Part shown: one piece after another, positions 1-64,000 of the stretch
How the letters are laid out: each line of letters begins with the position of its first letter
Position numbering within the stretch: position 1 is the stretch's first letter
Source of the DNA: Candidatus Spyradosoma sp.
GTDB taxonomy: Bacteria > Verrucomicrobiota > Verrucomicrobiia > Opitutales > UBA953
Direction of reading: 5' to 3'
Assembly: GCA_051884495.1 (NCBI GenBank)
Contig: JBJEVQ010000009.1
Coordinates: 20,919 to 84,918 of the forward strand
DNA: 64,000 nt
Made by a program: the position numbers and the translations under genes
The notes under the pieces: model-generated
What the model was told of the DNA's origin: nothing
Database searches by the model: none
Seen by the model: the letters and a program-made list of their open reading frames with translations, nothing else

Positions 1-1442
1 TCGCGGAAAACTTCCGCTTCTACCTGCAGGGTTTTTCGGAAAACGTCATCGACATCATCCAAAAATTCAATTTCGACAACGAAATCACCAAGCTCGCCGA
101 CAACGGCATCCTCTTCAGCGTCATCGACGAATTCTGCACGAAAAAAGCCTACCTCGGCGCCGACGCCGTTTCCGCCGTGGACATGGGCTACGTCTTCGAA
201 GAGCTCGTCCGCAAATTCTCCGAGAGCTACGACGAACACGCGGGAGCGCATTTCACCGCCCGCGACATCATCTACATGATGGCGGAACTCCTCGTCGCGC
301 CGAACAAAGCCGAGCTCCGGAAAAACGGAATCACCGCCATGCTCTACGACATGGCGATGGGCACGAGCCAGATGCTCGACTGCCTCGCCGAAAAGCTCCT
401 CGAAATCGACCCCGAAGCCGACCTGCACTTCTTCGGGCAGGAGCTCAACGAACAGACCTTCGCCATCGCCAAGGCCAACATGCTCATCCGCGGCGAACAC
501 GCCGACAACATGAAGCACGGCAACACGCTTTCCGACGACAAGTTCGGCGGCTACCTCTTCGACTACGTCATCTCCAATCCGCCTTTCGGCATCGAATGGA
601 AAAACGAGAAAAAAGCCGTGGAGGCGGAAGCGCGCCAAGGCGACGCCGGACGTTTCGGCGCCGGGCTTCCCTCCGTCGGCGACAGTCAGCAGCTTTTCCT
701 GCTCAACGGCGTCGCCAAGCTCAAAGACTCCGGGCGCATGGCGATCATTCAGAACGGCTCTCCGCTCTTCAAGGGCGACGCCGGATCCGGCGAAAGCGAA
801 ATCCGCGGCTTTCTCCTCGAAAACGACTGGCTCGAGGCCGTCGTTCAGCTTCCGAACGACATGTTTTACAACACCGGAATCTCCACGTACATTTGGCTGG
901 TCTCCAAGAACAAGGCGCGGGAACGCCGAGGCAAAGTCCAACTCATCGACGCGAGCCGATGCTTCGAGAAACGCCGCAAGAGCCTCGGCAACAAGCGCAA
1001 CGAGTTCACGGAACGCTGCATCGCGCTCGTCGCGAAGGCCTACCTCGAATTCGCCGACGCCGCTTATTCCGAAGCCGGAAAGATCGTCGAAAGCAAAATC
1101 CGCGACAACGACGACTTCAAGTTCACCAAGATCACCGTCGAACGTCCGCTCCGCGACGAAAACGGCGCGCCCGTCTTCAAAAAAGGCAAACCTCAGATCG
1201 AGTCCGACACCGAGTCCGTGCCGTTCAAGGAGGACGTCGGCGCCTACATGCGGAAAAACGTCCTTCCCTACGCGCCCGACGCAAGGATCAATCCCAAGAA
1301 GACCAAAATCGGCTACGAAATCCCCTTTACCCGCGAATTCTACAAATACGTGCCGCCGCGCCCGAGCGCCGAAATCTTCGAGGAGCTCAGACGTCTCGGG
1401 GCGCAGGAAGCGGAGCTCATGAAAAAAATCCTCGGGAAATGA
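1..1442 (+). CDS. hsdM: Type I restriction-modification DNA methyltransferase subunit HsdM (5' end lies outside the window)
   Basis: The frame is open from the window edge (frame 3) to the TGA at 1442. It carries YDMAMGTSQML (SAM motif I-like) and SNPPFGIEW (N6-adenine MTase motif IV). hsdS and hsdR lie in the same operon. Confidence 0.9.
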   Translation, partial: AENFRFYLQGFSENVIDIIQKFNFDNEITKLADNGILFSVIDEFCTKKAYLGADAVSAVDMGYVFEELVRKFSESYDEHAGAHFTARDIIYMMAELLVAPNKAELRKNGITAMLYDMAMGTSQMLDCLAEKLLEIDPEADLHFFGQELNEQTFAIAKANMLIRGEHADNMKHGNTLSDDKFGGYLFDYVISNPPFGIEWKNEKKAVEAEARQGDAGRFGAGLPSVGDSQQLFLLNGVAKLKDSGRMAIIQNGSPLFKGDAGSGESEIRGFLLENDWLEAVVQLPNDMFYNTGISTYIWLVSKNKARERRGKVQLIDASRCFEKRRKSLGNKRNEFTERCIALVAKAYLEFADAAYSEAGKIVESKIRDNDDFKFTKITVERPLRDENGAPVFKKGKPQIESDTESVPFKEDVGAYMRKNVLPYAPDARINPKKTKIGYEIPFTREFYKYVPPRPSAEIFEELRRLGAQEAELMKKILGK

Positions 1443-1464
1443 CGCCCGCCGCCCCTTTATTTCG

Positions 1465-1500
1465 GTTTACAAATTCGATAGTTTTTGATTTTTTGTAAAC
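1465..1500. promoter_or_regulatory. AT-rich perfect 9-bp inverted repeat GTTTACAAA-N18-TTTGTAAAC abutting the XRE gene start; candidate operator
   Basis: The arms lie at 1465-1473 and 1492-1500 and end immediately before the ATG at 1501. This is the only AT-rich patch between hsdM and the XRE/ImmA gene. No binding data exist. Confidence 0.35.
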
Positions 1501-2553
1501 ATGCAACCCGCCACCGACATCTTCCCCGTCCGTTTCCGACAGGCGCGCGAAATCGCCCGACGTTCCCTGCGCGAACTCGCCTCGGAGCTCCACGTCTCTC
1601 ACACGCTCCTCAACCGCTACGAGACCGGCGCCGCGAAGCCGGTCGCGTCCATGCTGCTGAAAATCGCTGACGCGCTCGGAGTCGCCCCGGACTTCTTCTT
1701 CCGAAGAGAACAGCCGGCGCTGCAGGAAATCCGCTTCCGCAAAAAATCCGCCCTCGGCGCGCGCGAGAAGCGCTCCATCGAAGAACGCGCCAAGGATTTC
1801 TTTTCCCGTTATCTCGAAATCGAGCAGATCGCCGCGCACGAAACGCCGCCGTTCCCGCGCTTCGAGGCTTCGCGGGAACGCTCGCCCGAAGCTTGGGCTC
1901 AGCGCCTGCGCGAGGACTGGCAGCTCGGAGACGATCCGATTCCCAACCTGCAGCAGCTTCTCGAAAACAAGGGCGTCAAAATTTTTGAAATCGACACCGA
2001 CAACGAAAAATTCGACGGCTTTTCCGCCGTCTGCGGCGACGCCGCCTTTCTCGTGATCGCCTCCTGGCTCAAAAAAGACCTCCCGCGAAAACGCATGACG
2101 CTCGCCCACGAGCTTGGTCACCTGCTCGTCGCCCAGGACGCGTCTTTCTCCGAGGAGGAGCACGAAGCCTTCGCGGATGCCTTCGCCTCGGCCTTCCTCA
2201 TGCCTCGGGACACTTTCTCCAAAATGTTCGGCTGGCGACGTTCCCGCGTTTCGCTCTCGGAGCTGCTTCCCGTCAAAGCCTATTTCGGCGTTTCGATCGC
2301 GGCGCTCATGTACCGCGCACGCGTGCTCGAGCTCATTTCCGAGTCGTCTTTCCGGCATTTCTGCATTGTCCGCAACAAATGGGGCTGGCGCAAAAAAGAA
2401 CCGGACTGCTATCGCGGCGAAGAAAGCTCTTCCCGCTTCGAACGGCTCGTGAAAAAAAGCGTCCAGGAAGCCGAAATCTCCGAGTCCAAGGGAGCCGCGC
2501 TTCTTGGCGTTCCCCTCGCGAAACTGAGAAAGGATCTCGCGAATGCCGTCTGA
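1501..2553 (+). CDS. XRE-family HTH fused to an ImmA/IrrE-type zinc metallopeptidase (COG2856-like)
   Basis: The N-terminal HTH-like segment is LRELASELHVSHTLLNRYETG. The C-terminal half carries the HEXXH motif LAHELGHLL. Length is 350 aa. Confidence 0.8.
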   Translation: MQPATDIFPVRFRQAREIARRSLRELASELHVSHTLLNRYETGAAKPVASMLLKIADALGVAPDFFFRREQPALQEIRFRKKSALGAREKRSIEERAKDFFSRYLEIEQIAAHETPPFPRFEASRERSPEAWAQRLREDWQLGDDPIPNLQQLLENKGVKIFEIDTDNEKFDGFSAVCGDAAFLVIASWLKKDLPRKRMTLAHELGHLLVAQDASFSEEEHEAFADAFASAFLMPRDTFSKMFGWRRSRVSLSELLPVKAYFGVSIAALMYRARVLELISESSFRHFCIVRNKWGWRKKEPDCYRGEESSSRFERLVKKSVQEAEISESKGAALLGVPLAKLRKDLANAV

Positions 2554-3064
2554 CGAAGACAGCACGTTCTTCATCCACGACGCCTGTCTGCTGATCGATC
2601 TCTGCGCGGGCGGTCTGCTCCCCGCATGGTTCGAGTCCGGGCGCCGCTTCGCCACGACGACGCTCGTCGTCGCCGAAGTGAAGGCGTCCGCGCAAAAAAA
2701 GGCGCTCGCCTCCTTCATCCGCGCGGGAACGCTCGTCGCCGAAGATCCGGAATTCGAAAAATTGCTGCTCGCCGACGGATGGGCGAAAACCCGCCGAGTC
2801 AGCCTCGCCGACGCCTCCGTCGCGCTGCTCGCGCGGGAACGCGGAGGAATTCTGCTTTCCGGAGACGACCGGCTGCGGAAACGCGCAAAGGAAGACGGCG
2901 TCGAAGTGCGCGGTCTCTTTTGGATTCTGGACACGCTCGTCGGAGAAGCCCGAATCTCGGAAAACGCCGCAGTCGGCGCGTTGGACGCGATTCTCGCCGC
3001 GGGAGCCCGGCTTCCGAAGAACGAATGCGAAACCCGCCTCAAGAAATGGAGGACGCAGAAATGA
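2543..3064 (+). CDS. PIN-domain (VapC-like) predicted nuclease
   Basis: The ATG overlaps the upstream gene by 11 nt. Acidic residues are spaced as in PIN folds (FIHDACLLIDL, VVAEV, LADASV, LLSGDDRL). The call rests on motif memory only. Confidence 0.55.
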   Translation: MPSDEDSTFFIHDACLLIDLCAGGLLPAWFESGRRFATTTLVVAEVKASAQKKALASFIRAGTLVAEDPEFEKLLLADGWAKTRRVSLADASVALLARERGGILLSGDDRLRKRAKEDGVEVRGLFWILDTLVGEARISENAAVGALDAILAAGARLPKNECETRLKKWRTQK

Positions 3065-4275
3065 CGCGGCCCGCACGAAAAATGAAGCCTTCCGGAATCC
3101 CGTGGATCGGAGACGTTCCCGCGGACTGGGAAAGTCGGCGCTTCAGACGCGCGGGACGATTCGTCAAAGGGAAATTGCCTTCGAACGACAACTCGAACGC
3201 GGAAGGCCTGCCGATCATCGGAGCTTCCGAAATGAACGGAAAGCCGCCGAGAACGTTCACGACGGACAGCTCTTGCCCGCAGTGCGAAAAGGACGACGTT
3301 CTGATCTTGTGGGACGGCGCGAATGCCGGATTCGTCGCGCAGGGATTCGCGGGAACGCTTTCGTCCACGGTCGTGAAATACCGCTGTGAGATTCCGGAAA
3401 CATGCCCGCGCTACGTTTTCTACCTTCTGAAATATTTTGAAACTTATTTCAGAAACAAGGTGAACGGAACGACGATTCCGCACATGAATCCGGCGTTCAT
3501 CGACGATTGCGCGCTTCTGCTTCCCCCGACGGAAACGCAAAAGAAAATCGCGGAATTTCTGGACGAAAAGTGCGCGGAAATCGATGCCCTGATCGCGGTG
3601 GAGGAAAAGATGATTGCGGAGCTGAAAAGCTACAAACAGTCCGTCATTACGGAAGCCGTCACGCGCGGCGTCCCTGCCGCCGCGAACGCCTCACGCCCCC
3701 TCAAAGACTCCGGCATTCCCTGGCTCGGCTTCGTTCCCGCCCATTGGGAAATCCTCCCATTAAAACGCTTGTGTAAAATGAATGCAGGAGAGAATTTAAC
3801 CTCGCTTGAGATTGAGAAAGAGGGAGAATTTCCTGTATATGGAGGAAACGGACTTCGTGGTTTTTATAAGAAATATAATTGTTCGGGCGAGTATATCCTT
3901 GTAGGCCGTCAAGGCGCGCTAGCTGGAAATATTCACAGGGTTTGCGGATCTTTTTGGGCAACAGATCACGCTCTCATAACACGTTGCTCGGGGCTGACTA
4001 ATATTCCATACCTTTCATATTTGCTGGAGGCAATGAATCTGAATCAGTATGCATTGCAAACAGCCGCGCAACCAGGATTGTCTGTAGGCTTGGTTCAGTC
4101 GTTGTTCACAACTGTCCCACCTCTTTCGGAGCAACAAGAAATCGTCGTCTTTCTCGATTCAAAAACCAAAAAAGTCGATTCTATGATTTCTCTCAAACAA
4201 GAGAAAATCACCTCTTTGCGAAATTACAAAAAATCCATTATTTTTGAGCATGTCTCCGGAAAGAAAGAAGTTTAA
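3061..4275 (+). CDS. hsdS: Type I R-M specificity subunit HsdS (start chosen at the ATGA overlap with the upstream stop)
   Basis: Two target-recognition halves each open with IPW(I/L)G.VPA.WE. They are separated by, and followed by, conserved helices (KMIAELKSYKQSVITEAVTRG; KITSLRNYKKSIIFEHVSG). The gene sits between hsdM and hsdR. Confidence 0.85.
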   Translation: MTRPARKMKPSGIPWIGDVPADWESRRFRRAGRFVKGKLPSNDNSNAEGLPIIGASEMNGKPPRTFTTDSSCPQCEKDDVLILWDGANAGFVAQGFAGTLSSTVVKYRCEIPETCPRYVFYLLKYFETYFRNKVNGTTIPHMNPAFIDDCALLLPPTETQKKIAEFLDEKCAEIDALIAVEEKMIAELKSYKQSVITEAVTRGVPAAANASRPLKDSGIPWLGFVPAHWEILPLKRLCKMNAGENLTSLEIEKEGEFPVYGGNGLRGFYKKYNCSGEYILVGRQGALAGNIHRVCGSFWATDHALITRCSGLTNIPYLSYLLEAMNLNQYALQTAAQPGLSVGLVQSLFTTVPPLSEQQEIVVFLDSKTKKVDSMISLKQEKITSLRNYKKSIIFEHVSGKKEV

Positions 4276-5690
4276 TTTATGACAGAGGATACCAAAAATA
4301 AGATTTTAAGCACTATTGAAAAAATCAGAAATCTTGATATTCAGAAGTGCCTTTCTCGAAATCTGCCTCCCAGTCAATCATTGGAAGACAGGAAAATCTG
4401 GGTTTTCAGCGGTGTCACGATTATTCCCGTAATCGAACGGGCGATGAAACAAATGGAGGCGTTTTTAAATGGAGACGAATATCCTGTTCATCTTAATACG
4501 AGTTTGGATTTTAGCCAAACTCCCATTGAAGCTTCGTTTTCCGCTTTATTATCTGCACTTGAAGCCGGAAATCATACTCGCCTCGGTCCATATCTACAGG
4601 CGATAATTAACTATGAAATCTTTCACGGAATTTGGGATCGAGGACGTGTAAATCTATTTTCTGTTGATGAGATAAACCTTGCGAACAAGAAATCTGAGTT
4701 AGAATCTTTGTTCTCCAAATTAAGTGAGGCTAAGGGTGCCTTTGAAAATCGCCTTAAACAACTTGACAATGAGCTTTTAGAAAAAAAGAATGCTCTTGAT
4801 ACAATTTCCGCTAACAAGACAAATTCGTCTAACGAGTTATCCCAAATCCGAGGGATAATTGCTGACGCGAACAAGGAAATTCAAAAGCAAAAGAATGATT
4901 TTACATATCTTTACGCGCAAGTAGAACAAAAAGAAAAGGATTTGACTAATTTTTTAATAGCGTCAAAAACGGCGCAAGAAATGGTTGAAAACCAAATTAA
5001 ATCCGCTCAAGAATCCATTGGGATATTAAAGGCGAATATTGATGAAGTTGAAAAACATAAATCGGAATTTGAAGGGTATAAAAAAGAAGCTGCGGAACAG
5101 GTTGCCTTAATCGCGAGCGCTGGATTGTCTGGATCATTTAAGCGTCGAGCTAACCGAATAGGGATTAACGTCATCGTTTGGTTCGTAGCAATTATTGCGG
5201 GTCTGATTGCTTCGGGCTATTGGTTGTGGTTTGCATTTACGCTTCTTCCCAATTTCATCGGAAATGGAATCGCAATAGATCTGACCTCCACATTGCTTTT
5301 CGTCGCGACATCCTTTGCGAAAATCTTTCCTGTCTATCTTGGAATGTCATTCATTTTTAATCAGTATACAAGGGAGCGTAAAACACAAGAGGCATACGAG
5401 TTCAAGGCTGCTGTCTCCGCGACCATCAAATCGTATTCAGATCAATTAGTCGCTCAAAGATATGCTCTTACAATCAACGACTTCTCAAATAATGGGAAAC
5501 CTGATACTGCCGCATGGGAAAAATATGTCGTTGAGCGCGACAAATATCGACGAGAGCTTATTCAAACCACTGTTTTAGGTCTCTACAAAGACATTGATAT
5601 AGAGGAAAAGCAATCTATGCCGTCTAATGGGAAAAACCTGAATATGAACGCGCTGAAGCAGGTCGCGGAAATCATAAAAAATCTGAAGTC
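3775..5690. other. Low-GC compositional island (about 35-40% GC against about 68% in the flanks) covering the second half of hsdS and the next gene
   Basis: A hand count of 3781-3840 gives 23/60 G+C, whereas 3661-3720 is above 70%. Composition returns to high GC exactly at the hsdR start near 5691. Confidence 0.75.
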
Positions 5691-5694
5691 GTGA
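4279..5694 (+). CDS. Hypothetical coiled-coil protein with two transmembrane helices (family not recognised)
   Basis: This is a 471-aa ORF. Its ATG lies 4 nt after the hsdS stop and its stop overlaps the hsdR GTG. A heptad-rich K/E/Q/L region spans about aa 133-275. Hydrophobic helices occur at about aa 296-360 (INVIVWFVAIIAGLIASGYWLWFAF; LTSTLLFVATSFAKIFPVYLGMSFIF). Confidence 0.6.
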   Translation: MTEDTKNKILSTIEKIRNLDIQKCLSRNLPPSQSLEDRKIWVFSGVTIIPVIERAMKQMEAFLNGDEYPVHLNTSLDFSQTPIEASFSALLSALEAGNHTRLGPYLQAIINYEIFHGIWDRGRVNLFSVDEINLANKKSELESLFSKLSEAKGAFENRLKQLDNELLEKKNALDTISANKTNSSNELSQIRGIIADANKEIQKQKNDFTYLYAQVEQKEKDLTNFLIASKTAQEMVENQIKSAQESIGILKANIDEVEKHKSEFEGYKKEAAEQVALIASAGLSGSFKRRANRIGINVIVWFVAIIAGLIASGYWLWFAFTLLPNFIGNGIAIDLTSTLLFVATSFAKIFPVYLGMSFIFNQYTRERKTQEAYEFKAAVSATIKSYSDQLVAQRYALTINDFSNNGKPDTAAWEKYVVERDKYRRELIQTTVLGLYKDIDIEEKQSMPSNGKNLNMNALKQVAEIIKNLKS

Positions 5695-8600
5695 CGTACA
5701 TGGATACTACGGAAAAGCGGTTTGAGAGCGACATTGAGGCGTTTCTGCTGAGCGAGGCGGGCGGCTACGCCAAGGGCTGCCGGGAAACTTACGACAAGGC
5801 GCGCGCGATCGACATGTCGGTGATGCAGGCGTTCATCGGGAAGACGCAGCCGAAGGCGTGGGCGCGTTTCTGCCGGGTTTACGGGAACGACGCGGAGGCG
5901 CAGCTCTACAAGACGTTTCAGCGCAACGTGGACGAGCACGGCCTGATTCACGTGCTGCGCAACGGCGTGAAGGACCGCGGGATCGCGCTGCGTTTCTGCT
6001 ATTTCGCGCCCGCGTCGGATCTGAACGCGGAGCTGGTCGAAAAATACGAGGCGAACATTCTGACGGAGCGTCGGCAGTTCCATTATTCGACGAGCAACGA
6101 AAATTCGATCGATATGGTGCTTTCACTGAACGGTGTTCCCGTGGTCGCGCTCGAACTGAAGAATCAGCTCAAGGGGCAATCGACGGCGGATTCGATGCGG
6201 CAATACCGGGAAGACCGCGACCCGCGGGAGCTGATCTTCAATTTCAACAAGCGCGTTCTCGTCTGCTTCGGGGCGGACTTGCGCGACGTGGTGATGACGA
6301 CCCGGCTCGACGGGGCGCGGACGCGCTTTCTGCCGTTCAACCAGGGGAGCAACGGAGCCGGGAACGTGGGCGACGGCGGGAATCCGGAAAATCCGGACGG
6401 CTATCCGACGGCGTATCTGTGGGAACGCGTGCTGCGGCGCGAAAATCTGCTGGCGCTGCTGCAGCATTACGTTTCGCTGCAGACGACGGAGACGCTCGCG
6501 CTCGAGAACGGACGGCAGGTCAAGAAGGCTTCGACGAAGCTGATCTTCCCGCGCTATCATCAGCTGGACGTCGTGGAAAAGCTGGTCGCGGACACGCGGG
6601 AACGCGGCGCGGGCAGGAACTATCTGATCCAGCATTCGGCGGGGAGCGGAAAATCGAACTCGATCGCGTGGCTGACGTATCGGCTCGCGTCGCTGCACGA
6701 CGCGTCGCGGGAGAGCGTTTTCCGGACGGTGTTCGTCGTGACGGACAGGCGCGTTCTGAACGCGCAGCTGCGGGAGACGATTCTGAGCTTCGAGCACAGC
6801 GCCGGTCAGATCGAGACGGTGACGGACAAGGACAATTCCTCCAAGCTCCGTGACGCGATCAACGACGGGAAGCGGATCGTCATCACGACGCTTCACCGCT
6901 TTCCGCTCGTCTATAGGGAAATCGACGCGCACGCGGGGAAGAACTTCGCGGTCATCGTCGACGAGGCGCACAGCTCCCAGACGGGCAAGAGCGCGCAGAA
7001 GCTGAAGACGGCGCTCGCGGACACGGAAAGCGCGCTGAAGGAATGGGCGGAGCTCGAGGGCAAGGAGGAAGCGGCGCTCAAGGACGAAATGGACGTGCTC
7101 TCGGAAACGCTGCTTTCGCAGGGGCAGCACGCGAATCTTTCGTTCTACGCGTTCACGGCGACGCCGAAGCCGAAGACGCTGGAGATTTTCGGCGAGAAGC
7201 GCGGGGACGGCTCTTTCGACGCGTTCCACCATTACTCGATGCGGCAGGCGATCGACGAAGGCTTCATCGAGGACGTGCTGAGGTTTTACACGACTTACGA
7301 GACGTCCTACGAAATCGGCAAAATCAGCGAAGACAATCCCGAATACGAGGAGCCGCCGGCGACGAAGGCGATCAGGGCCTATCACGACGGGCACGGTTTC
7401 GTGATCGATCAGAAGGCGGCGATCATGACGGAGAAGTTCCGCGAGATCACGCTGAACAGGATCGGCGGCAGGGCGAAGGCGATGATCGTGTCCCCGTCGC
7501 GCGCGCACGCGGTCCGGTATTTTTTCGCGATAAAGAAATACTGCGCCGAGCGCGGTTATGTGGACGTGAGGCCGCTCGTCGCGTTTTCGGGAAAAGTGAA
7601 ATACGACGGCAGGGAATGGACGGAGCCGGAGCTGAACTCCGCGGGAACGCTGAGGATTTCCGAAGCGCAGCTGCCGCTGTATTTCGGAAGCGAGATGTTC
7701 AACCTGCTGATCGTCGCGGAAAAATACCAGACGGGCTTCGACGAGCCGTTGCTGCACACGATGTTCGTGGACAAGAAGCTGTCCGGCGTGAAGGCTGTTC
7801 AGACGCTCTCCCGGCTGAATCGGCAGTGCCCGGGCAAAATCGACACTTACGTCTTCGATTTCGCGAACTCGAACGAGGACATCGCCCGCGCGTTCAAGCC
7901 GTTTTACGAGGACACGTTTTTGGAAAAGGCGATCGACGTGAACGACGTGTACACGTTTTGGGCGGAGCTGGAAAAAATGCGTCTCTGGTCGCGGGAGGAC
8001 GAAGACAAAGTCTATGCCGTCTATTCCGCCGCCGAACAGAGTCGGACCGCTCTGGGAAAAATCTCGAGCGCGCTCGTTCCCGCGACTTCCGCCTATAATC
8101 GGCTCTCGGAGGAAAACAGGTTCAAGGCGCGCGCGCTGATCAAGAATTTCTGCCGCTTTTATGCCTACGTCACGCAGATCGTGCGCACGTTCGACGCGGA
8201 GCTCCACAAGAGCTACATTTTCGCGGAAATCTTTTATCGCTTTCTGCCGAAAAGCGCTCACGAGAAGGTCGTTCTCGGCGACAAGATCGCGCTCGTCAGC
8301 AACAAGCTGACGGAAACGTTCAGCGGCGCGATCGCGCTCGCGCCGGAAAAGGCGGACAAGACGTTCCCGCCGGAGGCTCCGCGGAGAAAGCCCGCGAAGC
8401 CGACGCGGACTTTCGACACGCTCAAGAACATCATCGACAAGATCAATCTGATGTATCAGGGCGATTTTTCGGAGGCGGACCGCGTCATCGTCGAAGAGAT
8501 ATTCGATCGGCTGCAGGCGCGCCAGAAGCAGCTTTCGAAGCTCGCGAAGGCTTCGACTCCGGAGATGTTCGCGAAGAATCTTTTCCCGGCGGAATTCAAC

Positions 8601-8753
8601 AAGGTGGCGAACGAGTGCTACAATCGACGAATGGACGCTTTCGCCAAGCTTTTTGAAAACGCGGATTTTTACAGGCACGTGATGGCGGAGATGGGCGCGG
8701 CGCTCTACGCCGACCTGCGCAACCGGCGAGAAGACGCGAAGCGGAAGGAGTGA
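5691..8753 (+). CDS. hsdR: Type I restriction enzyme R subunit HsdR (an alternative ATG start lies at 5700)
   Basis: 1020 aa with SF2 helicase motifs QHSAGSGKS (Walker A) and VDEAHSSQ (DEAH box). The N-terminal region looks nuclease-like. It is the last gene of the hsd operon. Confidence 0.9.
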   Translation: MTYMDTTEKRFESDIEAFLLSEAGGYAKGCRETYDKARAIDMSVMQAFIGKTQPKAWARFCRVYGNDAEAQLYKTFQRNVDEHGLIHVLRNGVKDRGIALRFCYFAPASDLNAELVEKYEANILTERRQFHYSTSNENSIDMVLSLNGVPVVALELKNQLKGQSTADSMRQYREDRDPRELIFNFNKRVLVCFGADLRDVVMTTRLDGARTRFLPFNQGSNGAGNVGDGGNPENPDGYPTAYLWERVLRRENLLALLQHYVSLQTTETLALENGRQVKKASTKLIFPRYHQLDVVEKLVADTRERGAGRNYLIQHSAGSGKSNSIAWLTYRLASLHDASRESVFRTVFVVTDRRVLNAQLRETILSFEHSAGQIETVTDKDNSSKLRDAINDGKRIVITTLHRFPLVYREIDAHAGKNFAVIVDEAHSSQTGKSAQKLKTALADTESALKEWAELEGKEEAALKDEMDVLSETLLSQGQHANLSFYAFTATPKPKTLEIFGEKRGDGSFDAFHHYSMRQAIDEGFIEDVLRFYTTYETSYEIGKISEDNPEYEEPPATKAIRAYHDGHGFVIDQKAAIMTEKFREITLNRIGGRAKAMIVSPSRAHAVRYFFAIKKYCAERGYVDVRPLVAFSGKVKYDGREWTEPELNSAGTLRISEAQLPLYFGSEMFNLLIVAEKYQTGFDEPLLHTMFVDKKLSGVKAVQTLSRLNRQCPGKIDTYVFDFANSNEDIARAFKPFYEDTFLEKAIDVNDVYTFWAELEKMRLWSREDEDKVYAVYSAAEQSRTALGKISSALVPATSAYNRLSEENRFKARALIKNFCRFYAYVTQIVRTFDAELHKSYIFAEIFYRFLPKSAHEKVVLGDKIALVSNKLTETFSGAIALAPEKADKTFPPEAPRRKPAKPTRTFDTLKNIIDKINLMYQGDFSEADRVIVEEIFDRLQARQKQLSKLAKASTPEMFAKNLFPAEFNKVANECYNRRMDAFAKLFENADFYRHVMAEMGAALYADLRNRREDAKRKE

Positions 8754-8898
8754 CGCGGCACCGGGTTTCACGTTCCCGGGAACGGCGTGCCTTCGCGTTC
8801 CCGCGCGCCTTTGCGCTTGCGCCCGCGGGCGCGGCGGCGGAAACTTGGAGACTTTCCACGGCGAACAACATCATTCACGACAACGTAATTAAAATCAC

Positions 8899-10263
8899 AT
8901 GACGGCGGTGACATCGTTCTGCGGGCTGTGCCTGCTTCTGATAATCGGCAAATTTCTGCGGATGCGCTTTTCGCTTTTTCAGCGGCTGTATCTGCCCTCG
9001 TCGGTCATCGCCGGCGTCGTGGGGCTGTGCGTCGTGTTCTTCGGCGGCGAGCGCGTTCCCGCGGGCTGGTACGCGGGCTGGAGCGGCATTCCCTCGTTCC
9101 TGATCAACATCGTGTTCGCGGCGCTTTTTCTCGGCGTCTCCACGCCGGGGCTCAAAAAGATCTGGCGCGTCTCCGCCCCGCAGCTCTGCTACGGGCAGAT
9201 CGTCGCGTGGGGGCAATACGTGGTCGGCGCGCTCGTGGTGATGCTGATTCTGAACCCGCTGTTCGACGTCGGGTCCGCGTTCGCGGCGCTGATCGAAGTC
9301 GGCTTCGAGGGCGGGCACGGCACCGTCGCGGGGCTTTCGGACACGTTCGCGGAGCTCGGCTGGGCGCAGGGCAAGGACCTCGGCTTCACCGTGGCGACCG
9401 TCGGCATGATCGCGGGCGTCGTGCTCGGCATGTGGCTCATCAATCTCGGCGTGCGCTTCGGCTGGGTGAAGAACATCCGCTCGTTTTCCGAGCAGACGGA
9501 GAGCGAGCGCCGCGGCGTCTATCCGAAGGACGAATCGCCCTCCGCGGGCAGGCAGACCGTGTGCGCGGATTCGATCGACTCGCTCGCGCTGCACGTCGCG
9601 ATCGTCGGGATCGCCGTGCTCGTCGGCTACGGGATCAAGGAATTTCTCGGGCTGCTCGACGGCTTCGCGCCCGAGGCGGTGCGCGACCTGAAGGTGCTGA
9701 AAAGCTTTCCGCTGTTCCCGCTGTGCATGATCGGCGGGCTCGTCGTGCAGAACGCGCTGCGGTTTTTCCGGCTGGATCACCTGGTCGACCACGGGCTGAT
9801 GCAGCGGCTCGCGGGAACGGCGCTGGACTTTCTGGTGGTCGCCGCGGTGGCGTCGATCCGCATCGAGTTCGTCGCGGAAAACTGGATGCCGCTCGCGGTC
9901 ATCTGCCTCGCGGGCGTCGCGTGGAACGTGAGCGGCGTGCTCTTCCTGGCGCCGCGCCTTTTCAAGAACGCGTGGTTCGAGCGCGCGATCGCCGAGTACG
10001 GGCAGTCTTCCGGCGTCACGGCGACGGGGCTGCTCCTGCTGCGCACCGTCGATCCGGAGACGAAGACCGTCGCCGCCGAGGCGTTCGGCTACAAGCAGCT
10101 GCTGCACGAGCCCTTCATGGGCGGCGGCATCTGGACTTCGCTCGCCGTGCCGCTGCTGCTGACGCAGGGCTTTCCCGTCGTCGTGACGGTGAGCGGCTGC
10201 ATGATCGTGCTCTGGCTGCTCTTCTGGCGCTTCGTCCTGCGCCCCTCGAAGAAATACATCTGA
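8899..10263 (+). CDS. gltS: Sodium/glutamate symporter family protein (GltS-like)
   Basis: A polytopic membrane protein of 454 aa. The N-terminus LLLIIGKFLRMRFSLFQRLYLPSSVIAGVVGL resembles the start of GltS. Confidence 0.6.
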   Translation: MTAVTSFCGLCLLLIIGKFLRMRFSLFQRLYLPSSVIAGVVGLCVVFFGGERVPAGWYAGWSGIPSFLINIVFAALFLGVSTPGLKKIWRVSAPQLCYGQIVAWGQYVVGALVVMLILNPLFDVGSAFAALIEVGFEGGHGTVAGLSDTFAELGWAQGKDLGFTVATVGMIAGVVLGMWLINLGVRFGWVKNIRSFSEQTESERRGVYPKDESPSAGRQTVCADSIDSLALHVAIVGIAVLVGYGIKEFLGLLDGFAPEAVRDLKVLKSFPLFPLCMIGGLVVQNALRFFRLDHLVDHGLMQRLAGTALDFLVVAAVASIRIEFVAENWMPLAVICLAGVAWNVSGVLFLAPRLFKNAWFERAIAEYGQSSGVTATGLLLLRTVDPETKTVAAEAFGYKQLLHEPFMGGGIWTSLAVPLLLTQGFPVVVTVSGCMIVLWLLFWRFVLRPSKKYI

Positions 10264-10279
10264 AGAAAGGCGGCGCGCC

Positions 10280-11305
10280 GTGCCTGAAAAAGCGAAGGAA
10301 TTTCTGGATACGATCCTGCCCGCGGGAATCGCCGCGGAGCTCGTTCTCGCCGACGGGAACGCCGAAATCGAAAAAGGCGGCGGCACGCGGCGCTTCTTTC
10401 GCGCGCGCTTCCGCGGCGAGCCCGCCGTCGTCTGCGTGTACGACGACTCCAAGGCGGAAAATGCGCTCTACGCCGGAATCGCCGGCTTCCTCGCGCGCTT
10501 CGGCGTTCCCGCGCCGAAGATTTTTCTGCACGACGCGGCGGCGCGCGTGCTCGTCATGGAAGACCTCGGCGACGTCGATCTGTGGACGCTCCGCCGCGGG
10601 AACGATCCCGCCTGGCGCGACGCCTACCGCTCGGCGCTCGCGGGCGCGGCGCGGCTCCACCGCGAAGGGCTCGCCGCGCTCGGCGAAACCCCGATCATGC
10701 GCGACGGCTTCGACGCCGCCTACTACAAGTGGGAGCGCGATTACTTCCTGACCAACGCCGCCAAGGAGGCGCACCGGCTCTGCATCACCGGCATGGCGCG
10801 CGTCGAGCTCGAGCACGAGCTCGCGGGGCTCGCCGCGCGCCTGCTCGCGCTCCCGCCGCAGCTCGTCCACCGCGATTTCCAGTCGCAGAACGTCCTCTGG
10901 CGCGACGGCCGCGCGCGCTTCATCGACTTTCAGGGCATGCGCGTCGGCACCGGCTGGTACGACGCCGCGTCGCTGATCTTCGATCCCTACGTCGAGTTCT
11001 CCGACGCGGAGCGCGACGCGCTCTTCGACGACTACTGCGGCTTCGTCGGCGTTCCCGCCGCGGAAAAGGCGGAGGCGCGGCGCATGTTCTTCTGCGCCGC
11101 CGCGCAGCGGCTCATGCAGGCCTGCGGCGCGTATTTTTTCCTGTCGATGAAGATGGGAAAGCCGCGTTACCGCGCGTTCGCGCTCCCGGCGCTGGATCGC
11201 CTGAAACGCGTCGCCGACGCCGCGGGAACGCTCCCGAACCTGGCGATGCTCGCCGGGGAGCTCCGCTCCCGCGAACGCCGCCGCGCCGCCCTCGGCCTCG
11301 CCTGA
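10280..11305 (+). CDS. Aminoglycoside-phosphotransferase-fold kinase, AmgK-like (possible MurNAc/GlcNAc anomeric kinase)
   Basis: It has the catalytic loop HRDFQSQNVLW and the metal-binding segment IDFQGM typical of APH-fold or AmgK-type kinases. Confidence 0.55.
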   Translation: MPEKAKEFLDTILPAGIAAELVLADGNAEIEKGGGTRRFFRARFRGEPAVVCVYDDSKAENALYAGIAGFLARFGVPAPKIFLHDAAARVLVMEDLGDVDLWTLRRGNDPAWRDAYRSALAGAARLHREGLAALGETPIMRDGFDAAYYKWERDYFLTNAAKEAHRLCITGMARVELEHELAGLAARLLALPPQLVHRDFQSQNVLWRDGRARFIDFQGMRVGTGWYDAASLIFDPYVEFSDAERDALFDDYCGFVGVPAAEKAEARRMFFCAAAQRLMQACGAYFFLSMKMGKPRYRAFALPALDRLKRVADAAGTLPNLAMLAGELRSRERRRAALGLA

Positions 11306-11344
11306 AGCGGATCCCGCGCGCGTTCTCCGTGTCCCGACGGGGCC

Positions 11345-14300
11345 TCACAGGCGCTTCATCAGGGCGCGGAGCTCGCGGAGGCGCTTCAGCGGATCGAGCG
11401 ATTCCAGGCGCGGGAAATTCACGCCGACGCGCAGGTATTCGCCGTTGCGGCGGCGCGCCTTGACGACGCCCGCCTCCGTCGTCAGATCGACGACGCCGCG
11501 CTCCTCGGCGAGGCAGCGCAGCTCCGCGATTTCGCAGAACGCGCGCGCCGGCGGCGGCAGTTTCCCGAAGCGGTCCTCCATCGCCTCGGCGACCTCGCGG
11601 ACTTCCTCCGGCGTTCCCGCGAGGGCGAGGCGGCGGAAAACGTCGATGCGCACGCGCGCGTCCGCCACGTAGTCGGCGGGAACGGTGGCGACGATTTCCG
11701 CGCCCCTGTATTTTTCGTTCTGCGCGTCCTTGAGGATCTGGTAATCGGTGCGCGCGTCCTTGGCTCCGGATTCCGGCACCTGCGCGTAGTGCACGAAGTC
11801 GAGATTGATCTCCGCGCGGAAGATGCGCACCGGCTTTTCGCCCTTGAGGGCGGCGACGCTCTGCCGCAGCAGCCGGCAGTAGAGCTCGAAGCCCACGCCG
11901 GCGACGTGTCCGCTCTGCCGCAGCCCGAGAATGTTGCCCGCGCCGCGCAGCTCGAGGTCGCGCATCGCGATGCGGAAGCCCGCGCCGAGCTGGTTGAACT
12001 GGCGCATCGCCGCGAGCCGCTTCCGCGCGGCGTCCACGACGGAGCGGTGGCGGTGCAGCAGCAGATACGCGTACGCCTGGCGGTTGAAGCGCCCGACGCG
12101 CCCGCGCAGCTGGTAGAGCTGGCCGAGCCCGAAGCGGTCCGCCGCCTCGATGATGATCGTGTTGCAGTTCGGGATGTCCAGCCCGGTCTCGATGATCGTC
12201 GTGCACACGAGCACGTCGAACGTTCCCGCGACGAAATCCGTCATCACGCGCTCGAGATCGCGTTCGTCCATCTGCCCGTGCCCGACGGCGATCTTCGCCT
12301 CGGGGACGAGCCGCGCCAGCAGCTCCGCGACCTGGCATATCGTGTCCACGCGGTTGTGCAGATAGAACACCTGTCCGCCGCGCCCGAGCTCGTGCAGAAT
12401 CGCGTCCTTGACGAGCTTCGCGTCGTAGGTGCGCACGACGGTGCGGATCGGCAGGCGTTCGCGCGGCGCGGTCTCGATGACGCTCAGGTCGCGCGCGCCC
12501 ATCAGCGCGAGGTAGAGCGTGCGCGGAATCGGCGTCGCGCTCATCGCGAGCACGTCCACGTCCGTGCGCAGGCGCTTGATCTTCTCCTTCTGCTTCACGC
12601 CGAAGCGGTGCTCCTCGTCGATGACGAGCAGGCCGAGTTTCTTGAACTTCACGGACGAGGCGAGCAGCGCGTGCGTGCCGACGACGACGTCGAGCTCGCC
12701 GCGTTCGAGCTGGCCGCGGATCTCGCGCTGCTGCTTCGGCGAACGGAAGCGCGAAAGCATCTCGACGGAGACGGGATAGTGCGCGAAGCGGTCGCGGAAC
12801 GTATTGAAATGCTGCTGCGCGAGCACGGTCGTCGGCGCGAGCACGGCGACCTGGCGCCCGCTCAGCACCGCCTTGAACGCGGCGCGGATCGCGACTTCCG
12901 TCTTGCCGAAACCGACGTCGCCGCAGATGAGGCGGTCCATCGGCGAGGGGCGCTCCATGTCCTTCTTCGTCTCGGCGATGGCGCGCGCCTGGTCGGGCGT
13001 CTCCGCGAACGGGAACGCCTTTTCGAACTCGCGCATCCACGGCAGCTCGTCGTCGGGCAGCGCGGCGAAGCCGGGACGCGTCGTGCGCGTCGCCTGCACG
13101 TCGAGCAGCTCGGCGGCGAAATCGAGCGTCGCCTTCTCCGCGGCGCGGCGCGTCTTTTCCCAGGCGTTCCCGCCGATTTTTCCGAGCTTCGGCAGCGCCT
13201 TGCGCAGCCCGACGTAACGCGAGATCAGATGCGCCTCGCGGAACGGCACGCAGAGCGTCACCTTGTTCTCGAACTCGAGCGCGAGCATCTCCTCCTTCGC
13301 GCCGCCCGCGCGCTCGAACGCGCGTATGCCGCGGAAAACGCACACGCCGTGCTGCAGGTGGACGAGATAGTCGCCGTCCGCGAGCTCGTTGAAGTCGAGC
13401 AGCTGTTCGACCTGCGCCTTGTTCGGCAGCAGGCGGCGGCGCACCTGCGCGACGCGGCGGCGATGCCGGCCGAAGATCTCGCGCTCCGTCGCGACGACGA
13501 GCGTCTCCCGCGGCGAAGCGTCGGGAACGCCGCCGCTCCCCTGCCCGCGCGCGAGCCGGAAGCCCGCGCTCACGTTCCCGCGGAAGATCTCCGGCGAAAA
13601 TCTCTTCGAGACGGTTCCCGCGCCGCGCTCTTCGTCGAGGATCTCGCGCAGGCGCTCCTCCGCGCCCTCGCTCTCGCAGACGAGGCAGACGCGCTCGCCC
13701 GCCTTCGCCCAGCCGTCGAGAAAAAGCAGCACGCGCCGACGCAGCTCCTCCGCCTCGGCGAGCCGCTCGACGCCGAGCGCCGACGCGGAGAATTCGCCGT
13801 ACGCGAGCTCCTCCAGATCCTGCGTTTCGAGCGTCTCCGCCGCCGCGCGCGGGAACGCGTCCGCGAGCCACGCCGGAACCTCGTCGAACGCGGAAAAGCC
13901 GGCGACGCCGAAGCCGCGTTCCCGCGCCGCGCGCAGCAACTCCTCCGGCGGAGAGCCCGCGAAGGCTTCCGCCTCGGCGAAGATCAGCCGCGTTCCCGCG
14001 GGGAAATAGTCCGCCGGCGTTCCCGCGCGCGGCGACTCGTCCGCGGACGCGAGCGCGCCGGAAGCGACGGCGACGGATTCGAGCCGGCGCAGCGTGCGCT
14101 GCGTCGTCGGGTCGAACTCGCGGATCGCCTCGACTTCGTCGCCGAAGAAATCCACGCGCACGGGCGCGGAGGCGTTCAGCGGATAGACGTCGATGAGGCC
14201 GCCGCGCACGGAAAACTGCCCCGGCGCCTCGCACAGCGCCTCGTTGTCGTAATTGAATTCCGACGACAATTTTTCGCGCAGCGCGTCCATGGAGAATTTT

Positions 14301-14698
14301 TCGCCGACGCGCAGCGTGAGCTCGCGCGCGGCGAACGCGTCGGGCGCGGGAACGGGGCGGCGGAACGCTTCCGGCGTGCACGCGAGCAGCACGCGCTCGC
14401 CCGGGCGCGCGTTCTTCAGCGTCGCGAGCGCCGCGAGCAGGTCGCACTCGTTCTCGAAGCTCGCCTCGCCGACGGATTCGTCCGTCATGCGCGGCAGCCC
14501 GCAGACCGTGAAGCCGCCGCCGGAAAAATTCGCGGCGAAGAACGCGGCGTCCTCGGCGAGCACTTCCGCGCGCCCGAGATTCGCGGCGACGACGACGGAA
14601 AGCGGCGCGTCCCCGCGCGCGAGCTCGGAGACGACGAAGCCCGCCGACGCCGCGTTGACGCCGGAGAGAAAACGGAAAGGCTCCGCCGCGTCGCTCAT
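11345..14698 (-). CDS. mfd: Transcription-repair coupling factor Mfd
   Basis: 1117 aa with translocase motifs [22 protein letters not shown] and SATPIPRT, plus CarD-like and TRCF C-terminal regions. Confidence 0.92.
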
Positions 14699-14759
14699 CG
14701 CGAGACCTCGGCGCGCGGGCGAAATTTTCGCCGCCGGATTTTCCGCGGGAACGGCGCGC

Positions 14760-15317
14760 TCACGCGGCGGGCGTTTCCGCGGAAGCCGTTTCCGCCGACG
14801 CGGGCTCCGGAGCGGGAGCGGACGCGGGCGGGAGGGTTTCCTGCGCGGGCTCCGGCGCGGGTTTTTCCGGCGCGGCGGCGGGAGCTTCGGCGGCGGGAAC
14901 GGGCACGCCCGCCGTCGCGAAGACGAGCTTGAACGATTCCGCGAGCTTCAGCGGAACGCCCTTCTCGAAGTCGAACGGGAAATTGCGCGCCTCGTCCGTC
15001 GTCCCCGCGAGCCCGCGGCGGGAACGCCCGATTTCCGCGCCCGTGCGGTCGAACGCCTGCAGCATGACGGTGCCCGAAAACGGCCGCGCGAAACGCACGT
15101 AGAGCGTCGCGCCCGAATCGTTCTTCGCGACGAGCACGCGGTCCACGAACGCGCCCGCGTTGCGGATCTCGTCCGCGACGTAGATCGGCCGCACGAGGGA
15201 ATCTTCGATGGAGGCCGTCGCCCGCAGCATCGGCGCGGAAAAATACCAGGCGCCGGCGGCGAAGCCGGCTCCGACGAGAATCACGACGGCGAGAACGGAG
15301 AGAAGGGTCTTTTTCAT
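14760..15317 (-). CDS. Hypothetical membrane-anchored protein with a Pro/Ala-rich C-terminal tail
   Basis: An N-terminal hydrophobic helix MKKTLLSVLAVVILVGAGFAAGAWYF is followed by a PAAEAPAAAPEKPAPEP tail. No family was recognised. Confidence 0.45.
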   Translation of the reverse strand: MKKTLLSVLAVVILVGAGFAAGAWYFSAPMLRATASIEDSLVRPIYVADEIRNAGAFVDRVLVAKNDSGATLYVRFARPFSGTVMLQAFDRTGAEIGRSRRGLAGTTDEARNFPFDFEKGVPLKLAESFKLVFATAGVPVPAAEAPAAAPEKPAPEPAQETLPPASAPAPEPASAETASAETPAA

Positions 15318-15434
15318 GGTGCGCGCATTCTCCCCCGCCCGTCCGCGAAAGTAAACGGAAAAAACGCGCGCGGCGGCGGGAACGGCGGGCGGAATCTTCC
15401 GGCGCGGAGCTTTTCCGGAGGGCGCCGCGCGCGG

Positions 15435-16253
15435 TCAGATTTTTTCGCCTCGGGCCCAGAGCGCGCGGAGCGAGAGCGCGTCGGAACGCTTGGCGAGGCG
15501 GCGGCCGTGTTCGTCGAGCACGAGCGGCGCGTGCGCCCACGCGGGAACGGCGGCGCCGAGCGCGCGGTAGATCAGAATCTGCCGCGCCGTCGATCTGAGC
15601 AGATCCGCGCCGCGCACGACTTCCGTGATGCCCATGCGGACGTCGTCGGCGACGACGGCGAGCTCGTACGCGGGAACGCCGTCGCGCCGCCACACGACGA
15701 AATCGCCGAAATCCTCGCCCGCGACGAAGCGCTGCGGCCCCCGGAGCTCGTCGAAAAATTCGATCGCCTCGCCGTCGGGCACGCGGAAGCGCCAGTTGAA
15801 GTCGCCCGGCGTGTCGAGCTCCGTCCCCGTTCCCGCGGGCGGGCGCCACTCGGGCGGGAAAATCGGTTCGGCGGTCTCGTCCTCGGCGTGCGGCGCGCGC
15901 GCGGCTGCGGCGACGTCCCTGCGGGAACGCCGGCAGGGATAAATCGCTCCGGCGTTCTTCAGGCGTTCCCAGATCTTCAGAAAATACGGAAAATTTTCGG
16001 ACTGCACGTAGGGCGCGCACGGGCCGCCGACGTCGGGGCCTTCGTCCCACTCGATTCCGAGGCGGCGCAGATCCTCGACCGCGGCGTCGGCGAACTCCTT
16101 TCTGCAGCGCTGCGCATCCAGATCCTCGATGCGCAGGACGAGCGTTCCCGCGGCTTCGCGGCAGCGACGCGCGGCGAGCGCGAACGTCCGCGCGTGTCCG
16201 AGATGGAGCAGCCCGGTCGGCGTCGGTGCGATTCTGCCGCGGTAGGAGGCCAT
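15435..16253 (-). CDS. gluQ: Glutamyl-Q tRNA(Asp) synthetase (truncated GluRS paralog)
   Basis: YRGRIAPTPTGLLHLGHARTF carries the class I HIGH motif. At 272 aa it has a catalytic domain only and no anticodon-binding domain. Confidence 0.75.
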   Translation of the reverse strand: MASYRGRIAPTPTGLLHLGHARTFALAARRCREAAGTLVLRIEDLDAQRCRKEFADAAVEDLRRLGIEWDEGPDVGGPCAPYVQSENFPYFLKIWERLKNAGAIYPCRRSRRDVAAAARAPHAEDETAEPIFPPEWRPPAGTGTELDTPGDFNWRFRVPDGEAIEFFDELRGPQRFVAGEDFGDFVVWRRDGVPAYELAVVADDVRMGITEVVRGADLLRSTARQILIYRALGAAVPAWAHAPLVLDEHGRRLAKRSDALSLRALWARGEKI

Positions 16254-16257
16254 GGCG

Positions 16258-16908
16258 TCAGCCGCGCGGCGGCGGCTCGCGGAAGGTGTAGGCGTGGCAG
16301 AGCGCGGCGGCGGCGGCGTCGGACTCGTCGAACGGGAGCGACTCGGCGAGGCGGAGGATCTGCTTCGTCATGCCCGCGACCTGCGCCTTGCCCGCGCGCC
16401 CGAAGCCGACGACCGCCTGCTTGATGCGCAGCGGCGGGTATTCGAAGACCGGGATGCCGATCACGTTCGCGGCGGCGATCGCCGCGCCGCGCGCCGCGCC
16501 CAGCACCTGCGCGACCTTGAAGTTGTTGACGTAGATCGTCTCTTCGAGCGAGACGTGGCGCACGGGATATTCGTAGCAGCAGTCCGAGCAGAGCTTGTAG
16601 ATTTCGCCGAGGCAGTCCGCGAACGGCAGCTCGCGGGCGAGCCGGAGCGTGCGCGAAAAATGCAGTCTGGGCTCGCTCCCGCGCGCGAACTCGACGACGG
16701 CGAAGCCGCTCCCGCGCAGGCTCGGATCGACGCCGAGCACGAAGCCCTCGAAGGGCGTCCGCGCGCCGGGAAGCGCCGGGGCGGAACGCGCGCGCGTTTT
16801 GCCTTCGGGGAGGCGATCGACGAGATTCGTGCGCGGCGAAGCGGCGTTCCCGCCGGGCTTGCCGCCGCCGAGGAGCTTCTGCGTCCAGAGACTGCGCGAG
16901 GTCGCCAT
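16258..16908 (-). CDS. ruvC: Holliday junction resolvase RuvC (start uncertain; about 55 aa of N-terminal extension in this ORF)
   Basis: VLGVDPSLRGSGFAVV, VFEYPPLRIKQAVVGFGRAGKAQV and ESDAAAAALCHAY align with RuvC catalytic regions. Confidence 0.8.
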   Translation of the reverse strand: MATSRSLWTQKLLGGGKPGGNAASPRTNLVDRLPEGKTRARSAPALPGARTPFEGFVLGVDPSLRGSGFAVVEFARGSEPRLHFSRTLRLARELPFADCLGEIYKLCSDCCYEYPVRHVSLEETIYVNNFKVAQVLGAARGAAIAAANVIGIPVFEYPPLRIKQAVVGFGRAGKAQVAGMTKQILRLAESLPFDESDAAAAALCHAYTFREPPPRG

Positions 16909-16971
16909 GTCTTTCTTCCCTTCGTGTAATTGAATTTCGGATGCGTTTCGCGCGCCGCGTTCCCGCCGCGC

Positions 16972-17892
16972 TCAGCGGACGCGCTCCGCCATCGCGCGGA
17001 TGATGCCGACGAGGAATTCCGTGTTCCCGCCGAGCTTTTCGCAGGCGGCGACGGCGCGCGCGGAAAGCTCCCGCGCGCGTTCACGCGATTTCTCCATGCC
17101 GTGGAAGCGCGGGTACGTCAGCTTGCGGTTGCCGACGTCGGCGCGCACGGGCTTGCCCATCGTCTCGGCGTCGCTCGTCTCGTCGAGCACGTCGTCGATG
17201 ATCTGAAAGGCGACGCCGACGTCGCGGCCGATTCCGCGCGCGGCGGCGACGGCTTCGGCGGGCGCGTTCCCGAGGCGGAATCCCATTTCCACGGCGGCGG
17301 AAATCAGCGCGGCGGTCTTGTTTTCGTGGATGAAGTCGAGGCGCTCGGCGGAGGCTTCGCCGCGCTCGCCGAGCATGTCCTCCACCTGGCCGCCGATGAG
17401 CCGGCGCGAGCCCGCGGCGTCGCCGAGCGCGCGGACGAGCGCGACGGCGAGCTCCGGCTTCGAGGCGTAGGCGTCGGCGAGCAGCGTCAGCGCGTGCGTG
17501 AGCAGCGCGTCTCCGGCGAGGAGCGCGAGCGGCTCGTCGAACTGCCTGTGGCAGGTGGGCTTGCCGCGGCGCAGGTCGGAATCGTCCATGCACGGCAGGT
17601 CGTCGTGAATCAGCGAATACGTGTGCAGGCACTCGATCGCGACGGCGGCGGGCAGCGGGTCGTTGTCGGACGGGAACGCCTCGAACGCGGCGAGCAGCAG
17701 CACCGGGCGGACGCGCTTGCCGCCGGCGCGCAGGCTGTAGAGCATCGCGCGGTGAATCGGCGCGGGGCGCGCGTCCTCCGCGGGAACGTGAATCGCGAAC
17801 GCGGCTTCGACGCGCGCGGCGCATTGTCTGATTTTTTCCGAAATCGTCATGTCCATTATGGAAGCACGAAACGCGCGGCTTGTGAACGGCAA
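16972..17892 (-). CDS. Polyprenyl diphosphate synthase (FPP/GGPP synthase family)
   Basis: Two Asp-rich motifs are present: LIHDDLPCMDDSDLRRG and FQIIDDVLD. Confidence 0.85.
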   Translation of the reverse strand: MPFTSRAFRASIMDMTISEKIRQCAARVEAAFAIHVPAEDARPAPIHRAMLYSLRAGGKRVRPVLLLAAFEAFPSDNDPLPAAVAIECLHTYSLIHDDLPCMDDSDLRRGKPTCHRQFDEPLALLAGDALLTHALTLLADAYASKPELAVALVRALGDAAGSRRLIGGQVEDMLGERGEASAERLDFIHENKTAALISAAVEMGFRLGNAPAEAVAAARGIGRDVGVAFQIIDDVLDETSDAETMGKPVRADVGNRKLTYPRFHGMEKSRERARELSARAVAACEKLGGNTEFLVGIIRAMAERVR

Positions 17893-17997
17893 AGCGCGCG
17901 AAAGCGGAAGCGGCGGGGCCGCGAGGCGGCGGCGCTTCGCCTCCTTCAGGAAAAAAATTTTGCCGTTCCCGCGAAAAAAGGTTGTGATGGCGCGACC

Positions 17998-18462
17998 ATG
18001 GCAAAAGTAGATTTGGACATTTTACAGCTCGTGCTCACGCGCAACAAGGTGGACGCGCGCATGACGGCGAAGATCATTTCCGAGATCCAGGAGGAGATCA
18101 AGCTCGAGCAGCTCGAGAACAAGGAGAACAAGGTTCCCGCCGCGAAGAAGAAGTTCGTCTTCGTCGCGTGCGATCCCGAAGGCGCGCTCGACGGCGTCGA
18201 GCTCACGGGCTACGTCGTGCAGATTCCCGAAGAGGACAGCGAGTTCACCGCGACCGAAAAGATCATCGTCGCCGCCTACGAATACAACCGCACGCGCAAA
18301 GGCCGCCGCAATCCCGTGAAGAGCATTTCCGAGGCGTGCGAGTTCGTGCCCGCCAAGTTCTTCAAGGACCAGAACGTCTGGGTGAAGAACAAGGAGGCGG
18401 CGTTCCTGCTGCCGACGGACAACGTGATCCCGACCGAAACCAAAGAAAAGTCCTTCGAGTGA
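17998..18462 (+). CDS. Hypothetical protein (154 aa)
   Basis: This is the ATG-initiated 3' part of the 510-aa ORF 16930..18462. Its upstream part is antisense to the polyprenyl synthase gene. A strong hairpin follows. No family was recognised. Confidence 0.5.
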   Translation: MAKVDLDILQLVLTRNKVDARMTAKIISEIQEEIKLEQLENKENKVPAAKKKFVFVACDPEGALDGVELTGYVVQIPEEDSEFTATEKIIVAAYEYNRTRKGRRNPVKSISEACEFVPAKFFKDQNVWVKNKEAAFLLPTDNVIPTETKEKSFE

Positions 18463-18488
18463 GCGCGCCGCGCGCTCCCGCGCGCCGA

Positions 18489-18540
18489 GACGCCGCGAAT
18501 GCCCGTATTTTAAAGGGATTCGCGGCGTCTTCGTCTTTCC
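18489..18540 (+). terminator. Hairpin terminator candidate after the 154-aa gene
   Basis: A perfect 12-bp stem GACGCCGCGAAT/ATTCGCGGCGTC (18489-18500 and 18518-18529) is followed by the T-rich TTCGTCTTTCC. Confidence 0.5.
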
Positions 18541-18752
18541 GGGCGGCGCGGATGCGGCGGAAACGGCGCCGCGGCGGGAACGCGCGCTTCAAGCACGAAG
18601 CGGCGCGGAGGACAAGCGTTTTTTTCGCCTCCGGAGCATTATTTTTTTGCGTTCCCGCAGAGGAAAACTGTTGACGCAATCGCCGTTCAAGCCTGTATTT
18701 ATCTGCGTTAACAAAACGTTAACGACCTAAAACAATACTTACCATCATAATT

Positions 18753-19040
18753 ATGAACAAAGGTGAACTCATCGAAAAAGTAAAAGCGAACCTCGGCGGA
18801 GATACCTCCAAAGCCGCCGCGGAACGCGCCGTCGAAGCCGTTCTTGACGCGATCAAGGCCGGCATCAAGGCGGACAAGGCCGTCCAGATCATCGGCTTCG
18901 GCACGTTCTCGGTCGCCGCGCGCGCGGCGCGTCAGGGCGTCAATCCGAAGACGAAGGAAAAGATCAAGATCAAGGCGTCGAAGTCGGTCAAATTCAAGGC
19001 CGGTTCCGCGCTGAAGGCGATCGCCGCCAAGACGAAATAA
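18753..19040 (+). CDS. hup: HU-family DNA-binding protein
   Basis: MNKGELIEKV...IIGFGTFSVAARAARQGVNPKTKEKIKI matches the HU/IHF fold signature. Length is 95 aa. Confidence 0.9.
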   Translation: MNKGELIEKVKANLGGDTSKAAAERAVEAVLDAIKAGIKADKAVQIIGFGTFSVAARAARQGVNPKTKEKIKIKASKSVKFKAGSALKAIAAKTK

Positions 19041-19067
19041 GCTTTACCGCTTGTTTTTTCCCCGAAA

Positions 19068-19097
19068 GGTCTGCCCGCTCGCCGGGCAGACCTTTTT
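19068..19097 (+). terminator. Rho-independent terminator of hup
   Basis: A 10-bp stem GGTCTGCCCG/CGGGCAGACC is followed by TTTTT. Confidence 0.75.
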
Positions 19098-19119
19098 CGC
19101 GTCCCCGCGGGAACGCCGT

Positions 19120-19800
19120 TCAGAGCGTGAAGCCGAAGAGGTCGCGGCCGAGCGCGTAGAGGTTCGGGAAGACGGCTTCCTGGTCGCCGACCGCCTCGAT
19201 CAGCGCCTCCGGCATGTGCGTGCCCGTGGCGACGCAGACGACCGGCATTCCCGCCGCGCGCGCGGCGCCGACGTCGAAGGGCGAATCGCCGACGAGCAGC
19301 GCGTTCTCGGGCGCGACGCCCGTCTTCGCGAGCACGTATTCGGAATACTCGCGGTCGGGCTTGCGCCAGGGCATGTCCGGCAGATTCGTGCCGAAGACGG
19401 CGTCGAGCAGCGGCGTCAGTTCGAGAAAGTCCAGAATCCGCGTCGTCGCCGAGAAATCCTTGTTCGTGAAGACGGCGGTCTTCAGCCCGCGCGCGCGCAG
19501 CTTCTTCAGGATCCACGCGGCGCCGTCGAGCGCGTACACGTCGTCGAGCATCACGTCGGGAAAATGTTCGCGGAAGAGCTTCACGCCCTCCGCCGCGAGC
19601 TCCTCGCCGATGAGCCGCGAGAGCGTGAGCGTGATCGAGCCGCCGACCGTCGCGCGCAGCGTCTCGTAGCTTTTCGGTTCGAGCCCGAGCCGCCGCGCGA
19701 CGTCCGCGTAGCAGCGGTAAATCGCGCTGAAATTGTCGATGAGAGTGCCGTCCAGGTCGAAGAAGACGGTCGAGGTCGCGGAAACGTCGAAGCTGCTCAT
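19120..19800 (-). CDS. HAD-superfamily hydrolase (phosphoglycolate phosphatase-like)
   Basis: Motif I is FFDLDGTLIDN. A distal motif VGDSPFDVGAARAAG is also present. Confidence 0.75.
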   Translation of the reverse strand: MSSFDVSATSTVFFDLDGTLIDNFSAIYRCYADVARRLGLEPKSYETLRATVGGSITLTLSRLIGEELAAEGVKLFREHFPDVMLDDVYALDGAAWILKKLRARGLKTAVFTNKDFSATTRILDFLELTPLLDAVFGTNLPDMPWRKPDREYSEYVLAKTGVAPENALLVGDSPFDVGAARAAGMPVVCVATGTHMPEALIEAVGDQEAVFPNLYALGRDLFGFTL

Positions 19801-19813
19801 GGGAATCAGTAAA

Positions 19814-21613
19814 TCACAATGAGACGCGCGCGTAAAGCGGACAGGCGAGCGCGAGCGAAAGCGCGTCGAGAAGATCGCGTTCCCGCGGCGAGACGACGCC
19901 GTCGCGCTCGGCGACGCGGGCGCAGACGCGCATCAGGCTTTCGCGGAAGAGGATGGGCGCGGGGCGGAGCGCGTCGAGCGCGGCGTCGAGTTCGCCCATG
20001 TCCGGCGCGCGCGCGGGAAGGCCGGCGTCCGCGAGCGCGGCGAACGTCTTTTCCTCGGCGAGAATCTCGCGGAGATGGCGCGCCGCCTCGTCCGCCGGGA
20101 ACGCGTTTTCGCGCATCATCGCGGCGAAGACGACGCCCGCCGCGCGCAGGGCGCGTTCCCGCGAGAACGTCTCGCGCTCCGGCGGGAAGAGCACGCCTTC
20201 GACGGCGCGCAGAATCAGAAATTCGAAGAGCGAGACTTCGCCGTCGATTTCGGCGAGGCGGCGCAGCGTCGCGCAGAATTCGCGGCGCTGCCCGAGGGTG
20301 AAGGCGCGCAGGCTCGGCGCGGCGAGCACGACGAGCGAAATCCGTTTTTCCGGCGGGAGCGCGGCGACGTCGTCCCAGTGCTTTTCCGCGAGCGCGAAGA
20401 CCTTTTTGCTTTCGCTGCGCAGGAGCAGTTCCGCCTGTTCGCGGTTGTGCCCGGGCGAATCCGTCATCAGCGCCATGAAGACCGCCGCGCGCGCGCCGTC
20501 CGCGCTCTTCACGAGCTCGCGCAGGCGCCATGCGGGCTCGGAGAAAAGCGCGCCCGAAGCGATTCCCGAAACGCGCGCGTCGCGCGGAGCGGCTTCCGTT
20601 TCCGCGGCCGCGCTCCCGCGCAGCGGCGGGAGAAATTTCCCGTCCCACGCGGGATCGAGCGCGCGGATGCGTTCCTCGAGCGGCGGGTGCGTCGCGAAGA
20701 GCGCGCCGACGCCGTCCGCGAAAAAGAAATGCGCGTATTCGCCCGCGCGCGGCGAGACGAGACGGCTCGTGTCGCCGCCGATGCGCGAAAGCGCGCGGGC
20801 GAGCGCGAGCGGGTTGCGCGTGAACTGCGTCGCCGAAGCGTCCGCGAGGCGTTCCCGATGCCGCGAGATCGCCGCCTGAATGAGGCTCGCGAAAAACTGC
20901 CCGATCGCGCCCGCGAGCATGACCGCCAGCCCGATCAGCATGATCGGAAGGCCGTCGTTCTTGCGGGAACGCCCGCCGCCGGCGAAGAAGGCGCCGCGCG
21001 TCAGCACGCGCCCGAGAATCGAGAGCGCGACCAGCCCGAAGATCCAGCCGCAGAGCTTCACGTTCAGCCGCATGTCGCCGTTCAGAACGTGCGAAAATTC
21101 GTGCCCGACGACCGCCTGCAGCTCGTCGCGCGAAAGCTTTTCGAGCGCGCCGCGCGAGACCGCGATCGCCGCGTCGTCCACGCGCGTTCCCGCCGCGAAC
21201 GCGTTGATGCCGCTCTCGCGCTCGAGCACGAAGACGCGCGGCATCGGCACGCCCGAGGCGACGGACATCTCCTGCACGACGTTGACGAGACGGCGGTCGC
21301 GCGGCGCGTCCGCCGTCGGCGGGACGGGAACGCCGCCGAGCGCCTTCGCGATTTCCGCGCCGCCGGCGCCGCCCATTTCCAGCGACTTGAACAGGCTCGC
21401 GCCGCCGACGAAGACCAGCGTGCCGCCGAAGATCCACGCGAAGAGCTCCGGCTCCCAGAAAGGCGCGCCCGCCTGCGCGCGCACGAAAGCCGCGATCGCG
21501 TAGATCGTTCCCGCCGTGCCGAGCACCGCGAGCGCGAACCACACGACGAGCCGTCGCGTCGCGCGGCGCGCGCGGTCCTGGCGTTCGAAGAAGTTCGTTC
21601 CGGATTCGGGCAC
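19814..21613 (-). CDS. Membrane-anchored M48-family zinc metallopeptidase with a long C-terminal extension
   Basis: HEFSHVLNGD (HExxH) lies after N-terminal TM helices. Length is 599 aa. Confidence 0.75.
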   Translation of the reverse strand: MPESGTNFFERQDRARRATRRLVVWFALAVLGTAGTIYAIAAFVRAQAGAPFWEPELFAWIFGGTLVFVGGASLFKSLEMGGAGGAEIAKALGGVPVPPTADAPRDRRLVNVVQEMSVASGVPMPRVFVLERESGINAFAAGTRVDDAAIAVSRGALEKLSRDELQAVVGHEFSHVLNGDMRLNVKLCGWIFGLVALSILGRVLTRGAFFAGGGRSRKNDGLPIMLIGLAVMLAGAIGQFFASLIQAAISRHRERLADASATQFTRNPLALARALSRIGGDTSRLVSPRAGEYAHFFFADGVGALFATHPPLEERIRALDPAWDGKFLPPLRGSAAAETEAAPRDARVSGIASGALFSEPAWRLRELVKSADGARAAVFMALMTDSPGHNREQAELLLRSESKKVFALAEKHWDDVAALPPEKRISLVVLAAPSLRAFTLGQRREFCATLRRLAEIDGEVSLFEFLILRAVEGVLFPPERETFSRERALRAAGVVFAAMMRENAFPADEAARHLREILAEEKTFAALADAGLPARAPDMGELDAALDALRPAPILFRESLMRVCARVAERDGVVSPRERDLLDALSLALACPLYARVSL

Positions 21614-21637
21614 GAGAAAATCAAAAGCTCAGAGAAA

Positions 21638-21765
21638 GTTATGAAGCGAGGAGGTCATGAGGCGATGAAGGTTGATCGCTTTCCGCTTCGCGAAGAAGAT
21701 TTCGAAATTCCTTCGGCGAAGCCGAACGCAATGAACTTCATCACCTCATAGCCTCATCACCTTCC
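21638..21765. repeat. Palindromic intergenic element, ATGARG-unit subfamily, copy A
   Basis: The left arm carries ATGAAG/ATGAGG units and the right arm their complements (CTTCAT/CCTCAT). The core hairpin is CCTTCGGCGAAGCCGAACGC. It is homologous to 22837-22945. Confidence 0.6.
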
Positions 21766-21768
21766 CGA

Positions 21769-22350
21769 TCACCAGCCGACGGCGTTCTTCTCGCCCTGCT
21801 TCGTGATCTCCTTCGAGTTCATCCACACGACGTTCCCGCTCGCCGCCTCGACGAGGCGCATCTGGAAGACGTAGGTGACCTGCTTCACGCCGCCGGCGTT
21901 CGTCGCGACTTCGGAGATCTTGCCGACCAGCGTCAGGTCGGGAACGACGGTCTTCGTGCCGCCGATCGCGGCGACGTCCTGCCGCACGACGTCGTCGTTG
22001 CGGTCGGCGCTCATCGACATCGAGATCGTCGCCTTGCGCGACTTCAGAATCGCCTCCTGCACCTGGTTGGTGAGCAGCGCCGTGTCGAAGTTCGCGCTCG
22101 TGTCGTTCACGACGCGGCTGAGCGCGACGACGGGCTTCTTCTCGCCCGCGAACGCGTCCCACTGCAGCATGTCGGCGACGAGCGCGTTCGTCGCGGCGCG
22201 GAAGTCCTGAATGTCCACCTTGTTGAGGGAGACGACGGTTTCCGTTCCCGCGGAATCGACGTAGCGCGCCTTCTGCGAAGAGCAGGCGCTCAGCGCGAGC
22301 GCTGCCGCGCAGATCGAGACCGGGAAGAGGATTTTTTTCGTTTTCGTCAT
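21769..22350 (-). CDS. LpoB-like lipoprotein (COG3417 family)
   Basis: The lipobox is ALSAC. The body aligns by eye with E. coli LpoB (VVALSRVVNDTSANFD...; VTYVFQMRLVEAASGNVVW). Confidence 0.65.
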   Translation of the reverse strand: MTKTKKILFPVSICAAALALSACSSQKARYVDSAGTETVVSLNKVDIQDFRAATNALVADMLQWDAFAGEKKPVVALSRVVNDTSANFDTALLTNQVQEAILKSRKATISMSMSADRNDDVVRQDVAAIGGTKTVVPDLTLVGKISEVATNAGGVKQVTYVFQMRLVEAASGNVVWMNSKEITKQGEKNAVGW

Positions 22351-22384
22351 GATTTTGTCCTTACGTTTTTTCGGTTAAAGAGCT

Positions 22385-22822
22385 TCATTCTGCGCGCTCC
22401 AGCGAAATGCGGAAGTCCTTCGCGTCGGCGTTCGGCGCGACGGCGACGATCGACTCGATCTTCGCGGGCGCGATCGCGAGCGGGATCCACGACGCGGGAA
22501 CGGCGATCTTCATGCCCTGCGCGTCGTACCATTCGACGCACCAGGCGAGGCGGCCGACGTCGCGCGTGCGGTTCATCACTTCGAGCTGGATCTTCAGCAG
22601 GCTTCCGTCGGGCGTCGTGCCCGTGCGGATCTCGATCAGCGACGCCATGTCGCGCGTTCCCGCGTCGGTGACGACGCGACGGTCGTTCTCGAGCGTCGGA
22701 CGCGCTTCGGGATTCGCCTTTTCGATCGTGTTGACGGACGCCGAGCACGCGCCCAGCGCAAGCGCGGAGACGAGCGCCGCCGCGACGGAGAGGATTCGGA
22801 ATTTCATGCGTTTTGTGGTCAT
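22385..22822 (-). CDS. YcfL-family (DUF1425) lipoprotein
   Basis: The lipobox is ALGAC. WCVEWYDAQGMKI resembles the YcfL Y.WYD.qG signature. It is adjacent to the LpoB-like gene, as in E. coli. Confidence 0.65.
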   Translation of the reverse strand: MTTKRMKFRILSVAAALVSALALGACSASVNTIEKANPEARPTLENDRRVVTDAGTRDMASLIEIRTGTTPDGSLLKIQLEVMNRTRDVGRLAWCVEWYDAQGMKIAVPASWIPLAIAPAKIESIVAVAPNADAKDFRISLERAE

Positions 22823-22836
22823 AAATTGTTCAAAAA

Positions 22837-22945
22837 GTCATTGAAGCGGCGGACTCATGAAGGTCATGGAGGCCGATCGCCCTTCGGCGGAGCCGAACGC
22901 GATGAACTTCATCTGCGCCGCAACTCAGTAACCTCATCACTTTCC
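22837..22945. repeat. Palindromic intergenic element, ATGARG-unit subfamily, copy B
   Basis: It has the same arms and core (GATCGC...CCTTCGGCGGAGCCGAACGCGATGAACTTCAT) as copy A, minus a segment of about 30 bp, and the same orientation. Confidence 0.6.
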
Positions 22946-22964
22946 GTGCCATCTCGCTTTCTTT

Positions 22965-24389
22965 TCATTTTCTGAGCACGAACTGCGAAACGCGCGGCTT
23001 CGCCTCGGCGCCGACGGAACGCACGCAGACGACGTTCACGCGGCCCGGCTCGAGCTCGGTCTCAAAGCGGCGCGCGCCGACGAAAATCTCCACGCGGCGC
23101 GACTCGGGCGTCGGGAACGACGCGACGTAGAACGCGTCCGGCAGCGTCTGCCACAGGCGCAGGTCCGCCTCCGCCGTGGCGATCGTCGCGACGCTCGTGC
23201 CGACCATCGTGCCGATCGCGACCAGCGCCGCGCCCGCGCCGCCGTTGCGGCGCGCGTATTCCGCCGTCGCGAAATTCGCCGCGACGCTCGCCGCCGTCTT
23301 CACGAACGCCGTCGTCAGCGTGCGCGCGAGCACGCTCGGATAGGCGTTTTCGAAGTCGGTCTTGACGACGCGCTTCATGTCGCAGAGGCGCTGCGCGGGC
23401 ACGCCGTCGGCGGTCAGCGCGGGCGTCGCGGGGCTCTGCGTTCCCGCGAGCTTGGGCAGCGCGATGCCGACCGGCGCGACGGTGAAGCCGCGCCCCGTCG
23501 GGAACGGAAGCAGCAGATCCGCGCGCTCTTCGACGAGCGTCGGCGCCGTGCCGTATTCGAAAATCACGTACGTCCGCGGCGGCTCGGCGGGATCGGCGGC
23601 GTCCGCCGCGCGCGCGGCGTCCTCGGCGACGAAGGAATTGCCCGGCTCCATGCTTTCGACGCGCGAGAGCGACTTGCGCGCGCGCTCGCGGGCGGCGCCG
23701 TCCGTTCCCGCGTAAAGAAAATAGATGCCGTGCAGCCACGTCGTGAACGGGTTGACGTAGTCGGCGTAAACGGCGACGTCGGGCAGCGAATTTTCCGCGG
23801 CGCGCAGCTTGGACGCGACCTCGGGATCGCTGCGCAGCTTCTCCAGATCGACCTTGTTCTTCTTCGCGTTCTCGCGGGCCGCCTCGATGGCTTCGGCGTT
23901 CGCCTCGACCGCCTCGCTCTGCGCGCGGTAGGCGGCGTTGAGCGCGACGCGCGCGTCGTCGTTCCGCCCCGTCTCCAGAAAATTCAGCGCGCGGTAGGTG
24001 TGGAGCATGATGCGGTCGGAGCCGCGGCCGCGGTACGGCAGCGCCGTAAGGTTGTAGAGCGTCGCCGAAGCCTCCTTGGAAAGCAACGTCTCCGCCTTCT
24101 CGTCCCACTCGCCGACGGTCTCCGCCGCCTTTTCGAGCGCGGCGCGCGCGTCGGCGTCCTTGCCGTTGGCGCGCAGCAGCGTCGCGGCGTCGAGCTCCCA
24201 GACGAGACGGTCGTTCTCGCCGGCGTCCGCGGCCTCGGCGACGGCGATCTTCTCCGCGCCCGCCCAATCGCCGCGCAGCCACGCGCCGCGCATTTCCCGG
24301 GATTTCCCGCCGTAGGACGAGCAGCCCGCGAGACCCAGCGCCGCCGCGGAAAAAGCGAAAAGAAAGACTGTGAACGGTCGTCGACGCAT
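22965..24389 (-). CDS. Large lipoprotein (about 474 aa), first gene of the three-lipoprotein operon
   Basis: The start is set at MRRRPFTVFLFAFSAAALGLAGC (lipobox LAGC). The helical, TPR-like N-terminal half is Ala/Glu/Arg rich. The family call is from context only. Confidence 0.55.
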   Translation of the reverse strand: MRRRPFTVFLFAFSAAALGLAGCSSYGGKSREMRGAWLRGDWAGAEKIAVAEAADAGENDRLVWELDAATLLRANGKDADARAALEKAAETVGEWDEKAETLLSKEASATLYNLTALPYRGRGSDRIMLHTYRALNFLETGRNDDARVALNAAYRAQSEAVEANAEAIEAARENAKKNKVDLEKLRSDPEVASKLRAAENSLPDVAVYADYVNPFTTWLHGIYFLYAGTDGAARERARKSLSRVESMEPGNSFVAEDAARAADAADPAEPPRTYVIFEYGTAPTLVEERADLLLPFPTGRGFTVAPVGIALPKLAGTQSPATPALTADGVPAQRLCDMKRVVKTDFENAYPSVLARTLTTAFVKTAASVAANFATAEYARRNGGAGAALVAIGTMVGTSVATIATAEADLRLWQTLPDAFYVASFPTPESRRVEIFVGARRFETELEPGRVNVVCVRSVGAEAKPRVSQFVLRK

Positions 24390-24469
24390 TTCAGAAAGCA
24401 GGAATTTTCCTTCCCCGCCGACACCCTTGCAAGCGCAATCTCGCCGCCCCATTTTTCAGACGCGGAAAA

Positions 24470-24683
24470 CACGGAAACCGTTCACGCAATTTTTTCAAAA
24501 CCACGGATGAACACGGACGCACACGGATTTTTCTTTTAACGGAGGACAGACTTCCGGTCCGTCGCCGCGGTGTCCGCGTGTTCGCTGCGTCCGCCTCTCG
24601 GCGGAGACGTGGACGTCCCCGCTCCCATGAGGCGTTCCCCGAACGCGAAGTTTCAAATTCGTGAAAATTCGTGTTCATTCGTG
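24470..24683. repeat. Palindromic intergenic element, CACGRA-unit subfamily, copy 1
   Basis: CACGGA occurs at 24502, 24512 and 24522, and TTCGTG at 24658, 24668 and 24678, an exact 10-bp phasing. The termini are AACCACG...CGTGGTT. Confidence 0.65.
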
Positions 24684-24699
24684 GTTTCCCTTTTCCCGC

Positions 24700-24735
24700 A
24701 AAAAAAACGTCCCCGAGGATTTCTCCCCGGGGACG
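24700..24735 (-). terminator. Rho-independent terminator downstream of the adhesin gene
   Basis: On the minus strand the stem CGTCCCCG/CGGGGACG is followed by TTTTTTTT. Confidence 0.6.
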
Positions 24736-24857
24736 CACACACTAACTAACACACACTATGAAAAAATGGATGAGAAAAAGTCGAGGAGTAGAGAAGGTTT
24801 AAAAGCTTGAAAAGTAATTACCTTTTAAACTCCTAAACTCCTCCACTCCTAAACTTT

Positions 24858-27800
24858 TTAAGCTTTCTTCCTCCGACGGCGCGTTCCCGCGAGCGCGAGC
24901 GCCCCGAGCCCCGCCAACAGCCCGAACATGCTCGGCTCCGGAATCGTCATCGTCAACGAAAGCGTCGAACCGTCGTAAGCGAGCGATTCCGCCCAGCCCG
25001 TCTGCGTCCAGCCTTTCAACTCGACGGCGTTTCCGAGGAGGCTCGTGCAGTCTGACGCGAAATCGACGCCGTTGTAGCTCAACGCGGACGCCGTGATGAT
25101 GTCCAACGCGAACGTCTCCGTCGCCGACGCGTAATTCGACAAGTCGATGATGAGCTTGCCGCCTTCGCTGATGGAGACGGAAGTCAACGAAACGGAGACA
25201 CTGTCGGAAACGGAAACTTCCAACGCCGCGCCGGAGGCGACCGTCGTCGCGCCCGCAATCGTCATCGCGCTTTCGCTCGTAGCGATGCGCAACGTTCCGC
25301 TTTCCGCGGAGATCGTCTGATAAGTGGTGGTCCAACTACCGCCATCGTACGTCGACGAATACAACATATTCGTTCCCGAAAGTTCCAACGTTTCCGCCCC
25401 CTGCTTGACCAAAGAAACGTTCGTCAGCGTTCCCGTGAACTCGCCGCCGCCGTTCACCGTCAGCGTCGCGCTGTCCGTGCCGGAGGCGAGCCCGACCGAG
25501 CCCGCGCCGGAAAGTCCGGCGACCGTCACGGCGGATGCGCCGAGATTCAGCGTCGCGCCGCTCTTCACTTCGACGCCCTTCGTCGTGCCGAGCGCGTTCG
25601 CGTGCCCCGCGACGACCGTTCCCGCCTCGATCACGGTTCCGCCCGTGTAGGCGTTGTTCCCGCTCAGCGTCAGCGTTCCCGCGCCCGTCTTGATGAGCTT
25701 TCCGGAACCCTCAAAGATGCTCGCGAAAGCCGCATCCGTCGCGGCGCCGTCCGCTTTCTGCAGCTCGAAAGTCGTTCCTTCGGAAGAATTCAGCGTAAAC
25801 TTCAGGTTCGACGAAACCGCGCTTGACCAGCTCTCCGACGCGACAATCGTCGTTTTGTCGAGATACGTCGTTTTCCCAGTTCCTCGGTTATTGCTGATCG
25901 TGATTCCGCCGCTTCCGATTTCAAGGCGATTCACGTCGATTGTATAAGTCCCGACATTGCCGATGTTCAATGTTCCTACCTTTATCGTACCGTCGCCGGT
26001 AATGACATTGGTCGTCTGGTTACCGTTGCCGCCGGTCGCGAAAGACAAAGCCCCTGAGACGTTCAGTTCGCCGTCCACGCGCAGAGTGCCCATCCCCCAA
26101 GAGTTCGTGAAACTCGTCGCGTTGACCGTCGCGCCGCTTTCGATCGTCACGTTACGTGCGTAGTTGTCGCTGCTCGTGGTCTTAATTTCCCCTACCGAGT
26201 AGCTCGTTCCCGCCGGCTCCGTCGTGCCCTTGAACACGACCGTGCCGCCCGTACCGTTGAAGTCGATGTTCCCGGCGGAAGTCGTCGAAACGATGTTGAC
26301 CGTCGCGCCAGCGACACAGAGGTTGCCTTCCGCAAAAGCCACATTGACCGATGTTCCCGCATTCGTCAGAGCGAGCGTTCCCGCGCCGGTTTTCGTCAGC
26401 GTTTCCGAGCCCGAGAGCACGCCGGAGAGCGTCAGCGTGTACGTCTGCGTGTCGATTGTTGAATCCGCCGCGACGTTCACCGCGTTCGCGAGCGTGAGCG
26501 TCGCGCCCGCCTGCAGCGTGCCGCCGGAAAGAGAAATGACATTCGTTCCGAGGGGAGCTGCCGCTGCAACCGCGAGTGTGCCGCCCGTGACGGAGACGCC
26601 GCCCGTAGCCGTGATCGTTCCGCCCGTGAACGAAACCGTTCCCGCGGAAATCGTCACCGTATTCGCATTCACGCCGGAATCCGCCACCGTGACGGTCGTC
26701 GTTTCGTCTTTGCTGAACACCACGGAGTCGCCCGCGTAAAACGCGTCGTCCGCATCGCGTTCATCTTTCCACGGCTTGCTCGACGGCTCAGTCCCGACGA
26801 CCGCTTCCGACCACGTGTCCGAGGCGGAACCGTTCCACGTGAGCGTCTTCGCCTCGACATAAGAGATATTCACACTCCCTGCGGTGGAAACGTCCACCGT
26901 CGAGCGCCCGAGCATGACGCCGTTGTAAGTAAAGTTTTTGTTCGTAAGCGTATTCCACTCCACGCCGAAAATCGTTCCCGTGCCGCTGATGAGAGAAACC
27001 GAAGAGCTGATGACAGAAACATCGAACACCGTCCCCGTCGAGAGCGTCACCTGACCCGAGTTCTGAATCGCGTTCGCGAGCGAGACCGTCGCGCCGGAAA
27101 GGTCAAGCACGCCGTTTTCCAGAACCTTCACGACGCCGCTGTCCGAGGTCGTCAGCGTGCCGGCGACGCTCGCCGTGCCCTTGCTGGTATCGGACGTGCC
27201 GGAGAAAATCAGCTCACCGCCGGAAACCGTGACGTCGCCAAAATAGCTCGTTCCCGAGAACGTCTGCGTTCCCGTGCCGGATTTCGTCAGGTTCAGCGAA
27301 GTCTGATTCGTCGCACTGCCGACCGACCCCGCAAAGGAATACGTGCCGCTGCCGGCAATGTTCAGCGTGCGTGCCGTGGTATCGTTGGTGGACGCGGGCC
27401 CATTCGTGTAAGTAGTATTAGACAATGCCGCATGAGAGACGAACTTCGCGCCCGAGGCGCCGTCAAGTCCCGCTATGGACACATTGCTCGCGGAAACATA
27501 GCCGACGACATTATTGTTCGCCAGATTCAGCGTGGCGCTCGACGCGGACGCGGAAAGGCAAATCGCCTGATTGTTGGACCCGTCACTCGAAATTTTTATC
27601 GTTCCCGCGAAAGCCGTATCCGCATCGAGGAACGTCACCAAAGACCACGCGCCTGTTCCAGTCCGATTGACTTCCAACGTCCCCGTGCCGGTCAGCGCGG
27701 AAGAGGAACCGATGGTGAAGAATCCCCATGCGCCGCTCGAAGCCTTGACGGTGTAGTCGCCCTCAATTGAGAGCGTGCCGACCGTCGTGTAGGCGGCTGA

Positions 27801-27956
27801 AGTCGTATAAGTGTTTCCGCTTTTTGTTACGTTGGTGGTGTCCAACGTGACCGTTCCGTCGGCGCTCGCCGTTCCGGAAAGCGTCGCGCCGAACGCGGGA
27901 ACGCTCAGCGCCGCGGCGGCGAGGAGGGAGGTGATAAGCAATTTTGATGTTTTCAT
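24858..27956 (-). CDS. Large surface protein with autotransporter-associated beta-strand-type repeats and a C-terminal PEP-CTERM anchor
   Basis: The signal peptide is MKTSKLLITSLLAAAALSVPAFG. The body is G/T/S/A/N-rich with repeats such as KTGAGTLTLSGNNAYTGGT. The C-terminus is IPEPSMFGLLAGLGALALAGTRRRRKKA. Confidence 0.85.
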   Translation of the reverse strand: MKTSKLLITSLLAAAALSVPAFGATLSGTASADGTVTLDTTNVTKSGNTYTTSAAYTTVGTLSIEGDYTVKASSGAWGFFTIGSSSALTGTGTLEVNRTGTGAWSLVTFLDADTAFAGTIKISSDGSNNQAICLSASASSATLNLANNNVVGYVSASNVSIAGLDGASGAKFVSHAALSNTTYTNGPASTNDTTARTLNIAGSGTYSFAGSVGSATNQTSLNLTKSGTGTQTFSGTSYFGDVTVSGGELIFSGTSDTSKGTASVAGTLTTSDSGVVKVLENGVLDLSGATVSLANAIQNSGQVTLSTGTVFDVSVISSSVSLISGTGTIFGVEWNTLTNKNFTYNGVMLGRSTVDVSTAGSVNISYVEAKTLTWNGSASDTWSEAVVGTEPSSKPWKDERDADDAFYAGDSVVFSKDETTTVTVADSGVNANTVTISAGTVSFTGGTITATGGVSVTGGTLAVAAAAPLGTNVISLSGGTLQAGATLTLANAVNVAADSTIDTQTYTLTLSGVLSGSETLTKTGAGTLALTNAGTSVNVAFAEGNLCVAGATVNIVSTTSAGNIDFNGTGGTVVFKGTTEPAGTSYSVGEIKTTSSDNYARNVTIESGATVNATSFTNSWGMGTLRVDGELNVSGALSFATGGNGNQTTNVITGDGTIKVGTLNIGNVGTYTIDVNRLEIGSGGITISNNRGTGKTTYLDKTTIVASESWSSAVSSNLKFTLNSSEGTTFELQKADGAATDAAFASIFEGSGKLIKTGAGTLTLSGNNAYTGGTVIEAGTVVAGHANALGTTKGVEVKSGATLNLGASAVTVAGLSGAGSVGLASGTDSATLTVNGGGEFTGTLTNVSLVKQGAETLELSGTNMLYSSTYDGGSWTTTYQTISAESGTLRIATSESAMTIAGATTVASGAALEVSVSDSVSVSLTSVSISEGGKLIIDLSNYASATETFALDIITASALSYNGVDFASDCTSLLGNAVELKGWTQTGWAESLAYDGSTLSLTMTIPEPSMFGLLAGLGALALAGTRRRRKKA

Positions 27957-28002
27957 TGTGTGAATATGTTTTGGTTTTCGTTGAATTTTTACGGGGATTC
28001 TA

Positions 28003-28367
28003 CCCCGGTTGCGAATACCGAGGGGGAACGCCTTCCAGCCCTTTATTCATCACGTTTTGTCAAACAATCAAATATAAGTTTAATCTTCAACGCAAAGAAC
28101 GCGAAGACTTTGACCACAAAGTCAAAGGAAGTTACAGAAAGTTTTTTGACCACGAATCGACACGAATTTTCACGAATTTCGAGCGGCGTTCCCGTGAAAA
28201 CCGCGTCATTCACCCAAAAATCTCTTCCACTTGAAGCTCTGGCGAGAAAAACTTTGCGCGGCGCTCCCGACAAGCGACTGGAAAGTCGCTTCCCCGAAAA
28301 GGTTTCCGTGCCTTTCCGTGTTTTCCGTGGTCAAAAATTGTGCTTGCACCGGTATTCGCAACCGGGG
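28003..28367. repeat. Segment bounded by a perfect 18-bp inverted repeat (CCCCGGTTGCGAATACCG / CGGTATTCGCAACCGGGG), upstream of the adhesin gene
   Basis: The arms lie at 28003-28020 and 28350-28367, with 329 bp between them. The left arm is 47 nt from the adhesin start codon. Confidence 0.6.
28151..28329. repeat. Palindromic intergenic element, CACGRA-unit subfamily, copy 2 (inverted relative to copy 1)
   Basis: CACGAA occurs at 28151, 28161 and 28171, and TCCGTG at 28305, 28315 and 28324. The arm ATTCGTGAAAATTCGTGT is identical to copy 1 on the opposite strand. Confidence 0.65.
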
Positions 28368-28451
28368 GAAGCGGGGCGGAAGCCGGTTCCCTTTAAAAAA
28401 TCCGCGCGGGAAGGATTCCGAGGACGCGCCGTCCCCTGCTCTCCCGCGGGA

Positions 28452-47611: not shown

Positions 47612-48211
47612 TCACTTCGCGGGAACCTTGATCTTCTGGCCGACGCGGAGACGCGAGGAATCGACGTCCGGATTCAGCGCCTCGAGGTCCGCGACCTTGC
47701 AGCCGAACTTCTTCGCGATCTTCCAGAAATTGTCGCCGGGCTCGATCTTGTATTCGCCGGTCGCGGCGGCGGCGGGCGTCTCCGTCGAAGCGCGCTGCTG
47801 CGGCTGCTGGGCGGCGGCGTTTCCGCGCGGCGCGTTCCCGTCGGCGGCGGGCGCGGCTCCGCGGCGGCGGCTCAGCGATTCCACCGTCTGCGCGAGCGTC
47901 TCGTGGTTGGCGTTGACGGATTCGAAGCTCGCGGCGACCTGCGCGCGGAGCGCCTCGAGCTCGCGGCGCAGCTCGGCGACTTCCTTCGCGTTTCCGCCGG
48001 CGTCCTGCCCGGCGGCGGTCTTGTTCACGGTCGCGCGCACGTCCTCGATGTCCGCGTCCACCTTTTCGGTGAAGCGGGAGACCTTGCCGCGATCGACGAA
48101 GGCGATGATCAGCGCCAGCCCGCCGACGATGATGCCGAGAATCCCGAGTCCGATCGGGATTTTGAGATCCGCCGGAGCGTCGAAGCCCGTGTCCATTGAA
48201 GAATCTTCCAT
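47612..48211 (-). CDS. LysM-domain membrane protein
   Basis: The start is set at MEDSSMDTG. It has a single TM helix (IPIGLGILGIIVGGLALIIAF) and a C-terminal LysM domain, YKIEPGDNFWKIAKKFGCKVADLEALNP...LRVGQKIKVP. Confidence 0.7.
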   Translation of the reverse strand: MEDSSMDTGFDAPADLKIPIGLGILGIIVGGLALIIAFVDRGKVSRFTEKVDADIEDVRATVNKTAAGQDAGGNAKEVAELRRELEALRAQVAASFESVNANHETLAQTVESLSRRRGAAPAADGNAPRGNAAAQQPQQRASTETPAAAATGEYKIEPGDNFWKIAKKFGCKVADLEALNPDVDSSRLRVGQKIKVPAK

Positions 48212-48310
48212 AGTCGATAATCCTTTTTCTGAAATGATTTTCGGTAAACCCCGAATGGAATATGTTGTTGACACGCGGGGCAATAAAAAACGATGCTTTC
48301 GCGACAGTTT

Positions 48311-48384
48311 CGGGCAATAGCGCAGTCTGGTAGCGCATCTGCTTTGGGAGCAGAGGGTCGTGGGTTCGAATCCCTCTTGCCCGA
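48311..48384 (+). tRNA. tRNA-Pro (anticodon TGG)
   Basis: The hand-folded cloverleaf has acceptor CGGGCAA/TTGCCCG, D arm GCGC..GCGC, anticodon stem TCTGC/GCAGA with loop TTTGGGA, T loop TTCGAAT and discriminator A. There is one U-U mismatch in the T stem and no encoded CCA. Confidence 0.85.
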
Positions 48385-48416
48385 CTCCTTTCCGCCGAAA
48401 AATTCCGTTCCCGCCC

Positions 48417-49613
48417 ATGAAGAAATCCATGCCCGACCTGCCCGCCGCGTTCCCGCCGCCGGAAAAACCCGGACGCCCCGACGTCCTTTTCGTCGCGGGC
48501 GAACATTCCGGCGACGAGCTCGCCGCCCTCGCCATACGCCGCCTGCTCGCGGCGCGCCCCGGGCTCAAGATCGAGGCGTTCGGCGGGCACGACATGCGCC
48601 GCGCGGGCGCGCGTCTGCTCTTCGACATGACGACGTTTTCCGCCGTCGGCCTCGTCGAGGTGCTCTCCAATTTTTCGTTCTATTCCGCGCTGTTCAAAAA
48701 AATCCTCGCGTGGATCCGGGAACACCGCCCGCGCGTCGTCTGCTTCGTCGATTTTCCCGGCATGAATCTGCGCCTCGCCGACGCGATGAAGAAGGAAGGC
48801 ATTTCGCGCAAGGGCGGCGGCGACGTCGTCGTGCTCCACTACGTCTCGCCGCAGATTTGGGCGTGGAAGGCGAAGCGGCGCTTCAAGCTGGAGCGGCTCG
48901 TCGATTCGCTCGGCGCGCTCTTCCCCTTCGAGCTGAAATGCTACGCGGACACGAGCCTCGACGTCCGCTTCGTCGGCGATCCCTTCGCCGAGCCGGACTA
49001 CCGGCTGCCCGTGAAATACGCCGCGGACGCGCCCGTGCTCCTGCTCCCGGGCAGCCGCCCGAAGCCCGTCGCGCGCATCTTTCCGGTGCTCCTCGCCGCG
49101 TGGGAAAAATTCCACGCCTCGCACCCGGACAGACGCGCCGTCGTGCTCCACCCCGGCGAGCCCGTGCTGAGCATTCTCCGCGAGCTCCGCGGGAAAAGCC
49201 CCGCCGCGCGCAGCGTCGAGCTCGTTCCCGTGGACGACGTCGCCGAAACGCAGCAGCCCGCAAGCGCCGTGCTCATGAGCTCGGGCACGATGTCGCGCAC
49301 CTGCTCGCTCGCGGGCGTTCCCGGCGCGATTCTCTACAAGGCCAACCCGCTCACGTGGGCGGTCGGCCGCGCGCTCGTCGGCGACAAGGTGAAGTATCTC
49401 GGCATGGCGAACATTCTGCTCGACCGCGTCGTCTATCCCGAATTTCTGCAGGGCGAGGCGACGCCGGACGCGCTCGCGGCGCGCCTTTCGGCGTGCTTCG
49501 ACAATCCCGCCGTGCTCGCGCGCATGCGCGCCGACTGCGACGAGCTGCACGCCCTGCTCCGCCCCCGCCCCGGCGACCTCGACGCCGCCCGCTGGATCGC
49601 GCAGTTCCTGTAA
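48417..49613 (+). CDS. lpxB: Lipid-A-disaccharide synthase
   Basis: The start is set at MKKSMPDL. VLFVAGEHSGDELAA and the overall GT19-like layout match LpxB. Length is 398 aa. Confidence 0.8.
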   Translation: MKKSMPDLPAAFPPPEKPGRPDVLFVAGEHSGDELAALAIRRLLAARPGLKIEAFGGHDMRRAGARLLFDMTTFSAVGLVEVLSNFSFYSALFKKILAWIREHRPRVVCFVDFPGMNLRLADAMKKEGISRKGGGDVVVLHYVSPQIWAWKAKRRFKLERLVDSLGALFPFELKCYADTSLDVRFVGDPFAEPDYRLPVKYAADAPVLLLPGSRPKPVARIFPVLLAAWEKFHASHPDRRAVVLHPGEPVLSILRELRGKSPAARSVELVPVDDVAETQQPASAVLMSSGTMSRTCSLAGVPGAILYKANPLTWAVGRALVGDKVKYLGMANILLDRVVYPEFLQGEATPDALAARLSACFDNPAVLARMRADCDELHALLRPRPGDLDAARWIAQFL

Positions 49614-49635
49614 GGGAAAGCCGCGGGAGCCTCCT

Positions 49636-52353
49636 TCAGCGCACGAAGCGCGCGAGGAAGGGCGCGGTGGGAGAGAGCTCGGGCGGGAGCGCGGCGAGGC
49701 CGGGAACGTCGCCCTGGTACACGACGCGGCCGCCCGCGTTCCCGCCGTCGGGACCGATTTCGACGATGCGGTCCGCCTCCGCGAGCACGTCGAGATGGTG
49801 TTCGACGACGATCACCGTGTGCCCTTCGTCCGCGAGGCGGTGCAGCAGCAGGAGGAGTTTCTCGCAGTCCGCCTGGTGCAGCCCGATCGTCGGTTCTTCG
49901 AGAATGTAGCAGTTTTTGCGCGGCGTTCCCGCGGGCGTCCTGCCCATGCGTTCCCGCCACGACGGAAGCGCGCCGACGAGCTCGCTCACGAGCTTGAGCC
50001 GCTGCGATTCGCCGCCGGAAAGCGTCGGCGAGCTCTGCCCGAGCGTGAGGTAGCCCAGCCCGCACTCGACCATGAGCGCGCAGATTTCCTGCAGCTTTTT
50101 GTGAAACGCGAAAAATTCCGCCGCCTCGGCGAACGTCATCGCGAGCACGTCGGCGATGTTTTTTCCGTTCCAGCGCACGTCGGCGACGGCGGAGGAGTAG
50201 CGCGTTCCCGCGCAGTCCTCGCAGAGGACGCTGGCGTCGGGCATGAAGTTCATTTCGAGCTTCACGCGCCCCGCGCCCGCGCAGGTCTCGCAGCGCCCGC
50301 CCTTCGTGTTGAAGGAGAAAAAACCTGCGGAGAAGCCGCGCATGCGCGACTCGGGCAGCTCCGCGAAGACCTGCCGGATGATGTCGAACGCGCCGATGTA
50401 GGTCGCGGGCGTGGAGCGCGAAGTCTTGCCTATCGGCTCCTGATCGACGACGACGAGCCGGCGGAAGAACTTCCCGCCGCGCAGTTCGCGGAACGCGGGC
50501 GCGCCGGAATCGTCGTCGATCACGTGTTCCCGCAGGGCGCGCGCGCCGTCGAGCACGTCGAGCTTCTTCGCGACGGCGAACGCGAGCGCGGGCGCGAGCA
50601 GGTCGGACACGAGCGTGGACTTGCCCGCGCCGGAAACGCCGCACACGACGTTGAGCCGCGCGACGGCGAACTTCACGTTCACGTTCTTCAGGTTGCGCAG
50701 GCGCGCGCCGCGCAGCTCGACGAACTCGCCGCCGCGCGCGGGAACGGGACGCCGCGAGCCGCGCATCGGGTGCGCGATGCCTTCGCGCAGGAATTTCGCC
50801 GTGAGCGAATTTTTCCCCGCGAGCGCGCGCTCAAGTCTTTTCGGCGGACCGGAAAAAAGGATTTCGCCGCCCTGCGCGCCCGAGCCCGGACCGAGATCGA
50901 CGACGTTGTCCGCCGCGCGCATCGTGTCTTCGTCGTGCTCGACGACGAGGACGGTGTTTCCGCGGTCGCGCAGATTCTTCAGCGATTCGATGAGGCGCGC
51001 ATTGTCGCGCGGATGCAGGCCGATGCTCGGCTCGTCGAGCACGTAGAGCGCGCCGGAAAGATTCGAGCCGAGCTGCGCCGCGAGGCGGATGCGCTGCGCC
51101 TCGCCGCCGGAGAGCGTGTCGCTCGCGCGTTCGAGCGTGAGGTAGCCCAGCCCGACGCCGTCGAGAAAACGCAGGCGGGAACGCACCTCGGGCACGATGC
51201 GCGCGGCGATCGCCTTTTCGCGCGCGTTCAGCCGGAGATGCTCCAGCACGTCGAGCAGCTTCGCGGGCGGGAGCGCGAGCAGCTCCGGCAGCGAGAAGGA
51301 CGTTCCCGCGCCGCATTCCGCGTCCGCGAAAATCCGCACCGCGCGCGCGAGCGGATTGAGCCGCGCGCCGCCGCACGCGGGGCAGATTTTTTTCGACACC
51401 TTGTCGGCGAGCGCGTCGTCGTTCAGCGCGCCCTCCTCCGCGCCCCAGCTCTCGACGACGCGCCCGTGCCCGCGGCACTCCGGACACCAGCCGCGCGGCG
51501 AATTCCACGAAAAATTCTTCGGATCCAGCTCCGGGAACGATTCGCCCGTCCGCGGATCGACGCGTTCCCGCGAAAGCCATTCGAGCGCGCGCCCGCGCGA
51601 ATCCAGCAGCACGCACACGCCCTTGCCGACGCGCAGGGCTTCGGCGACGGATTTTTTCGCGTCGAAATCCGGCGACGGGAACGCCGCGACGACGACCTCG
51701 ACGTCGTGCTCGCGGTAGCGGTCGAGCGGCTTGAAATTCGCGGTCGGGACGAGCTCGCCGTCCGCGCGCAGGCGCGTGTAGCCGTGCTCGAACGCCCATT
51801 CCGCGAGCGGGCGGTGGTGCCCCTTGCGGTTGCGCACGAGCGGCGCCGCGAGCAGCAGCGAACCCGTGCGCTTCGCCTTTTTCGCGGCGGCGAGCACGCG
51901 CTCGAGCACGCGTTCCTGCGTGCCCGCGACGAGCGGCGAGCCCGTCGCCGGATTGTGCATGACGCCGATGCGCGCGAACAGCAGGCGCAGATACTGCGCG
52001 ACTTCGGTGACGGTCGCGACGGTGGACTTCGCGCTCCCGCGCGTGAGGCGCTGCTCGATGGCGACGGTCGGCGGAAGGCCGTCGAGCGCGTCGGCGTCGG
52101 GGCGCGGCATCTGCTCGACGAACTGGCGCGCGTAGGCGCTCATGCACTCCATGAAGCGGCGCTGGCCTTCGGCGAAGATCACGTCGAACGCGAGCGAGGA
52201 TTTTCCCGAGCCGGAAACGCCGGTGAACACGGTGAGCGCGCCGTGCGGCAAGTCGAGCGAGACGTTCTTGAGATTGTGCTCGCGCACGCCGCGCAGAGAA
52301 ATCTTCCCCGCGGAACCGGCGGCGGAATCATTCGAAGCGTTCGAGGAACTCAC
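49636..52353 (-). CDS. uvrA: Excinuclease ABC subunit A
   Basis: Two ABC modules are present (GVSGSGKSSLAFD / GVSGAGKSTLVSD; LSGGEAQRI / LSGGESQRL; LDEPSIGLH / LEEPTIGLH). The Zn motifs are CPECRGHG and CPACGG. Length is 905 aa. Confidence 0.85.
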   Translation of the reverse strand: MSSSNASNDSAAGSAGKISLRGVREHNLKNVSLDLPHGALTVFTGVSGSGKSSLAFDVIFAEGQRRFMECMSAYARQFVEQMPRPDADALDGLPPTVAIEQRLTRGSAKSTVATVTEVAQYLRLLFARIGVMHNPATGSPLVAGTQERVLERVLAAAKKAKRTGSLLLAAPLVRNRKGHHRPLAEWAFEHGYTRLRADGELVPTANFKPLDRYREHDVEVVVAAFPSPDFDAKKSVAEALRVGKGVCVLLDSRGRALEWLSRERVDPRTGESFPELDPKNFSWNSPRGWCPECRGHGRVVESWGAEEGALNDDALADKVSKKICPACGGARLNPLARAVRIFADAECGAGTSFSLPELLALPPAKLLDVLEHLRLNAREKAIAARIVPEVRSRLRFLDGVGLGYLTLERASDTLSGGEAQRIRLAAQLGSNLSGALYVLDEPSIGLHPRDNARLIESLKNLRDRGNTVLVVEHDEDTMRAADNVVDLGPGSGAQGGEILFSGPPKRLERALAGKNSLTAKFLREGIAHPMRGSRRPVPARGGEFVELRGARLRNLKNVNVKFAVARLNVVCGVSGAGKSTLVSDLLAPALAFAVAKKLDVLDGARALREHVIDDDSGAPAFRELRGGKFFRRLVVVDQEPIGKTSRSTPATYIGAFDIIRQVFAELPESRMRGFSAGFFSFNTKGGRCETCAGAGRVKLEMNFMPDASVLCEDCAGTRYSSAVADVRWNGKNIADVLAMTFAEAAEFFAFHKKLQEICALMVECGLGYLTLGQSSPTLSGGESQRLKLVSELVGALPSWRERMGRTPAGTPRKNCYILEEPTIGLHQADCEKLLLLLHRLADEGHTVIVVEHHLDVLAEADRIVEIGPDGGNAGGRVVYQGDVPGLAALPPELSPTAPFLARFVR

Positions 52354-53011
52354 GGCGGATCTTCTCCGAAATCGCGTCGGCGTCCGCGTCGGCGGGAACG
52401 ACGGAAATGCGGCGCGGAAACTGCGCGGCGAGCGCGAGATAGGCTTCGCGGACGCGGCGGTAAAAATCGAGGCGCATCGTCTCCATGCGGTCGGTCTTCC
52501 CGCCCGCGTCCTCGGAGGCGCGGGAACGCACGCGGGCGAACCCGGCCTCGGGCTCCAGATCGAGCAGCACCGTCCAGTCCGGCTCGAGCCCGCCCGTCGC
52601 GAACGCGTTGACGGAGACGATTTCGGGCACGCCGAGCGCGCGCCCCGCGCCCTGATACGCGACGGACGAATCCGTGAAGCGGTCGGAGATCACGCACGCG
52701 CCGCGCTCGAGCGCGGGAACGACGACCTCGCGGACGAGCTGCGCGCGCGCGGCGGAAAAAAGCAGCGCCTCGGTCTCGGGCGCGAGCGCGTCGCCGTAGT
52801 CCGCGAACTTCAGGATTCTGCGCACGTCCTCGCCGAGCGCGGTGCCGCCCGGCTCGCGCGTGAGCAGCGTCTCGCGGCCGCGCGCGCGCAGAAACGCCGC
52901 AAGGCGCTCGATCTGCGTCGTCTTGCCGGCGCCCTCGCCGCCCTCGAAGGAAATGAAGAGTCCTCGTCGTCGCATCGTCATTGGACGCATATTTGACCAC
53001 GGAAACCGCAA
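52328..53011 (-). CDS. tmk: Thymidylate kinase (start uncertain; possibly at 52975)
   Basis: The P-loop is ISFEGGEGAGKTTQ and REPGGT is present. The 3' end overlaps the uvrA start by 26 nt. Confidence 0.85.
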   Translation of the reverse strand: MRFPWSNMRPMTMRRRGLFISFEGGEGAGKTTQIERLAAFLRARGRETLLTREPGGTALGEDVRRILKFADYGDALAPETEALLFSAARAQLVREVVVPALERGACVISDRFTDSSVAYQGAGRALGVPEIVSVNAFATGGLEPDWTVLLDLEPEAGFARVRSRASEDAGGKTDRMETMRLDFYRRVREAYLALAAQFPRRISVVPADADADAISEKIRREFLERFE

Positions 53012-53102
53012 AATGAAAAGCGGAGAATGGCGGGAACGCCCCGCCGATTCTCCGTCGTTCCGAAGCTCTTCCGTGAAGATTTCCGCGGCTGAAAACGCGT
53101 TC

Positions 53103-53771
53103 TTACTGCTCGCCGAAGTTAGCGATGTTGTCCGCGCGCGCGTCGGAGAAATAGTAGTCCGAACCGTCGGAATTGAGCTCCGGCATGCCCGTCTTTTCCA
53201 TGTCGCCGACGAAATAATCCTCGTCCTCGACAGGATCGTTGTATTCCGGACCGGCGGAAATCAGCAGGAACGTCGTGCCGTTCCACTCCTTACCGGGCTT
53301 GCCGCCGGAAATATAGTTGTAACGGTAGCACCACGGATTGTCCCACGGATCGAGAATCTGCGTCGCGTTCTCGACGTTCTCGTCGTCGAGCGTGAAATCC
53401 ACCAAGCTCAGGAACGGGCGTTTCTCCGCTCCGGAGCGCCCGTCCGTATAGTCGACCACCAGCATCTGCCCTTTGCGGCGGACGAGAATCTTGTCGCCGC
53501 GCAGAGAATCGACGAGCAGCTGCTGCCATTCGCTGTCGGAGCCTTCGCCCTCCGCCATCGGGAATTCGCCGTACGTGTCCTTGAACTGACTCAGCGCGAG
53601 CGTGAGCTTGTCGCGCTGCGTCTTCGCGTTCGCCGTCAGAATCGCGGTCTGCACGGGGCCGAGCAGCCCGACCGTGACGGACGCGAGCACGGCGATGACG
53701 GCGACGACGACGAGCACTTCGACGAGCGTGAAGGCGGAACGTTTTCCTGGGGCGAAGAATGAAGTTTTCAT
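53103..53771 (-). CDS. Prepilin-type N-terminal cleavage/methylation domain protein (type II secretion pseudopilin-like)
   Basis: GKRSAFTLVEVLVVVAVIAVLASV is the classical prepilin leader followed by a hydrophobic helix. Confidence 0.75.
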   Translation of the reverse strand: MKTSFFAPGKRSAFTLVEVLVVVAVIAVLASVTVGLLGPVQTAILTANAKTQRDKLTLALSQFKDTYGEFPMAEGEGSDSEWQQLLVDSLRGDKILVRRKGQMLVVDYTDGRSGAEKRPFLSLVDFTLDDENVENATQILDPWDNPWCYRYNYISGGKPGKEWNGTTFLLISAGPEYNDPVEDEDYFVGDMEKTGMPELNSDGSDYYFSDARADNIANFGEQ

Positions 53772-54089
53772 GTCCGCGAGACTAATCCGTTTTTTCGCGC
53801 GGGAAAAGCAGAAACTCGACGCGCGGGAGAATCAGGGATTTCGCCCGGAATCTCCGTGTGCGGCGCTGGGTATTCGATGAATTTTCACGAAAAGCGCGTC
53901 ATTCTCAACTTCTCCGGCGCGCAGTTCGTCCGCGACCGCCTTCCCGAGGACGCCGAGCTTCTGAAATCCTTGGAAAAATCCTCTCCCGAAACAAATCTGA
54001 CGCTTCATTCGCGTCATTGATCCGGCAAAACGGAAGCCGCTCCGAAAAATTTGCTTTTCGCGGCGGGCGCGGGAGCGTTGAATAGCGCC

Positions 54090-56288
54090 ATGAAAATTTC
54101 TTTGCCCGTGCTCGCGCTCGCGTTTTCGATTTTCTGCGGATCCGCAGGTCCGCTTCCCGCGGCGGAAGAGCACGTCGGCGCCCTCCCCGTGGACTGGCCG
54201 GGAACGGAAATCTTTCCCGGAAAAACGGAATTTTCGGCGGACGGCGACGTCGCGGCGCTCGGGAACGGCGTCGTCTCGCTGAGCGTCGCCGGCGGAAACG
54301 CGGTCTTCGATCTCGCGGGAACGAAAACCGCGCTCGCGGACGTCTGCTCGCTCGAAATCACCGACGCCGCCGGCAAAAAGACGACGGCGGAATTTTCGCG
54401 CGTCACGCCCTTTTCCGCCGTGAAATACGCGCCTCCGAGCCGCCCCGTGCGCCGCGCGGACATGCTCGACGAAGACGGCGCGGCGCTCGAGGCCCGCTTC
54501 GAAAACGCGGAGACAGGACTGGAGCTCCGCTGGCGGGTCGAGCTCCGCGGGAACGCGCCCTACTTCACGCAGCGCTTCGTGATTTCCCGCAGCGAGGCCG
54601 CGCGCGCGTCCGCCGACGCCGCGGAAACGCGCGTCCGCGTCACGGGCGTCCGTCTCGGCGAGTTCCGCGTTCCCGACGCGGGCGCGGTCGCATCGGTCGG
54701 CAAGGTGACAGGCTCGCCGGTCGCGCTCGCGAACGACGTGCTCTGCGGCGCGGAGCTTCCGAATTTCCGCTTCGAGAAAACGGACGCGGGAACGGTCGCG
54801 ATCGTCGTTCCCTGCGACTTCGACGCGGCGACGGAAGCGCCGACGCGGCTCTCGTCCGTGCTCGGATACTTCCCGAAGCATCAGCGCCGGCGCGCGTTCA
54901 ATTTTTATCTCGAACGGGAACGCGCCGCGCCCTCGCGCCCGTTCCTGATCTACGACGGCTGGTACGACCTGGAGCTTTCGCCCAGCGCGGAAAAAATCGG
55001 CGAGACCATCGACGCCTACGGCGAGGCGCTCGTGACGCGCCGCGAGATTGCGATCGACGCGTTCGTGCTCGACGACGGCTGGGACGATCCCGAGCGCGAG
55101 CTCTGGGCGCCCGCGGCGGACAAGTTTCCGGAAGGGCTGAGCAGCCTCGCGAAAAAGGCGGCGAAATTCGGCGCGGGATTCGGCATCTGGATTTCGCCGA
55201 CGGGCGGCTGCTTCGGCGTTCCCGAGCGGCTGAAGTCCTGCAAGAAACTCGGCGGCATCGCCGAAGACGCCTACGCGTTCGACCTCGCCGACCCGCTCTA
55301 CGAAAAATGGTTCTTCGAAAAATGCCGCTCGCTCGTGCTCGACGACGGCGTGACCTACTTCAAGTGGGACCGCATCGGCGAAGACGCGCCGCAGCACTTC
55401 CTGCGCCTGCTCGACGTCGCCGACAGGCTCCGCGAAATCCGCCCCGGCATCTTCATCAACGCGACGGTCGGCACCTGGCCCTCGCCGTTCTGGCTGAATC
55501 ACGTGGATTCGACGTGGCGCGGCGGCGCGGACATCGCCTTCCAGAACTCCGGCATCGGCGACGCGCGCGACCGCTGGATCTCCTTCCGCGACTTCGAGCT
55601 GATTGAAAACGTCTGCTCCCGCGCCCCGCTCTACCCGATCAGCTCCGTCATGCACCACGGCATCGTGCTCGGCACGCACTACCAGGGCGCCACCTGCGCC
55701 GAAGCCGGCAACGACCTGCGCCGCGAGATCTTTTCCTACTTCGCGCTCGGTCCCAATCTGCGGGAGCTCTACCTCGACTTCCACATGCTCGACGACAATC
55801 CCGAGAAATCGCGCGAATGGGCGCTCGAGCACGTCCAGAGCCCGCGCAACGACGCGAAGAAGAACGCGCGGGCGCGCGAGGCGGTCTCGCTGGCGACGTG
55901 GATTTCCGGCTCCTCCGTGTGGAACGCGGTCGCGCGCGCGTCCGTCTGGGCGCGGGAAAACGCCGCCGCGCTCGCGGACATGCACTGGGTCGCCGGCAAG
56001 CCGTGCTACCCGCCCGCGCCCTACGCCTTCGCCGGCTGGCACCGCGGGAACGGCGTCGTCTATCTGCGCAACGCGTCCGACAAGCCGGCGAAAATCTCCT
56101 TCTCGCTCGAGGACGCGTTCGAGCTGCCGCCGACCGAGCCCGCCGACGCGCGCTATCTGATTTTGGACGTCTACGTTTACGGCGCGGCGGGCTCGACGGC
56201 TCCGGCCTACTCCGTTCCCGCGGCCGCCAAGATGACGTTCCGCATGAACCCGCTCGAAATCCGCATCCTTCAGGCGGTCCGCCGCTGA
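54090..56288 (+). CDS. Secreted alpha-galactosidase-like glycoside hydrolase (clan GH-D, GH36/GH27-like)
   Basis: The signal peptide is MKISLPVLALAFSIFCGSA. FVLDDGWDD and YFKWDRIG resemble the melibiase catalytic region. The family is not certain. Confidence 0.5.
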   Translation: MKISLPVLALAFSIFCGSAGPLPAAEEHVGALPVDWPGTEIFPGKTEFSADGDVAALGNGVVSLSVAGGNAVFDLAGTKTALADVCSLEITDAAGKKTTAEFSRVTPFSAVKYAPPSRPVRRADMLDEDGAALEARFENAETGLELRWRVELRGNAPYFTQRFVISRSEAARASADAAETRVRVTGVRLGEFRVPDAGAVASVGKVTGSPVALANDVLCGAELPNFRFEKTDAGTVAIVVPCDFDAATEAPTRLSSVLGYFPKHQRRRAFNFYLERERAAPSRPFLIYDGWYDLELSPSAEKIGETIDAYGEALVTRREIAIDAFVLDDGWDDPERELWAPAADKFPEGLSSLAKKAAKFGAGFGIWISPTGGCFGVPERLKSCKKLGGIAEDAYAFDLADPLYEKWFFEKCRSLVLDDGVTYFKWDRIGEDAPQHFLRLLDVADRLREIRPGIFINATVGTWPSPFWLNHVDSTWRGGADIAFQNSGIGDARDRWISFRDFELIENVCSRAPLYPISSVMHHGIVLGTHYQGATCAEAGNDLRREIFSYFALGPNLRELYLDFHMLDDNPEKSREWALEHVQSPRNDAKKNARAREAVSLATWISGSSVWNAVARASVWARENAAALADMHWVAGKPCYPPAPYAFAGWHRGNGVVYLRNASDKPAKISFSLEDAFELPPTEPADARYLILDVYVYGAAGSTAPAYSVPAAAKMTFRMNPLEIRILQAVRR

Positions 56289-56306
56289 ACGCCGCACCTT
56301 CCCGCC

Positions 56307-56945
56307 ATGACGAAAAAAGAACGCGCGCGATTCGTCGCCGAAACGCTGGAACGCCTTTACCCGGAAACGCCCATTCCGCTGCGGCACAGGGACGCGTTCA
56401 CGCTGCTCGTCGCCGTCGTGCTTTCCGCGCAGTGCACGGACAAGCGCGTGAACGAAGTGACGCCCGCGCTCTTCGCGCTCGCGGACACGCCGCAGGCGAT
56501 GGCGCGCCTCGCGCCCGAGACGGTCGAGGCGATCATCCGCCCCTGCGGACTCTCGCCGCGCAAGTCGCGCGCGCTCGTGTCGCTCTCGCGCGACCTCGTC
56601 GAAAAATTCGGCGGCCGCGTTCCCGCGAACTTCGAGGATCTGGAATCGCTCGACGGCGTCGGGCACAAGACGGCGTCGGTCGTGATGTCGCAGGCGTTCG
56701 GCGTTCCCGCGTTTCCCGTGGACACGCACATCCACCGCCTCGCCGCGCGCTGGCGCCTTTCTTCCGGAAAAAACGTCGAGCAGACCGAGCGCGACCTCAA
56801 GGCGCTTTTTCCGCGGGAACGCTGGAACAAACTTCACCTGCAGATTATCTTCTACGGGCGCGAGCACTGCACGGCGCGCGGCTGCGACGGGCACGTCTGC
56901 GAAATCTGCCGCGCGCTCAACGGGCAGAAAAAGGTTAAAGGTTAA
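56307..56945 (+). CDS. nth: Endonuclease III
   Basis: The HhH-GPD segment is LESLDGVGHKTASVVM, VDTHIHR is present, and there is a C-terminal four-Cys cluster. Length is 212 aa. Confidence 0.9.
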   Translation: MTKKERARFVAETLERLYPETPIPLRHRDAFTLLVAVVLSAQCTDKRVNEVTPALFALADTPQAMARLAPETVEAIIRPCGLSPRKSRALVSLSRDLVEKFGGRVPANFEDLESLDGVGHKTASVVMSQAFGVPAFPVDTHIHRLAARWRLSSGKNVEQTERDLKALFPRERWNKLHLQIIFYGREHCTARGCDGHVCEICRALNGQKKVKG

Positions 56946-56993
56946 AAGGTTAAAGGTTAAAGGGTTAAAGGTTAAAGGGTTAAGGGGTTGGGG
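56933..56993 (+). repeat. Tandem 7-8-bp repeat GGTTAAA(G), about 8 units, degenerating to GGTTGGGG
   Basis: The sequence reads GGTTAAAGGTTAAAAGGTTAAAGGTTAAAGGGTTAAAGGTTAAAGGGTTAAGGGGTTGGGG. It supplies the last codons and the stop of nth. Confidence 0.85.
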
Positions 56994-57015
56994 AAAACGC
57001 GCCCCGACGGGGCGA

Positions 57016-57215
57016 AACAAAGATAACCCCATGCGCGACGCGAAGCGCGCGCTTGGGGGAACGCCCCGCTCATCGCCCGCGCCTGAAAGGCGCAACCGCC
57101 CAAGGCGTCCGGCGTCTCCGTCGCGACGTTCCCGCGGAGCAGTTGCGCCTTTCAGGCGCGTGTTCTTTTTGCGTCCCATCCCCAAGCGGCGTCGCCGCAT
57201 GGGGTTATGTTTGTT
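57016..57215. repeat. Nested imperfect palindrome of about 200 nt (long stem-loop or MITE-like element)
   Basis: The outer arms are 57016-57035 and 57196-57215 (AACAAAGATAACCCCATGCG / CGCATGGGGTTATGTTTGTT, one mismatch). The inner arms are a perfect 19 bp at 57078-57096 and 57142-57160. The 3' inner hairpin is followed by GTGTTCTTTTT. Confidence 0.6.
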
Positions 57216-57434
57216 CCGCATTCCATGCGGATTCGACGCGGGAAACGGGCGACGGGAACGTCTCCGCCGTCAAAAAAAACTTGAGCGGGGGAAATCCTGT
57301 TTTAGAATTTTAAGGAAAACATCAACGCGCGGTCGGAAGCGGTCCGACGTAAGCCCAGTTGACGGGCGGCGCGTTTCCCGTTTTCCGGCGCGAGGTCCCG
57401 AAAAAACGATTCGGAAGACGCAGAAAATCAATTC

Positions 57435-58823
57435 ATGTCCGAAAACAAAGATCTCGCGCCGACGGCCGTCGTGCCGATGCTCGCCGTGCTCTACGGGAGC
57501 GCGTTCGTCGCCGCGTTCAACGAAAACCTCATCAACGTCGCGCTCGTCAGGATCATGGGCGAATTTTCCGTCGGCGCGGGAACGGCGCAGTGGCTCGTGA
57601 CGGGCTACATGCTGGTGACGGCGGTCATCGTTCCCGTGATGGCGTTCTTCTCGCGGCGGTTCACGCTGCGGCAGGTGTTCTTCGAGGGCTGCGCGTTTCT
57701 CGGCGTCGGCTCGATCGCGGCGATCTTCGCGCCGAACTTCGGGATGCTGCTCGCGGCGCGGCTCGTGCAGTCCGTGGGCACGGGCATCTTCATTCCGCTG
57801 ATGATGACGACGATTCTCGCCGTCGTGCCGCATTCGCGCGTGGGCACGTTCATCTCGATCGGCGGCTGCGCGATCACGCTCGGCCCGGCGCTCGCGCCGG
57901 CGGCGGCGGGCGCGTTCGTCACGGCGTTCGGCTGGCGGAGCATTTTTCTGATGCCGTCGGCGGCGATCTTCGCGCTGTGCGTCGCGGGAATTTTTCTGAT
58001 CCGCGACACGAGCGCGCCGGTGAAGATCCGGCTCGACCTGCTCTCGGTCGCGTTTTCCGCGTGCGGGCTCTCGCTCGTCGTGTACGGGCTGTCGAAGATC
58101 GCGTCCGAGCCCGTTCCCGCGCTCGGGCTCATCGCGGCGGGCGCGGCGCTGCTCGCGCTGTTCGTCGCGCGTCAGGGCAAGCTGAAAAACCCCGTGCTCG
58201 ACCTCGCGCCGATGCGCAACCCGCGCTTTTCCGTGGCGTGTCTGCTCTCCGTCGTCGCGATGATGACGACGTTTTCGATGAGCGTGCTGCTGCCGCTCTA
58301 CTACGAGGCGGGGCTGGGCACGACGTCGCTCGCGTCGGGACTGCTGCTGCTCGCGCCGATCGCGGTGAACGCGGGAACGTCGATCGTGGGCGGGCGCGTC
58401 ATGGACCGCGTCGGCGAATGGCCGCTGCTCCCGGCGGGCTTTCTGCTGATCGCCGTCGGCCAGGCGGCGACCTGCGCGCTGGGCGGGCTCGCGACGCTCG
58501 TTCCCGTGCTGATCGGCTCGATCGCGGTCTATGCGGGCGTGGGTCTGATTTTTTCGCCGTCGCAGGCGGCGGGGCTGCGCAGCCTCGCGCGGGAACAGCA
58601 CCCGCACGGCGTGGCGATTCTGAGCACGTTCATCCAGGTCGCGGCGTGCATCGGCCCGGCGCTGTTCATCGGCGTGCTCTCGGCGGTCTCGGAAAAGAGC
58701 GTCGCCTCGGGCGCGACGTTCCCGCGGAGCCAGGCGCACGGCTTCGCCGCCGCCGTCGCGCTCGCCGCGCTCATCGCCGCCGCGGGAACGCTGATCGCCT
58801 TCTTCTACGCGAAGAAAAAATGA
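57435..58823 (+). CDS. MFS transporter
   Basis: 462 aa with about 12-14 hydrophobic helices. GGRVMDRVGEW resembles MFS motif A. Confidence 0.8.
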   Translation: MSENKDLAPTAVVPMLAVLYGSAFVAAFNENLINVALVRIMGEFSVGAGTAQWLVTGYMLVTAVIVPVMAFFSRRFTLRQVFFEGCAFLGVGSIAAIFAPNFGMLLAARLVQSVGTGIFIPLMMTTILAVVPHSRVGTFISIGGCAITLGPALAPAAAGAFVTAFGWRSIFLMPSAAIFALCVAGIFLIRDTSAPVKIRLDLLSVAFSACGLSLVVYGLSKIASEPVPALGLIAAGAALLALFVARQGKLKNPVLDLAPMRNPRFSVACLLSVVAMMTTFSMSVLLPLYYEAGLGTTSLASGLLLLAPIAVNAGTSIVGGRVMDRVGEWPLLPAGFLLIAVGQAATCALGGLATLVPVLIGSIAVYAGVGLIFSPSQAAGLRSLAREQHPHGVAILSTFIQVAACIGPALFIGVLSAVSEKSVASGATFPRSQAHGFAAAVALAALIAAAGTLIAFFYAKKK

Positions 58824-58902
58824 CGGGAACGCCGCGGGACGGGCGCGAAAAAAGGGACGGGCCGCTTCGCCCGTCCCTTTCGCGTTTTCGCCGCCGAAGC
58901 GC

Positions 58903-60942
58903 TCAGAACGAAAGCTTCGCGCCCGCGAAGGCTCCGAATCCGGGAGCTTCGTAGCCGATGTTGTAATCGTCGTATTCGCGGTCGAGCGCGTTTTCGAGAC
59001 GCCCGAAAACCGAGAACTTTTCGCGTCCGTCCGCGTAGCGCGCGACGACCCAGCTGCCGTACACGCGCGCGACGAAGTAGTCGCCCATATCCGCCTGCGC
59101 GTAGGGCCACGTCGGCTGACCGCCTTCGCGTCCCTTGACGAACGTTCCCGAAGCGCCGACCGTGAAGTCTTCCGCGAACGTCCATTCCGCGCCGAGCGTT
59201 CCCATGAACTGCGGCACGAGCTTCAGGCGCTCGTCCGTCTTGCGGTCCCACGCGTCCTGGAACGTGGCGTTCCCGTAAACGCGCAGCCCGGCGACCGACT
59301 CGGGCGTCCATTCCGCCGTCAGCTCGACGCCGTTCGAACGCGCCTCGTCGATGTTGCGGAGAGCCGCCGGATAGACGGAATAGTCCGCGACGAATTTGTC
59401 CTTCGTGTCGATGAGGAAGAGCGTCGCGCCGACGTTCACCTGCTTGTCGAAAAGCTCCTGCTTGACGCCGATTTCGTAGGAAGTCGATTTCTCCGCTTCG
59501 AGGTCATCTCCGGCGGTATAACCCCAGTTCGGAGAAAGATCCGTGTAGCTCGGCGTACGGAAGCCCGTCGAGATTTTCGCGAAGACGCTCGTTCCCGTCG
59601 CGTCGAAACGATACTGCGCCGCGAGCTCGTACGTCGTCCTGTCGCCGTACTTGTTCGTGTCCGTGTAGCGCACGCCGGCGGAAAGCTTCAGATCCTTGAC
59701 GAGTTCCCACTGCGCGTTCGCCCAGACGGAATTGCTGTACTGCAGCAGGCTCGCGGAGCGCGCGCCCCAAGCCGCCATGTCCGGATCGCCGCGCGCGAAC
59801 GCGTCGTCCTGAATGAAATCATAGCCCGCGGAAACGAGCAGATTTTCGAACGCCTGCCAATCCCACTGCATGGAGACCTGCTGCGCCTTGTTCTCGTTGT
59901 CCACGAGCCCGCCGACGTAGCCTTCAGACTTGTATTCGGAATACGAATACAGAATCTTCCCCTGCAGATTTTCAAGCGGCTTGACGACGAGTTCCGGAGA
60001 AATCATCCACGACGTGTCCTTTTCGCGGTCGGTGTAGCTCTTGTAAGGCTCCGCATTCGGGCAGCCGTAGTCCTTTTGGAAAACGCGCCCGACGAGATTG
60101 AGCGAGAGCTTGTCGGAAATCTCCCAGTCGAGACGCGGCAGAAACGCCGTCTGCTCGTAGTCGTTGTTCCAGTTGTAGCCGTCGGAGGCGGAATAGGAAA
60201 GCCCCGCGGAAAAGCCGAGTCCGGAGGGCAGGTCGGTTTCGACGCCGTCGGTGTTTCCGGCGATTTCCGCGCCGAAGGTGCGCGTGCCCCAGCTGCCGCC
60301 TTCGCCCCAGATCGAGCCGGTCGGCTTGTCGTAGTCGAGCCCGTTGCGCGTGCGCAGATCGATCGCGCCGCCGATCGCCGCCGAACCGTAGAGCGTGGAC
60401 GCGCTCCCGCGCAGAATCTGGACGCTCGCGAGATTGTCCGTCGTGAGCGTGTTCAGCCCGTACTGTCCGTAGATGCCGCTGTTCATGCGGCGCCCGTCGA
60501 GCATGACGACGGTCTGCTGCGAACTCGTGCCGCGTATCGAAAGCGAGGTCGGCGTTCCCGTGCTCACGCCGCCGAAGATCGTGATTCCCGCTTCGCGGCC
60601 GAGGGCGTCGGCGACGCTGCGGACCTGCTGCGAGGCGAGTTCTTCTCCGGAGACGACGGAGACGGAGGGCGAGACCTTGTCGAGCTCGACTTCCGTGCGG
60701 GAAGCGACGACGACGGTCGTCGGGAGTTTGGCGACTTTTTCCGGCGTCTTTTCGGCGCTCGGCGCGGCCTTTTCGGCGGCGGGAGCGGCGGGCTCGGAGA
60801 CGTCGTCCGCGAACGCGCGGGGCGCGGCGGCGACGCCGACGACGACCGCCGGCAGCAAGACTCCGCAGGCGCGGAGGAATTTCAGAGAAATGCCCGCGGA
60901 AAACGAGGCTCCCGCAAGCGGTTTGGATTTTTGTGACTTCAT
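58903..60942 (-). CDS. TonB-dependent outer-membrane receptor (BtuB-like, given the upstream riboswitch candidate)
   Basis: The start is set at MKSQKSKPLAG. The plug region is TTVVVASRTEVELDKVSPSVSVVSGEEL. The barrel is Y/G/T-rich and ends in ...GAFAGAKLSF. Confidence 0.85.
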   Translation of the reverse strand: MKSQKSKPLAGASFSAGISLKFLRACGVLLPAVVVGVAAAPRAFADDVSEPAAPAAEKAAPSAEKTPEKVAKLPTTVVVASRTEVELDKVSPSVSVVSGEELASQQVRSVADALGREAGITIFGGVSTGTPTSLSIRGTSSQQTVVMLDGRRMNSGIYGQYGLNTLTTDNLASVQILRGSASTLYGSAAIGGAIDLRTRNGLDYDKPTGSIWGEGGSWGTRTFGAEIAGNTDGVETDLPSGLGFSAGLSYSASDGYNWNNDYEQTAFLPRLDWEISDKLSLNLVGRVFQKDYGCPNAEPYKSYTDREKDTSWMISPELVVKPLENLQGKILYSYSEYKSEGYVGGLVDNENKAQQVSMQWDWQAFENLLVSAGYDFIQDDAFARGDPDMAAWGARSASLLQYSNSVWANAQWELVKDLKLSAGVRYTDTNKYGDRTTYELAAQYRFDATGTSVFAKISTGFRTPSYTDLSPNWGYTAGDDLEAEKSTSYEIGVKQELFDKQVNVGATLFLIDTKDKFVADYSVYPAALRNIDEARSNGVELTAEWTPESVAGLRVYGNATFQDAWDRKTDERLKLVPQFMGTLGAEWTFAEDFTVGASGTFVKGREGGQPTWPYAQADMGDYFVARVYGSWVVARYADGREKFSVFGRLENALDREYDDYNIGYEAPGFGAFAGAKLSF

Positions 60943-61039
60943 TGTTTCGCGTGAAGAACGGCGCGTCGTCCGGCGGCGCGCCGCGTTTTTTGAATCCGCG
61001 CGGCAAGATATTCGGACTTCGAACTGTGCGGCGTTCCCG

Positions 61040-61215
61040 CCGCGCCCCGCGCTCCGCCTTCGCAAAGATTCCGGGAAGCGTTCCCGCAAGATCTTCACTG
61101 GCGTTCCCGCGCGGTCCGCCCTTGTGGACCGCGCGTGGAGCTCGAGTCGTTCGTCACCGCAGCGCGTCTGTCGCCGATTTTCACGGCATTCCCTTCGCGC
61201 CGCGCGGAGTGGTTT
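61040..61215 (-). promoter_or_regulatory. Cobalamin riboswitch candidate in the receptor leader
   Basis: The minus strand reads GAAGGGAATGCCGTGAAAATCGGCGACAGACGCGCTGCGGTGA (compare the consensus AGGGAA..GGTG..AA..CC...C.G.CCCGC..CTGT.A). A B12-box-like GCCAGTGAAGATCTTGC lies at 61086-61102. Confidence 0.55.
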
Positions 61216-61306
61216 CGGGCTGAGAAAGAACGAGAGCTTCAAGAGAAATCCCCGTGCCTCGGATTAGCAAGGTTTTTCTCTCGGCGCGGCGCCCGCGGCG
61301 GGCGCG

Positions 61307-61341
61307 AAAAAATCCCGTTCCGCGCGGAGCGGGAACGGGAT
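61307..61341 (-). terminator. Terminator after the rpsU / small-basic-protein pair (bidirectional hairpin)
   Basis: The stem ATCCCGTTCCGC/GCGGGAACGGGAT has one bulge and is flanked by A6 and T3-4. On the minus strand it is followed by TTTTTT. Confidence 0.7.
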
Positions 61342-61364
61342 TTTCGGAAAACCGGAGCGGCGGA

Positions 61365-61523
61365 TTATTCTTCCGGGCGGGTTTTCGGGAGGTTCGTCAG
61401 GCGCGTGCGCTTGTCGGACCACTGACCGCGTTTCTTGAGCAGATCGACGCGTTCGAAACGTTTGAGCACGGTGCGGTTCGAGGAACCGGCGGCGGCGCTT
61501 TTGAAGCTGGCGTGTTGCGACAT
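61365..61523 (-). CDS. Small basic protein (52 aa; below the ORF-track cutoff)
   Basis: My own translation is MSQHASFKSAAAGSSNRTVLKRFERVDLLKKRGQWSDKRTRLTNLPKTRPEE. An AAGGAG RBS lies 11 nt upstream. From memory it resembles the small basic protein family of PVC bacteria. Confidence 0.55.
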   Translation of the reverse strand: MSQHASFKSAAAGSSNRTVLKRFERVDLLKKRGQWSDKRTRLTNLPKTRPEE

Positions 61524-61553
61524 GGTGTTGTGTCTCCTTGCGTTGTCGGTGAA

Positions 61554-61754
61554 TTACATGTTTTCGTAGCGCTGGCGGAGCATGTTGCTGAACGCCTGGG
61601 CTTTCTTCTTGCGGCGGCGTTCTTCGCACGGCTTTTCGAAGTAGCGCTTGGCGCGGACGTCACGGATGATGTTTTCGCGGTCGAGCTTCTTCTTCATGCG
61701 GCGAAGCGCTTTGTCCATGCTTTCGCCTTTACGAATCTTGATTTCTACGGGCAT
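61554..61754 (-). CDS. rpsU: 30S ribosomal protein S21
   Basis: MPVEIKIRKGESMDKALRRMKKKLDRENIIRDVRAKRYFEKP is a typical S21 sequence. Confidence 0.9.
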   Translation of the reverse strand: MPVEIKIRKGESMDKALRRMKKKLDRENIIRDVRAKRYFEKPCEERRRKKKAQAFSNMLRQRYENM

Positions 61755-62045
61755 TGGTTTGACTTGTTTCTGTTTGAAATGGTTCGAATTGGAAAATGTG
61801 AATGGAGAGCATGGCTTTTTCGTCCGCGCGCGTCAAACATTTTTTCCGTAACCGGCGACGCACGGCGCGGGCGGACCCGCGCGACGGCGAACCGGACGTT
61901 ACCTTGCGCCTCACGCGCCGCGCCCGGCGCCGCGGGCGGCGCGATTTTTTCGGCGCCGCGAAAAAAGAGCTTGCCAAGCCGACGATTTCTCGCGATAGTT
62001 GAATCTCATTTTTCAAAAGTACAACCTTTCAAACCAGAAAACATC

Positions 62046-62276
62046 ATGTCACGAGTTTGCGCAATCACAGGCAAGCGTCCGACCAAGGGACGCAGCATCG
62101 TTCACAAAGGTCAGAGCAAGAAGAGCGGCGGCATCGGGCTTCAGCTCGTCAAGCAGACGAAGCGCACGTTCAAGCCGAATCTTCAACGCATCCGCGTGAA
62201 GCTTCCGAACGGCAGCATCAAGCGTCTCTGGGTTTCCGTCAAGGCGCTCAAGGCCGGTCTCGTCGAAAAAGCGTAA
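62046..62276 (+). CDS. rpmB: 50S ribosomal protein L28
   Basis: MSRVCAITGKRPTKGRSIVHKGQSKKSGGIGLQLVKQTKRTFKPNLQ matches L28. This is the ATG-initiated 3' part of the listed 340-aa ORF. Confidence 0.9.
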   Translation: MSRVCAITGKRPTKGRSIVHKGQSKKSGGIGLQLVKQTKRTFKPNLQRIRVKLPNGSIKRLWVSVKALKAGLVEKA

Positions 62277-62380
62277 TCGCCTTTTCACGTCTTCCCGCGA
62301 AAAATCCGTCGACGCGAAAGCGCGGCGGATTTTTTCTTTTGCGCGTTCCCGCGAAAACGATAGATTCTCCCGCAACGATC

Positions 62381-62863
62381 ATGAACAACAAAGTTCTCAA
62401 ACTCATCATGGAGGGCGAACAGCTCACGACCGAGCAGATGGCGCGGATTCTCGAGCTCTCGCCCGCCGAAGTCGAAGCCCAGCTCGCCCAGCTCAAGGAC
62501 GAAAAGATCCTGCTCGGGTGGCGCCCCGTCCTCAATCCGTCGTTCGACGAAGAGACGCGCGTCCGCGCCGTCATCGAGCTGAAGGTGTCGCCGGACGTGA
62601 GCGGCGGGTTCGACCGCGTCGCCGAGCGCATCAGCCAGTTCGACCAGGTCGAAAGCTGCTACCTGATGTCGGGCGCCTACGACCTGCTCGTCATCGTGAA
62701 CGCGGACAACCTCTACAAGGTCGCGAACTTCGTCCACAACCGCCTCGCGCGCATCGCGGGCGTGCTCTCCACGGGAACGCACTTCATGCTCCGCGCCTAC
62801 AAGGAATCGGGCTTTGCGATCGCCGCGCCGGAAAAACCGGAACGCCCGGCGGTTTCCCAATAA
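62381..62863 (+). CDS. Lrp/AsnC-family transcriptional regulator
   Basis: The N-terminal HTH is TTEQMARILELSPAEVEAQLAQLKDEKIL. The C-terminal AsnC/RAM-like domain is VRAVIELKV...CYLMSGAYDLLVIV. Confidence 0.85.
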   Translation: MNNKVLKLIMEGEQLTTEQMARILELSPAEVEAQLAQLKDEKILLGWRPVLNPSFDEETRVRAVIELKVSPDVSGGFDRVAERISQFDQVESCYLMSGAYDLLVIVNADNLYKVANFVHNRLARIAGVLSTGTHFMLRAYKESGFAIAAPEKPERPAVSQ

Positions 62864-62909
62864 GCGTGCACGCGGTCGGCAAAATATCATTTCCGCGCGC
62901 AGGGAACGG

Positions 62910-63016
62910 CCGGAAACTCGTGACTTGTAACTGGTAACCGGAGCATTGCGGGTTTTGCCCCGGCAAAACCTTTCGAAAACGTTTCCGCCAAGTAATCGCC
63001 AGTCACCAGTTTCCGG
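62910..63016. repeat. Palindromic intergenic element with GTRACT-unit arms and a central 9-bp hairpin
   Basis: CCGGAAACTCGTGACTTGTAACTGGTAACCGG is compared with the reverse complement of CCGCCAAGTAATCGCCAGTCACCAGTTTCCGG. The outer 8 bp CCGGAAAC/GTTTCCGG are perfect. The centre is GGTTTTGCC..GGCAAAACC followed by TTTCG. Confidence 0.5.
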
Positions 63017-63089
63017 CGTCCAGTCATTCGGTTGTCCGTTCTCAGTCCTCAACTATCCGTCATCAATTTTCAACCATCCGTTATCCGTC

Positions 63090-64000
63090 ATGAGAGATTT
63101 TCTCGCTTCACACGTGCGCACGATGCCCAAGTCGGGCATCCGCGACTTCTTCGCCATCGTTTCACAGATGAAGGACGCCGTTTCGCTCGGCATCGGCGAG
63201 CCCGACTTCGTCACGCCCTTCCACATCCGCGACGTCGCCATTTCCGCGCTCGAACGCGGACACACGAGCTACACGGACAACCGCGGGCTCATCGCGCTGC
63301 GCAGGGAAATCTCCAAATACGTCGCCGCCAACTACGGCGCGGAATACGACCCGGAGACGGAGGTCATCACGACCGTCGGCGTCTCCGAAGCGCTCGACGC
63401 CGTGCTGCGCGCGATTCTCAACCCCGGCGACAAGGTCATTTATCACGAGCCCTGCTACGTCTCCTACTGCCCGTCGATCAAGCTCTGCCACGCGGAGGCG
63501 ATCGCCGTCGAAACGAAGGCGGAGGACAAATTCGCGATCACGATCGACGCCCTGCGCAAGGCGTGGCAGCCCGGCGTGAAGGCGCTGCTCATCAACTTCC
63601 CGACGAACCCGACCGGCGGCACCGCCTCGCGCGAGCTCCTCGAGGAAATCGCCAAGTTCGCCGTCGAAAAGGACATGCTCGTCATCTCCGACGAAATTTA
63701 TTCCGAGCTCACGTTCGACGGCAACCACACCTCGATCGCGTCGATTCCGGGCATGCGGGAACGCACCGTATTCCTGCACGGCTTTTCGAAGGCGTACGCC
63801 ATGACGGGCTTCCGCGTCGGCTACGCGTGCGGTCCGGCGGACATCATCGACGGAATTCTCAAAATCCATCAGTACGGAATCCTCTGCGCGCCGATCGTCT
63901 CGCAGGAGGCGGCGATCGAGGCGCTGCGCAACGGCCGCCCGGCAATGCTCGAAATGCGCGAAAAATACCGCGAACGCCGCGACTTCATCGTGCGCCGCTT
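63090..64000 (+). CDS. Class I/II PLP-dependent aminotransferase (3' end lies outside the window)
   Basis: My own translation begins MRDFLASHVRTMPKSGIRDFF...LGIGEPDF. NFPTNPTGG and HGFSKAYAMTGFRVGY (PLP lysine) are present. The frame is open to the window edge. Confidence 0.85.
   Translation, partial: MRDFLASHVRTMPKSGIRDFFAIVSQMKDAVSLGIGEPDFVTPFHIRDVAISALERGHTSYTDNRGLIALRREISKYVAANYGAEYDPETEVITTVGVSEALDAVLRAILNPGDKVIYHEPCYVSYCPSIKLCHAEAIAVETKAEDKFAITIDALRKAWQPGVKALLINFPTNPTGGTASRELLEEIAKFAVEKDMLVISDEIYSELTFDGNHTSIASIPGMRERTVFLHGFSKAYAMTGFRVGYACGPADIIDGILKIHQYGILCAPIVSQEAAIEALRNGRPAMLEMREKYRERRDFIVRR

Follow-up and report, generated by a model that had tools for sequence, protein, structure and literature searches.

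A hyper-abundant, clade-wide CGGGAA word in Opitutae-like Verrucomicrobiota, tentatively read as a DNA uptake-enhancing sequence

What keeps a single octamer at about one copy per 350 bases, in genes and spacers alike? The question is raised by a 64,000-nucleotide stretch of DNA, hereafter the window, in which we counted 180 exact copies of CGGGAACG/CGTTCCCG (2.8 per kb), 88 on the plus and 92 on the minus strand, together occupying about 2.25% of the sequence. Among these copies, 139 match GCGGGAAC (63 as GCGGGAAC and 76 as GTTCCCGC) and 85 match the 10-mer CGCGGGAACG, while the hexamer core CGGGAA has 286 sites. The original prediction, made by eye, had put the GCGGGAAC/GTTCCCGC copies at about 130, close to the count, and all 17 positions that it gave as examples carry the word within 0-4 nt. 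Its GC content of 68% was too high, as the window has 63.2%; its zero-order expectation of about five copies agrees with the computed 4.3. Specifically, Markov models of order 0, 1, 2 and 3 predict 4.3, 8.8, 10.9 and 21.1 copies of CGGGAACG/CGTTCCCG, and the word exceeds the low-order expectation 23- to 40-fold. The logo around the copies reads c-G-CGGGAACG-c with flat flanks, information content being at background 2 nt beyond either side of the 8-mer.

The excess is not explained by codon choice. Called coding sequences (CDS) hold 153 copies, compared with 18.8 expected after within-gene synonymous shuffling (O/E 8, z = 36), a null that already includes the codons of CGGGAACG itself, and with 7.5 expected after shuffling codon order. 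Under the synonymous shuffle the next unrelated 8-mer reaches a z of about 11, and CGGGAACG is the sole outlier word. All six frames are occupied in CDS (sense 17/47/22, antisense 10/16/41), with 2.79 copies per kb inside called CDS and 2.98 outside. Given that the word survives codon-aware nulls and occurs in all frames, on both strands and in non-coding DNA, the force is exerted on the DNA itself, as had been argued from the forcing of unfavoured codons. Frequent CG-rich words are typical of high-GC genomes, and the commonest context is the sense frame GCG-GGA-ACG, both of which would suit a by-product of codon usage or amino-acid composition, a repeat (REP, MITE or tandem) or an assembly artefact. 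However, the chance of this is negligible: an O/E of 8 is not near 1, the excess extends over six frames and non-coding DNA, and the word is present in eight independent assemblies differing in GC. The flat flanks, the synonymous-shuffle z and the independent assemblies rule this reading out, and REP, BIME or MITE elements are further excluded by the location of 85% of the copies in CDS rather than in intergenic DNA only.

The word has also come close to filling the positions that can hold it. Of 224 motif-compatible peptide sites, 153 (68%) carry it, versus 7% expected from codon usage; occupancy per frame ranges from 57 to 84%, and saturation is equal in both orientations. Ala-Gly-Thr is spelled GCG-GGA-ACG in 37 of 45 cases, and 47 of the 208 GGA codons, a minor codon, lie inside the motif, bearing out the earlier remark that unfavoured codons are forced. 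Furthermore, the tripeptides AGT (45 observed vs 9.5 expected), VPA (33 vs 7.3) and RER (30 vs 8.2) are in 3.7- to 4.7-fold excess. The proteome thus coevolves with the word, codon choice and protein sequence both being bent, and Findlay and Redfield (2009) reportedly described the same reshaping for USS and DUS.

Copies are spaced at random. Distances between occurrences of the 7-mer CGGGAAC are near exponential (mean 321, median 225), that is Poisson-like; no clustering was found in the window, nor any excess of close pairs over the Poisson expectation. A sense-strand bias had been claimed from single genes, and for the word used there it holds in the adhesin-like gene (9 of 10), mfd (8 of 11) and uvrA (7 of 9). 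Window-wide, the sense excess is weak, about 55-60%, with a sense:antisense ratio of 72:48 for GCGGGAAC (p = 0.035) and 86:67 for CGGGAACG (p = 0.15), its main source being proteins rich in Gly and Thr that use the favoured AGT frame. The strongest local bias is that of the adhesin-like gene (12 of 13 core copies in sense), whose protein is rich in Gly/Thr/Asn tripeptides encoded by the motif's sense frames. Many copies fall in genome-maintenance genes such as mfd, uvrA and nth; mfd illustrates how heavily a conserved housekeeping gene can be loaded, at 3.6 core copies per kb (12 in all, 7 of them sense and 5 antisense). In the restriction-modification island, which has 55% GC, the density is 1.7 per kb versus 3.0 elsewhere in the window (p = 0.02), and the ORF at 4279-5694 has zero copies.

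Table 1. Features of the window
Feature	Position	Strand	Description
Type I restriction-modification island	1..8753	+	hsdM, HTH repressor/antitoxin-like gene, hsdS, coiled-coil ORF, hsdR
Perfect 14-bp palindrome CGTTCCCGGGAACG	8772..8785		Two overlapping inverted copies
mfd	11345..14698	-	TIGR00580 mfd, 920 bits
Autotransporter-repeat adhesin-like gene	24858..27956	-	TIGR02601 repeat
Intergenic hairpin	31909..31941		Imperfect copy CGCGGAACGG and perfect copy CCGTTCCCGCG
uvrA	49636..52353	-	11 core copies: 6 sense, 5 antisense
Prepilin-type protein gene	53103..53771	-	N-terminal methylation motif; TIGR02532, PF07963; adjoins tmk-uvrA
Intrinsic-terminator-like hairpin	61312..61341	-	Downstream of rpsU operon

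Three hairpins formed by inverted pairs had been pointed out, and all three sites are present, one of them a terminator. The palindrome begins 19 bp past the hsdR stop codon, with a third copy at 8796, and two more direct copies (31821 and 31875) lie near the intergenic hairpin. The stem of the terminator-like hairpin consists of a perfect copy (61330) and an imperfect inverted copy, with an A-run on one side and a T-run on the other, the T-run coming next on the minus strand; the S21 gene lies at 61554-61754 in the gene calls of L081. In both the intergenic and the terminator-like hairpin the imperfect copy is GGAAC. However, such pairing is not statistically enriched, as the window has 48 inverted versus 60 direct near-pairs.

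The word is shared by a discrete clade. CGGGAACG ranks first among 8-mers in each of five independent relatives (L082, L083, L084, L240 and L241), whose uvrA is 71-73% identical and whose GC is only 52-54%, at 0.7-2.6 per kb; it reaches 3.7-4.4 per kb in L138 and L239, two unrelated housekeeping contigs (dapF/argJ and tatC). Compatible sites are 30-90% occupied in the ingroup, versus zero occupancy and chance-level density in outgroups with uvrA identity of 63% or less. The hexamer CGGGAA separates the two as well (3.0-7.5 per kb, versus 0.3-0.6 per kb in outgroups), with a spacing of about one per 180-220 bp. The clade-wide core is CGGGAA, usually with G before and CG after, and the 3' extension drifts by lineage in the manner of a dialect, the share of cores with CG falling from 63% to 17% across the ingroup. 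In the alignment of uvrA orthologues, sites are mostly lineage-specific gains, arising by synonymous change (e.g., AGT written as GCGGGCACG vs GCGGGAACG) or by replacement (DLKR to AFPS, KERM to RERM), and the motif-creating replacements sit at variable, poorly conserved columns. In addition, the relatives show an approximately 2-fold higher density in intergenic DNA and a lower one in ribosomal-protein genes.

The original prediction had also raised a Chi- or KOPS-type polar motif. Chi, for example GCTGGTGG in E. coli, and KOPS/SRS (GGGNAGGG, GAGAAGGG) are strongly co-oriented with replication and function in a single orientation. CGGGAACG is likewise a G-rich 8-mer over-represented in core genes, with many copies in mfd, uvrA and nth. 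Motif orientation, which was to be compared with GC skew, correlates with it across 10 loci (r = 0.86), and 65-72% of copies are co-oriented in L241 (65%), L083 (72%) and the viral contig L117. The tracking goes somewhat beyond a composition-based prediction in L083 and L241; the correlation is largely compositional, most of the skew outside the window being what a word with a net +2 G would show. However, the window is unpolarised (88:92 for the 8-mer, 136:150 for the hexamer), as are L084 (71:62), L240 (63:65) and L138 (38:40). The reverse orientation is equally saturated, which a polar signal gives no cause to fill, and the over-representation is an order of magnitude above that of known Chi sites. 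Strand balance and equal saturation largely rule out a Chi-like recombination hotspot or a KOPS/SRS-like translocase-guiding motif, which we regard as very improbable.

Near-matches bear on two further explanations. In the window, the perfect word is enriched 23-fold, but its one-mismatch variants, transitions especially, only about 2-fold; each of the eight transition neighbours shows an excess of 1.8- to 6-fold, and no clearly depleted neighbour was found among those counted. This pattern fits mutational decay balanced against drive. A sequence-specific repair or gene-conversion bias, for example by a mismatch endonuclease of the Vsr type, or by a nickase specific for the motif and coupled to repair synthesis, could turn near-matches into CGGGAACG in any DNA replicating in the cells; such cell-wide conversion would account for near-saturation, for the equal strand load, for the weak depletion in islands and for the host-like density on L117, an IMG/VR viral contig. 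However, the converted substrate should then be depleted, which one-mismatch neighbours are not, and no such enzyme was identified; VSP repair in E. coli distorts 4-5-mers only modestly. We therefore consider a repair bias unlikely. Quite improbable, in turn, is a site bound by an abundant nucleoid-associated or architectural protein, with selection acting on how densely the site is spread over the genome. The high, roughly uniform density of the word on both strands, in genes and spacers alike, would suit such a site, but selection on individual sites would lack by far the strength to fill about 70% of the synonymous opportunities and alter amino acids, and known nucleoid proteins bind degenerate sites, in contrast to the 23-fold versus 2-fold enrichment seen here.

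A somewhat unlikely alternative is that an orphan DNA methyltransferase or other DNA-binding factor targets the word, or a site of which the word forms part, with a role in chromosome maintenance, structure or recombination and without uptake signalling as such. The precedent is cyanobacterial HIP1, GCGATCGC, a palindrome with targets of two orphan methyltransferases and kilobase-scale periodicity, whose function, obscure for decades, is lately being connected with natural transformation. HIP1 is over-represented 15- to 300-fold in cyanobacteria (PMC5861425), and its action is methylation-dependent (10.1101/2024.09.10.611283). Like HIP1, CGGGAACG is an octamer of comparable density and fold-enrichment, placed in coding and non-coding DNA, saturated at the codon level and conserved across a large clade. 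Unlike HIP1, it is asymmetric and not its own reverse complement, and its spacing is random over the 64 kb assessed. No candidate methyltransferase was tied to the word, and the Type I system of the window would read a bipartite site. Since recent HIP1 work points to transformation and uptake, this alternative partly merges with the uptake reading.

Our preferred, still tentative reading is that CGGGAACG may be a motif by which an uncultured Opitutae-like lineage marks its own DNA and which a drive maintains, the most probable kind being a DNA uptake-enhancing sequence; we infer both the existence of a drive and its origin in biased uptake. In this scheme, CGGGAACG would serve as a genome-wide, lineage-specific 'self' word, and fragments bearing it would be preferred by a surface DNA receptor, probably resembling a minor pilin, in the natural-transformation machinery. 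Conspecific fragments would be imported and then recombined, so that alleles creating the word would be over-transmitted until most tolerant positions carried it. Near-saturation would then be upheld by a transmission bias at the level of DNA rather than through selection on single sites or proteins. Selection acting site by site cannot plausibly keep about 10,000 sites per genome close to saturation, an argument that draws on the molecular-drive model reportedly set out by Maughan, Wilson and Redfield (2010).

The likeness to uptake sequences that had been proposed remains the best available analogy, resting on density, strand symmetry, spacing, clade sharing, gains and proteome effects; the part of it that appealed to terminator pairing is not supported, such pairing occurring here without enrichment, unlike in Neisseria. 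DNA uptake sequences (DUS) of Neisseriaceae are built on the core of the 12-mer ATGCCGTCTGAA and recognised by the minor pilin ComP. Like them, CGGGAACG is a short, non-palindromic, hyper-abundant word on both strands, in genes and spacers, shared at about family level with dialects around a constant core, occupying about 2% of the DNA, favouring tolerable reading frames and forming some inverted-pair terminators. Its sequence, however, is unrelated, it belongs to another phylum, and it is shorter (6-10 nt), 3-5 times denser and mostly intragenic, and a ComP homologue and an uptake bias are putative for it. Uptake signal sequences (USS) of Pasteurellaceae have the 9-mer core AAGTGCGGT and the predicted receptor ComN. 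They share with CGGGAACG a mostly intragenic location, with every frame and either strand used, an imprint on peptide content, a preference for poorly conserved positions, site turnover between species and moderate enrichment of one-off variants, but they have AT-rich flanking segments and far lower codon-context saturation, and the role of CGGGAACG is putative. DUES cover up to about 2% of DNA (bioRxiv 10.1101/2025.10.24.684340), comparable to the share of the window taken by CGGGAACG.

Several observations count against the uptake reading. Compared with DUS and USS, the motif is shorter and more densely placed, and inverted-repeat terminators are not enriched. The restriction-modification island of the window is only weakly depleted and the defence island of L083 not at all; a purely recombination-driven chromosomal drive predicts motif-poor mobile DNA, yet L117 is host-like. 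The lean of orientation with GC skew in L083 and L241 also speaks against it. To our knowledge, natural transformation has not been reported in Verrucomicrobiota, and DNA uptake sequences are so far established only in two proteobacterial families. It is a possible but doubtful extension that this would be the first uptake-enhancing sequence system outside Proteobacteria, an uncultured Opitutae-like Verrucomicrobiota clade using CGGGAA(CG) as its species-group 'password' for natural transformation and a receptor unrelated to ComP or ComN; the drive would then suffice to occupy about 70-90% of word-compatible codon contexts and to rewrite tripeptide usage proteome-wide. No comEC, comEA, dprA, pilQ or type IV pilus set was found in about 230 kb of ingroup DNA (the window and about 170 kb of flanks), an absence that is expected by chance and thus uninformative. 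The prepilin-type gene, which has zero motif copies, is the sole pilus- or competence-related hint in the window, and the outgroup locus L242 carries dprA.

Exact counting bore out the original prediction of a strongly over-represented word. GCGGGAAC/GTTCCCGC, for which about 130 copies had been claimed, was present 139 times in the window (63 GCGGGAAC and 76 GTTCCCGC), and the motif word was found within 0-4 nt at all 17 positions that had been listed. Note that the GC content of the window (64,000 bp) was 63.2%, not about 68% as had been assumed. The most frequent 8-mer of the window was CGGGAACG, with its reverse complement CGTTCCCG, which occurred 180 times (88 on the + strand and 92 on the - strand; 2.8 per kb) and spanned approximately 2.25% of the DNA, while 85 copies of the 10-mer CGCGGGAACG were found. 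Markov models of orders 0 to 3 predicted only 4.3, 8.8, 10.9 and 21.1 copies of CGGGAACG, respectively, and the order-2 expectation was 7.9 once the motif was masked from the background. The information in a logo built from all CGGGAAC instances in the window was concentrated in CGGGAACG, with preferences for G at -1 (70%), C at -2 (57%) and C at +9 (53%). Further out, the flanks were at background level, ruling out repeat elements such as REP and MITE. A scan of the window with Rfam and a tRNA search returned one tRNA-Pro and no RNA family accounting for the motif.

We called 42 genes in the window by their GC3 pattern and checked many of them against NCBIfam and Pfam. They include a Type I restriction-modification operon, mfd, gluQ, ruvC, FPP synthase, htpX-like and lpoB-like genes, an autotransporter-repeat adhesin, nrdD, glgB, a GalB-type beta-galactosidase, metK, pgi, secG, lpxB, uvrA, tmk, nth, an MFS pump and a TonB-dependent receptor. 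The called CDS contained 153 copies of CGGGAACG (86 sense and 67 antisense), compared with 9.9 sense and 8.9 antisense copies expected from a within-gene synonymous-codon shuffle and 3.2 and 4.3 from a codon-order shuffle. The synonymous shuffle is a conservative null because the codon pool already holds the motif's own codons; against it CGGGAACG reached z = 36, whereas the best unrelated word among all ranked 8-mers reached about 11, which rules out a codon or amino-acid artefact. All six frames were used (sense 17/47/22, antisense 10/16/41), and the density was 2.79 per kb in called CDS and 2.98 per kb in the remainder of the window; the gene calls are heuristic, with some uncertain starts, and the non-coding class takes in some unassigned ORFs. 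The prediction thus stands with a codon-aware null, in every frame, and at equal density in coding and non-coding DNA.

The sense-strand bias that had been noted was recovered in the three genes named for it (adhesin 9/10, mfd 8/11, uvrA 7/9) but was weak window-wide, with sense:antisense counts of 72:48 for GCGGGAAC (p = 0.035) and 86:67 for CGGGAACG (p = 0.15). Pooled over the window and its relatives, CGGGAA, the hexamer core, gave 405:327 (55%, p = 0.004). Most of the bias can be traced to proteins rich in Gly, Thr and Asn, in which GCG-GGA-ACG is the favoured sense frame.

To express occupancy, we took all peptide contexts in the window proteins able to encode the motif and determined the share that actually encodes it. 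The motif was carried at 153 of 224 compatible sites (68%), compared with 16.6 (7%) predicted from codon usage. Specifically, it was present at 37/45 Ala-Gly-Thr, 41/49 x-Val-Pro-[AVDEG], 17/30 Arg-Glu-Arg and 10/15 Arg-Ser-Arg sites, despite GGA, GTT, CCC and CGG being minor codons. As had been proposed, unfavoured codons are forced by the motif, since 47 of the 208 GGA codons lay inside motif copies. Protein composition was also affected: the tripeptide AGT was present 45 times, where shuffles preserving the composition gave 9.5 (its five permutations were present 5-13 times each), and the corresponding numbers were 33 and 7.3 for VPA and 30 and 8.2 for RER.

The spacing of CGGGAAC was essentially exponential (mean 321 bp, median 225 bp), with a slight shortage of very short gaps, and therefore the copies are neither clustered nor obligatorily paired. 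When one mismatch or indel was allowed in the partner, 48 inverted and 60 direct near-pairs were found in the window; with no excess of inverted pairs and exponential gaps, spacing in clusters or with a period is ruled out, as is an obligatory pairing into hairpins. The three hairpins that had been described do exist (see table), and the one at 61312-61341 has the appearance of a true intrinsic terminator. They are single instances and follow no rule.

Positions of features in the window and in related or motif-rich contigs
Sequence	Position	Strand	Feature	Remark
Window	1-8753		Type I restriction-modification operon	interrupted by extra genes; hsdM runs past the window start
Window	1501-2553		spr1629-like HTH repressor/antitoxin	inside the restriction-modification operon
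Window	4279-5694		low-GC coiled-coil, SMC-like ORF	zero motif copies
Window	8772-8785		perfect palindrome CGTTCCCGGGAACG	shortly after the hsdR stop
Window	31909-31941		hairpin	one perfect and one imperfect motif copy
Window	47612-48670	-	ORF	overlaps tRNA-Pro
Window	48311-48385	+	tRNA-Pro (TGG)	between LysM-domain gene and lpxB
Window	53103-53771	-	222-aa protein with prepilin-type N-terminal methylation motif	directly upstream of tmk-uvrA
Window	61312-61341		hairpin	one perfect and one imperfect motif copy; T-run behind it on the minus strand; downstream of rpsU operon
Window; L239	61372-61769; 4915-5326		84% nucleotide match, 413 bp	spans rpsU and a 52-aa ORF
L083	1-7919		defence island adjoining tmk-uvrA	Type I S subunit, CAP12/TIR-domain protein, AAA ATPase, HsdR, NERD-ankyrin protein
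L084	18782-22691		ribosomal-protein and EF-G genes	about 1.5 motif copies per kb vs 2.6 for the locus
L117	2383-10727		stretch holding the motif copies	first 2.4 kb without copies
L241	206-1625		HRDC-domain ORF overlapping a reverse-transcriptase (RVT_1) ORF	contig end; three motif copies

The distribution of the motif was followed mainly through uvrA neighbourhoods and two random contigs. The nearest named UvrA relatives were Puniceicoccales and Opitutales MAGs (62-63% identity), and UvrA proteins from ENA and Logan assemblies showed 70-74% identity to that of the window, whose own sequence was present in one Logan assembly only. The organism is thus placed in the Verrucomicrobiota as an uncultured, Opitutae-like member. 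We took the uvrA neighbourhoods of five relatives with 71-73% identity (L082, L083, L084, L240 and L241; each 20-23 kb, 52-54% GC), which contained 34, 15, 60, 22 and 43 copies of CGGGAACG, respectively, and in all five it was the most frequent 8-mer. Recurrence of the same motif in these loci excludes an assembly artefact. Pattern scans of metagenome and viral contigs yielded mostly chance matches or tandem repeats, and only three truly motif-rich contigs: L138 (dapF, argJ, sulfate permease; 46 copies in 10.4 kb, strands 23:23), L239 (tatC, SpoU methylase, autotransporter; 32 copies in 8.7 kb) and L117, which IMG/VR classes as viral. L138 and L239 are housekeeping contigs and represent regions of such genomes away from uvrA. 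The rpsU-region match is the sole DNA-level similarity of the window to other motif-rich contigs, and it suggests a fairly close relative as the source of L239. On the other hand, 80 outgroup loci from GTDB at 63% identity or below (Opitutales, Akkermansia and other Verrucomicrobiota), together with a JGI contig at 63%, had zero uvrA occupancy and chance-level density; the GTDB genome scan with uvrA returned only such outgroups, without motif enrichment.

All ingroup loci had CGGGAA in common, which stayed dense throughout, at 3.0-7.5 per kb compared with 0.3-0.6 per kb in outgroups, and 30-90% of compatible peptide sites were filled in ingroup loci. Its CG extension was found in approximately 60% of instances in the 62-63% GC lineage (window, L138 and L239) versus 17-22% in L240 and L083, a pattern resembling dialects at the sequence level. 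The variants TTGCGGGAA and GCGGGAAG were common in L240 and L083. The low motif load of the L084 ribosomal-protein and EF-G genes is consistent with translational codon selection opposing the motif-creating force.

A four-way UvrA alignment revealed how sites turn over. The window uvrA had 11 sites, compared with 8, 3 and 2 in L084, L082 and L083, and only five of its motif columns were common to any relative. The same peptide carried the motif in one genome and a synonymous alternative in another; AGT was spelled GCGGGAACG, GCGGGCACG or GCGGGTACA, and RER was spelled CGGGAACGC, CGAGAACGC or CGTGAACGC across orthologues. In addition, motif-creating replacements were seen in variable columns (DLKR to AFPS, K[ED]RM to RERM and AD[GA]A to AGTP). 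Sites have therefore been gained independently and continually.

The suggested likeness to Chi/KOPS-type polar motifs did not hold, as strand counts in the window were 136:150 and 88:92, with both orientations equally saturated; such polarity was also rejected for L084, L240 and L138. The share of CGGGAA on the + strand tracked local GC skew (r = 0.86, 10 loci), and in the window, where net GC skew is zero, it was 48%. In L083 (72%) and L241 (65%) the share exceeded a rough compositional expectation of about 55%, which leaves weak polarity a small remaining probability.

These results characterize a force that acts at the DNA level, orientation-blind, genome-wide and specific for the exact word, that overrides codon preference and mild protein constraint, and that a discrete clade has inherited over a GC shift of 10 points. 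It is implausible that per-site selection keeps the estimated 10,000 sites of each genome close to saturation, so that transmission bias is the economical inference; such molecular drive, reportedly modelled by Maughan, Wilson and Redfield (2010), would keep the motif near saturation. The drive could be biased DNA uptake during natural transformation. To our knowledge, no other drive established by experiment leaves exactly such a footprint, and sequence-specific uptake has been demonstrated in two proteobacterial families only, with the cyanobacterial octamer HIP1 as a recent candidate; we know of no DNA uptake sequence in the phylum Verrucomicrobiota. Uptake sequences are read by ComP in Neisseriaceae (DUS), and those of Pasteurellaceae (USS) have a predicted receptor, ComN. 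Recent work on HIP1, the other comparably abundant octamer, showed that it boosts transformation, and a role as uptake signal has been suggested for it. A methylation-linked role like that of HIP1 would be a rival reading, against which the motif is not palindromic. In a 2025 survey, DNA uptake-enhancing sequences were still confined to Neisseriaceae and Pasteurellaceae, with genome occupancy up to about 2%, frame biases and a preference for genome-maintenance genes (10.1101/2025.10.24.684340). Given the DUS/USS footprint and the HIP1 transformation work, we consider it most likely that the motif is a DNA uptake-enhancing sequence of this Opitutae-like clade, albeit tentatively and at somewhat less than an even chance. 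The predicted DUS/USS likeness extends to most computable hallmarks; pairing in terminators and a clear shortage in mobile DNA are the exceptions.

The motif departs from DUS and USS in several ways: inverted-repeat terminators hold no excess of it, it is shorter and its density is several times higher, and the window restriction-modification island is only mildly depleted (1.7 vs 3.0 per kb, p = 0.02). The L083 defence island (45% GC) was not depleted, its CGGGAA density being equal to that of the rest of the locus, and L117 (IMGVR_UViG_3300017520_000205; 54% GC) was motif-rich, with 29 copies of CGGGAACG in 11 kb at a host-like 2.6 per kb. The copies in L117 pointed 23:6 toward the strand of all its large unannotated ORFs; Pfam and PHROGs scans of this contig gave a weak tape-measure match only, and its viral class rests on IMG/VR. 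For these departures, a repair or conversion activity that is sequence-specific and works throughout the cell would be an equally good or better explanation. However, such an activity finds no depleted "substrate" neighbour among the one-mismatch variants, which were enriched about 2-fold in the window against 23-fold for the perfect word; all eight transitions were above expectation and no variant was clearly depleted.

A full-text literature search for the motif words returned a primer fragment only, and searches on uptake sequences in Verrucomicrobia gave nothing relevant; as far as the searchable literature shows, this hyper-abundant, clade-specific DNA word is previously unreported. Because few uptake systems are known, there is little comparative material on how they arise and what they are for. 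If the uptake reading is true, a motif in uncultured Verrucomicrobiota that is independent of the known ones, unrelated to them and still more saturated would be a third or fourth natural replicate, the lineage would be predicted to be naturally transformable, which would help toward genetic tractability, and the word would serve as a simple k-mer marker for binning contigs of the clade and spotting foreign DNA in them. If the cause is instead a repair or conversion activity, it would represent a new kind of genome-shaping enzyme. The motif is also an extreme test case for molecular-drive versus selection models, since it visibly alters protein sequences.

Several minor observations concern individual genes. 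The prepilin-type protein encoded upstream of tmk-uvrA could be a candidate DNA receptor; its gene was not syntenic in the five relatives examined, and many prepilin-type paralogues are expected in Verrucomicrobia. The window organism is probably anaerobic, as it carries nrdD. The minus-strand ORF overlapping tRNA-Pro probably has its true start downstream of 48311. Finally, the HRDC/reverse-transcriptase region of L241 may represent an element of the retron or group II intron type.

Follow-up and report, generated by a model that had tools for sequence, protein, structure and literature searches.

Why does a gene for a predicted membrane protein stand between hsdS and hsdR of a type I restriction-modification (R-M) operon, and what could its product do there? 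The gene lies near the start of the window analysed here, i.e., the whole 64,000-nt stretch of the Candidatus Spyradosoma sp. contig JBJEVQ010000009.1, and we refer to it as the guest gene. An earlier note, made from the letters of the window, had read it as an orphan coiled-coil protein with two transmembrane (TM) helices, located in the slot that PrrC occupies in the E. coli prr locus, and had proposed a membrane-acting suicide or abortive-infection effector kept latent by the R-M complex. The analysis presented below supports the guest slot, the predicted membrane protein and the tie of its relatives to defence, and leans against latency imposed by the R-M complex.

The guest gene and its host operon

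The features that bear on this question are the following (aa, residues of the guest protein):

1..1442, + strand, hsdM (methylase subunit), truncated by the window start; Pfam N6_Mtase, 1.7e-55
3061..4275, + strand, hsdS (specificity subunit); Pfam Methylase_S, 4.6e-26, two stretches
3750..5400, + strand, low-GC mosaic hypervariable tract, covering hsdS TRD2 and most of the guest gene
4279..5694, + strand, guest gene ('FAM'), 471-aa membrane-anchored coiled-coil protein; ORF, homologues, profile family and AF2 model
4279..4662, + strand, N-terminal helical domain (aa 1–128), predicted to be cytoplasmic; variable, acidic, putative sensor
4663..5157, + strand, coiled-coil stalk (aa 129–275) and conserved pre-TM segment (aa 276–293); AF2 and alignment
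5158..5361, + strand, predicted membrane hairpin (aa 294–361); Kyte-Doolittle hydropathy, flanking charges and AF2 helices
5362..5463, + strand, post-TM2 juxtamembrane helix (aa 362–395), the most conserved part of the family; alignment
5464..5691, + strand, C-terminal helical tail (aa 396–471); AF2 helices aa 410–436 and 457–470
5691..8753, + strand, hsdR (restriction subunit); Pfam HSDR_N, ResIII/SWI2_SNF2 and T1R_D3-like

By its Pfam content, the host locus is a type I R-M system, with HsdM, an HsdS containing two TRDs and HsdR encoded in one operon. The sister loci keep this gene order (one of their contigs belongs to assembly GCA_900771275.1), and in two of them, L001 and L113, the uncut hsdM encodes 585 aa. 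The guest gene indeed occupies the PrrC slot: hsdS ends at 4275 with a TAA codon (4273–4275), a 3-nt TTT spacer follows, and the guest ORF runs from an ATG at 4279, which begins 4 nt past the last hsdS stop base, to a TGA at 5692–5694, with hsdR starting from 5691 or 5700. ORF inspection confirmed the 471-aa product, and the ATG at 4279 is supported by an M-T-E N-terminus that is invariant among eight close homologues. A GTG at 5691 does overlap the guest TGA as GTGA, but the gene calls of four sister loci place the start of HsdR (1017 aa) at an ATG equivalent to window position 5700, which makes ATG 5700 a more likely start than GTG 5691. The junction is tight in both cases, the genes overlapping by 4 nt with the GTG and lying 5 nt apart with the ATG. 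A promoter scan produced matches concentrated within the AT-rich guest gene; these are uninformative, because AT-rich composition alone predicts such a pile-up.

Architecture and family of the guest protein

The guest protein was modelled by AF2 from a 106-sequence alignment (mean pLDDT 84.8), this model replacing an earlier one built from eight close homologues (pLDDT 58). The domain layout given in the earlier note is borne out. The protein is predicted to be all-helical, with helices across aa 3–115, 129–321, 335–394, 410–436 and 457–470. The N-domain is composed of helices at aa 3–18, 21–26, 45–64, 83–96 and 99–115, modelled with a pLDDT of about 90, and an unbroken helix of ~190 residues (aa 129–321) leads into the membrane hairpin, whose loop spans aa 322–334 in the model. 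In Kyte-Doolittle plots, TM1 (~aa 294–322) is strongly hydrophobic and TM2 (~aa 335–361) is weaker, the outer loop between them being short (aa 323–334). Hydropathy and AF2 both predict two TM helices, in agreement with the hydrophobic helices previously placed at aa 296–360 (nt 5161–5360). The hairpin is framed by basic residues, KRR before TM1 and RERK after TM2, which predict an N-in/C-in orientation. In one homologue (P0007), the TM1–TM2 loop accommodates a polar insertion of 34 aa.

The family's best-conserved elements are the two cytoplasmic segments on either side of the hairpin. The juxtamembrane helix that follows TM2 exhibits a mean pairwise identity of 61%, versus 19–23% for the N-domain and the stalk. 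Its motif is Q-Y-x-K-E-R-x-x-Q-E-E-Y-A-F-K-x-A-V-A-x-T-I-x-A-Y, and R367 and E371 are invariant in the 106 aligned sequences. The pre-TM segment, with a mean pairwise identity of 41%, carries the family motif L-x-G-x-x-A-D-x-S-L-G-x-T-F-x-x-R, in which L283, F287 and R290 are nearly invariant; TM2 itself holds the nearly invariant K348 and P351. The N-domain (mean pairwise identity 23%) has a median net charge of −4.5 and no match in Pfam or in the PDB. The label of 'charged tail' previously given to everything beyond TM2 is misleading, the segment right after TM2 being the best-conserved part of the protein. In the actual C-terminal tail, conservation is confined to close relatives and aa 445–455 are modelled with lower pLDDT.

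The guest gene is not an orphan, in contrast to what had been claimed. An exhaustive profile search retrieved 201 cluster representatives at E<=1e-10 and 629 at E<=1e-3, i.e., a family of at least 200 clusters (defined at 50% identity), whose members are nearly all 430–470 aa long and align across profile positions 1–390. Coiled-coil words swamped the word-index searches made from the whole protein or its profile, which gave 7–8 matches, and a pattern scan derived from an eight-sequence alignment led to no confirmed locus; the family-wide alignment was used instead. The other half of the original statement, that the protein belongs to no recognisable family, was upheld, since Pfam, NCBIfam, PADLOC and PHROGs give coiled-coil noise only. 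No relatives of the guest protein were found in Pfam, NCBIfam, PADLOC, PHROG, PDB or Foldseek searches, and a PDB structure search with the guest model returned nothing below E 0.27. Likewise, the catalogued defence systems of PADLOC-DB v2.0.0, HEC and PDC entries included, gave no significant match outside the coiled-coil regions.

The PADLOC coiled-coil matches of the window protein and 12 relatives correspond to LmuB, JetC, DruC, ZorA and PbeC (E 6e-9 to 1e-2) and fall almost wholly on the stalk. We rejected identities with SMC/Rad50, LmuB, JetC and tape-measure proteins (all on the stalk and sub-threshold), with ATG17_like (PF04108; 28.9 bits for a cut-off of 43, stalk only) and with PF28019 (HmpF), which we take to be a coiled-coil protein family; the latter is a compositional likeness, present only in precomputed tables for two relatives. 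In E. coli genomes, blastn detected no guest homologue. A literature search yielded no mention of the family or of accession WP_001030448, and the family appears to be undescribed so far.

Genomic contexts and mobility of the relatives

One peptide pattern is matched by 109 species genomes from Bacteroidota, Gammaproteobacteria, Verrucomicrobiota and other groups. Among the 72 species-genome loci with upstream sequence, 21 have hsdS directly upstream (gap of 1–25 nt), and these hsdS-adjacent loci fall into three operon architectures. A type IIG REase-MTase gene is located directly upstream, about 40 nt away, in five loci. In 24 Acinetobacter plasmids, the guest gene (encoding WP_001030448.1 on p3ABAYE) is inserted between the BREX-1 genes pglX and pglZ, with 4-nt overlaps on both sides; in other Acinetobacter plasmid variants, this slot is filled by a DUF262/GmrSD-type gene (PMC10117892). 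The guest gene is always on the same strand as its upstream hsdS, type IIG or pglX gene. A relative is also encoded by an isolated temperate Riemerella phage, in the lysogeny module and adjoining HTH and integrase genes. Nineteen IMG/VR contigs encode further relatives, mostly near contig ends, and these may correspond to host flank. Other neighbours include GmrSD, Shedu and integrases.

Slightly more than half of the full-length copies with upstream information (43 of 79) are solo, e.g., the Enterobacter sp. ECC-175 copy WP_395301258.1, and stand in low-GC islets, with a median upstream gap of 150 nt in the 49 solo genome loci measured. Their nearest neighbours are often housekeeping genes (ribonucleotide reductase, tRNA synthetase, peptidase), and the copies concerned have a weak defence context; recognised defence genes are a minority among the nearest neighbours. 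Clustering of the neighbours within 6 kb detected no conserved partner gene besides the hsd genes, and neither Pfam nor PADLOC matches the 269–270-aa genes located 3′ of the guest in L007 and L010. The relatives recur in both embedded and non-embedded positions, the pattern that characterizes an embedded defence gene according to Payne et al. (bioRxiv 10.1101/2024.01.29.577857). As the proposal of a defence effector implied, they are strongly tied to defence loci, namely type I, type IIG and BREX-1 systems, a prophage lysogeny module and GmrSD or Shedu neighbours.

Base composition sets the guest gene apart from its surroundings. The GC content is 0.35–0.45 in the tract 3750..5400 versus about 0.60 in its flanks, and GC3 is 0.38 in the guest gene versus 0.81–0.83 in hsdM and hsdR. 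The guest GC is lower than that of the remaining locus in 96% of 72 loci. These low values suggest a foreign or mobile gene. Copies from type I and type IIG loci are 80–85% identical, with homology ending 1–20 nt from the ORF ends.

In five sister operons, hsdM, rmrA, PIN and hsdR share 97–99% nucleotide identity, versus 77–87% for the guest gene, and identity to the window falls from 97–100% to 30–80% inside the tract 3750..5400. TRD1 (~3140–3520) and TRD2 (~3750–4150) of hsdS have been exchanged among these operons, and the guest gene is itself mosaic, its segments corresponding to the N-domain, the stalk and the TM region. The N-domain forms a separate recombination segment, and a crossover between the window and L004 is located at the juxtamembrane helix (aa 362–395). 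The possibility that the N-domain travels together with TRD2, as expected for a contact, was rejected, since the window and L113 have a common N-domain allele (96%) and unrelated TRD2 sequences. The divergence of a mosaic guest gene between conserved flanks could be the signature of an arms race. Variation in a type I operon can thus form a block that reaches past the hsdS recognition domains into an adjoining guest gene.

Candidate function and resemblance to known systems

We tentatively favour the view that the guest gene is a single-gene, horizontally mobile module, which would serve in defence against phages or mobile elements at the inner membrane, with its hairpin as effector. The case for defence combines guilt by association with architecture and designates a candidate function. 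That genes embedded in R-M or BREX loci usually serve in defence is a line of reasoning already established (Payne et al., bioRxiv 10.1101/2024.01.29.577857; TgvAB, PMC11411939), and our searches detected no homology to a characterised protein that would support a defence function. Solo copies, ORF-limited homology across hosts and independence from TRD2 argue for an autonomous module over a partner co-adapted to type I systems.

In such a scenario, a coiled-coil oligomer of the guest protein would be anchored in the membrane, its hypervariable N-domain and stalk would sense an infection cue, and the conserved juxtamembrane segments would lock the hairpins in a resting state. Upon activation, the hairpins could rearrange and make the membrane leaky, leading to growth arrest or abortive infection; alternatively, the protein could block an early membrane-associated step of infection. 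The guest would act alone, and embedding in R-M loci would, as for other embedded defence genes, let it be co-expressed and co-transferred with a first-line defence that complements it. The oligomeric state and the pore are conjectural, because the AF2 model is a monomer with a pTM of 0.42. The most conserved part of the protein is a cytoplasmic helix rather than the TM helices, unlike what is expected of a simple pore former, and could mark an interaction site; the moderate hydrophobicity of TM2 and its conserved Lys and Pro also count against this scenario.

The predicted architecture recalls two known groups of proteins. SLATT proteins likewise have a two-helix membrane hairpin between cytoplasmic helices and are membrane effectors in conflict systems. 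Five of them were among the BFVD Foldseek matches, all non-significant (E 0.37–1.6, TM-scores 0.10–0.23), and the SLATT_1-6/DUF4231 Pfam models gave no match in 106 family members (E<=0.01) or in isolated hairpins (E<=10). Moreover, SLATT proteins have neither the ~150-residue stalk nor the guest N-domain. We treat SLATT as a resemblance rather than as an assignment. ZorA, from the Zorya defence system, is likewise membrane-anchored and extends a very long helical stalk into the cytoplasm; it is a MotA/ExbB-type multi-TM stator subunit that acts with ZorB, C and D, whereas the guest has a hairpin only, no partner genes and a stalk that is N-terminal to the membrane segment, i.e., the opposite order. 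One relative has weak PADLOC ZorA3 matches, confined to its coiled-coil region. In its location within methylation-based defence operons, the guest resembles TgvAB (in a V. cholerae type I locus), BrxU/DUF262 (in BREX) and the HEC/PDC entries of PADLOC, but these are nucleases or NTPases of known families, whereas the guest is a membrane protein whose family has no model.

We regard as unlikely the alternative that the guest is held inactive by HsdM2S, the type IIG enzyme or PglX, or senses anti-restriction proteins, and that its hairpin kills or arrests the cell upon inhibition of restriction. The guest gene directly follows a TRD/methylase gene in three classes of methylation-based defence, at distances typical of translational coupling, as such a mechanism would predict, and its hypervariable mosaic N-domain and stalk are what would be expected of a surface facing phage proteins. 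Type I R-M and BREX are the guest's most frequent hosts, and Ocr-type DNA mimics inhibit the former as well as PglX of the latter. Solo copies could act in trans, as the free-standing PARIS system guards in trans. Two precedents come from type I loci, PrrC, a soluble ABC-ATPase-like anticodon nuclease, and Ronin.

The likeness to PrrC/EcoprrI (and RloC), i.e., the slot between hsdS and hsdR and the notion that a guest provides a backup for restriction (PMC12707154), is positional only. NTPase and nuclease motifs are absent from the guest, no PrrC or RloC model of PADLOC, Pfam or NCBIfam matches it, and it is predicted to be all-helical with a TM hairpin; furthermore, PrrC is almost always embedded (Payne et al., bioRxiv 10.1101/2024.01.29.577857), whereas about half of the guest family is solo. 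In Ronin, the cell-death effector is RonA, a 61-aa protein with a predicted transmembrane helix, whose lethality is suppressed by HsdMS and triggered by Ocr, ArdA and Aop1 (Silas et al., bioRxiv 10.1101/2023.04.06.535777). Both loci have a gene for a predicted membrane-acting effector tightly linked to type I hsdS/hsdM. The guest protein differs from RonA, as the latter is described, by its 471 aa, N-domain, long stalk and two-TM hairpin, its operon has a complete HsdR, and its family also occurs outside type I loci. The combination that was thought to be new is therefore known as a concept from Ronin; the protein family itself is apparently undescribed.

Several observations lean against an effector kept latent by the R-M complex, an idea that had been drawn from gene position alone, and argue for autonomy. 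Solo copies account for about half of the family and one copy is phage-borne; near-identical alleles are found behind structurally different hosts, with homology stopping at the ORF; and the 96% allele common to the window and L113 accompanies unrelated TRD2 sequences, which argues against co-adaptation to the specificity domain. An acidic N-domain (−4.5) would also be unexpected for a binder of acidic DNA mimics, a point of little weight. Also unlikely is a broader proposal, in which type I, type IIG and BREX systems would all be backed up by this one family, acting as a general second-line sensor-effector of methylation-based immunity, with the hairpin collapsing the membrane potential and the solo copies acting in trans. 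The N-domain and stalk would then detect anti-restriction factors or inhibited N6-adenine methylase/TRD modules. If true, this would amount to an anti-anti-restriction system that is both new and widespread and whose membrane-effector fold is also new.

That the guest is instead a selfish or mobile-element gene (for addiction, exclusion or entry functions of prophages, plasmids and islands), or a membrane protein of other physiology, gathered in variable regions and trapped by chance in R-M and BREX loci as recombination hot spots, seems improbable to us. Such a gene would readily explain the low GC and ORF-precise mobility, the copies on mobilizable plasmids and a temperate phage, the integrases among the neighbours and the many solo copies between housekeeping genes. 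However, passive trapping would hardly produce, again and again, the same exact same-strand placement (1–25 nt, ~40 nt or overlap), no mobility gene accompanies the guest, and the gene has remained intact and co-inherited across a type I lineage whose hsdM and hsdR have diverged to 80–85%.

Finally, it is very unlikely that the guest is a non-toxic membrane tether or scaffold, by which the R-M or BREX machinery would be positioned beneath the inner membrane at the site of phage DNA entry, or a modulator of its activity: tight packing on both flanks in type I and BREX loci, a rigid helix of ~190 residues joining the cytoplasmic head to the membrane in the AF2 model, a strongly conserved juxtamembrane helix that could serve as docking site, and EcoKI, which is reportedly membrane-associated, would all suit such a role, but neither the solo nor the phage-borne copies have anything to tether, the same allele moves between unrelated host systems and a guest gene is lacking from the majority of type I, type IIG and BREX systems. 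That an unrelated DUF262 gene can fill the same Acinetobacter BREX position also marks it as a place for guests and not for a subunit (PMC10117892).

The guest gene is thus a good candidate for a new anti-phage gene. Should the autonomous membrane module that we prefer prove to be a defence gene, a widespread single-gene family would join the anti-phage repertoire, with a membrane-effector architecture that has no known relative and a reach that extends over Bacteroidota, Proteobacteria (Acinetobacter, Enterobacter, Pantoea), Verrucomicrobiota, plasmids and a phage. Its placement after the specificity or methylase gene in three systems raises the question of whether it is autonomous or watches its host system in the manner of PrrC and Ronin. 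Tractable test beds for this question are provided by the solo Enterobacter copy and by the Acinetobacter BREX plasmids, which are clinically common.

Some relatives had appeared as short forms devoid of the N-domain. We do not retain these as a separate class, since the two examined follow ORFs of 177 and 201 aa and are hence probably split genes; one further short form is an IS chimera. Occasional split or IS-disrupted copies are compatible with a gene that is costly to its carrier.

The guest gene and its type I operon

The gene lodged between hsdS and hsdR (the guest) has the size and position reported in an earlier note, tight behind hsdS, and its neighbours are, judging from their domain matches, genuine type I restriction-modification genes.

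Features of the operon (window positions)
Ending at 1442, + strand: hsdM, 5'-truncated ORF (N6_Mtase, 1.7e-55)
1501-3064: second guest pair, described below
3061-4275, + strand: hsdS (Methylase_S, 4.6e-26)
4279-5694, + strand: guest, ATG 4279 to TGA 5692-5694, 471 aa
5691-8753, + strand: hsdR (HSDR_N, ResIII/SWI2_SNF2, T1R_D3-like)
4158-4187, 4742-4805 and 4985-5014: sigma-70-like promoter matches

The hsdS stop codon (TAA, 4273-4275) and the guest ATG are separated by the three bases TTT, and the start codon is supported by the M-T-E invariant at the N-terminus of eight homologues. The overlap with hsdR described in the earlier note stands insofar as a GTG at 5691, a possible hsdR start, overlaps the guest TGA, but in four sister loci HsdR (1017 aa) was called from the ATG that matches window position 5700; the junction is thus either a 4-nt overlap or a 5-nt gap. 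A promoter/terminator scan found no terminator-like sites between hsdS, guest and hsdR. Six of the nine sigma-70-like promoter matches in the 9.2 kb scanned fall inside the AT-rich guest or just 5' of it; this clustering is probably a composition effect, although internal promoters driving hsdR are conceivable.

The pair between hsdM and hsdS consists of a 350-aa HTH and Peptidase_M78 protein (PADLOC RmrA, 3e-62; NCBIfam spr1629-family repressor/antitoxin) and a 173-aa PIN/DUF3368-like protein whose gene overlaps the first by 11 nt. These matches suggest a toxin-antitoxin defence module of the RosmerTA type, lodged in the same operon. Distant members of the window's lineage carry an extra gene between guest and hsdR, encoding 269-270 aa in L007 (4799-5608) and L010 (3499-4311) and 62 aa in L002 (4391-4579). 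This gene may represent one more guest or else a partner; the 269-270-aa versions matched nothing in Pfam or PADLOC.

A protein family with a conserved juxtamembrane helix

A word-index search retrieved only seven relatives of the guest (49-96% identity), and an exhaustive profile search extended this to 629 cluster representatives at E<=1e-3, of which 201 reach E<=1e-10; nearly all have 430-470 aa and are aligned across profile positions 1-390. The protein is therefore no orphan, as the earlier note had called it, although no curated library names the family, in keeping with that note's finding no family it could recognise. Members are publicly named 'hypothetical protein' or 'coiled-coil domain-containing protein'. 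Searches of Pfam, NCBIfam, PADLOC and PHROGs with the window protein and 106 and 10 relatives, respectively, gave only sub-threshold coiled-coil matches on the stalk. Isolated N-domains and hairpin regions had no match even at E<=10; PDB sequence searches with whole, N-domain and hairpin profiles returned coiled coils or nothing, and Foldseek nothing below E 0.27 (PDB) or 0.016 (BFVD). The protein also has no counterpart in PADLOC-DB v2.0.0, a collection that covers the embedded candidates of Payne et al., and the papers searched contain no mention of the family. Two relatives carry a precomputed PF28019 label, which resolves to 'HmpF', a coiled-coil family. On this sequence evidence, the guest is a real feature and a member of a new protein family with a putative role in defence.

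Conservation along the family protein (mean pairwise identity)
Helix after TM2 (aa 362-395): 61%; QYxKERxxQEEYAFKxAVAxTIxAY, R367 and E371 invariant
Pre-TM1 segment: 41%
TM2: 33%; K348 and P351 nearly invariant
TM1: 26%
N-domain: 23%
Stalk: 19%
Outer loop: 9%

By hydropathy, TM1 (about aa 294-322) is strong and TM2 (about aa 335-361) weaker. Basic residues flank the pair (KRR before TM1, RERK after TM2) and are absent from the intervening loop, implying an N-in/C-in hairpin; in one homologue the outer loop takes a 34-residue polar insertion. In an AF2 model of the guest (106-sequence alignment, mean pLDDT 84.8), the N-domain is helical (aa 3-115) and aa 129-321 form a single uninterrupted helix, the coiled coil of the earlier note continuing straight into TM1. 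After the loop, a helix (aa 335-394) comprises TM2 and the juxtamembrane helix, and two further helices follow. Hydropathy and model thus match the architecture first read from the sequence, namely an N-terminal domain, a coiled coil, two hydrophobic helices and a tail.

Genomic contexts, hopping and mosaic alleles

A single peptide pattern, run against one genome for each species, gave matches in 109 species. From these, 80 loci were fetched (L-numbers), mostly of Bacteroidota, together with Enterobacter, Pantoea, Shewanella, Pseudoalteromonas, Luteolibacter and others; the Hsd proteins of the window served as queries in iterative searches for their hsd neighbours. Of the 72 loci with upstream sequence, 21 have a same-strand hsdS directly 5' of the family gene, 1-25 nt away, and three type I layouts were found: M-S-guest-R in the window's lineage, S'-M-S-guest-(1-3 variable genes)-R, and R-M-S-guest. 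In five further loci, the gene directly 5' encodes a type IIG restriction-methylase (PADLOC REase_MTase_IIG, 2e-284; Pfam Eco57I, MmeI_Mtase, TaqI_C). In 24 Acinetobacter plasmids, among them p3ABAYE, the slot between pglX and pglZ of BREX-1 is filled by another member, WP_001030448.1 (family HMM, E 1e-134), with a 4-nt overlap with each neighbour. According to a published survey, these BREX plasmid variants are distinguished by the gene in the pglX-pglZ slot, which in other variants is a DUF262 nuclease (PMC10117892).

The p3ABAYE BREX locus (L092) is preceded by WYL-domain (BrxR-like) and Fic genes (1315-1827 and 2623-3489) and followed by a gene for a very large AAA-domain protein, making the region a plasmid-borne defence island. 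The Bacteroidota-type type I loci (L012-L090) present a short hsdS-like ORF (~190 aa) just 5' of hsdM and a conserved ~235-aa gene directly after hsdR (cluster 'c3', 16 loci), e.g., 6603-7199 and 16662-17372 in L012.

Solo copies represent 43 of the 79 full-length copies with upstream information, and the upstream gaps, measured at 49 solo genome loci, have a median of 150 nt. The nearest neighbours of solo copies include integrases (6), Shedu (2), GmrSD (2), Fic (2), one AAA_15 ATPase and many housekeeping genes; no conserved partner gene was found among the neighbours of the family. An isolated temperate Riemerella phage encodes a member (E 5e-80) adjoining its HTH and integrase genes, and relatives occur on 19 IMG/VR contigs, often close to contig ends.

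In 96% of 72 loci, the family gene is poorer in GC than its surroundings within the locus; in the window, GC3 is 0.38 for the guest, 0.81 for hsdM and 0.83 for hsdR. Copies that follow a type I hsdS and copies that follow a type IIG enzyme share 80-85% protein identity and 75-86% nucleotide identity, confined to the ORF within 1-20 nt of its ends. Between a type I locus and type IIG loci (L014 10000-11363 versus L013 6029-7392 and L077 10000-11364; L017 versus L019), DNA homology of 84-86% begins 1-2 nt before the guest start codon and stops at the stop codon, and these comparisons revealed no shared DNA outside the ORF. In the window's type I lineage the guest is an old resident: it remains co-linear with hsdM and hsdR even where identity between the core genes is down to 80-85%. 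Several family genes are split into two ORFs and one is fused to IS3-type transposase fragments (L053, L062, L075, L082; L117 7511-8888; L118 7379-8852; protein P0210). They look like frameshifted or IS-disrupted copies, which are often seen for costly genes.

Among five near-identical sister operons (window, L001, L004, L113, L115), nucleotide identity is 97-99% for hsdM, hsdR and the gene pair that separates hsdM from hsdS, but only 77-87% for the guest. Sliding windows and a segment matrix show the guest to be a mosaic, with two alleles of the N-domain, three of the first stalk segment, two main alleles of the distal stalk/TM segment and a conserved tail. The hsdS recognition domains are likewise allelic (TRD1, 3140-3520, two alleles; TRD2, 3750-4150, three), and as both are swapped among otherwise near-identical operons, the strains differ in type I specificity. 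Guest and recognition domains together are the hypervariable part of the operon. One exchange tract reaches from TRD2 as far as about nt 5400, its end lying in the invariant post-TM2 helix. The window and L113 combine a common guest allele (96%) with unrelated TRD2, so the guest is not tied to a particular recognition domain. The whole operon (94-98% identical) also appears mobile, since its surroundings differ: in L001 and L115 it adjoins valS and is followed by a T5orf172/MUG113 gene, in L113 and L114 it comes after genes for an AAA_15/AAA_21 ATPase and a DUF3226 protein, and homology between the window and L001 ends at 8758, with other genes beyond.

Possible roles of the family

In three kinds of defence operon the placement is recurrent, strand-specific and tight, which points to a part in conflict with phages or mobile elements, as do the prophage copy, foreign composition, allele shuffling and occasional broken copies. 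An established argument holds that most genes found embedded in R-M and BREX operons function in defence (Payne et al., bioRxiv 10.1101/2024.01.29.577857; TgvAB, PMC11411939). Both the solo copies and the hopping between unrelated hosts, exact to the ORF, speak for an autonomous module rather than a dedicated type I partner. We tentatively propose that the family protein is an autonomous membrane-anchored sensor/effector acting in such conflicts. From its anatomy, it would be a coiled-coil oligomer whose variable head and stalk sense a cue and whose conserved juxtamembrane helices gate the hairpin, which could then compromise the membrane or block a membrane-linked infection step.

The earlier note suggested instead an effector guarded by the R-M complex; this model, which follows the logic of PrrC or Ronin, seems rather unlikely to us. 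The guest does occupy the hsdS-hsdR slot of PrrC (PMC12707154), as that note remarked; in defence operons the family's slot always comes after the gene for methylation or recognition, and the variable head could be a contact surface for anti-restriction proteins of phages. However, solo copies, context hopping between hosts, the independence of guest allele and TRD2, and the acidic head argue against guarding. Nor is the principle undescribed, as had been thought: in Ronin, the lethality of RonA, a 61-aa cell-death effector with a predicted transmembrane helix, is suppressed by HsdMS and triggered by Ocr, ArdA and Aop1 (bioRxiv 10.1101/2023.04.06.535777). A guest effector in an R-M operon is thus a known concept, and the novelty lies in the family itself, with its putative function. 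Membership of the PrrC or Ronin families was rejected, as the guest has no NTPase/PrrC match and differs from 61-aa RonA in its 471 aa and hairpin.

A non-defence role in mobile elements, which fits parts of the data less well than the autonomous sensor/effector, is more doubtful still. A non-toxic tether or scaffold, with a similarly poorer fit, is the least probable. The likeness of the guest to SLATT 2TM effectors (BFVD Foldseek) is architectural only.

Follow-up and report, generated by a model that had tools for sequence, protein, structure and literature searches.

In natural populations of a species of Candidatus Spyradosoma, a 329-bp DNA segment situated directly upstream of a gene for a large surface protein occurs in both orientations, and the breaks fall exactly at the arms of the inverted repeat that bounds it. 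The segment was analysed within a stretch of 64,000 nucleotides (64 kb), referred to below as the window, and was compared with other contigs and loci, denoted by L numbers. The most satisfactory explanation, to which we assign a probability of about 0.75, is that it constitutes a site-specific invertible switch (an inverton) controlling transcription of the adjoining PATR/PEP-CTERM surface-protein gene. Switches of this kind are already well known in gut bacteria; here the taxonomic class, the arm and the type of target gene are other than those in Akkermansia.

Genes at the locus are arranged on the minus strand in the order nrdD, nrdG and the gene for a 1032-aa surface protein, the latter two being separated by a 495-bp intergenic region that holds the element. 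The features of the locus are as follows.

About 29051-31354, minus strand: nrdD, part of the gene order at the locus.
28452-28964, minus strand: nrdG, encoding the anaerobic ribonucleotide reductase activase (170 aa); the fixed upstream flank, used as the orientation reference.
28350-28367, no strand assigned: distal arm, which faces nrdG; its inner edge is the exact end point of contigs L021 and L022, and L018-L020 run on for another 12 nt.
28344-28349, plus strand: putative -35-like hexamer TTGCAC, which abuts the inner edge of the distal arm and points away from the gene in the window.
28305-28329, minus strand: array 1, 3 x CACGGAA with about 10-bp phasing, lying beside the -35-like hexamer in all six modules.
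28151-28176, plus strand: array 2, 3 x CACGAAT, likewise with units about 10 bp apart; it runs opposite to array 1, and the two together bound the variable centre.
28040-28110, no strand assigned: AT-rich block, conserved among paralogous modules and lacking a convincing gene-directed promoter.
28021-28349, no strand assigned: invertible segment, 329 bp; flipped in L017, with a flipped junction in L020.
28003-28020, no strand assigned: gene-proximal arm, with the core CGGT-ATTCGCA-ACCG when read toward the gene; also in L007, L013-L015, L131, L132 and L156.
27997-28002, minus strand: putative -10-like hexamer TAGAAT, read from the sequence just outside the gene-proximal arm.
24858-27956, minus strand: presumed controlled gene, encoding the 1032-aa surface protein, which has PATR repeats and is PEP-CTERM-anchored; its ATG is at 27956.

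The 1032-aa protein has a signal peptide, PATR repeats (PF12951) and a PEP-CTERM tail. It had been described in the first-pass annotation as a giant PEP-CTERM adhesin, and a PEP-CTERM surface protein it is, although its length makes it large rather than giant. It belongs to a large family whose members combine near-invariant ends (N-terminal MKTSKLLITSLLAAAAM..., C-terminal ...TIPEPSxFGLLAGLGALALAGTRRRRKKA) with mosaic bodies. The orthologous locus in Candidatus Spyradosoma sp. SGI.093 (L007; Verrucomicrobiota, Opitutia) illustrates this well: nrdG and the flanks differ from those of the window at only a few positions and the arms are identical, while an unrelated sequence stands in the centre of the element, and the downstream protein shares the signal peptide and C-terminus with that of the window and has a different body. 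Exact-protein look-ups with the adhesin of the window and with the product of the next gene downstream matched no record. In distant relatives, whose NrdG is at most 86% identical, nrdG is followed by ligA or, in the most distant, by another gene, and neither the adhesin nor the element is present; deep conservation at this position can therefore not be used as evidence.

The repeat that bounds the segment is exact. The 18-mer CCCCGGTTGCGAATACCG at 28003-28020 is the precise reverse complement of 28350-28367, the arms are 329 nt apart, the match stops at 18 bp, and 46 nt separate the gene-proximal arm from the ATG at 27956. When up to three mismatches were allowed, the 18-mer was found in the window only at its two arm positions, and none of 100 dinucleotide shuffles contained two matches (mean 0.06), so that the perfect inverted repeat noticed in the first-pass annotation is indeed non-random. 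Likewise, the AT-rich stretch claimed at about 28040-28110 is borne out by a GC content of 0.33 at 28050-28149. At the orthologous locus in other strains, the length of the segment varies between 288 and 362 bp. Inverted repeats are thus found around a short intergenic segment that adjoins the 5' end of a gene, which is the arrangement expected of an inverton.

Orientation of the segment was examined in contigs from public assemblies, instead of raw reads, which encode exactly the NrdG of the window. The orientation seen in the window was found in eight full-length cases (the window itself, L007, L013, L014, L015, L131, L132 and L156), among which L131, L132 and L156 come from other samples and cross the locus unflipped. 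In L017 (SRR18323991), nrdG is followed by the distal arm and then by AGGGGGAACGCCTTCCAGCCC..., that is, by the segment flipped precisely at the repeat. The 158 nt that follow the distal core in this contig match the reverse complement of the gene-proximal end of the segment at 154-156 positions (97-99%), and the unflipped sequence at only 32-51 positions. A flipped junction is also seen, for 12 nt, in L020 (SRR25667332). For the flipped state at the locus of the window, only the distal junction was recovered, and not the gene-proximal one. Phase variation had been proposed for this segment in the first-pass annotation; with eight full-length unflipped cases and two flipped ones (L017 and L020) beside the fixed nrdG, and with assemblies that break at the repeat, that proposal is supported.

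The breaks themselves are informative. In the SPAdes contigs L021 (81 kb) and L022, the last base of the arm is the end of the contig, and L018, L019 and L020, which are Logan contigs, all stop exactly 12 nt past the arm; these five contigs come from five samples. Logan contigs are built with k = 31. Since 18 + 12 equals k-1 at this value, the end point corresponds to a branch point of the de Bruijn graph if both junctions occur in the sample. At such k values, a repeat of 18 bp cannot by itself interrupt an assembly. Contigs stopping either at the arm or 12 nt past it are what is expected if both orientations coexist in one sample, and the positions of contig ends suggest such coexistence within single samples.

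The switch in the window is not the only one of its type. Paralogous modules were sought in contigs carrying members of the adhesin family and by a genome scan with a pattern of the conserved inner end. The same module, each time with its own arm core, occurs in the same genus upstream of at least five other PEP-CTERM genes (L137, L146/L133-135, L152, L154/L155 and L278), spans roughly 220-550 bp, and in L146 and L133-135 adjoins an ABC-transporter locus. Four of these modules are carried by one isolate genome, SGI.093, and the genes downstream of all modules encode signal-peptide/PEP-CTERM proteins. Homology between the modules extends through the segment and past both arms, which indicates that upstream regions have been duplicated, and not that elements have been inserted. 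In L154/L155, from pig-gut and other samples, the module was assembled in the opposite orientation relative to its gene.

Comparison of the six loci discloses the design of the arms. The form CGGT-N7-ACCG is present in 12 of 12 arms; the inner ACCG is invariant, and the outer CGGT shows three single mismatches. The 7-nt core is TGCGAAT at the locus of the window and TAAAAAT, TATGCAG, TACGAAT, TATGGAT and TTTCGAG at the paralogous loci, and in all six of them the partner arms agree without a single core mismatch. Cores matched within a locus and different between loci imply that identity of the partner arms is required, and no particular sequence. It is established for lox, FRT and dif that the overlap used by a tyrosine recombinase must match between partners. 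Inverted half-sites around a 6-8-bp overlap, with partner overlaps identical and varying from locus to locus, are features of a tyrosine-recombinase core site, and they are found here; the half-sites, at 4-5 bp, are short for the binding arm of a recombinase. We therefore infer that a tyrosine recombinase whose gene lies elsewhere in the genome uses the arms as its core sites, the class of the enzyme being judged from site architecture alone, and that the locus-specific 7-nt overlap would keep the loci from recombining with each other. Serine invertases of the Hin/Gin/Cin type act at sites of about 26 bp with a central 2-bp crossover and a dyad about the centre, and are accompanied by an adjacent invertase gene and an enhancer. 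In contrast, the 18-mer has no dyad about its centre, and no ORF with a Resolvase domain is present in the window.

The search for the enzyme itself was negative in the regions covered. Among about 56 ORFs covering the window, Pfam scans found neither a Phage_integrase nor a Resolvase domain, in agreement with the earlier observation that no recombinase is to be seen there, and the same was true of the neighbours of three paralogous modules (L137, L146 and L152). A 334-aa ORF adjoining L137 encodes an aldo/keto reductase. Invertases acting in trans are known and common.

A separate problem is the nature of the phased CACGGAA arrays nested in the segment. Array 1 reads TTCCGTG x 3, then GGTCAAAAA, and both arrays lie inside a further 12-bp inverted repeat (28143-28154 / 28326-28337). 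Neither L152 nor L154 has array 2. Between the arrays, the centre is not the same in the window, L007/L013, L016/L131 and L156, though the strains are near-identical; the possibility that one centre is the inverted version of that of another strain was rejected, as the sequences are unrelated. Beyond the 3' end of the adhesin gene, at 24502-24683, there is another pair of arrays, which L007 lacks.

An 18-mer taken from array 1, TTCCGTGTTTTCCGTGGT, was found at no fewer than 119 loci, compared with about 17 that we would expect by chance. Its hosts, among the matches listed, belong to Planctomycetota, Verrucomicrobiota, Lentisphaerota, Kiritimatiellota, Alpha- and Gammaproteobacteria, Desulfobacterota, Acidobacteriota, Spirochaetota, Chloroflexota, several candidate phyla and Methanosarcina. 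The matches often form inverted pairs which span 59-369 nt and enclose unrelated centres; in Schlesneria and other Planctomycetota, such pairs bear an extra outer repeat, CCCGGATGATTC, and YTAG-like flanking direct repeats, which gives them a MITE-like look. Five array elements are present within 8 kb in Marinobacter daqiaonensis. Where inverted arrays are several kb apart (L170, L230, L253 and L271), the identifiable genes between them are housekeeping ones, for example mutL, accC and galT, and no transposase was found. No gene family common to the regions downstream of arrays was found either, and a plasmid collection searched with the element gave one weak match, in Aquisphaera. The phased-repeat element reported earlier is real; it is a separate nested element, REP-like or MITE-like, that occurs in many phyla. 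This spread also weakens the idea that the arrays are sites for an activator specific to Spyradosoma. Within the switch the array may be a passenger or an upstream promoter element; the arrays may be binding sites of a transposase or a host factor, bent-DNA elements, or something else.

As regards the promoter, its position is probably split across the gene-proximal arm. TAGAAT, the -10-like hexamer, lies 41-46 nt upstream of the ATG, outside the invertible segment, and is therefore fixed; hexamers of the same type (CATAAT/CAGAAT/CAAAAT) are found at the equivalent position in L137, L146, L152, L154 and L278. The -35-like position is occupied by TTGCCA, TTGCCT or TTGCAC in the six loci. After inversion, TTGCAC of the window would sit 18 nt upstream of TAGAAT, and in general the spacer between the two hexamers would consist of the arm plus 2-3 nt, that is, 17-18 nt. 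Both hexamers are conserved in six loci although the adjoining bases have diverged. In L154, which was assembled flipped, the arrangement TTGCAC-17 nt-CATAAT already stands beside the gene. It should be noted that the -35-like hexamer of the window agrees with TTGACA at only three of six positions, and that promoter rules in Opitutia are not established. A scan of 27800-28600 for sigma-70-like promoter and terminator consensus sites gave zero sites of either kind on both strands, and in a second promoter scan the best site directed at the gene, with 8-10 of 12 matches, lay at the arm at every locus and arose only when the segment was in the flipped state, as produced in silico or, in L154, as assembled. 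The orientation commonly seen places CCCCCT at the -35 position, and on this ground the window and most assemblies are read as OFF; a flip would turn the adhesin gene ON. The segment had been regarded in the first-pass annotation as a promoter carried between the arms. Inversion of the segment is supported, whereas the promoter is probably not contained wholly inside it, the conserved hexamers pointing to a split one. A search of the literature for split-promoter invertons, which was a weak one, found no description of them.

One could suppose that the segment flips as we propose and that its promoter nevertheless lies entirely inside, in the AT-rich block, so that the window would be ON. This block is conserved in paralogous modules, faces the gene in most assemblies and holds TATATTTG, which to us resembles a -7 element of the Bacteroidota type; moreover, most known invertons carry their promoter inside (PMC11892184). 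We consider such an internal promoter unlikely, though it is the most serious of the alternatives, since no sigma-70-like site was detected on either strand in the window orientation, and gene-directed matches in the AT-rich block were absent from the window and reached only 8 of 12 in two paralogous loci. The two hexamers, in turn, are kept at fixed positions around the arm in six loci, and L152 retains the split arrangement while lacking most of the AT-rich block. It might also be argued that each strain has one orientation permanently, the arms having recombined on rare occasions by a homologous route or by replication slippage, and that no programmed, reversible switch exists. The flipped and unflipped contigs do come from different samples, and no invertase was found among the ORFs of the window or beside three paralogous modules. 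This reading appears improbable in view of the five contigs from five samples that stop at the arm or 12 nt past it. A repeat of 18 bp is, in addition, below the length that RecA-dependent recombination usually needs, and perfect identity of the cores has been kept in six loci while neighbouring sequence diverged, which indicates selection on the site.

That the whole 18-bp-bounded unit is a MITE which landed upstream of the adhesin gene, with the repeat as its terminal repeat, seems very improbable to us. A unit of 365 bp with terminal inverted repeats is of suitable size, the nested array element belongs to a multi-copy family that in Planctomycetota has MITE-like outer inverted repeats and YTAG flanking direct repeats, and the second array element at 24502-24683 is missing from the close relative L007. 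Nevertheless, target-site duplications were found at none of the six loci, and the exact 18-mer occurs in the related isolate genome as one pair only. A scan of one genome per species detected the 18-mer at 12 loci, 11 of them single matches (about 17 would be expected by chance, by our estimate) and one the inverted pair of SGI.093; JGI metagenome contigs gave 26 single matches, none homologous to the locus beyond chance. Thus, further copies of the 18-mer, which the plain MITE mentioned as an alternative in the first-pass annotation would predict, amount to no second pair and to no more single matches than chance does. Moreover, the paralogous copies are homologous past both arms, as duplicated upstream regions would be, independent decay of transposon ends would not keep cores matched within loci and different between them, and transposition does not place an element back, turned round, at the very base pair where it was before, as would have to be assumed for L017, L020 and L154. 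Even less credible is a structured RNA or 5' leader acting at the RNA level, with the arms as an 18-bp closing stem. Either strand gives better folds than shuffled sequence does (z = -5.5 and -4.6), which is explained by the nested inverted repeats themselves; an Rfam scan of 27800-28600 with E up to 10 gave only three chance-level matches (E = 0.8-2.7, below gathering scores), the centre is swapped for unrelated sequence between near-identical strains, and DNA inversion was observed directly.

A plausible mechanism of the invertible switch would be as follows. A tyrosine recombinase encoded elsewhere would act in trans at the arms, with CGGT/ACCG as dyad half-sites, and the 7-nt overlap, different from locus to locus, would have to match between the partner arms. 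The -10-like TAGAAT would stay in place outside the gene-proximal arm, whereas TTGCAC, located at the opposite end of the segment and preceded by an A-rich stretch and the phased CACGGAA array, would travel with the segment. Inversion would then bring the -35-like hexamer to 17-18 nt upstream of the -10 and turn the gene ON. The complete proposal comprises a promoter split by the recombination site, one recombinase serving heterospecific 7-nt overlaps in trans, and CACGGAA arrays as sites of a widespread, uncharacterised DNA-binding or mobilising factor; as a whole it is tentative and less likely than not.

The biology itself is what may be expected of a gut Verrucomicrobiota genome; the comparative evidence is unusually clean, however, and yields testable design rules. 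It provides direct sequence evidence that DNA inversion serves phase variation beyond Akkermansia, in an uncultured genus of gut Opitutia. The proteins affected form a large, mosaic PATR/PEP-CTERM surface family; the regulation of such proteins has hardly been studied. The proposed split promoter gives a clear ON/OFF prediction. Co-varying locus-specific cores would illustrate, in nature, a way in which numerous invertons within one genome are kept from recombining with each other. The combination of a split promoter with locus-specific overlaps may represent a variant inverton design, and if the complete proposal is true, the Spyradosoma switches constitute a distinct one. For metagenomics, such switches explain recurrent contig breaks beside surface-protein genes in this genus.

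Among Verrucomicrobiota, invertons are common (PMC10028968, PMC11892184, PMC13343947). In a long-read survey, Verrucomicrobia, represented by Akkermansia only, ranked top in intergenic invertons per genome, with 5.55 (PMC10028968). About 32 invertons of Akkermansia share one common arm motif and an embedded promoter motif (PMC11892184), and the cps1 capsule switch was demonstrated experimentally, with the arm motif CGGATT..AATCCG (PMC13343947, citing Jiang et al. 2019). The Spyradosoma switches resemble these in phylum, in gut habitat and in their position upstream of genes for surface structures; in both cases there are many intergenic invertons per genome, one family of arm motifs, and an invertase that need not adjoin. 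On the other hand, the class here is Opitutia, and the targets are PATR/PEP-CTERM proteins and not capsule loci. The arm, CCCCGGTTGCGAATACCG (CGGT-N7-ACCG), does not conform to the CGGATT..AATCCG motif as quoted in PMC13343947 and bears only a loose CGG...CCG likeness to it. In Akkermansia the promoter is described as embedded in the segment; here it appears to be split across an arm.

More distant parallels can be drawn with other bacteria. The fimS switch of E. coli is 314 bp long, has 9-bp arms and is acted upon by the tyrosine recombinases FimB and FimE. It shares with the present switch a short intergenic segment (about 300 bp) that immediately precedes a gene for an adhesin or for fimbriae, ON/OFF control by inversion, and a site in the style of tyrosine recombinases; it differs in that the whole promoter lies inside and the recombinase genes are adjacent, whereas here the arms are of 18 bp, the -10 is apparently outside and no recombinase was found within 64 kb. 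The promoter invertons of capsule and surface-protein loci in Bacteroides fragilis and B. thetaiotaomicron (Mpi, tyrosine invertases) are similar in comprising several loci with a family of arms flipped in trans, and in generating surface diversity in the gut. In contrast to their single arm consensus per group, each locus here has its own 7-nt core, and their promoter, of the TAnnTTTG type, is inside the segment. In Mycoplasma penetrans, each of the mpl (P35) lipoprotein genes has its own invertible promoter with 12-bp arms and promoter-like sequence inside. The likeness consists in a surface-protein family with a small invertible element per gene and combinatorial variation, while the phylum is unrelated, the arms are shorter and the promoter is internal. 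Finally, separate elements of the proposed design have precedents. Insertion sequences form hybrid promoters with the -35 in the end of the element and the -10 in the flank, which are likewise promoters across a junction, and in heterospecific lox and FRT variants the spacers must match, so that pairs of sites are isolated from each other. Those, however, are by-products of transposition or engineered systems, unlike the natural family of reversible switches proposed here.

Adhesin alleles at the nrdG-linked locus differ strongly between strains whose flanking sequences are near-identical, their lengths ranging from 822 to 1166 aa and their identity falling to about 36%. The comparison covered the allele in the window (24858-27956, minus strand), its counterpart in Candidatus Spyradosoma sp. 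SGI.093 (L007:1833-4301), and those on the contigs L013, L131 (P0010) and L156 (P0013). The signal peptide and the PEP-CTERM end were constant in every allele compared at this locus, and mosaic blocks were found to be common to members of the adhesin family. Divergent bodies combined with constant ends and common blocks suggest that cassette exchange or gene conversion takes place in this gene, in addition to the ON/OFF switch. Contig L015, derived from the same locus, stops 24 nt inside the adhesin gene, which is consistent with the 5' end of the gene being repeated among paralogues. On the 3' side of the adhesin stop codon (approximately 24700-24736, minus strand), a GC-rich hairpin is followed by a T-run (GCGTCCCCGGGGAGAAATCCTCGGGGACGTTTTTTTT); this arrangement, conserved also in L007, is probably the intrinsic terminator of the gene. 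A strong hairpin (28989-29044; arms of 23 nt, 91% complementary, with a 10-nt loop) is also present where nrdD and nrdG are separated by a short intergenic gap.

The CGGT-N7-ACCG module was absent upstream of one family member, adhesin P0002 at the rpsB-tsf locus (L129/L130:1700-2500). Nested inverted repeats are present there instead: one pair of arms is 21 bp long (GGTGAGAGATGAGAGGAACAA) with a spacing of 139 nt, and another is 13 bp long with a spacing of 195 nt. Phased repeats of the GGATG type occur in the same region. These repeats may represent a different switch or repeat element.

Much of the variation in length of the invertible segments (222-550 bp) is due to a recurrent Spyradosoma intergenic sub-element, composed of a short hairpin (GGCGACATTCCTGTCGC) and then TTCCTCGAAATCC...CCGCAAAGACGCCAAGACGCAAAGATTTTT. 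It was found in L131, L133, L146, L152, L154, L276 and L278, in several switches as part of the variable centre and elsewhere in intergenic DNA; a related short hairpin is present in the window at 28272-28291. The paralogous switch of L278 is 550 bp long, and outside its distal arm (L278:430-570) the sequence of the usual inner gene-proximal end (GATGAATAAAGGGCTG...GGCGTTTACCCCC) occurs a second time. This extra copy hints at a second switch, which could be either tandem or a remnant.

Paired inverted arrays of three CACGGAA units, with a phasing of about 10 bp, were found at the following positions:

28305-28329 and 28151-28176, window
24502-24683, window
L158-L275, further loci

The exact array 18-mer, TTCCGTGTTTTCCGTGGT, occurs at no fewer than 119 loci, versus about 17 expected by chance according to our estimate. 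Among the matches listed, its hosts include many bacterial phyla and Methanosarcina, the array pairs span 59-369 nt with unrelated centres, and no transposase or neighbouring gene common to the loci was found. The elements of Planctomycetota look MITE-like, with an outer repeat and YTAG direct repeats, and those of Marinobacter, five within 8 kb, look REP-like.

A type I restriction-modification locus occupies positions 1-8750 of the window:

3-1439, hsdM
1489-2550, HTH/M78-peptidase gene
2626-4275, hsdS
4279-5694, ORF of unknown function encoding a 471-aa coiled-coil protein, GC3 only 0.38 versus about 0.85 elsewhere
5628-8750, hsdR

The low-GC3 part of this locus looks horizontally acquired.

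The 8-mer CGGGAACG/CGTTCCCG is present in 180 copies across the 64 kb of the window, versus about 4 expected (for example at 28024, 28185, 28476 and 28816), and GGCGTTCCCG in 37 copies versus about 0.4. Copies of the 8-mer are split about equally between the strands and occur within genes as well, and the motif is also common in distant Opitutales loci (L026, L027). Such an excess resembles that of DNA-uptake sequences or of some other signal spread over the whole genome.
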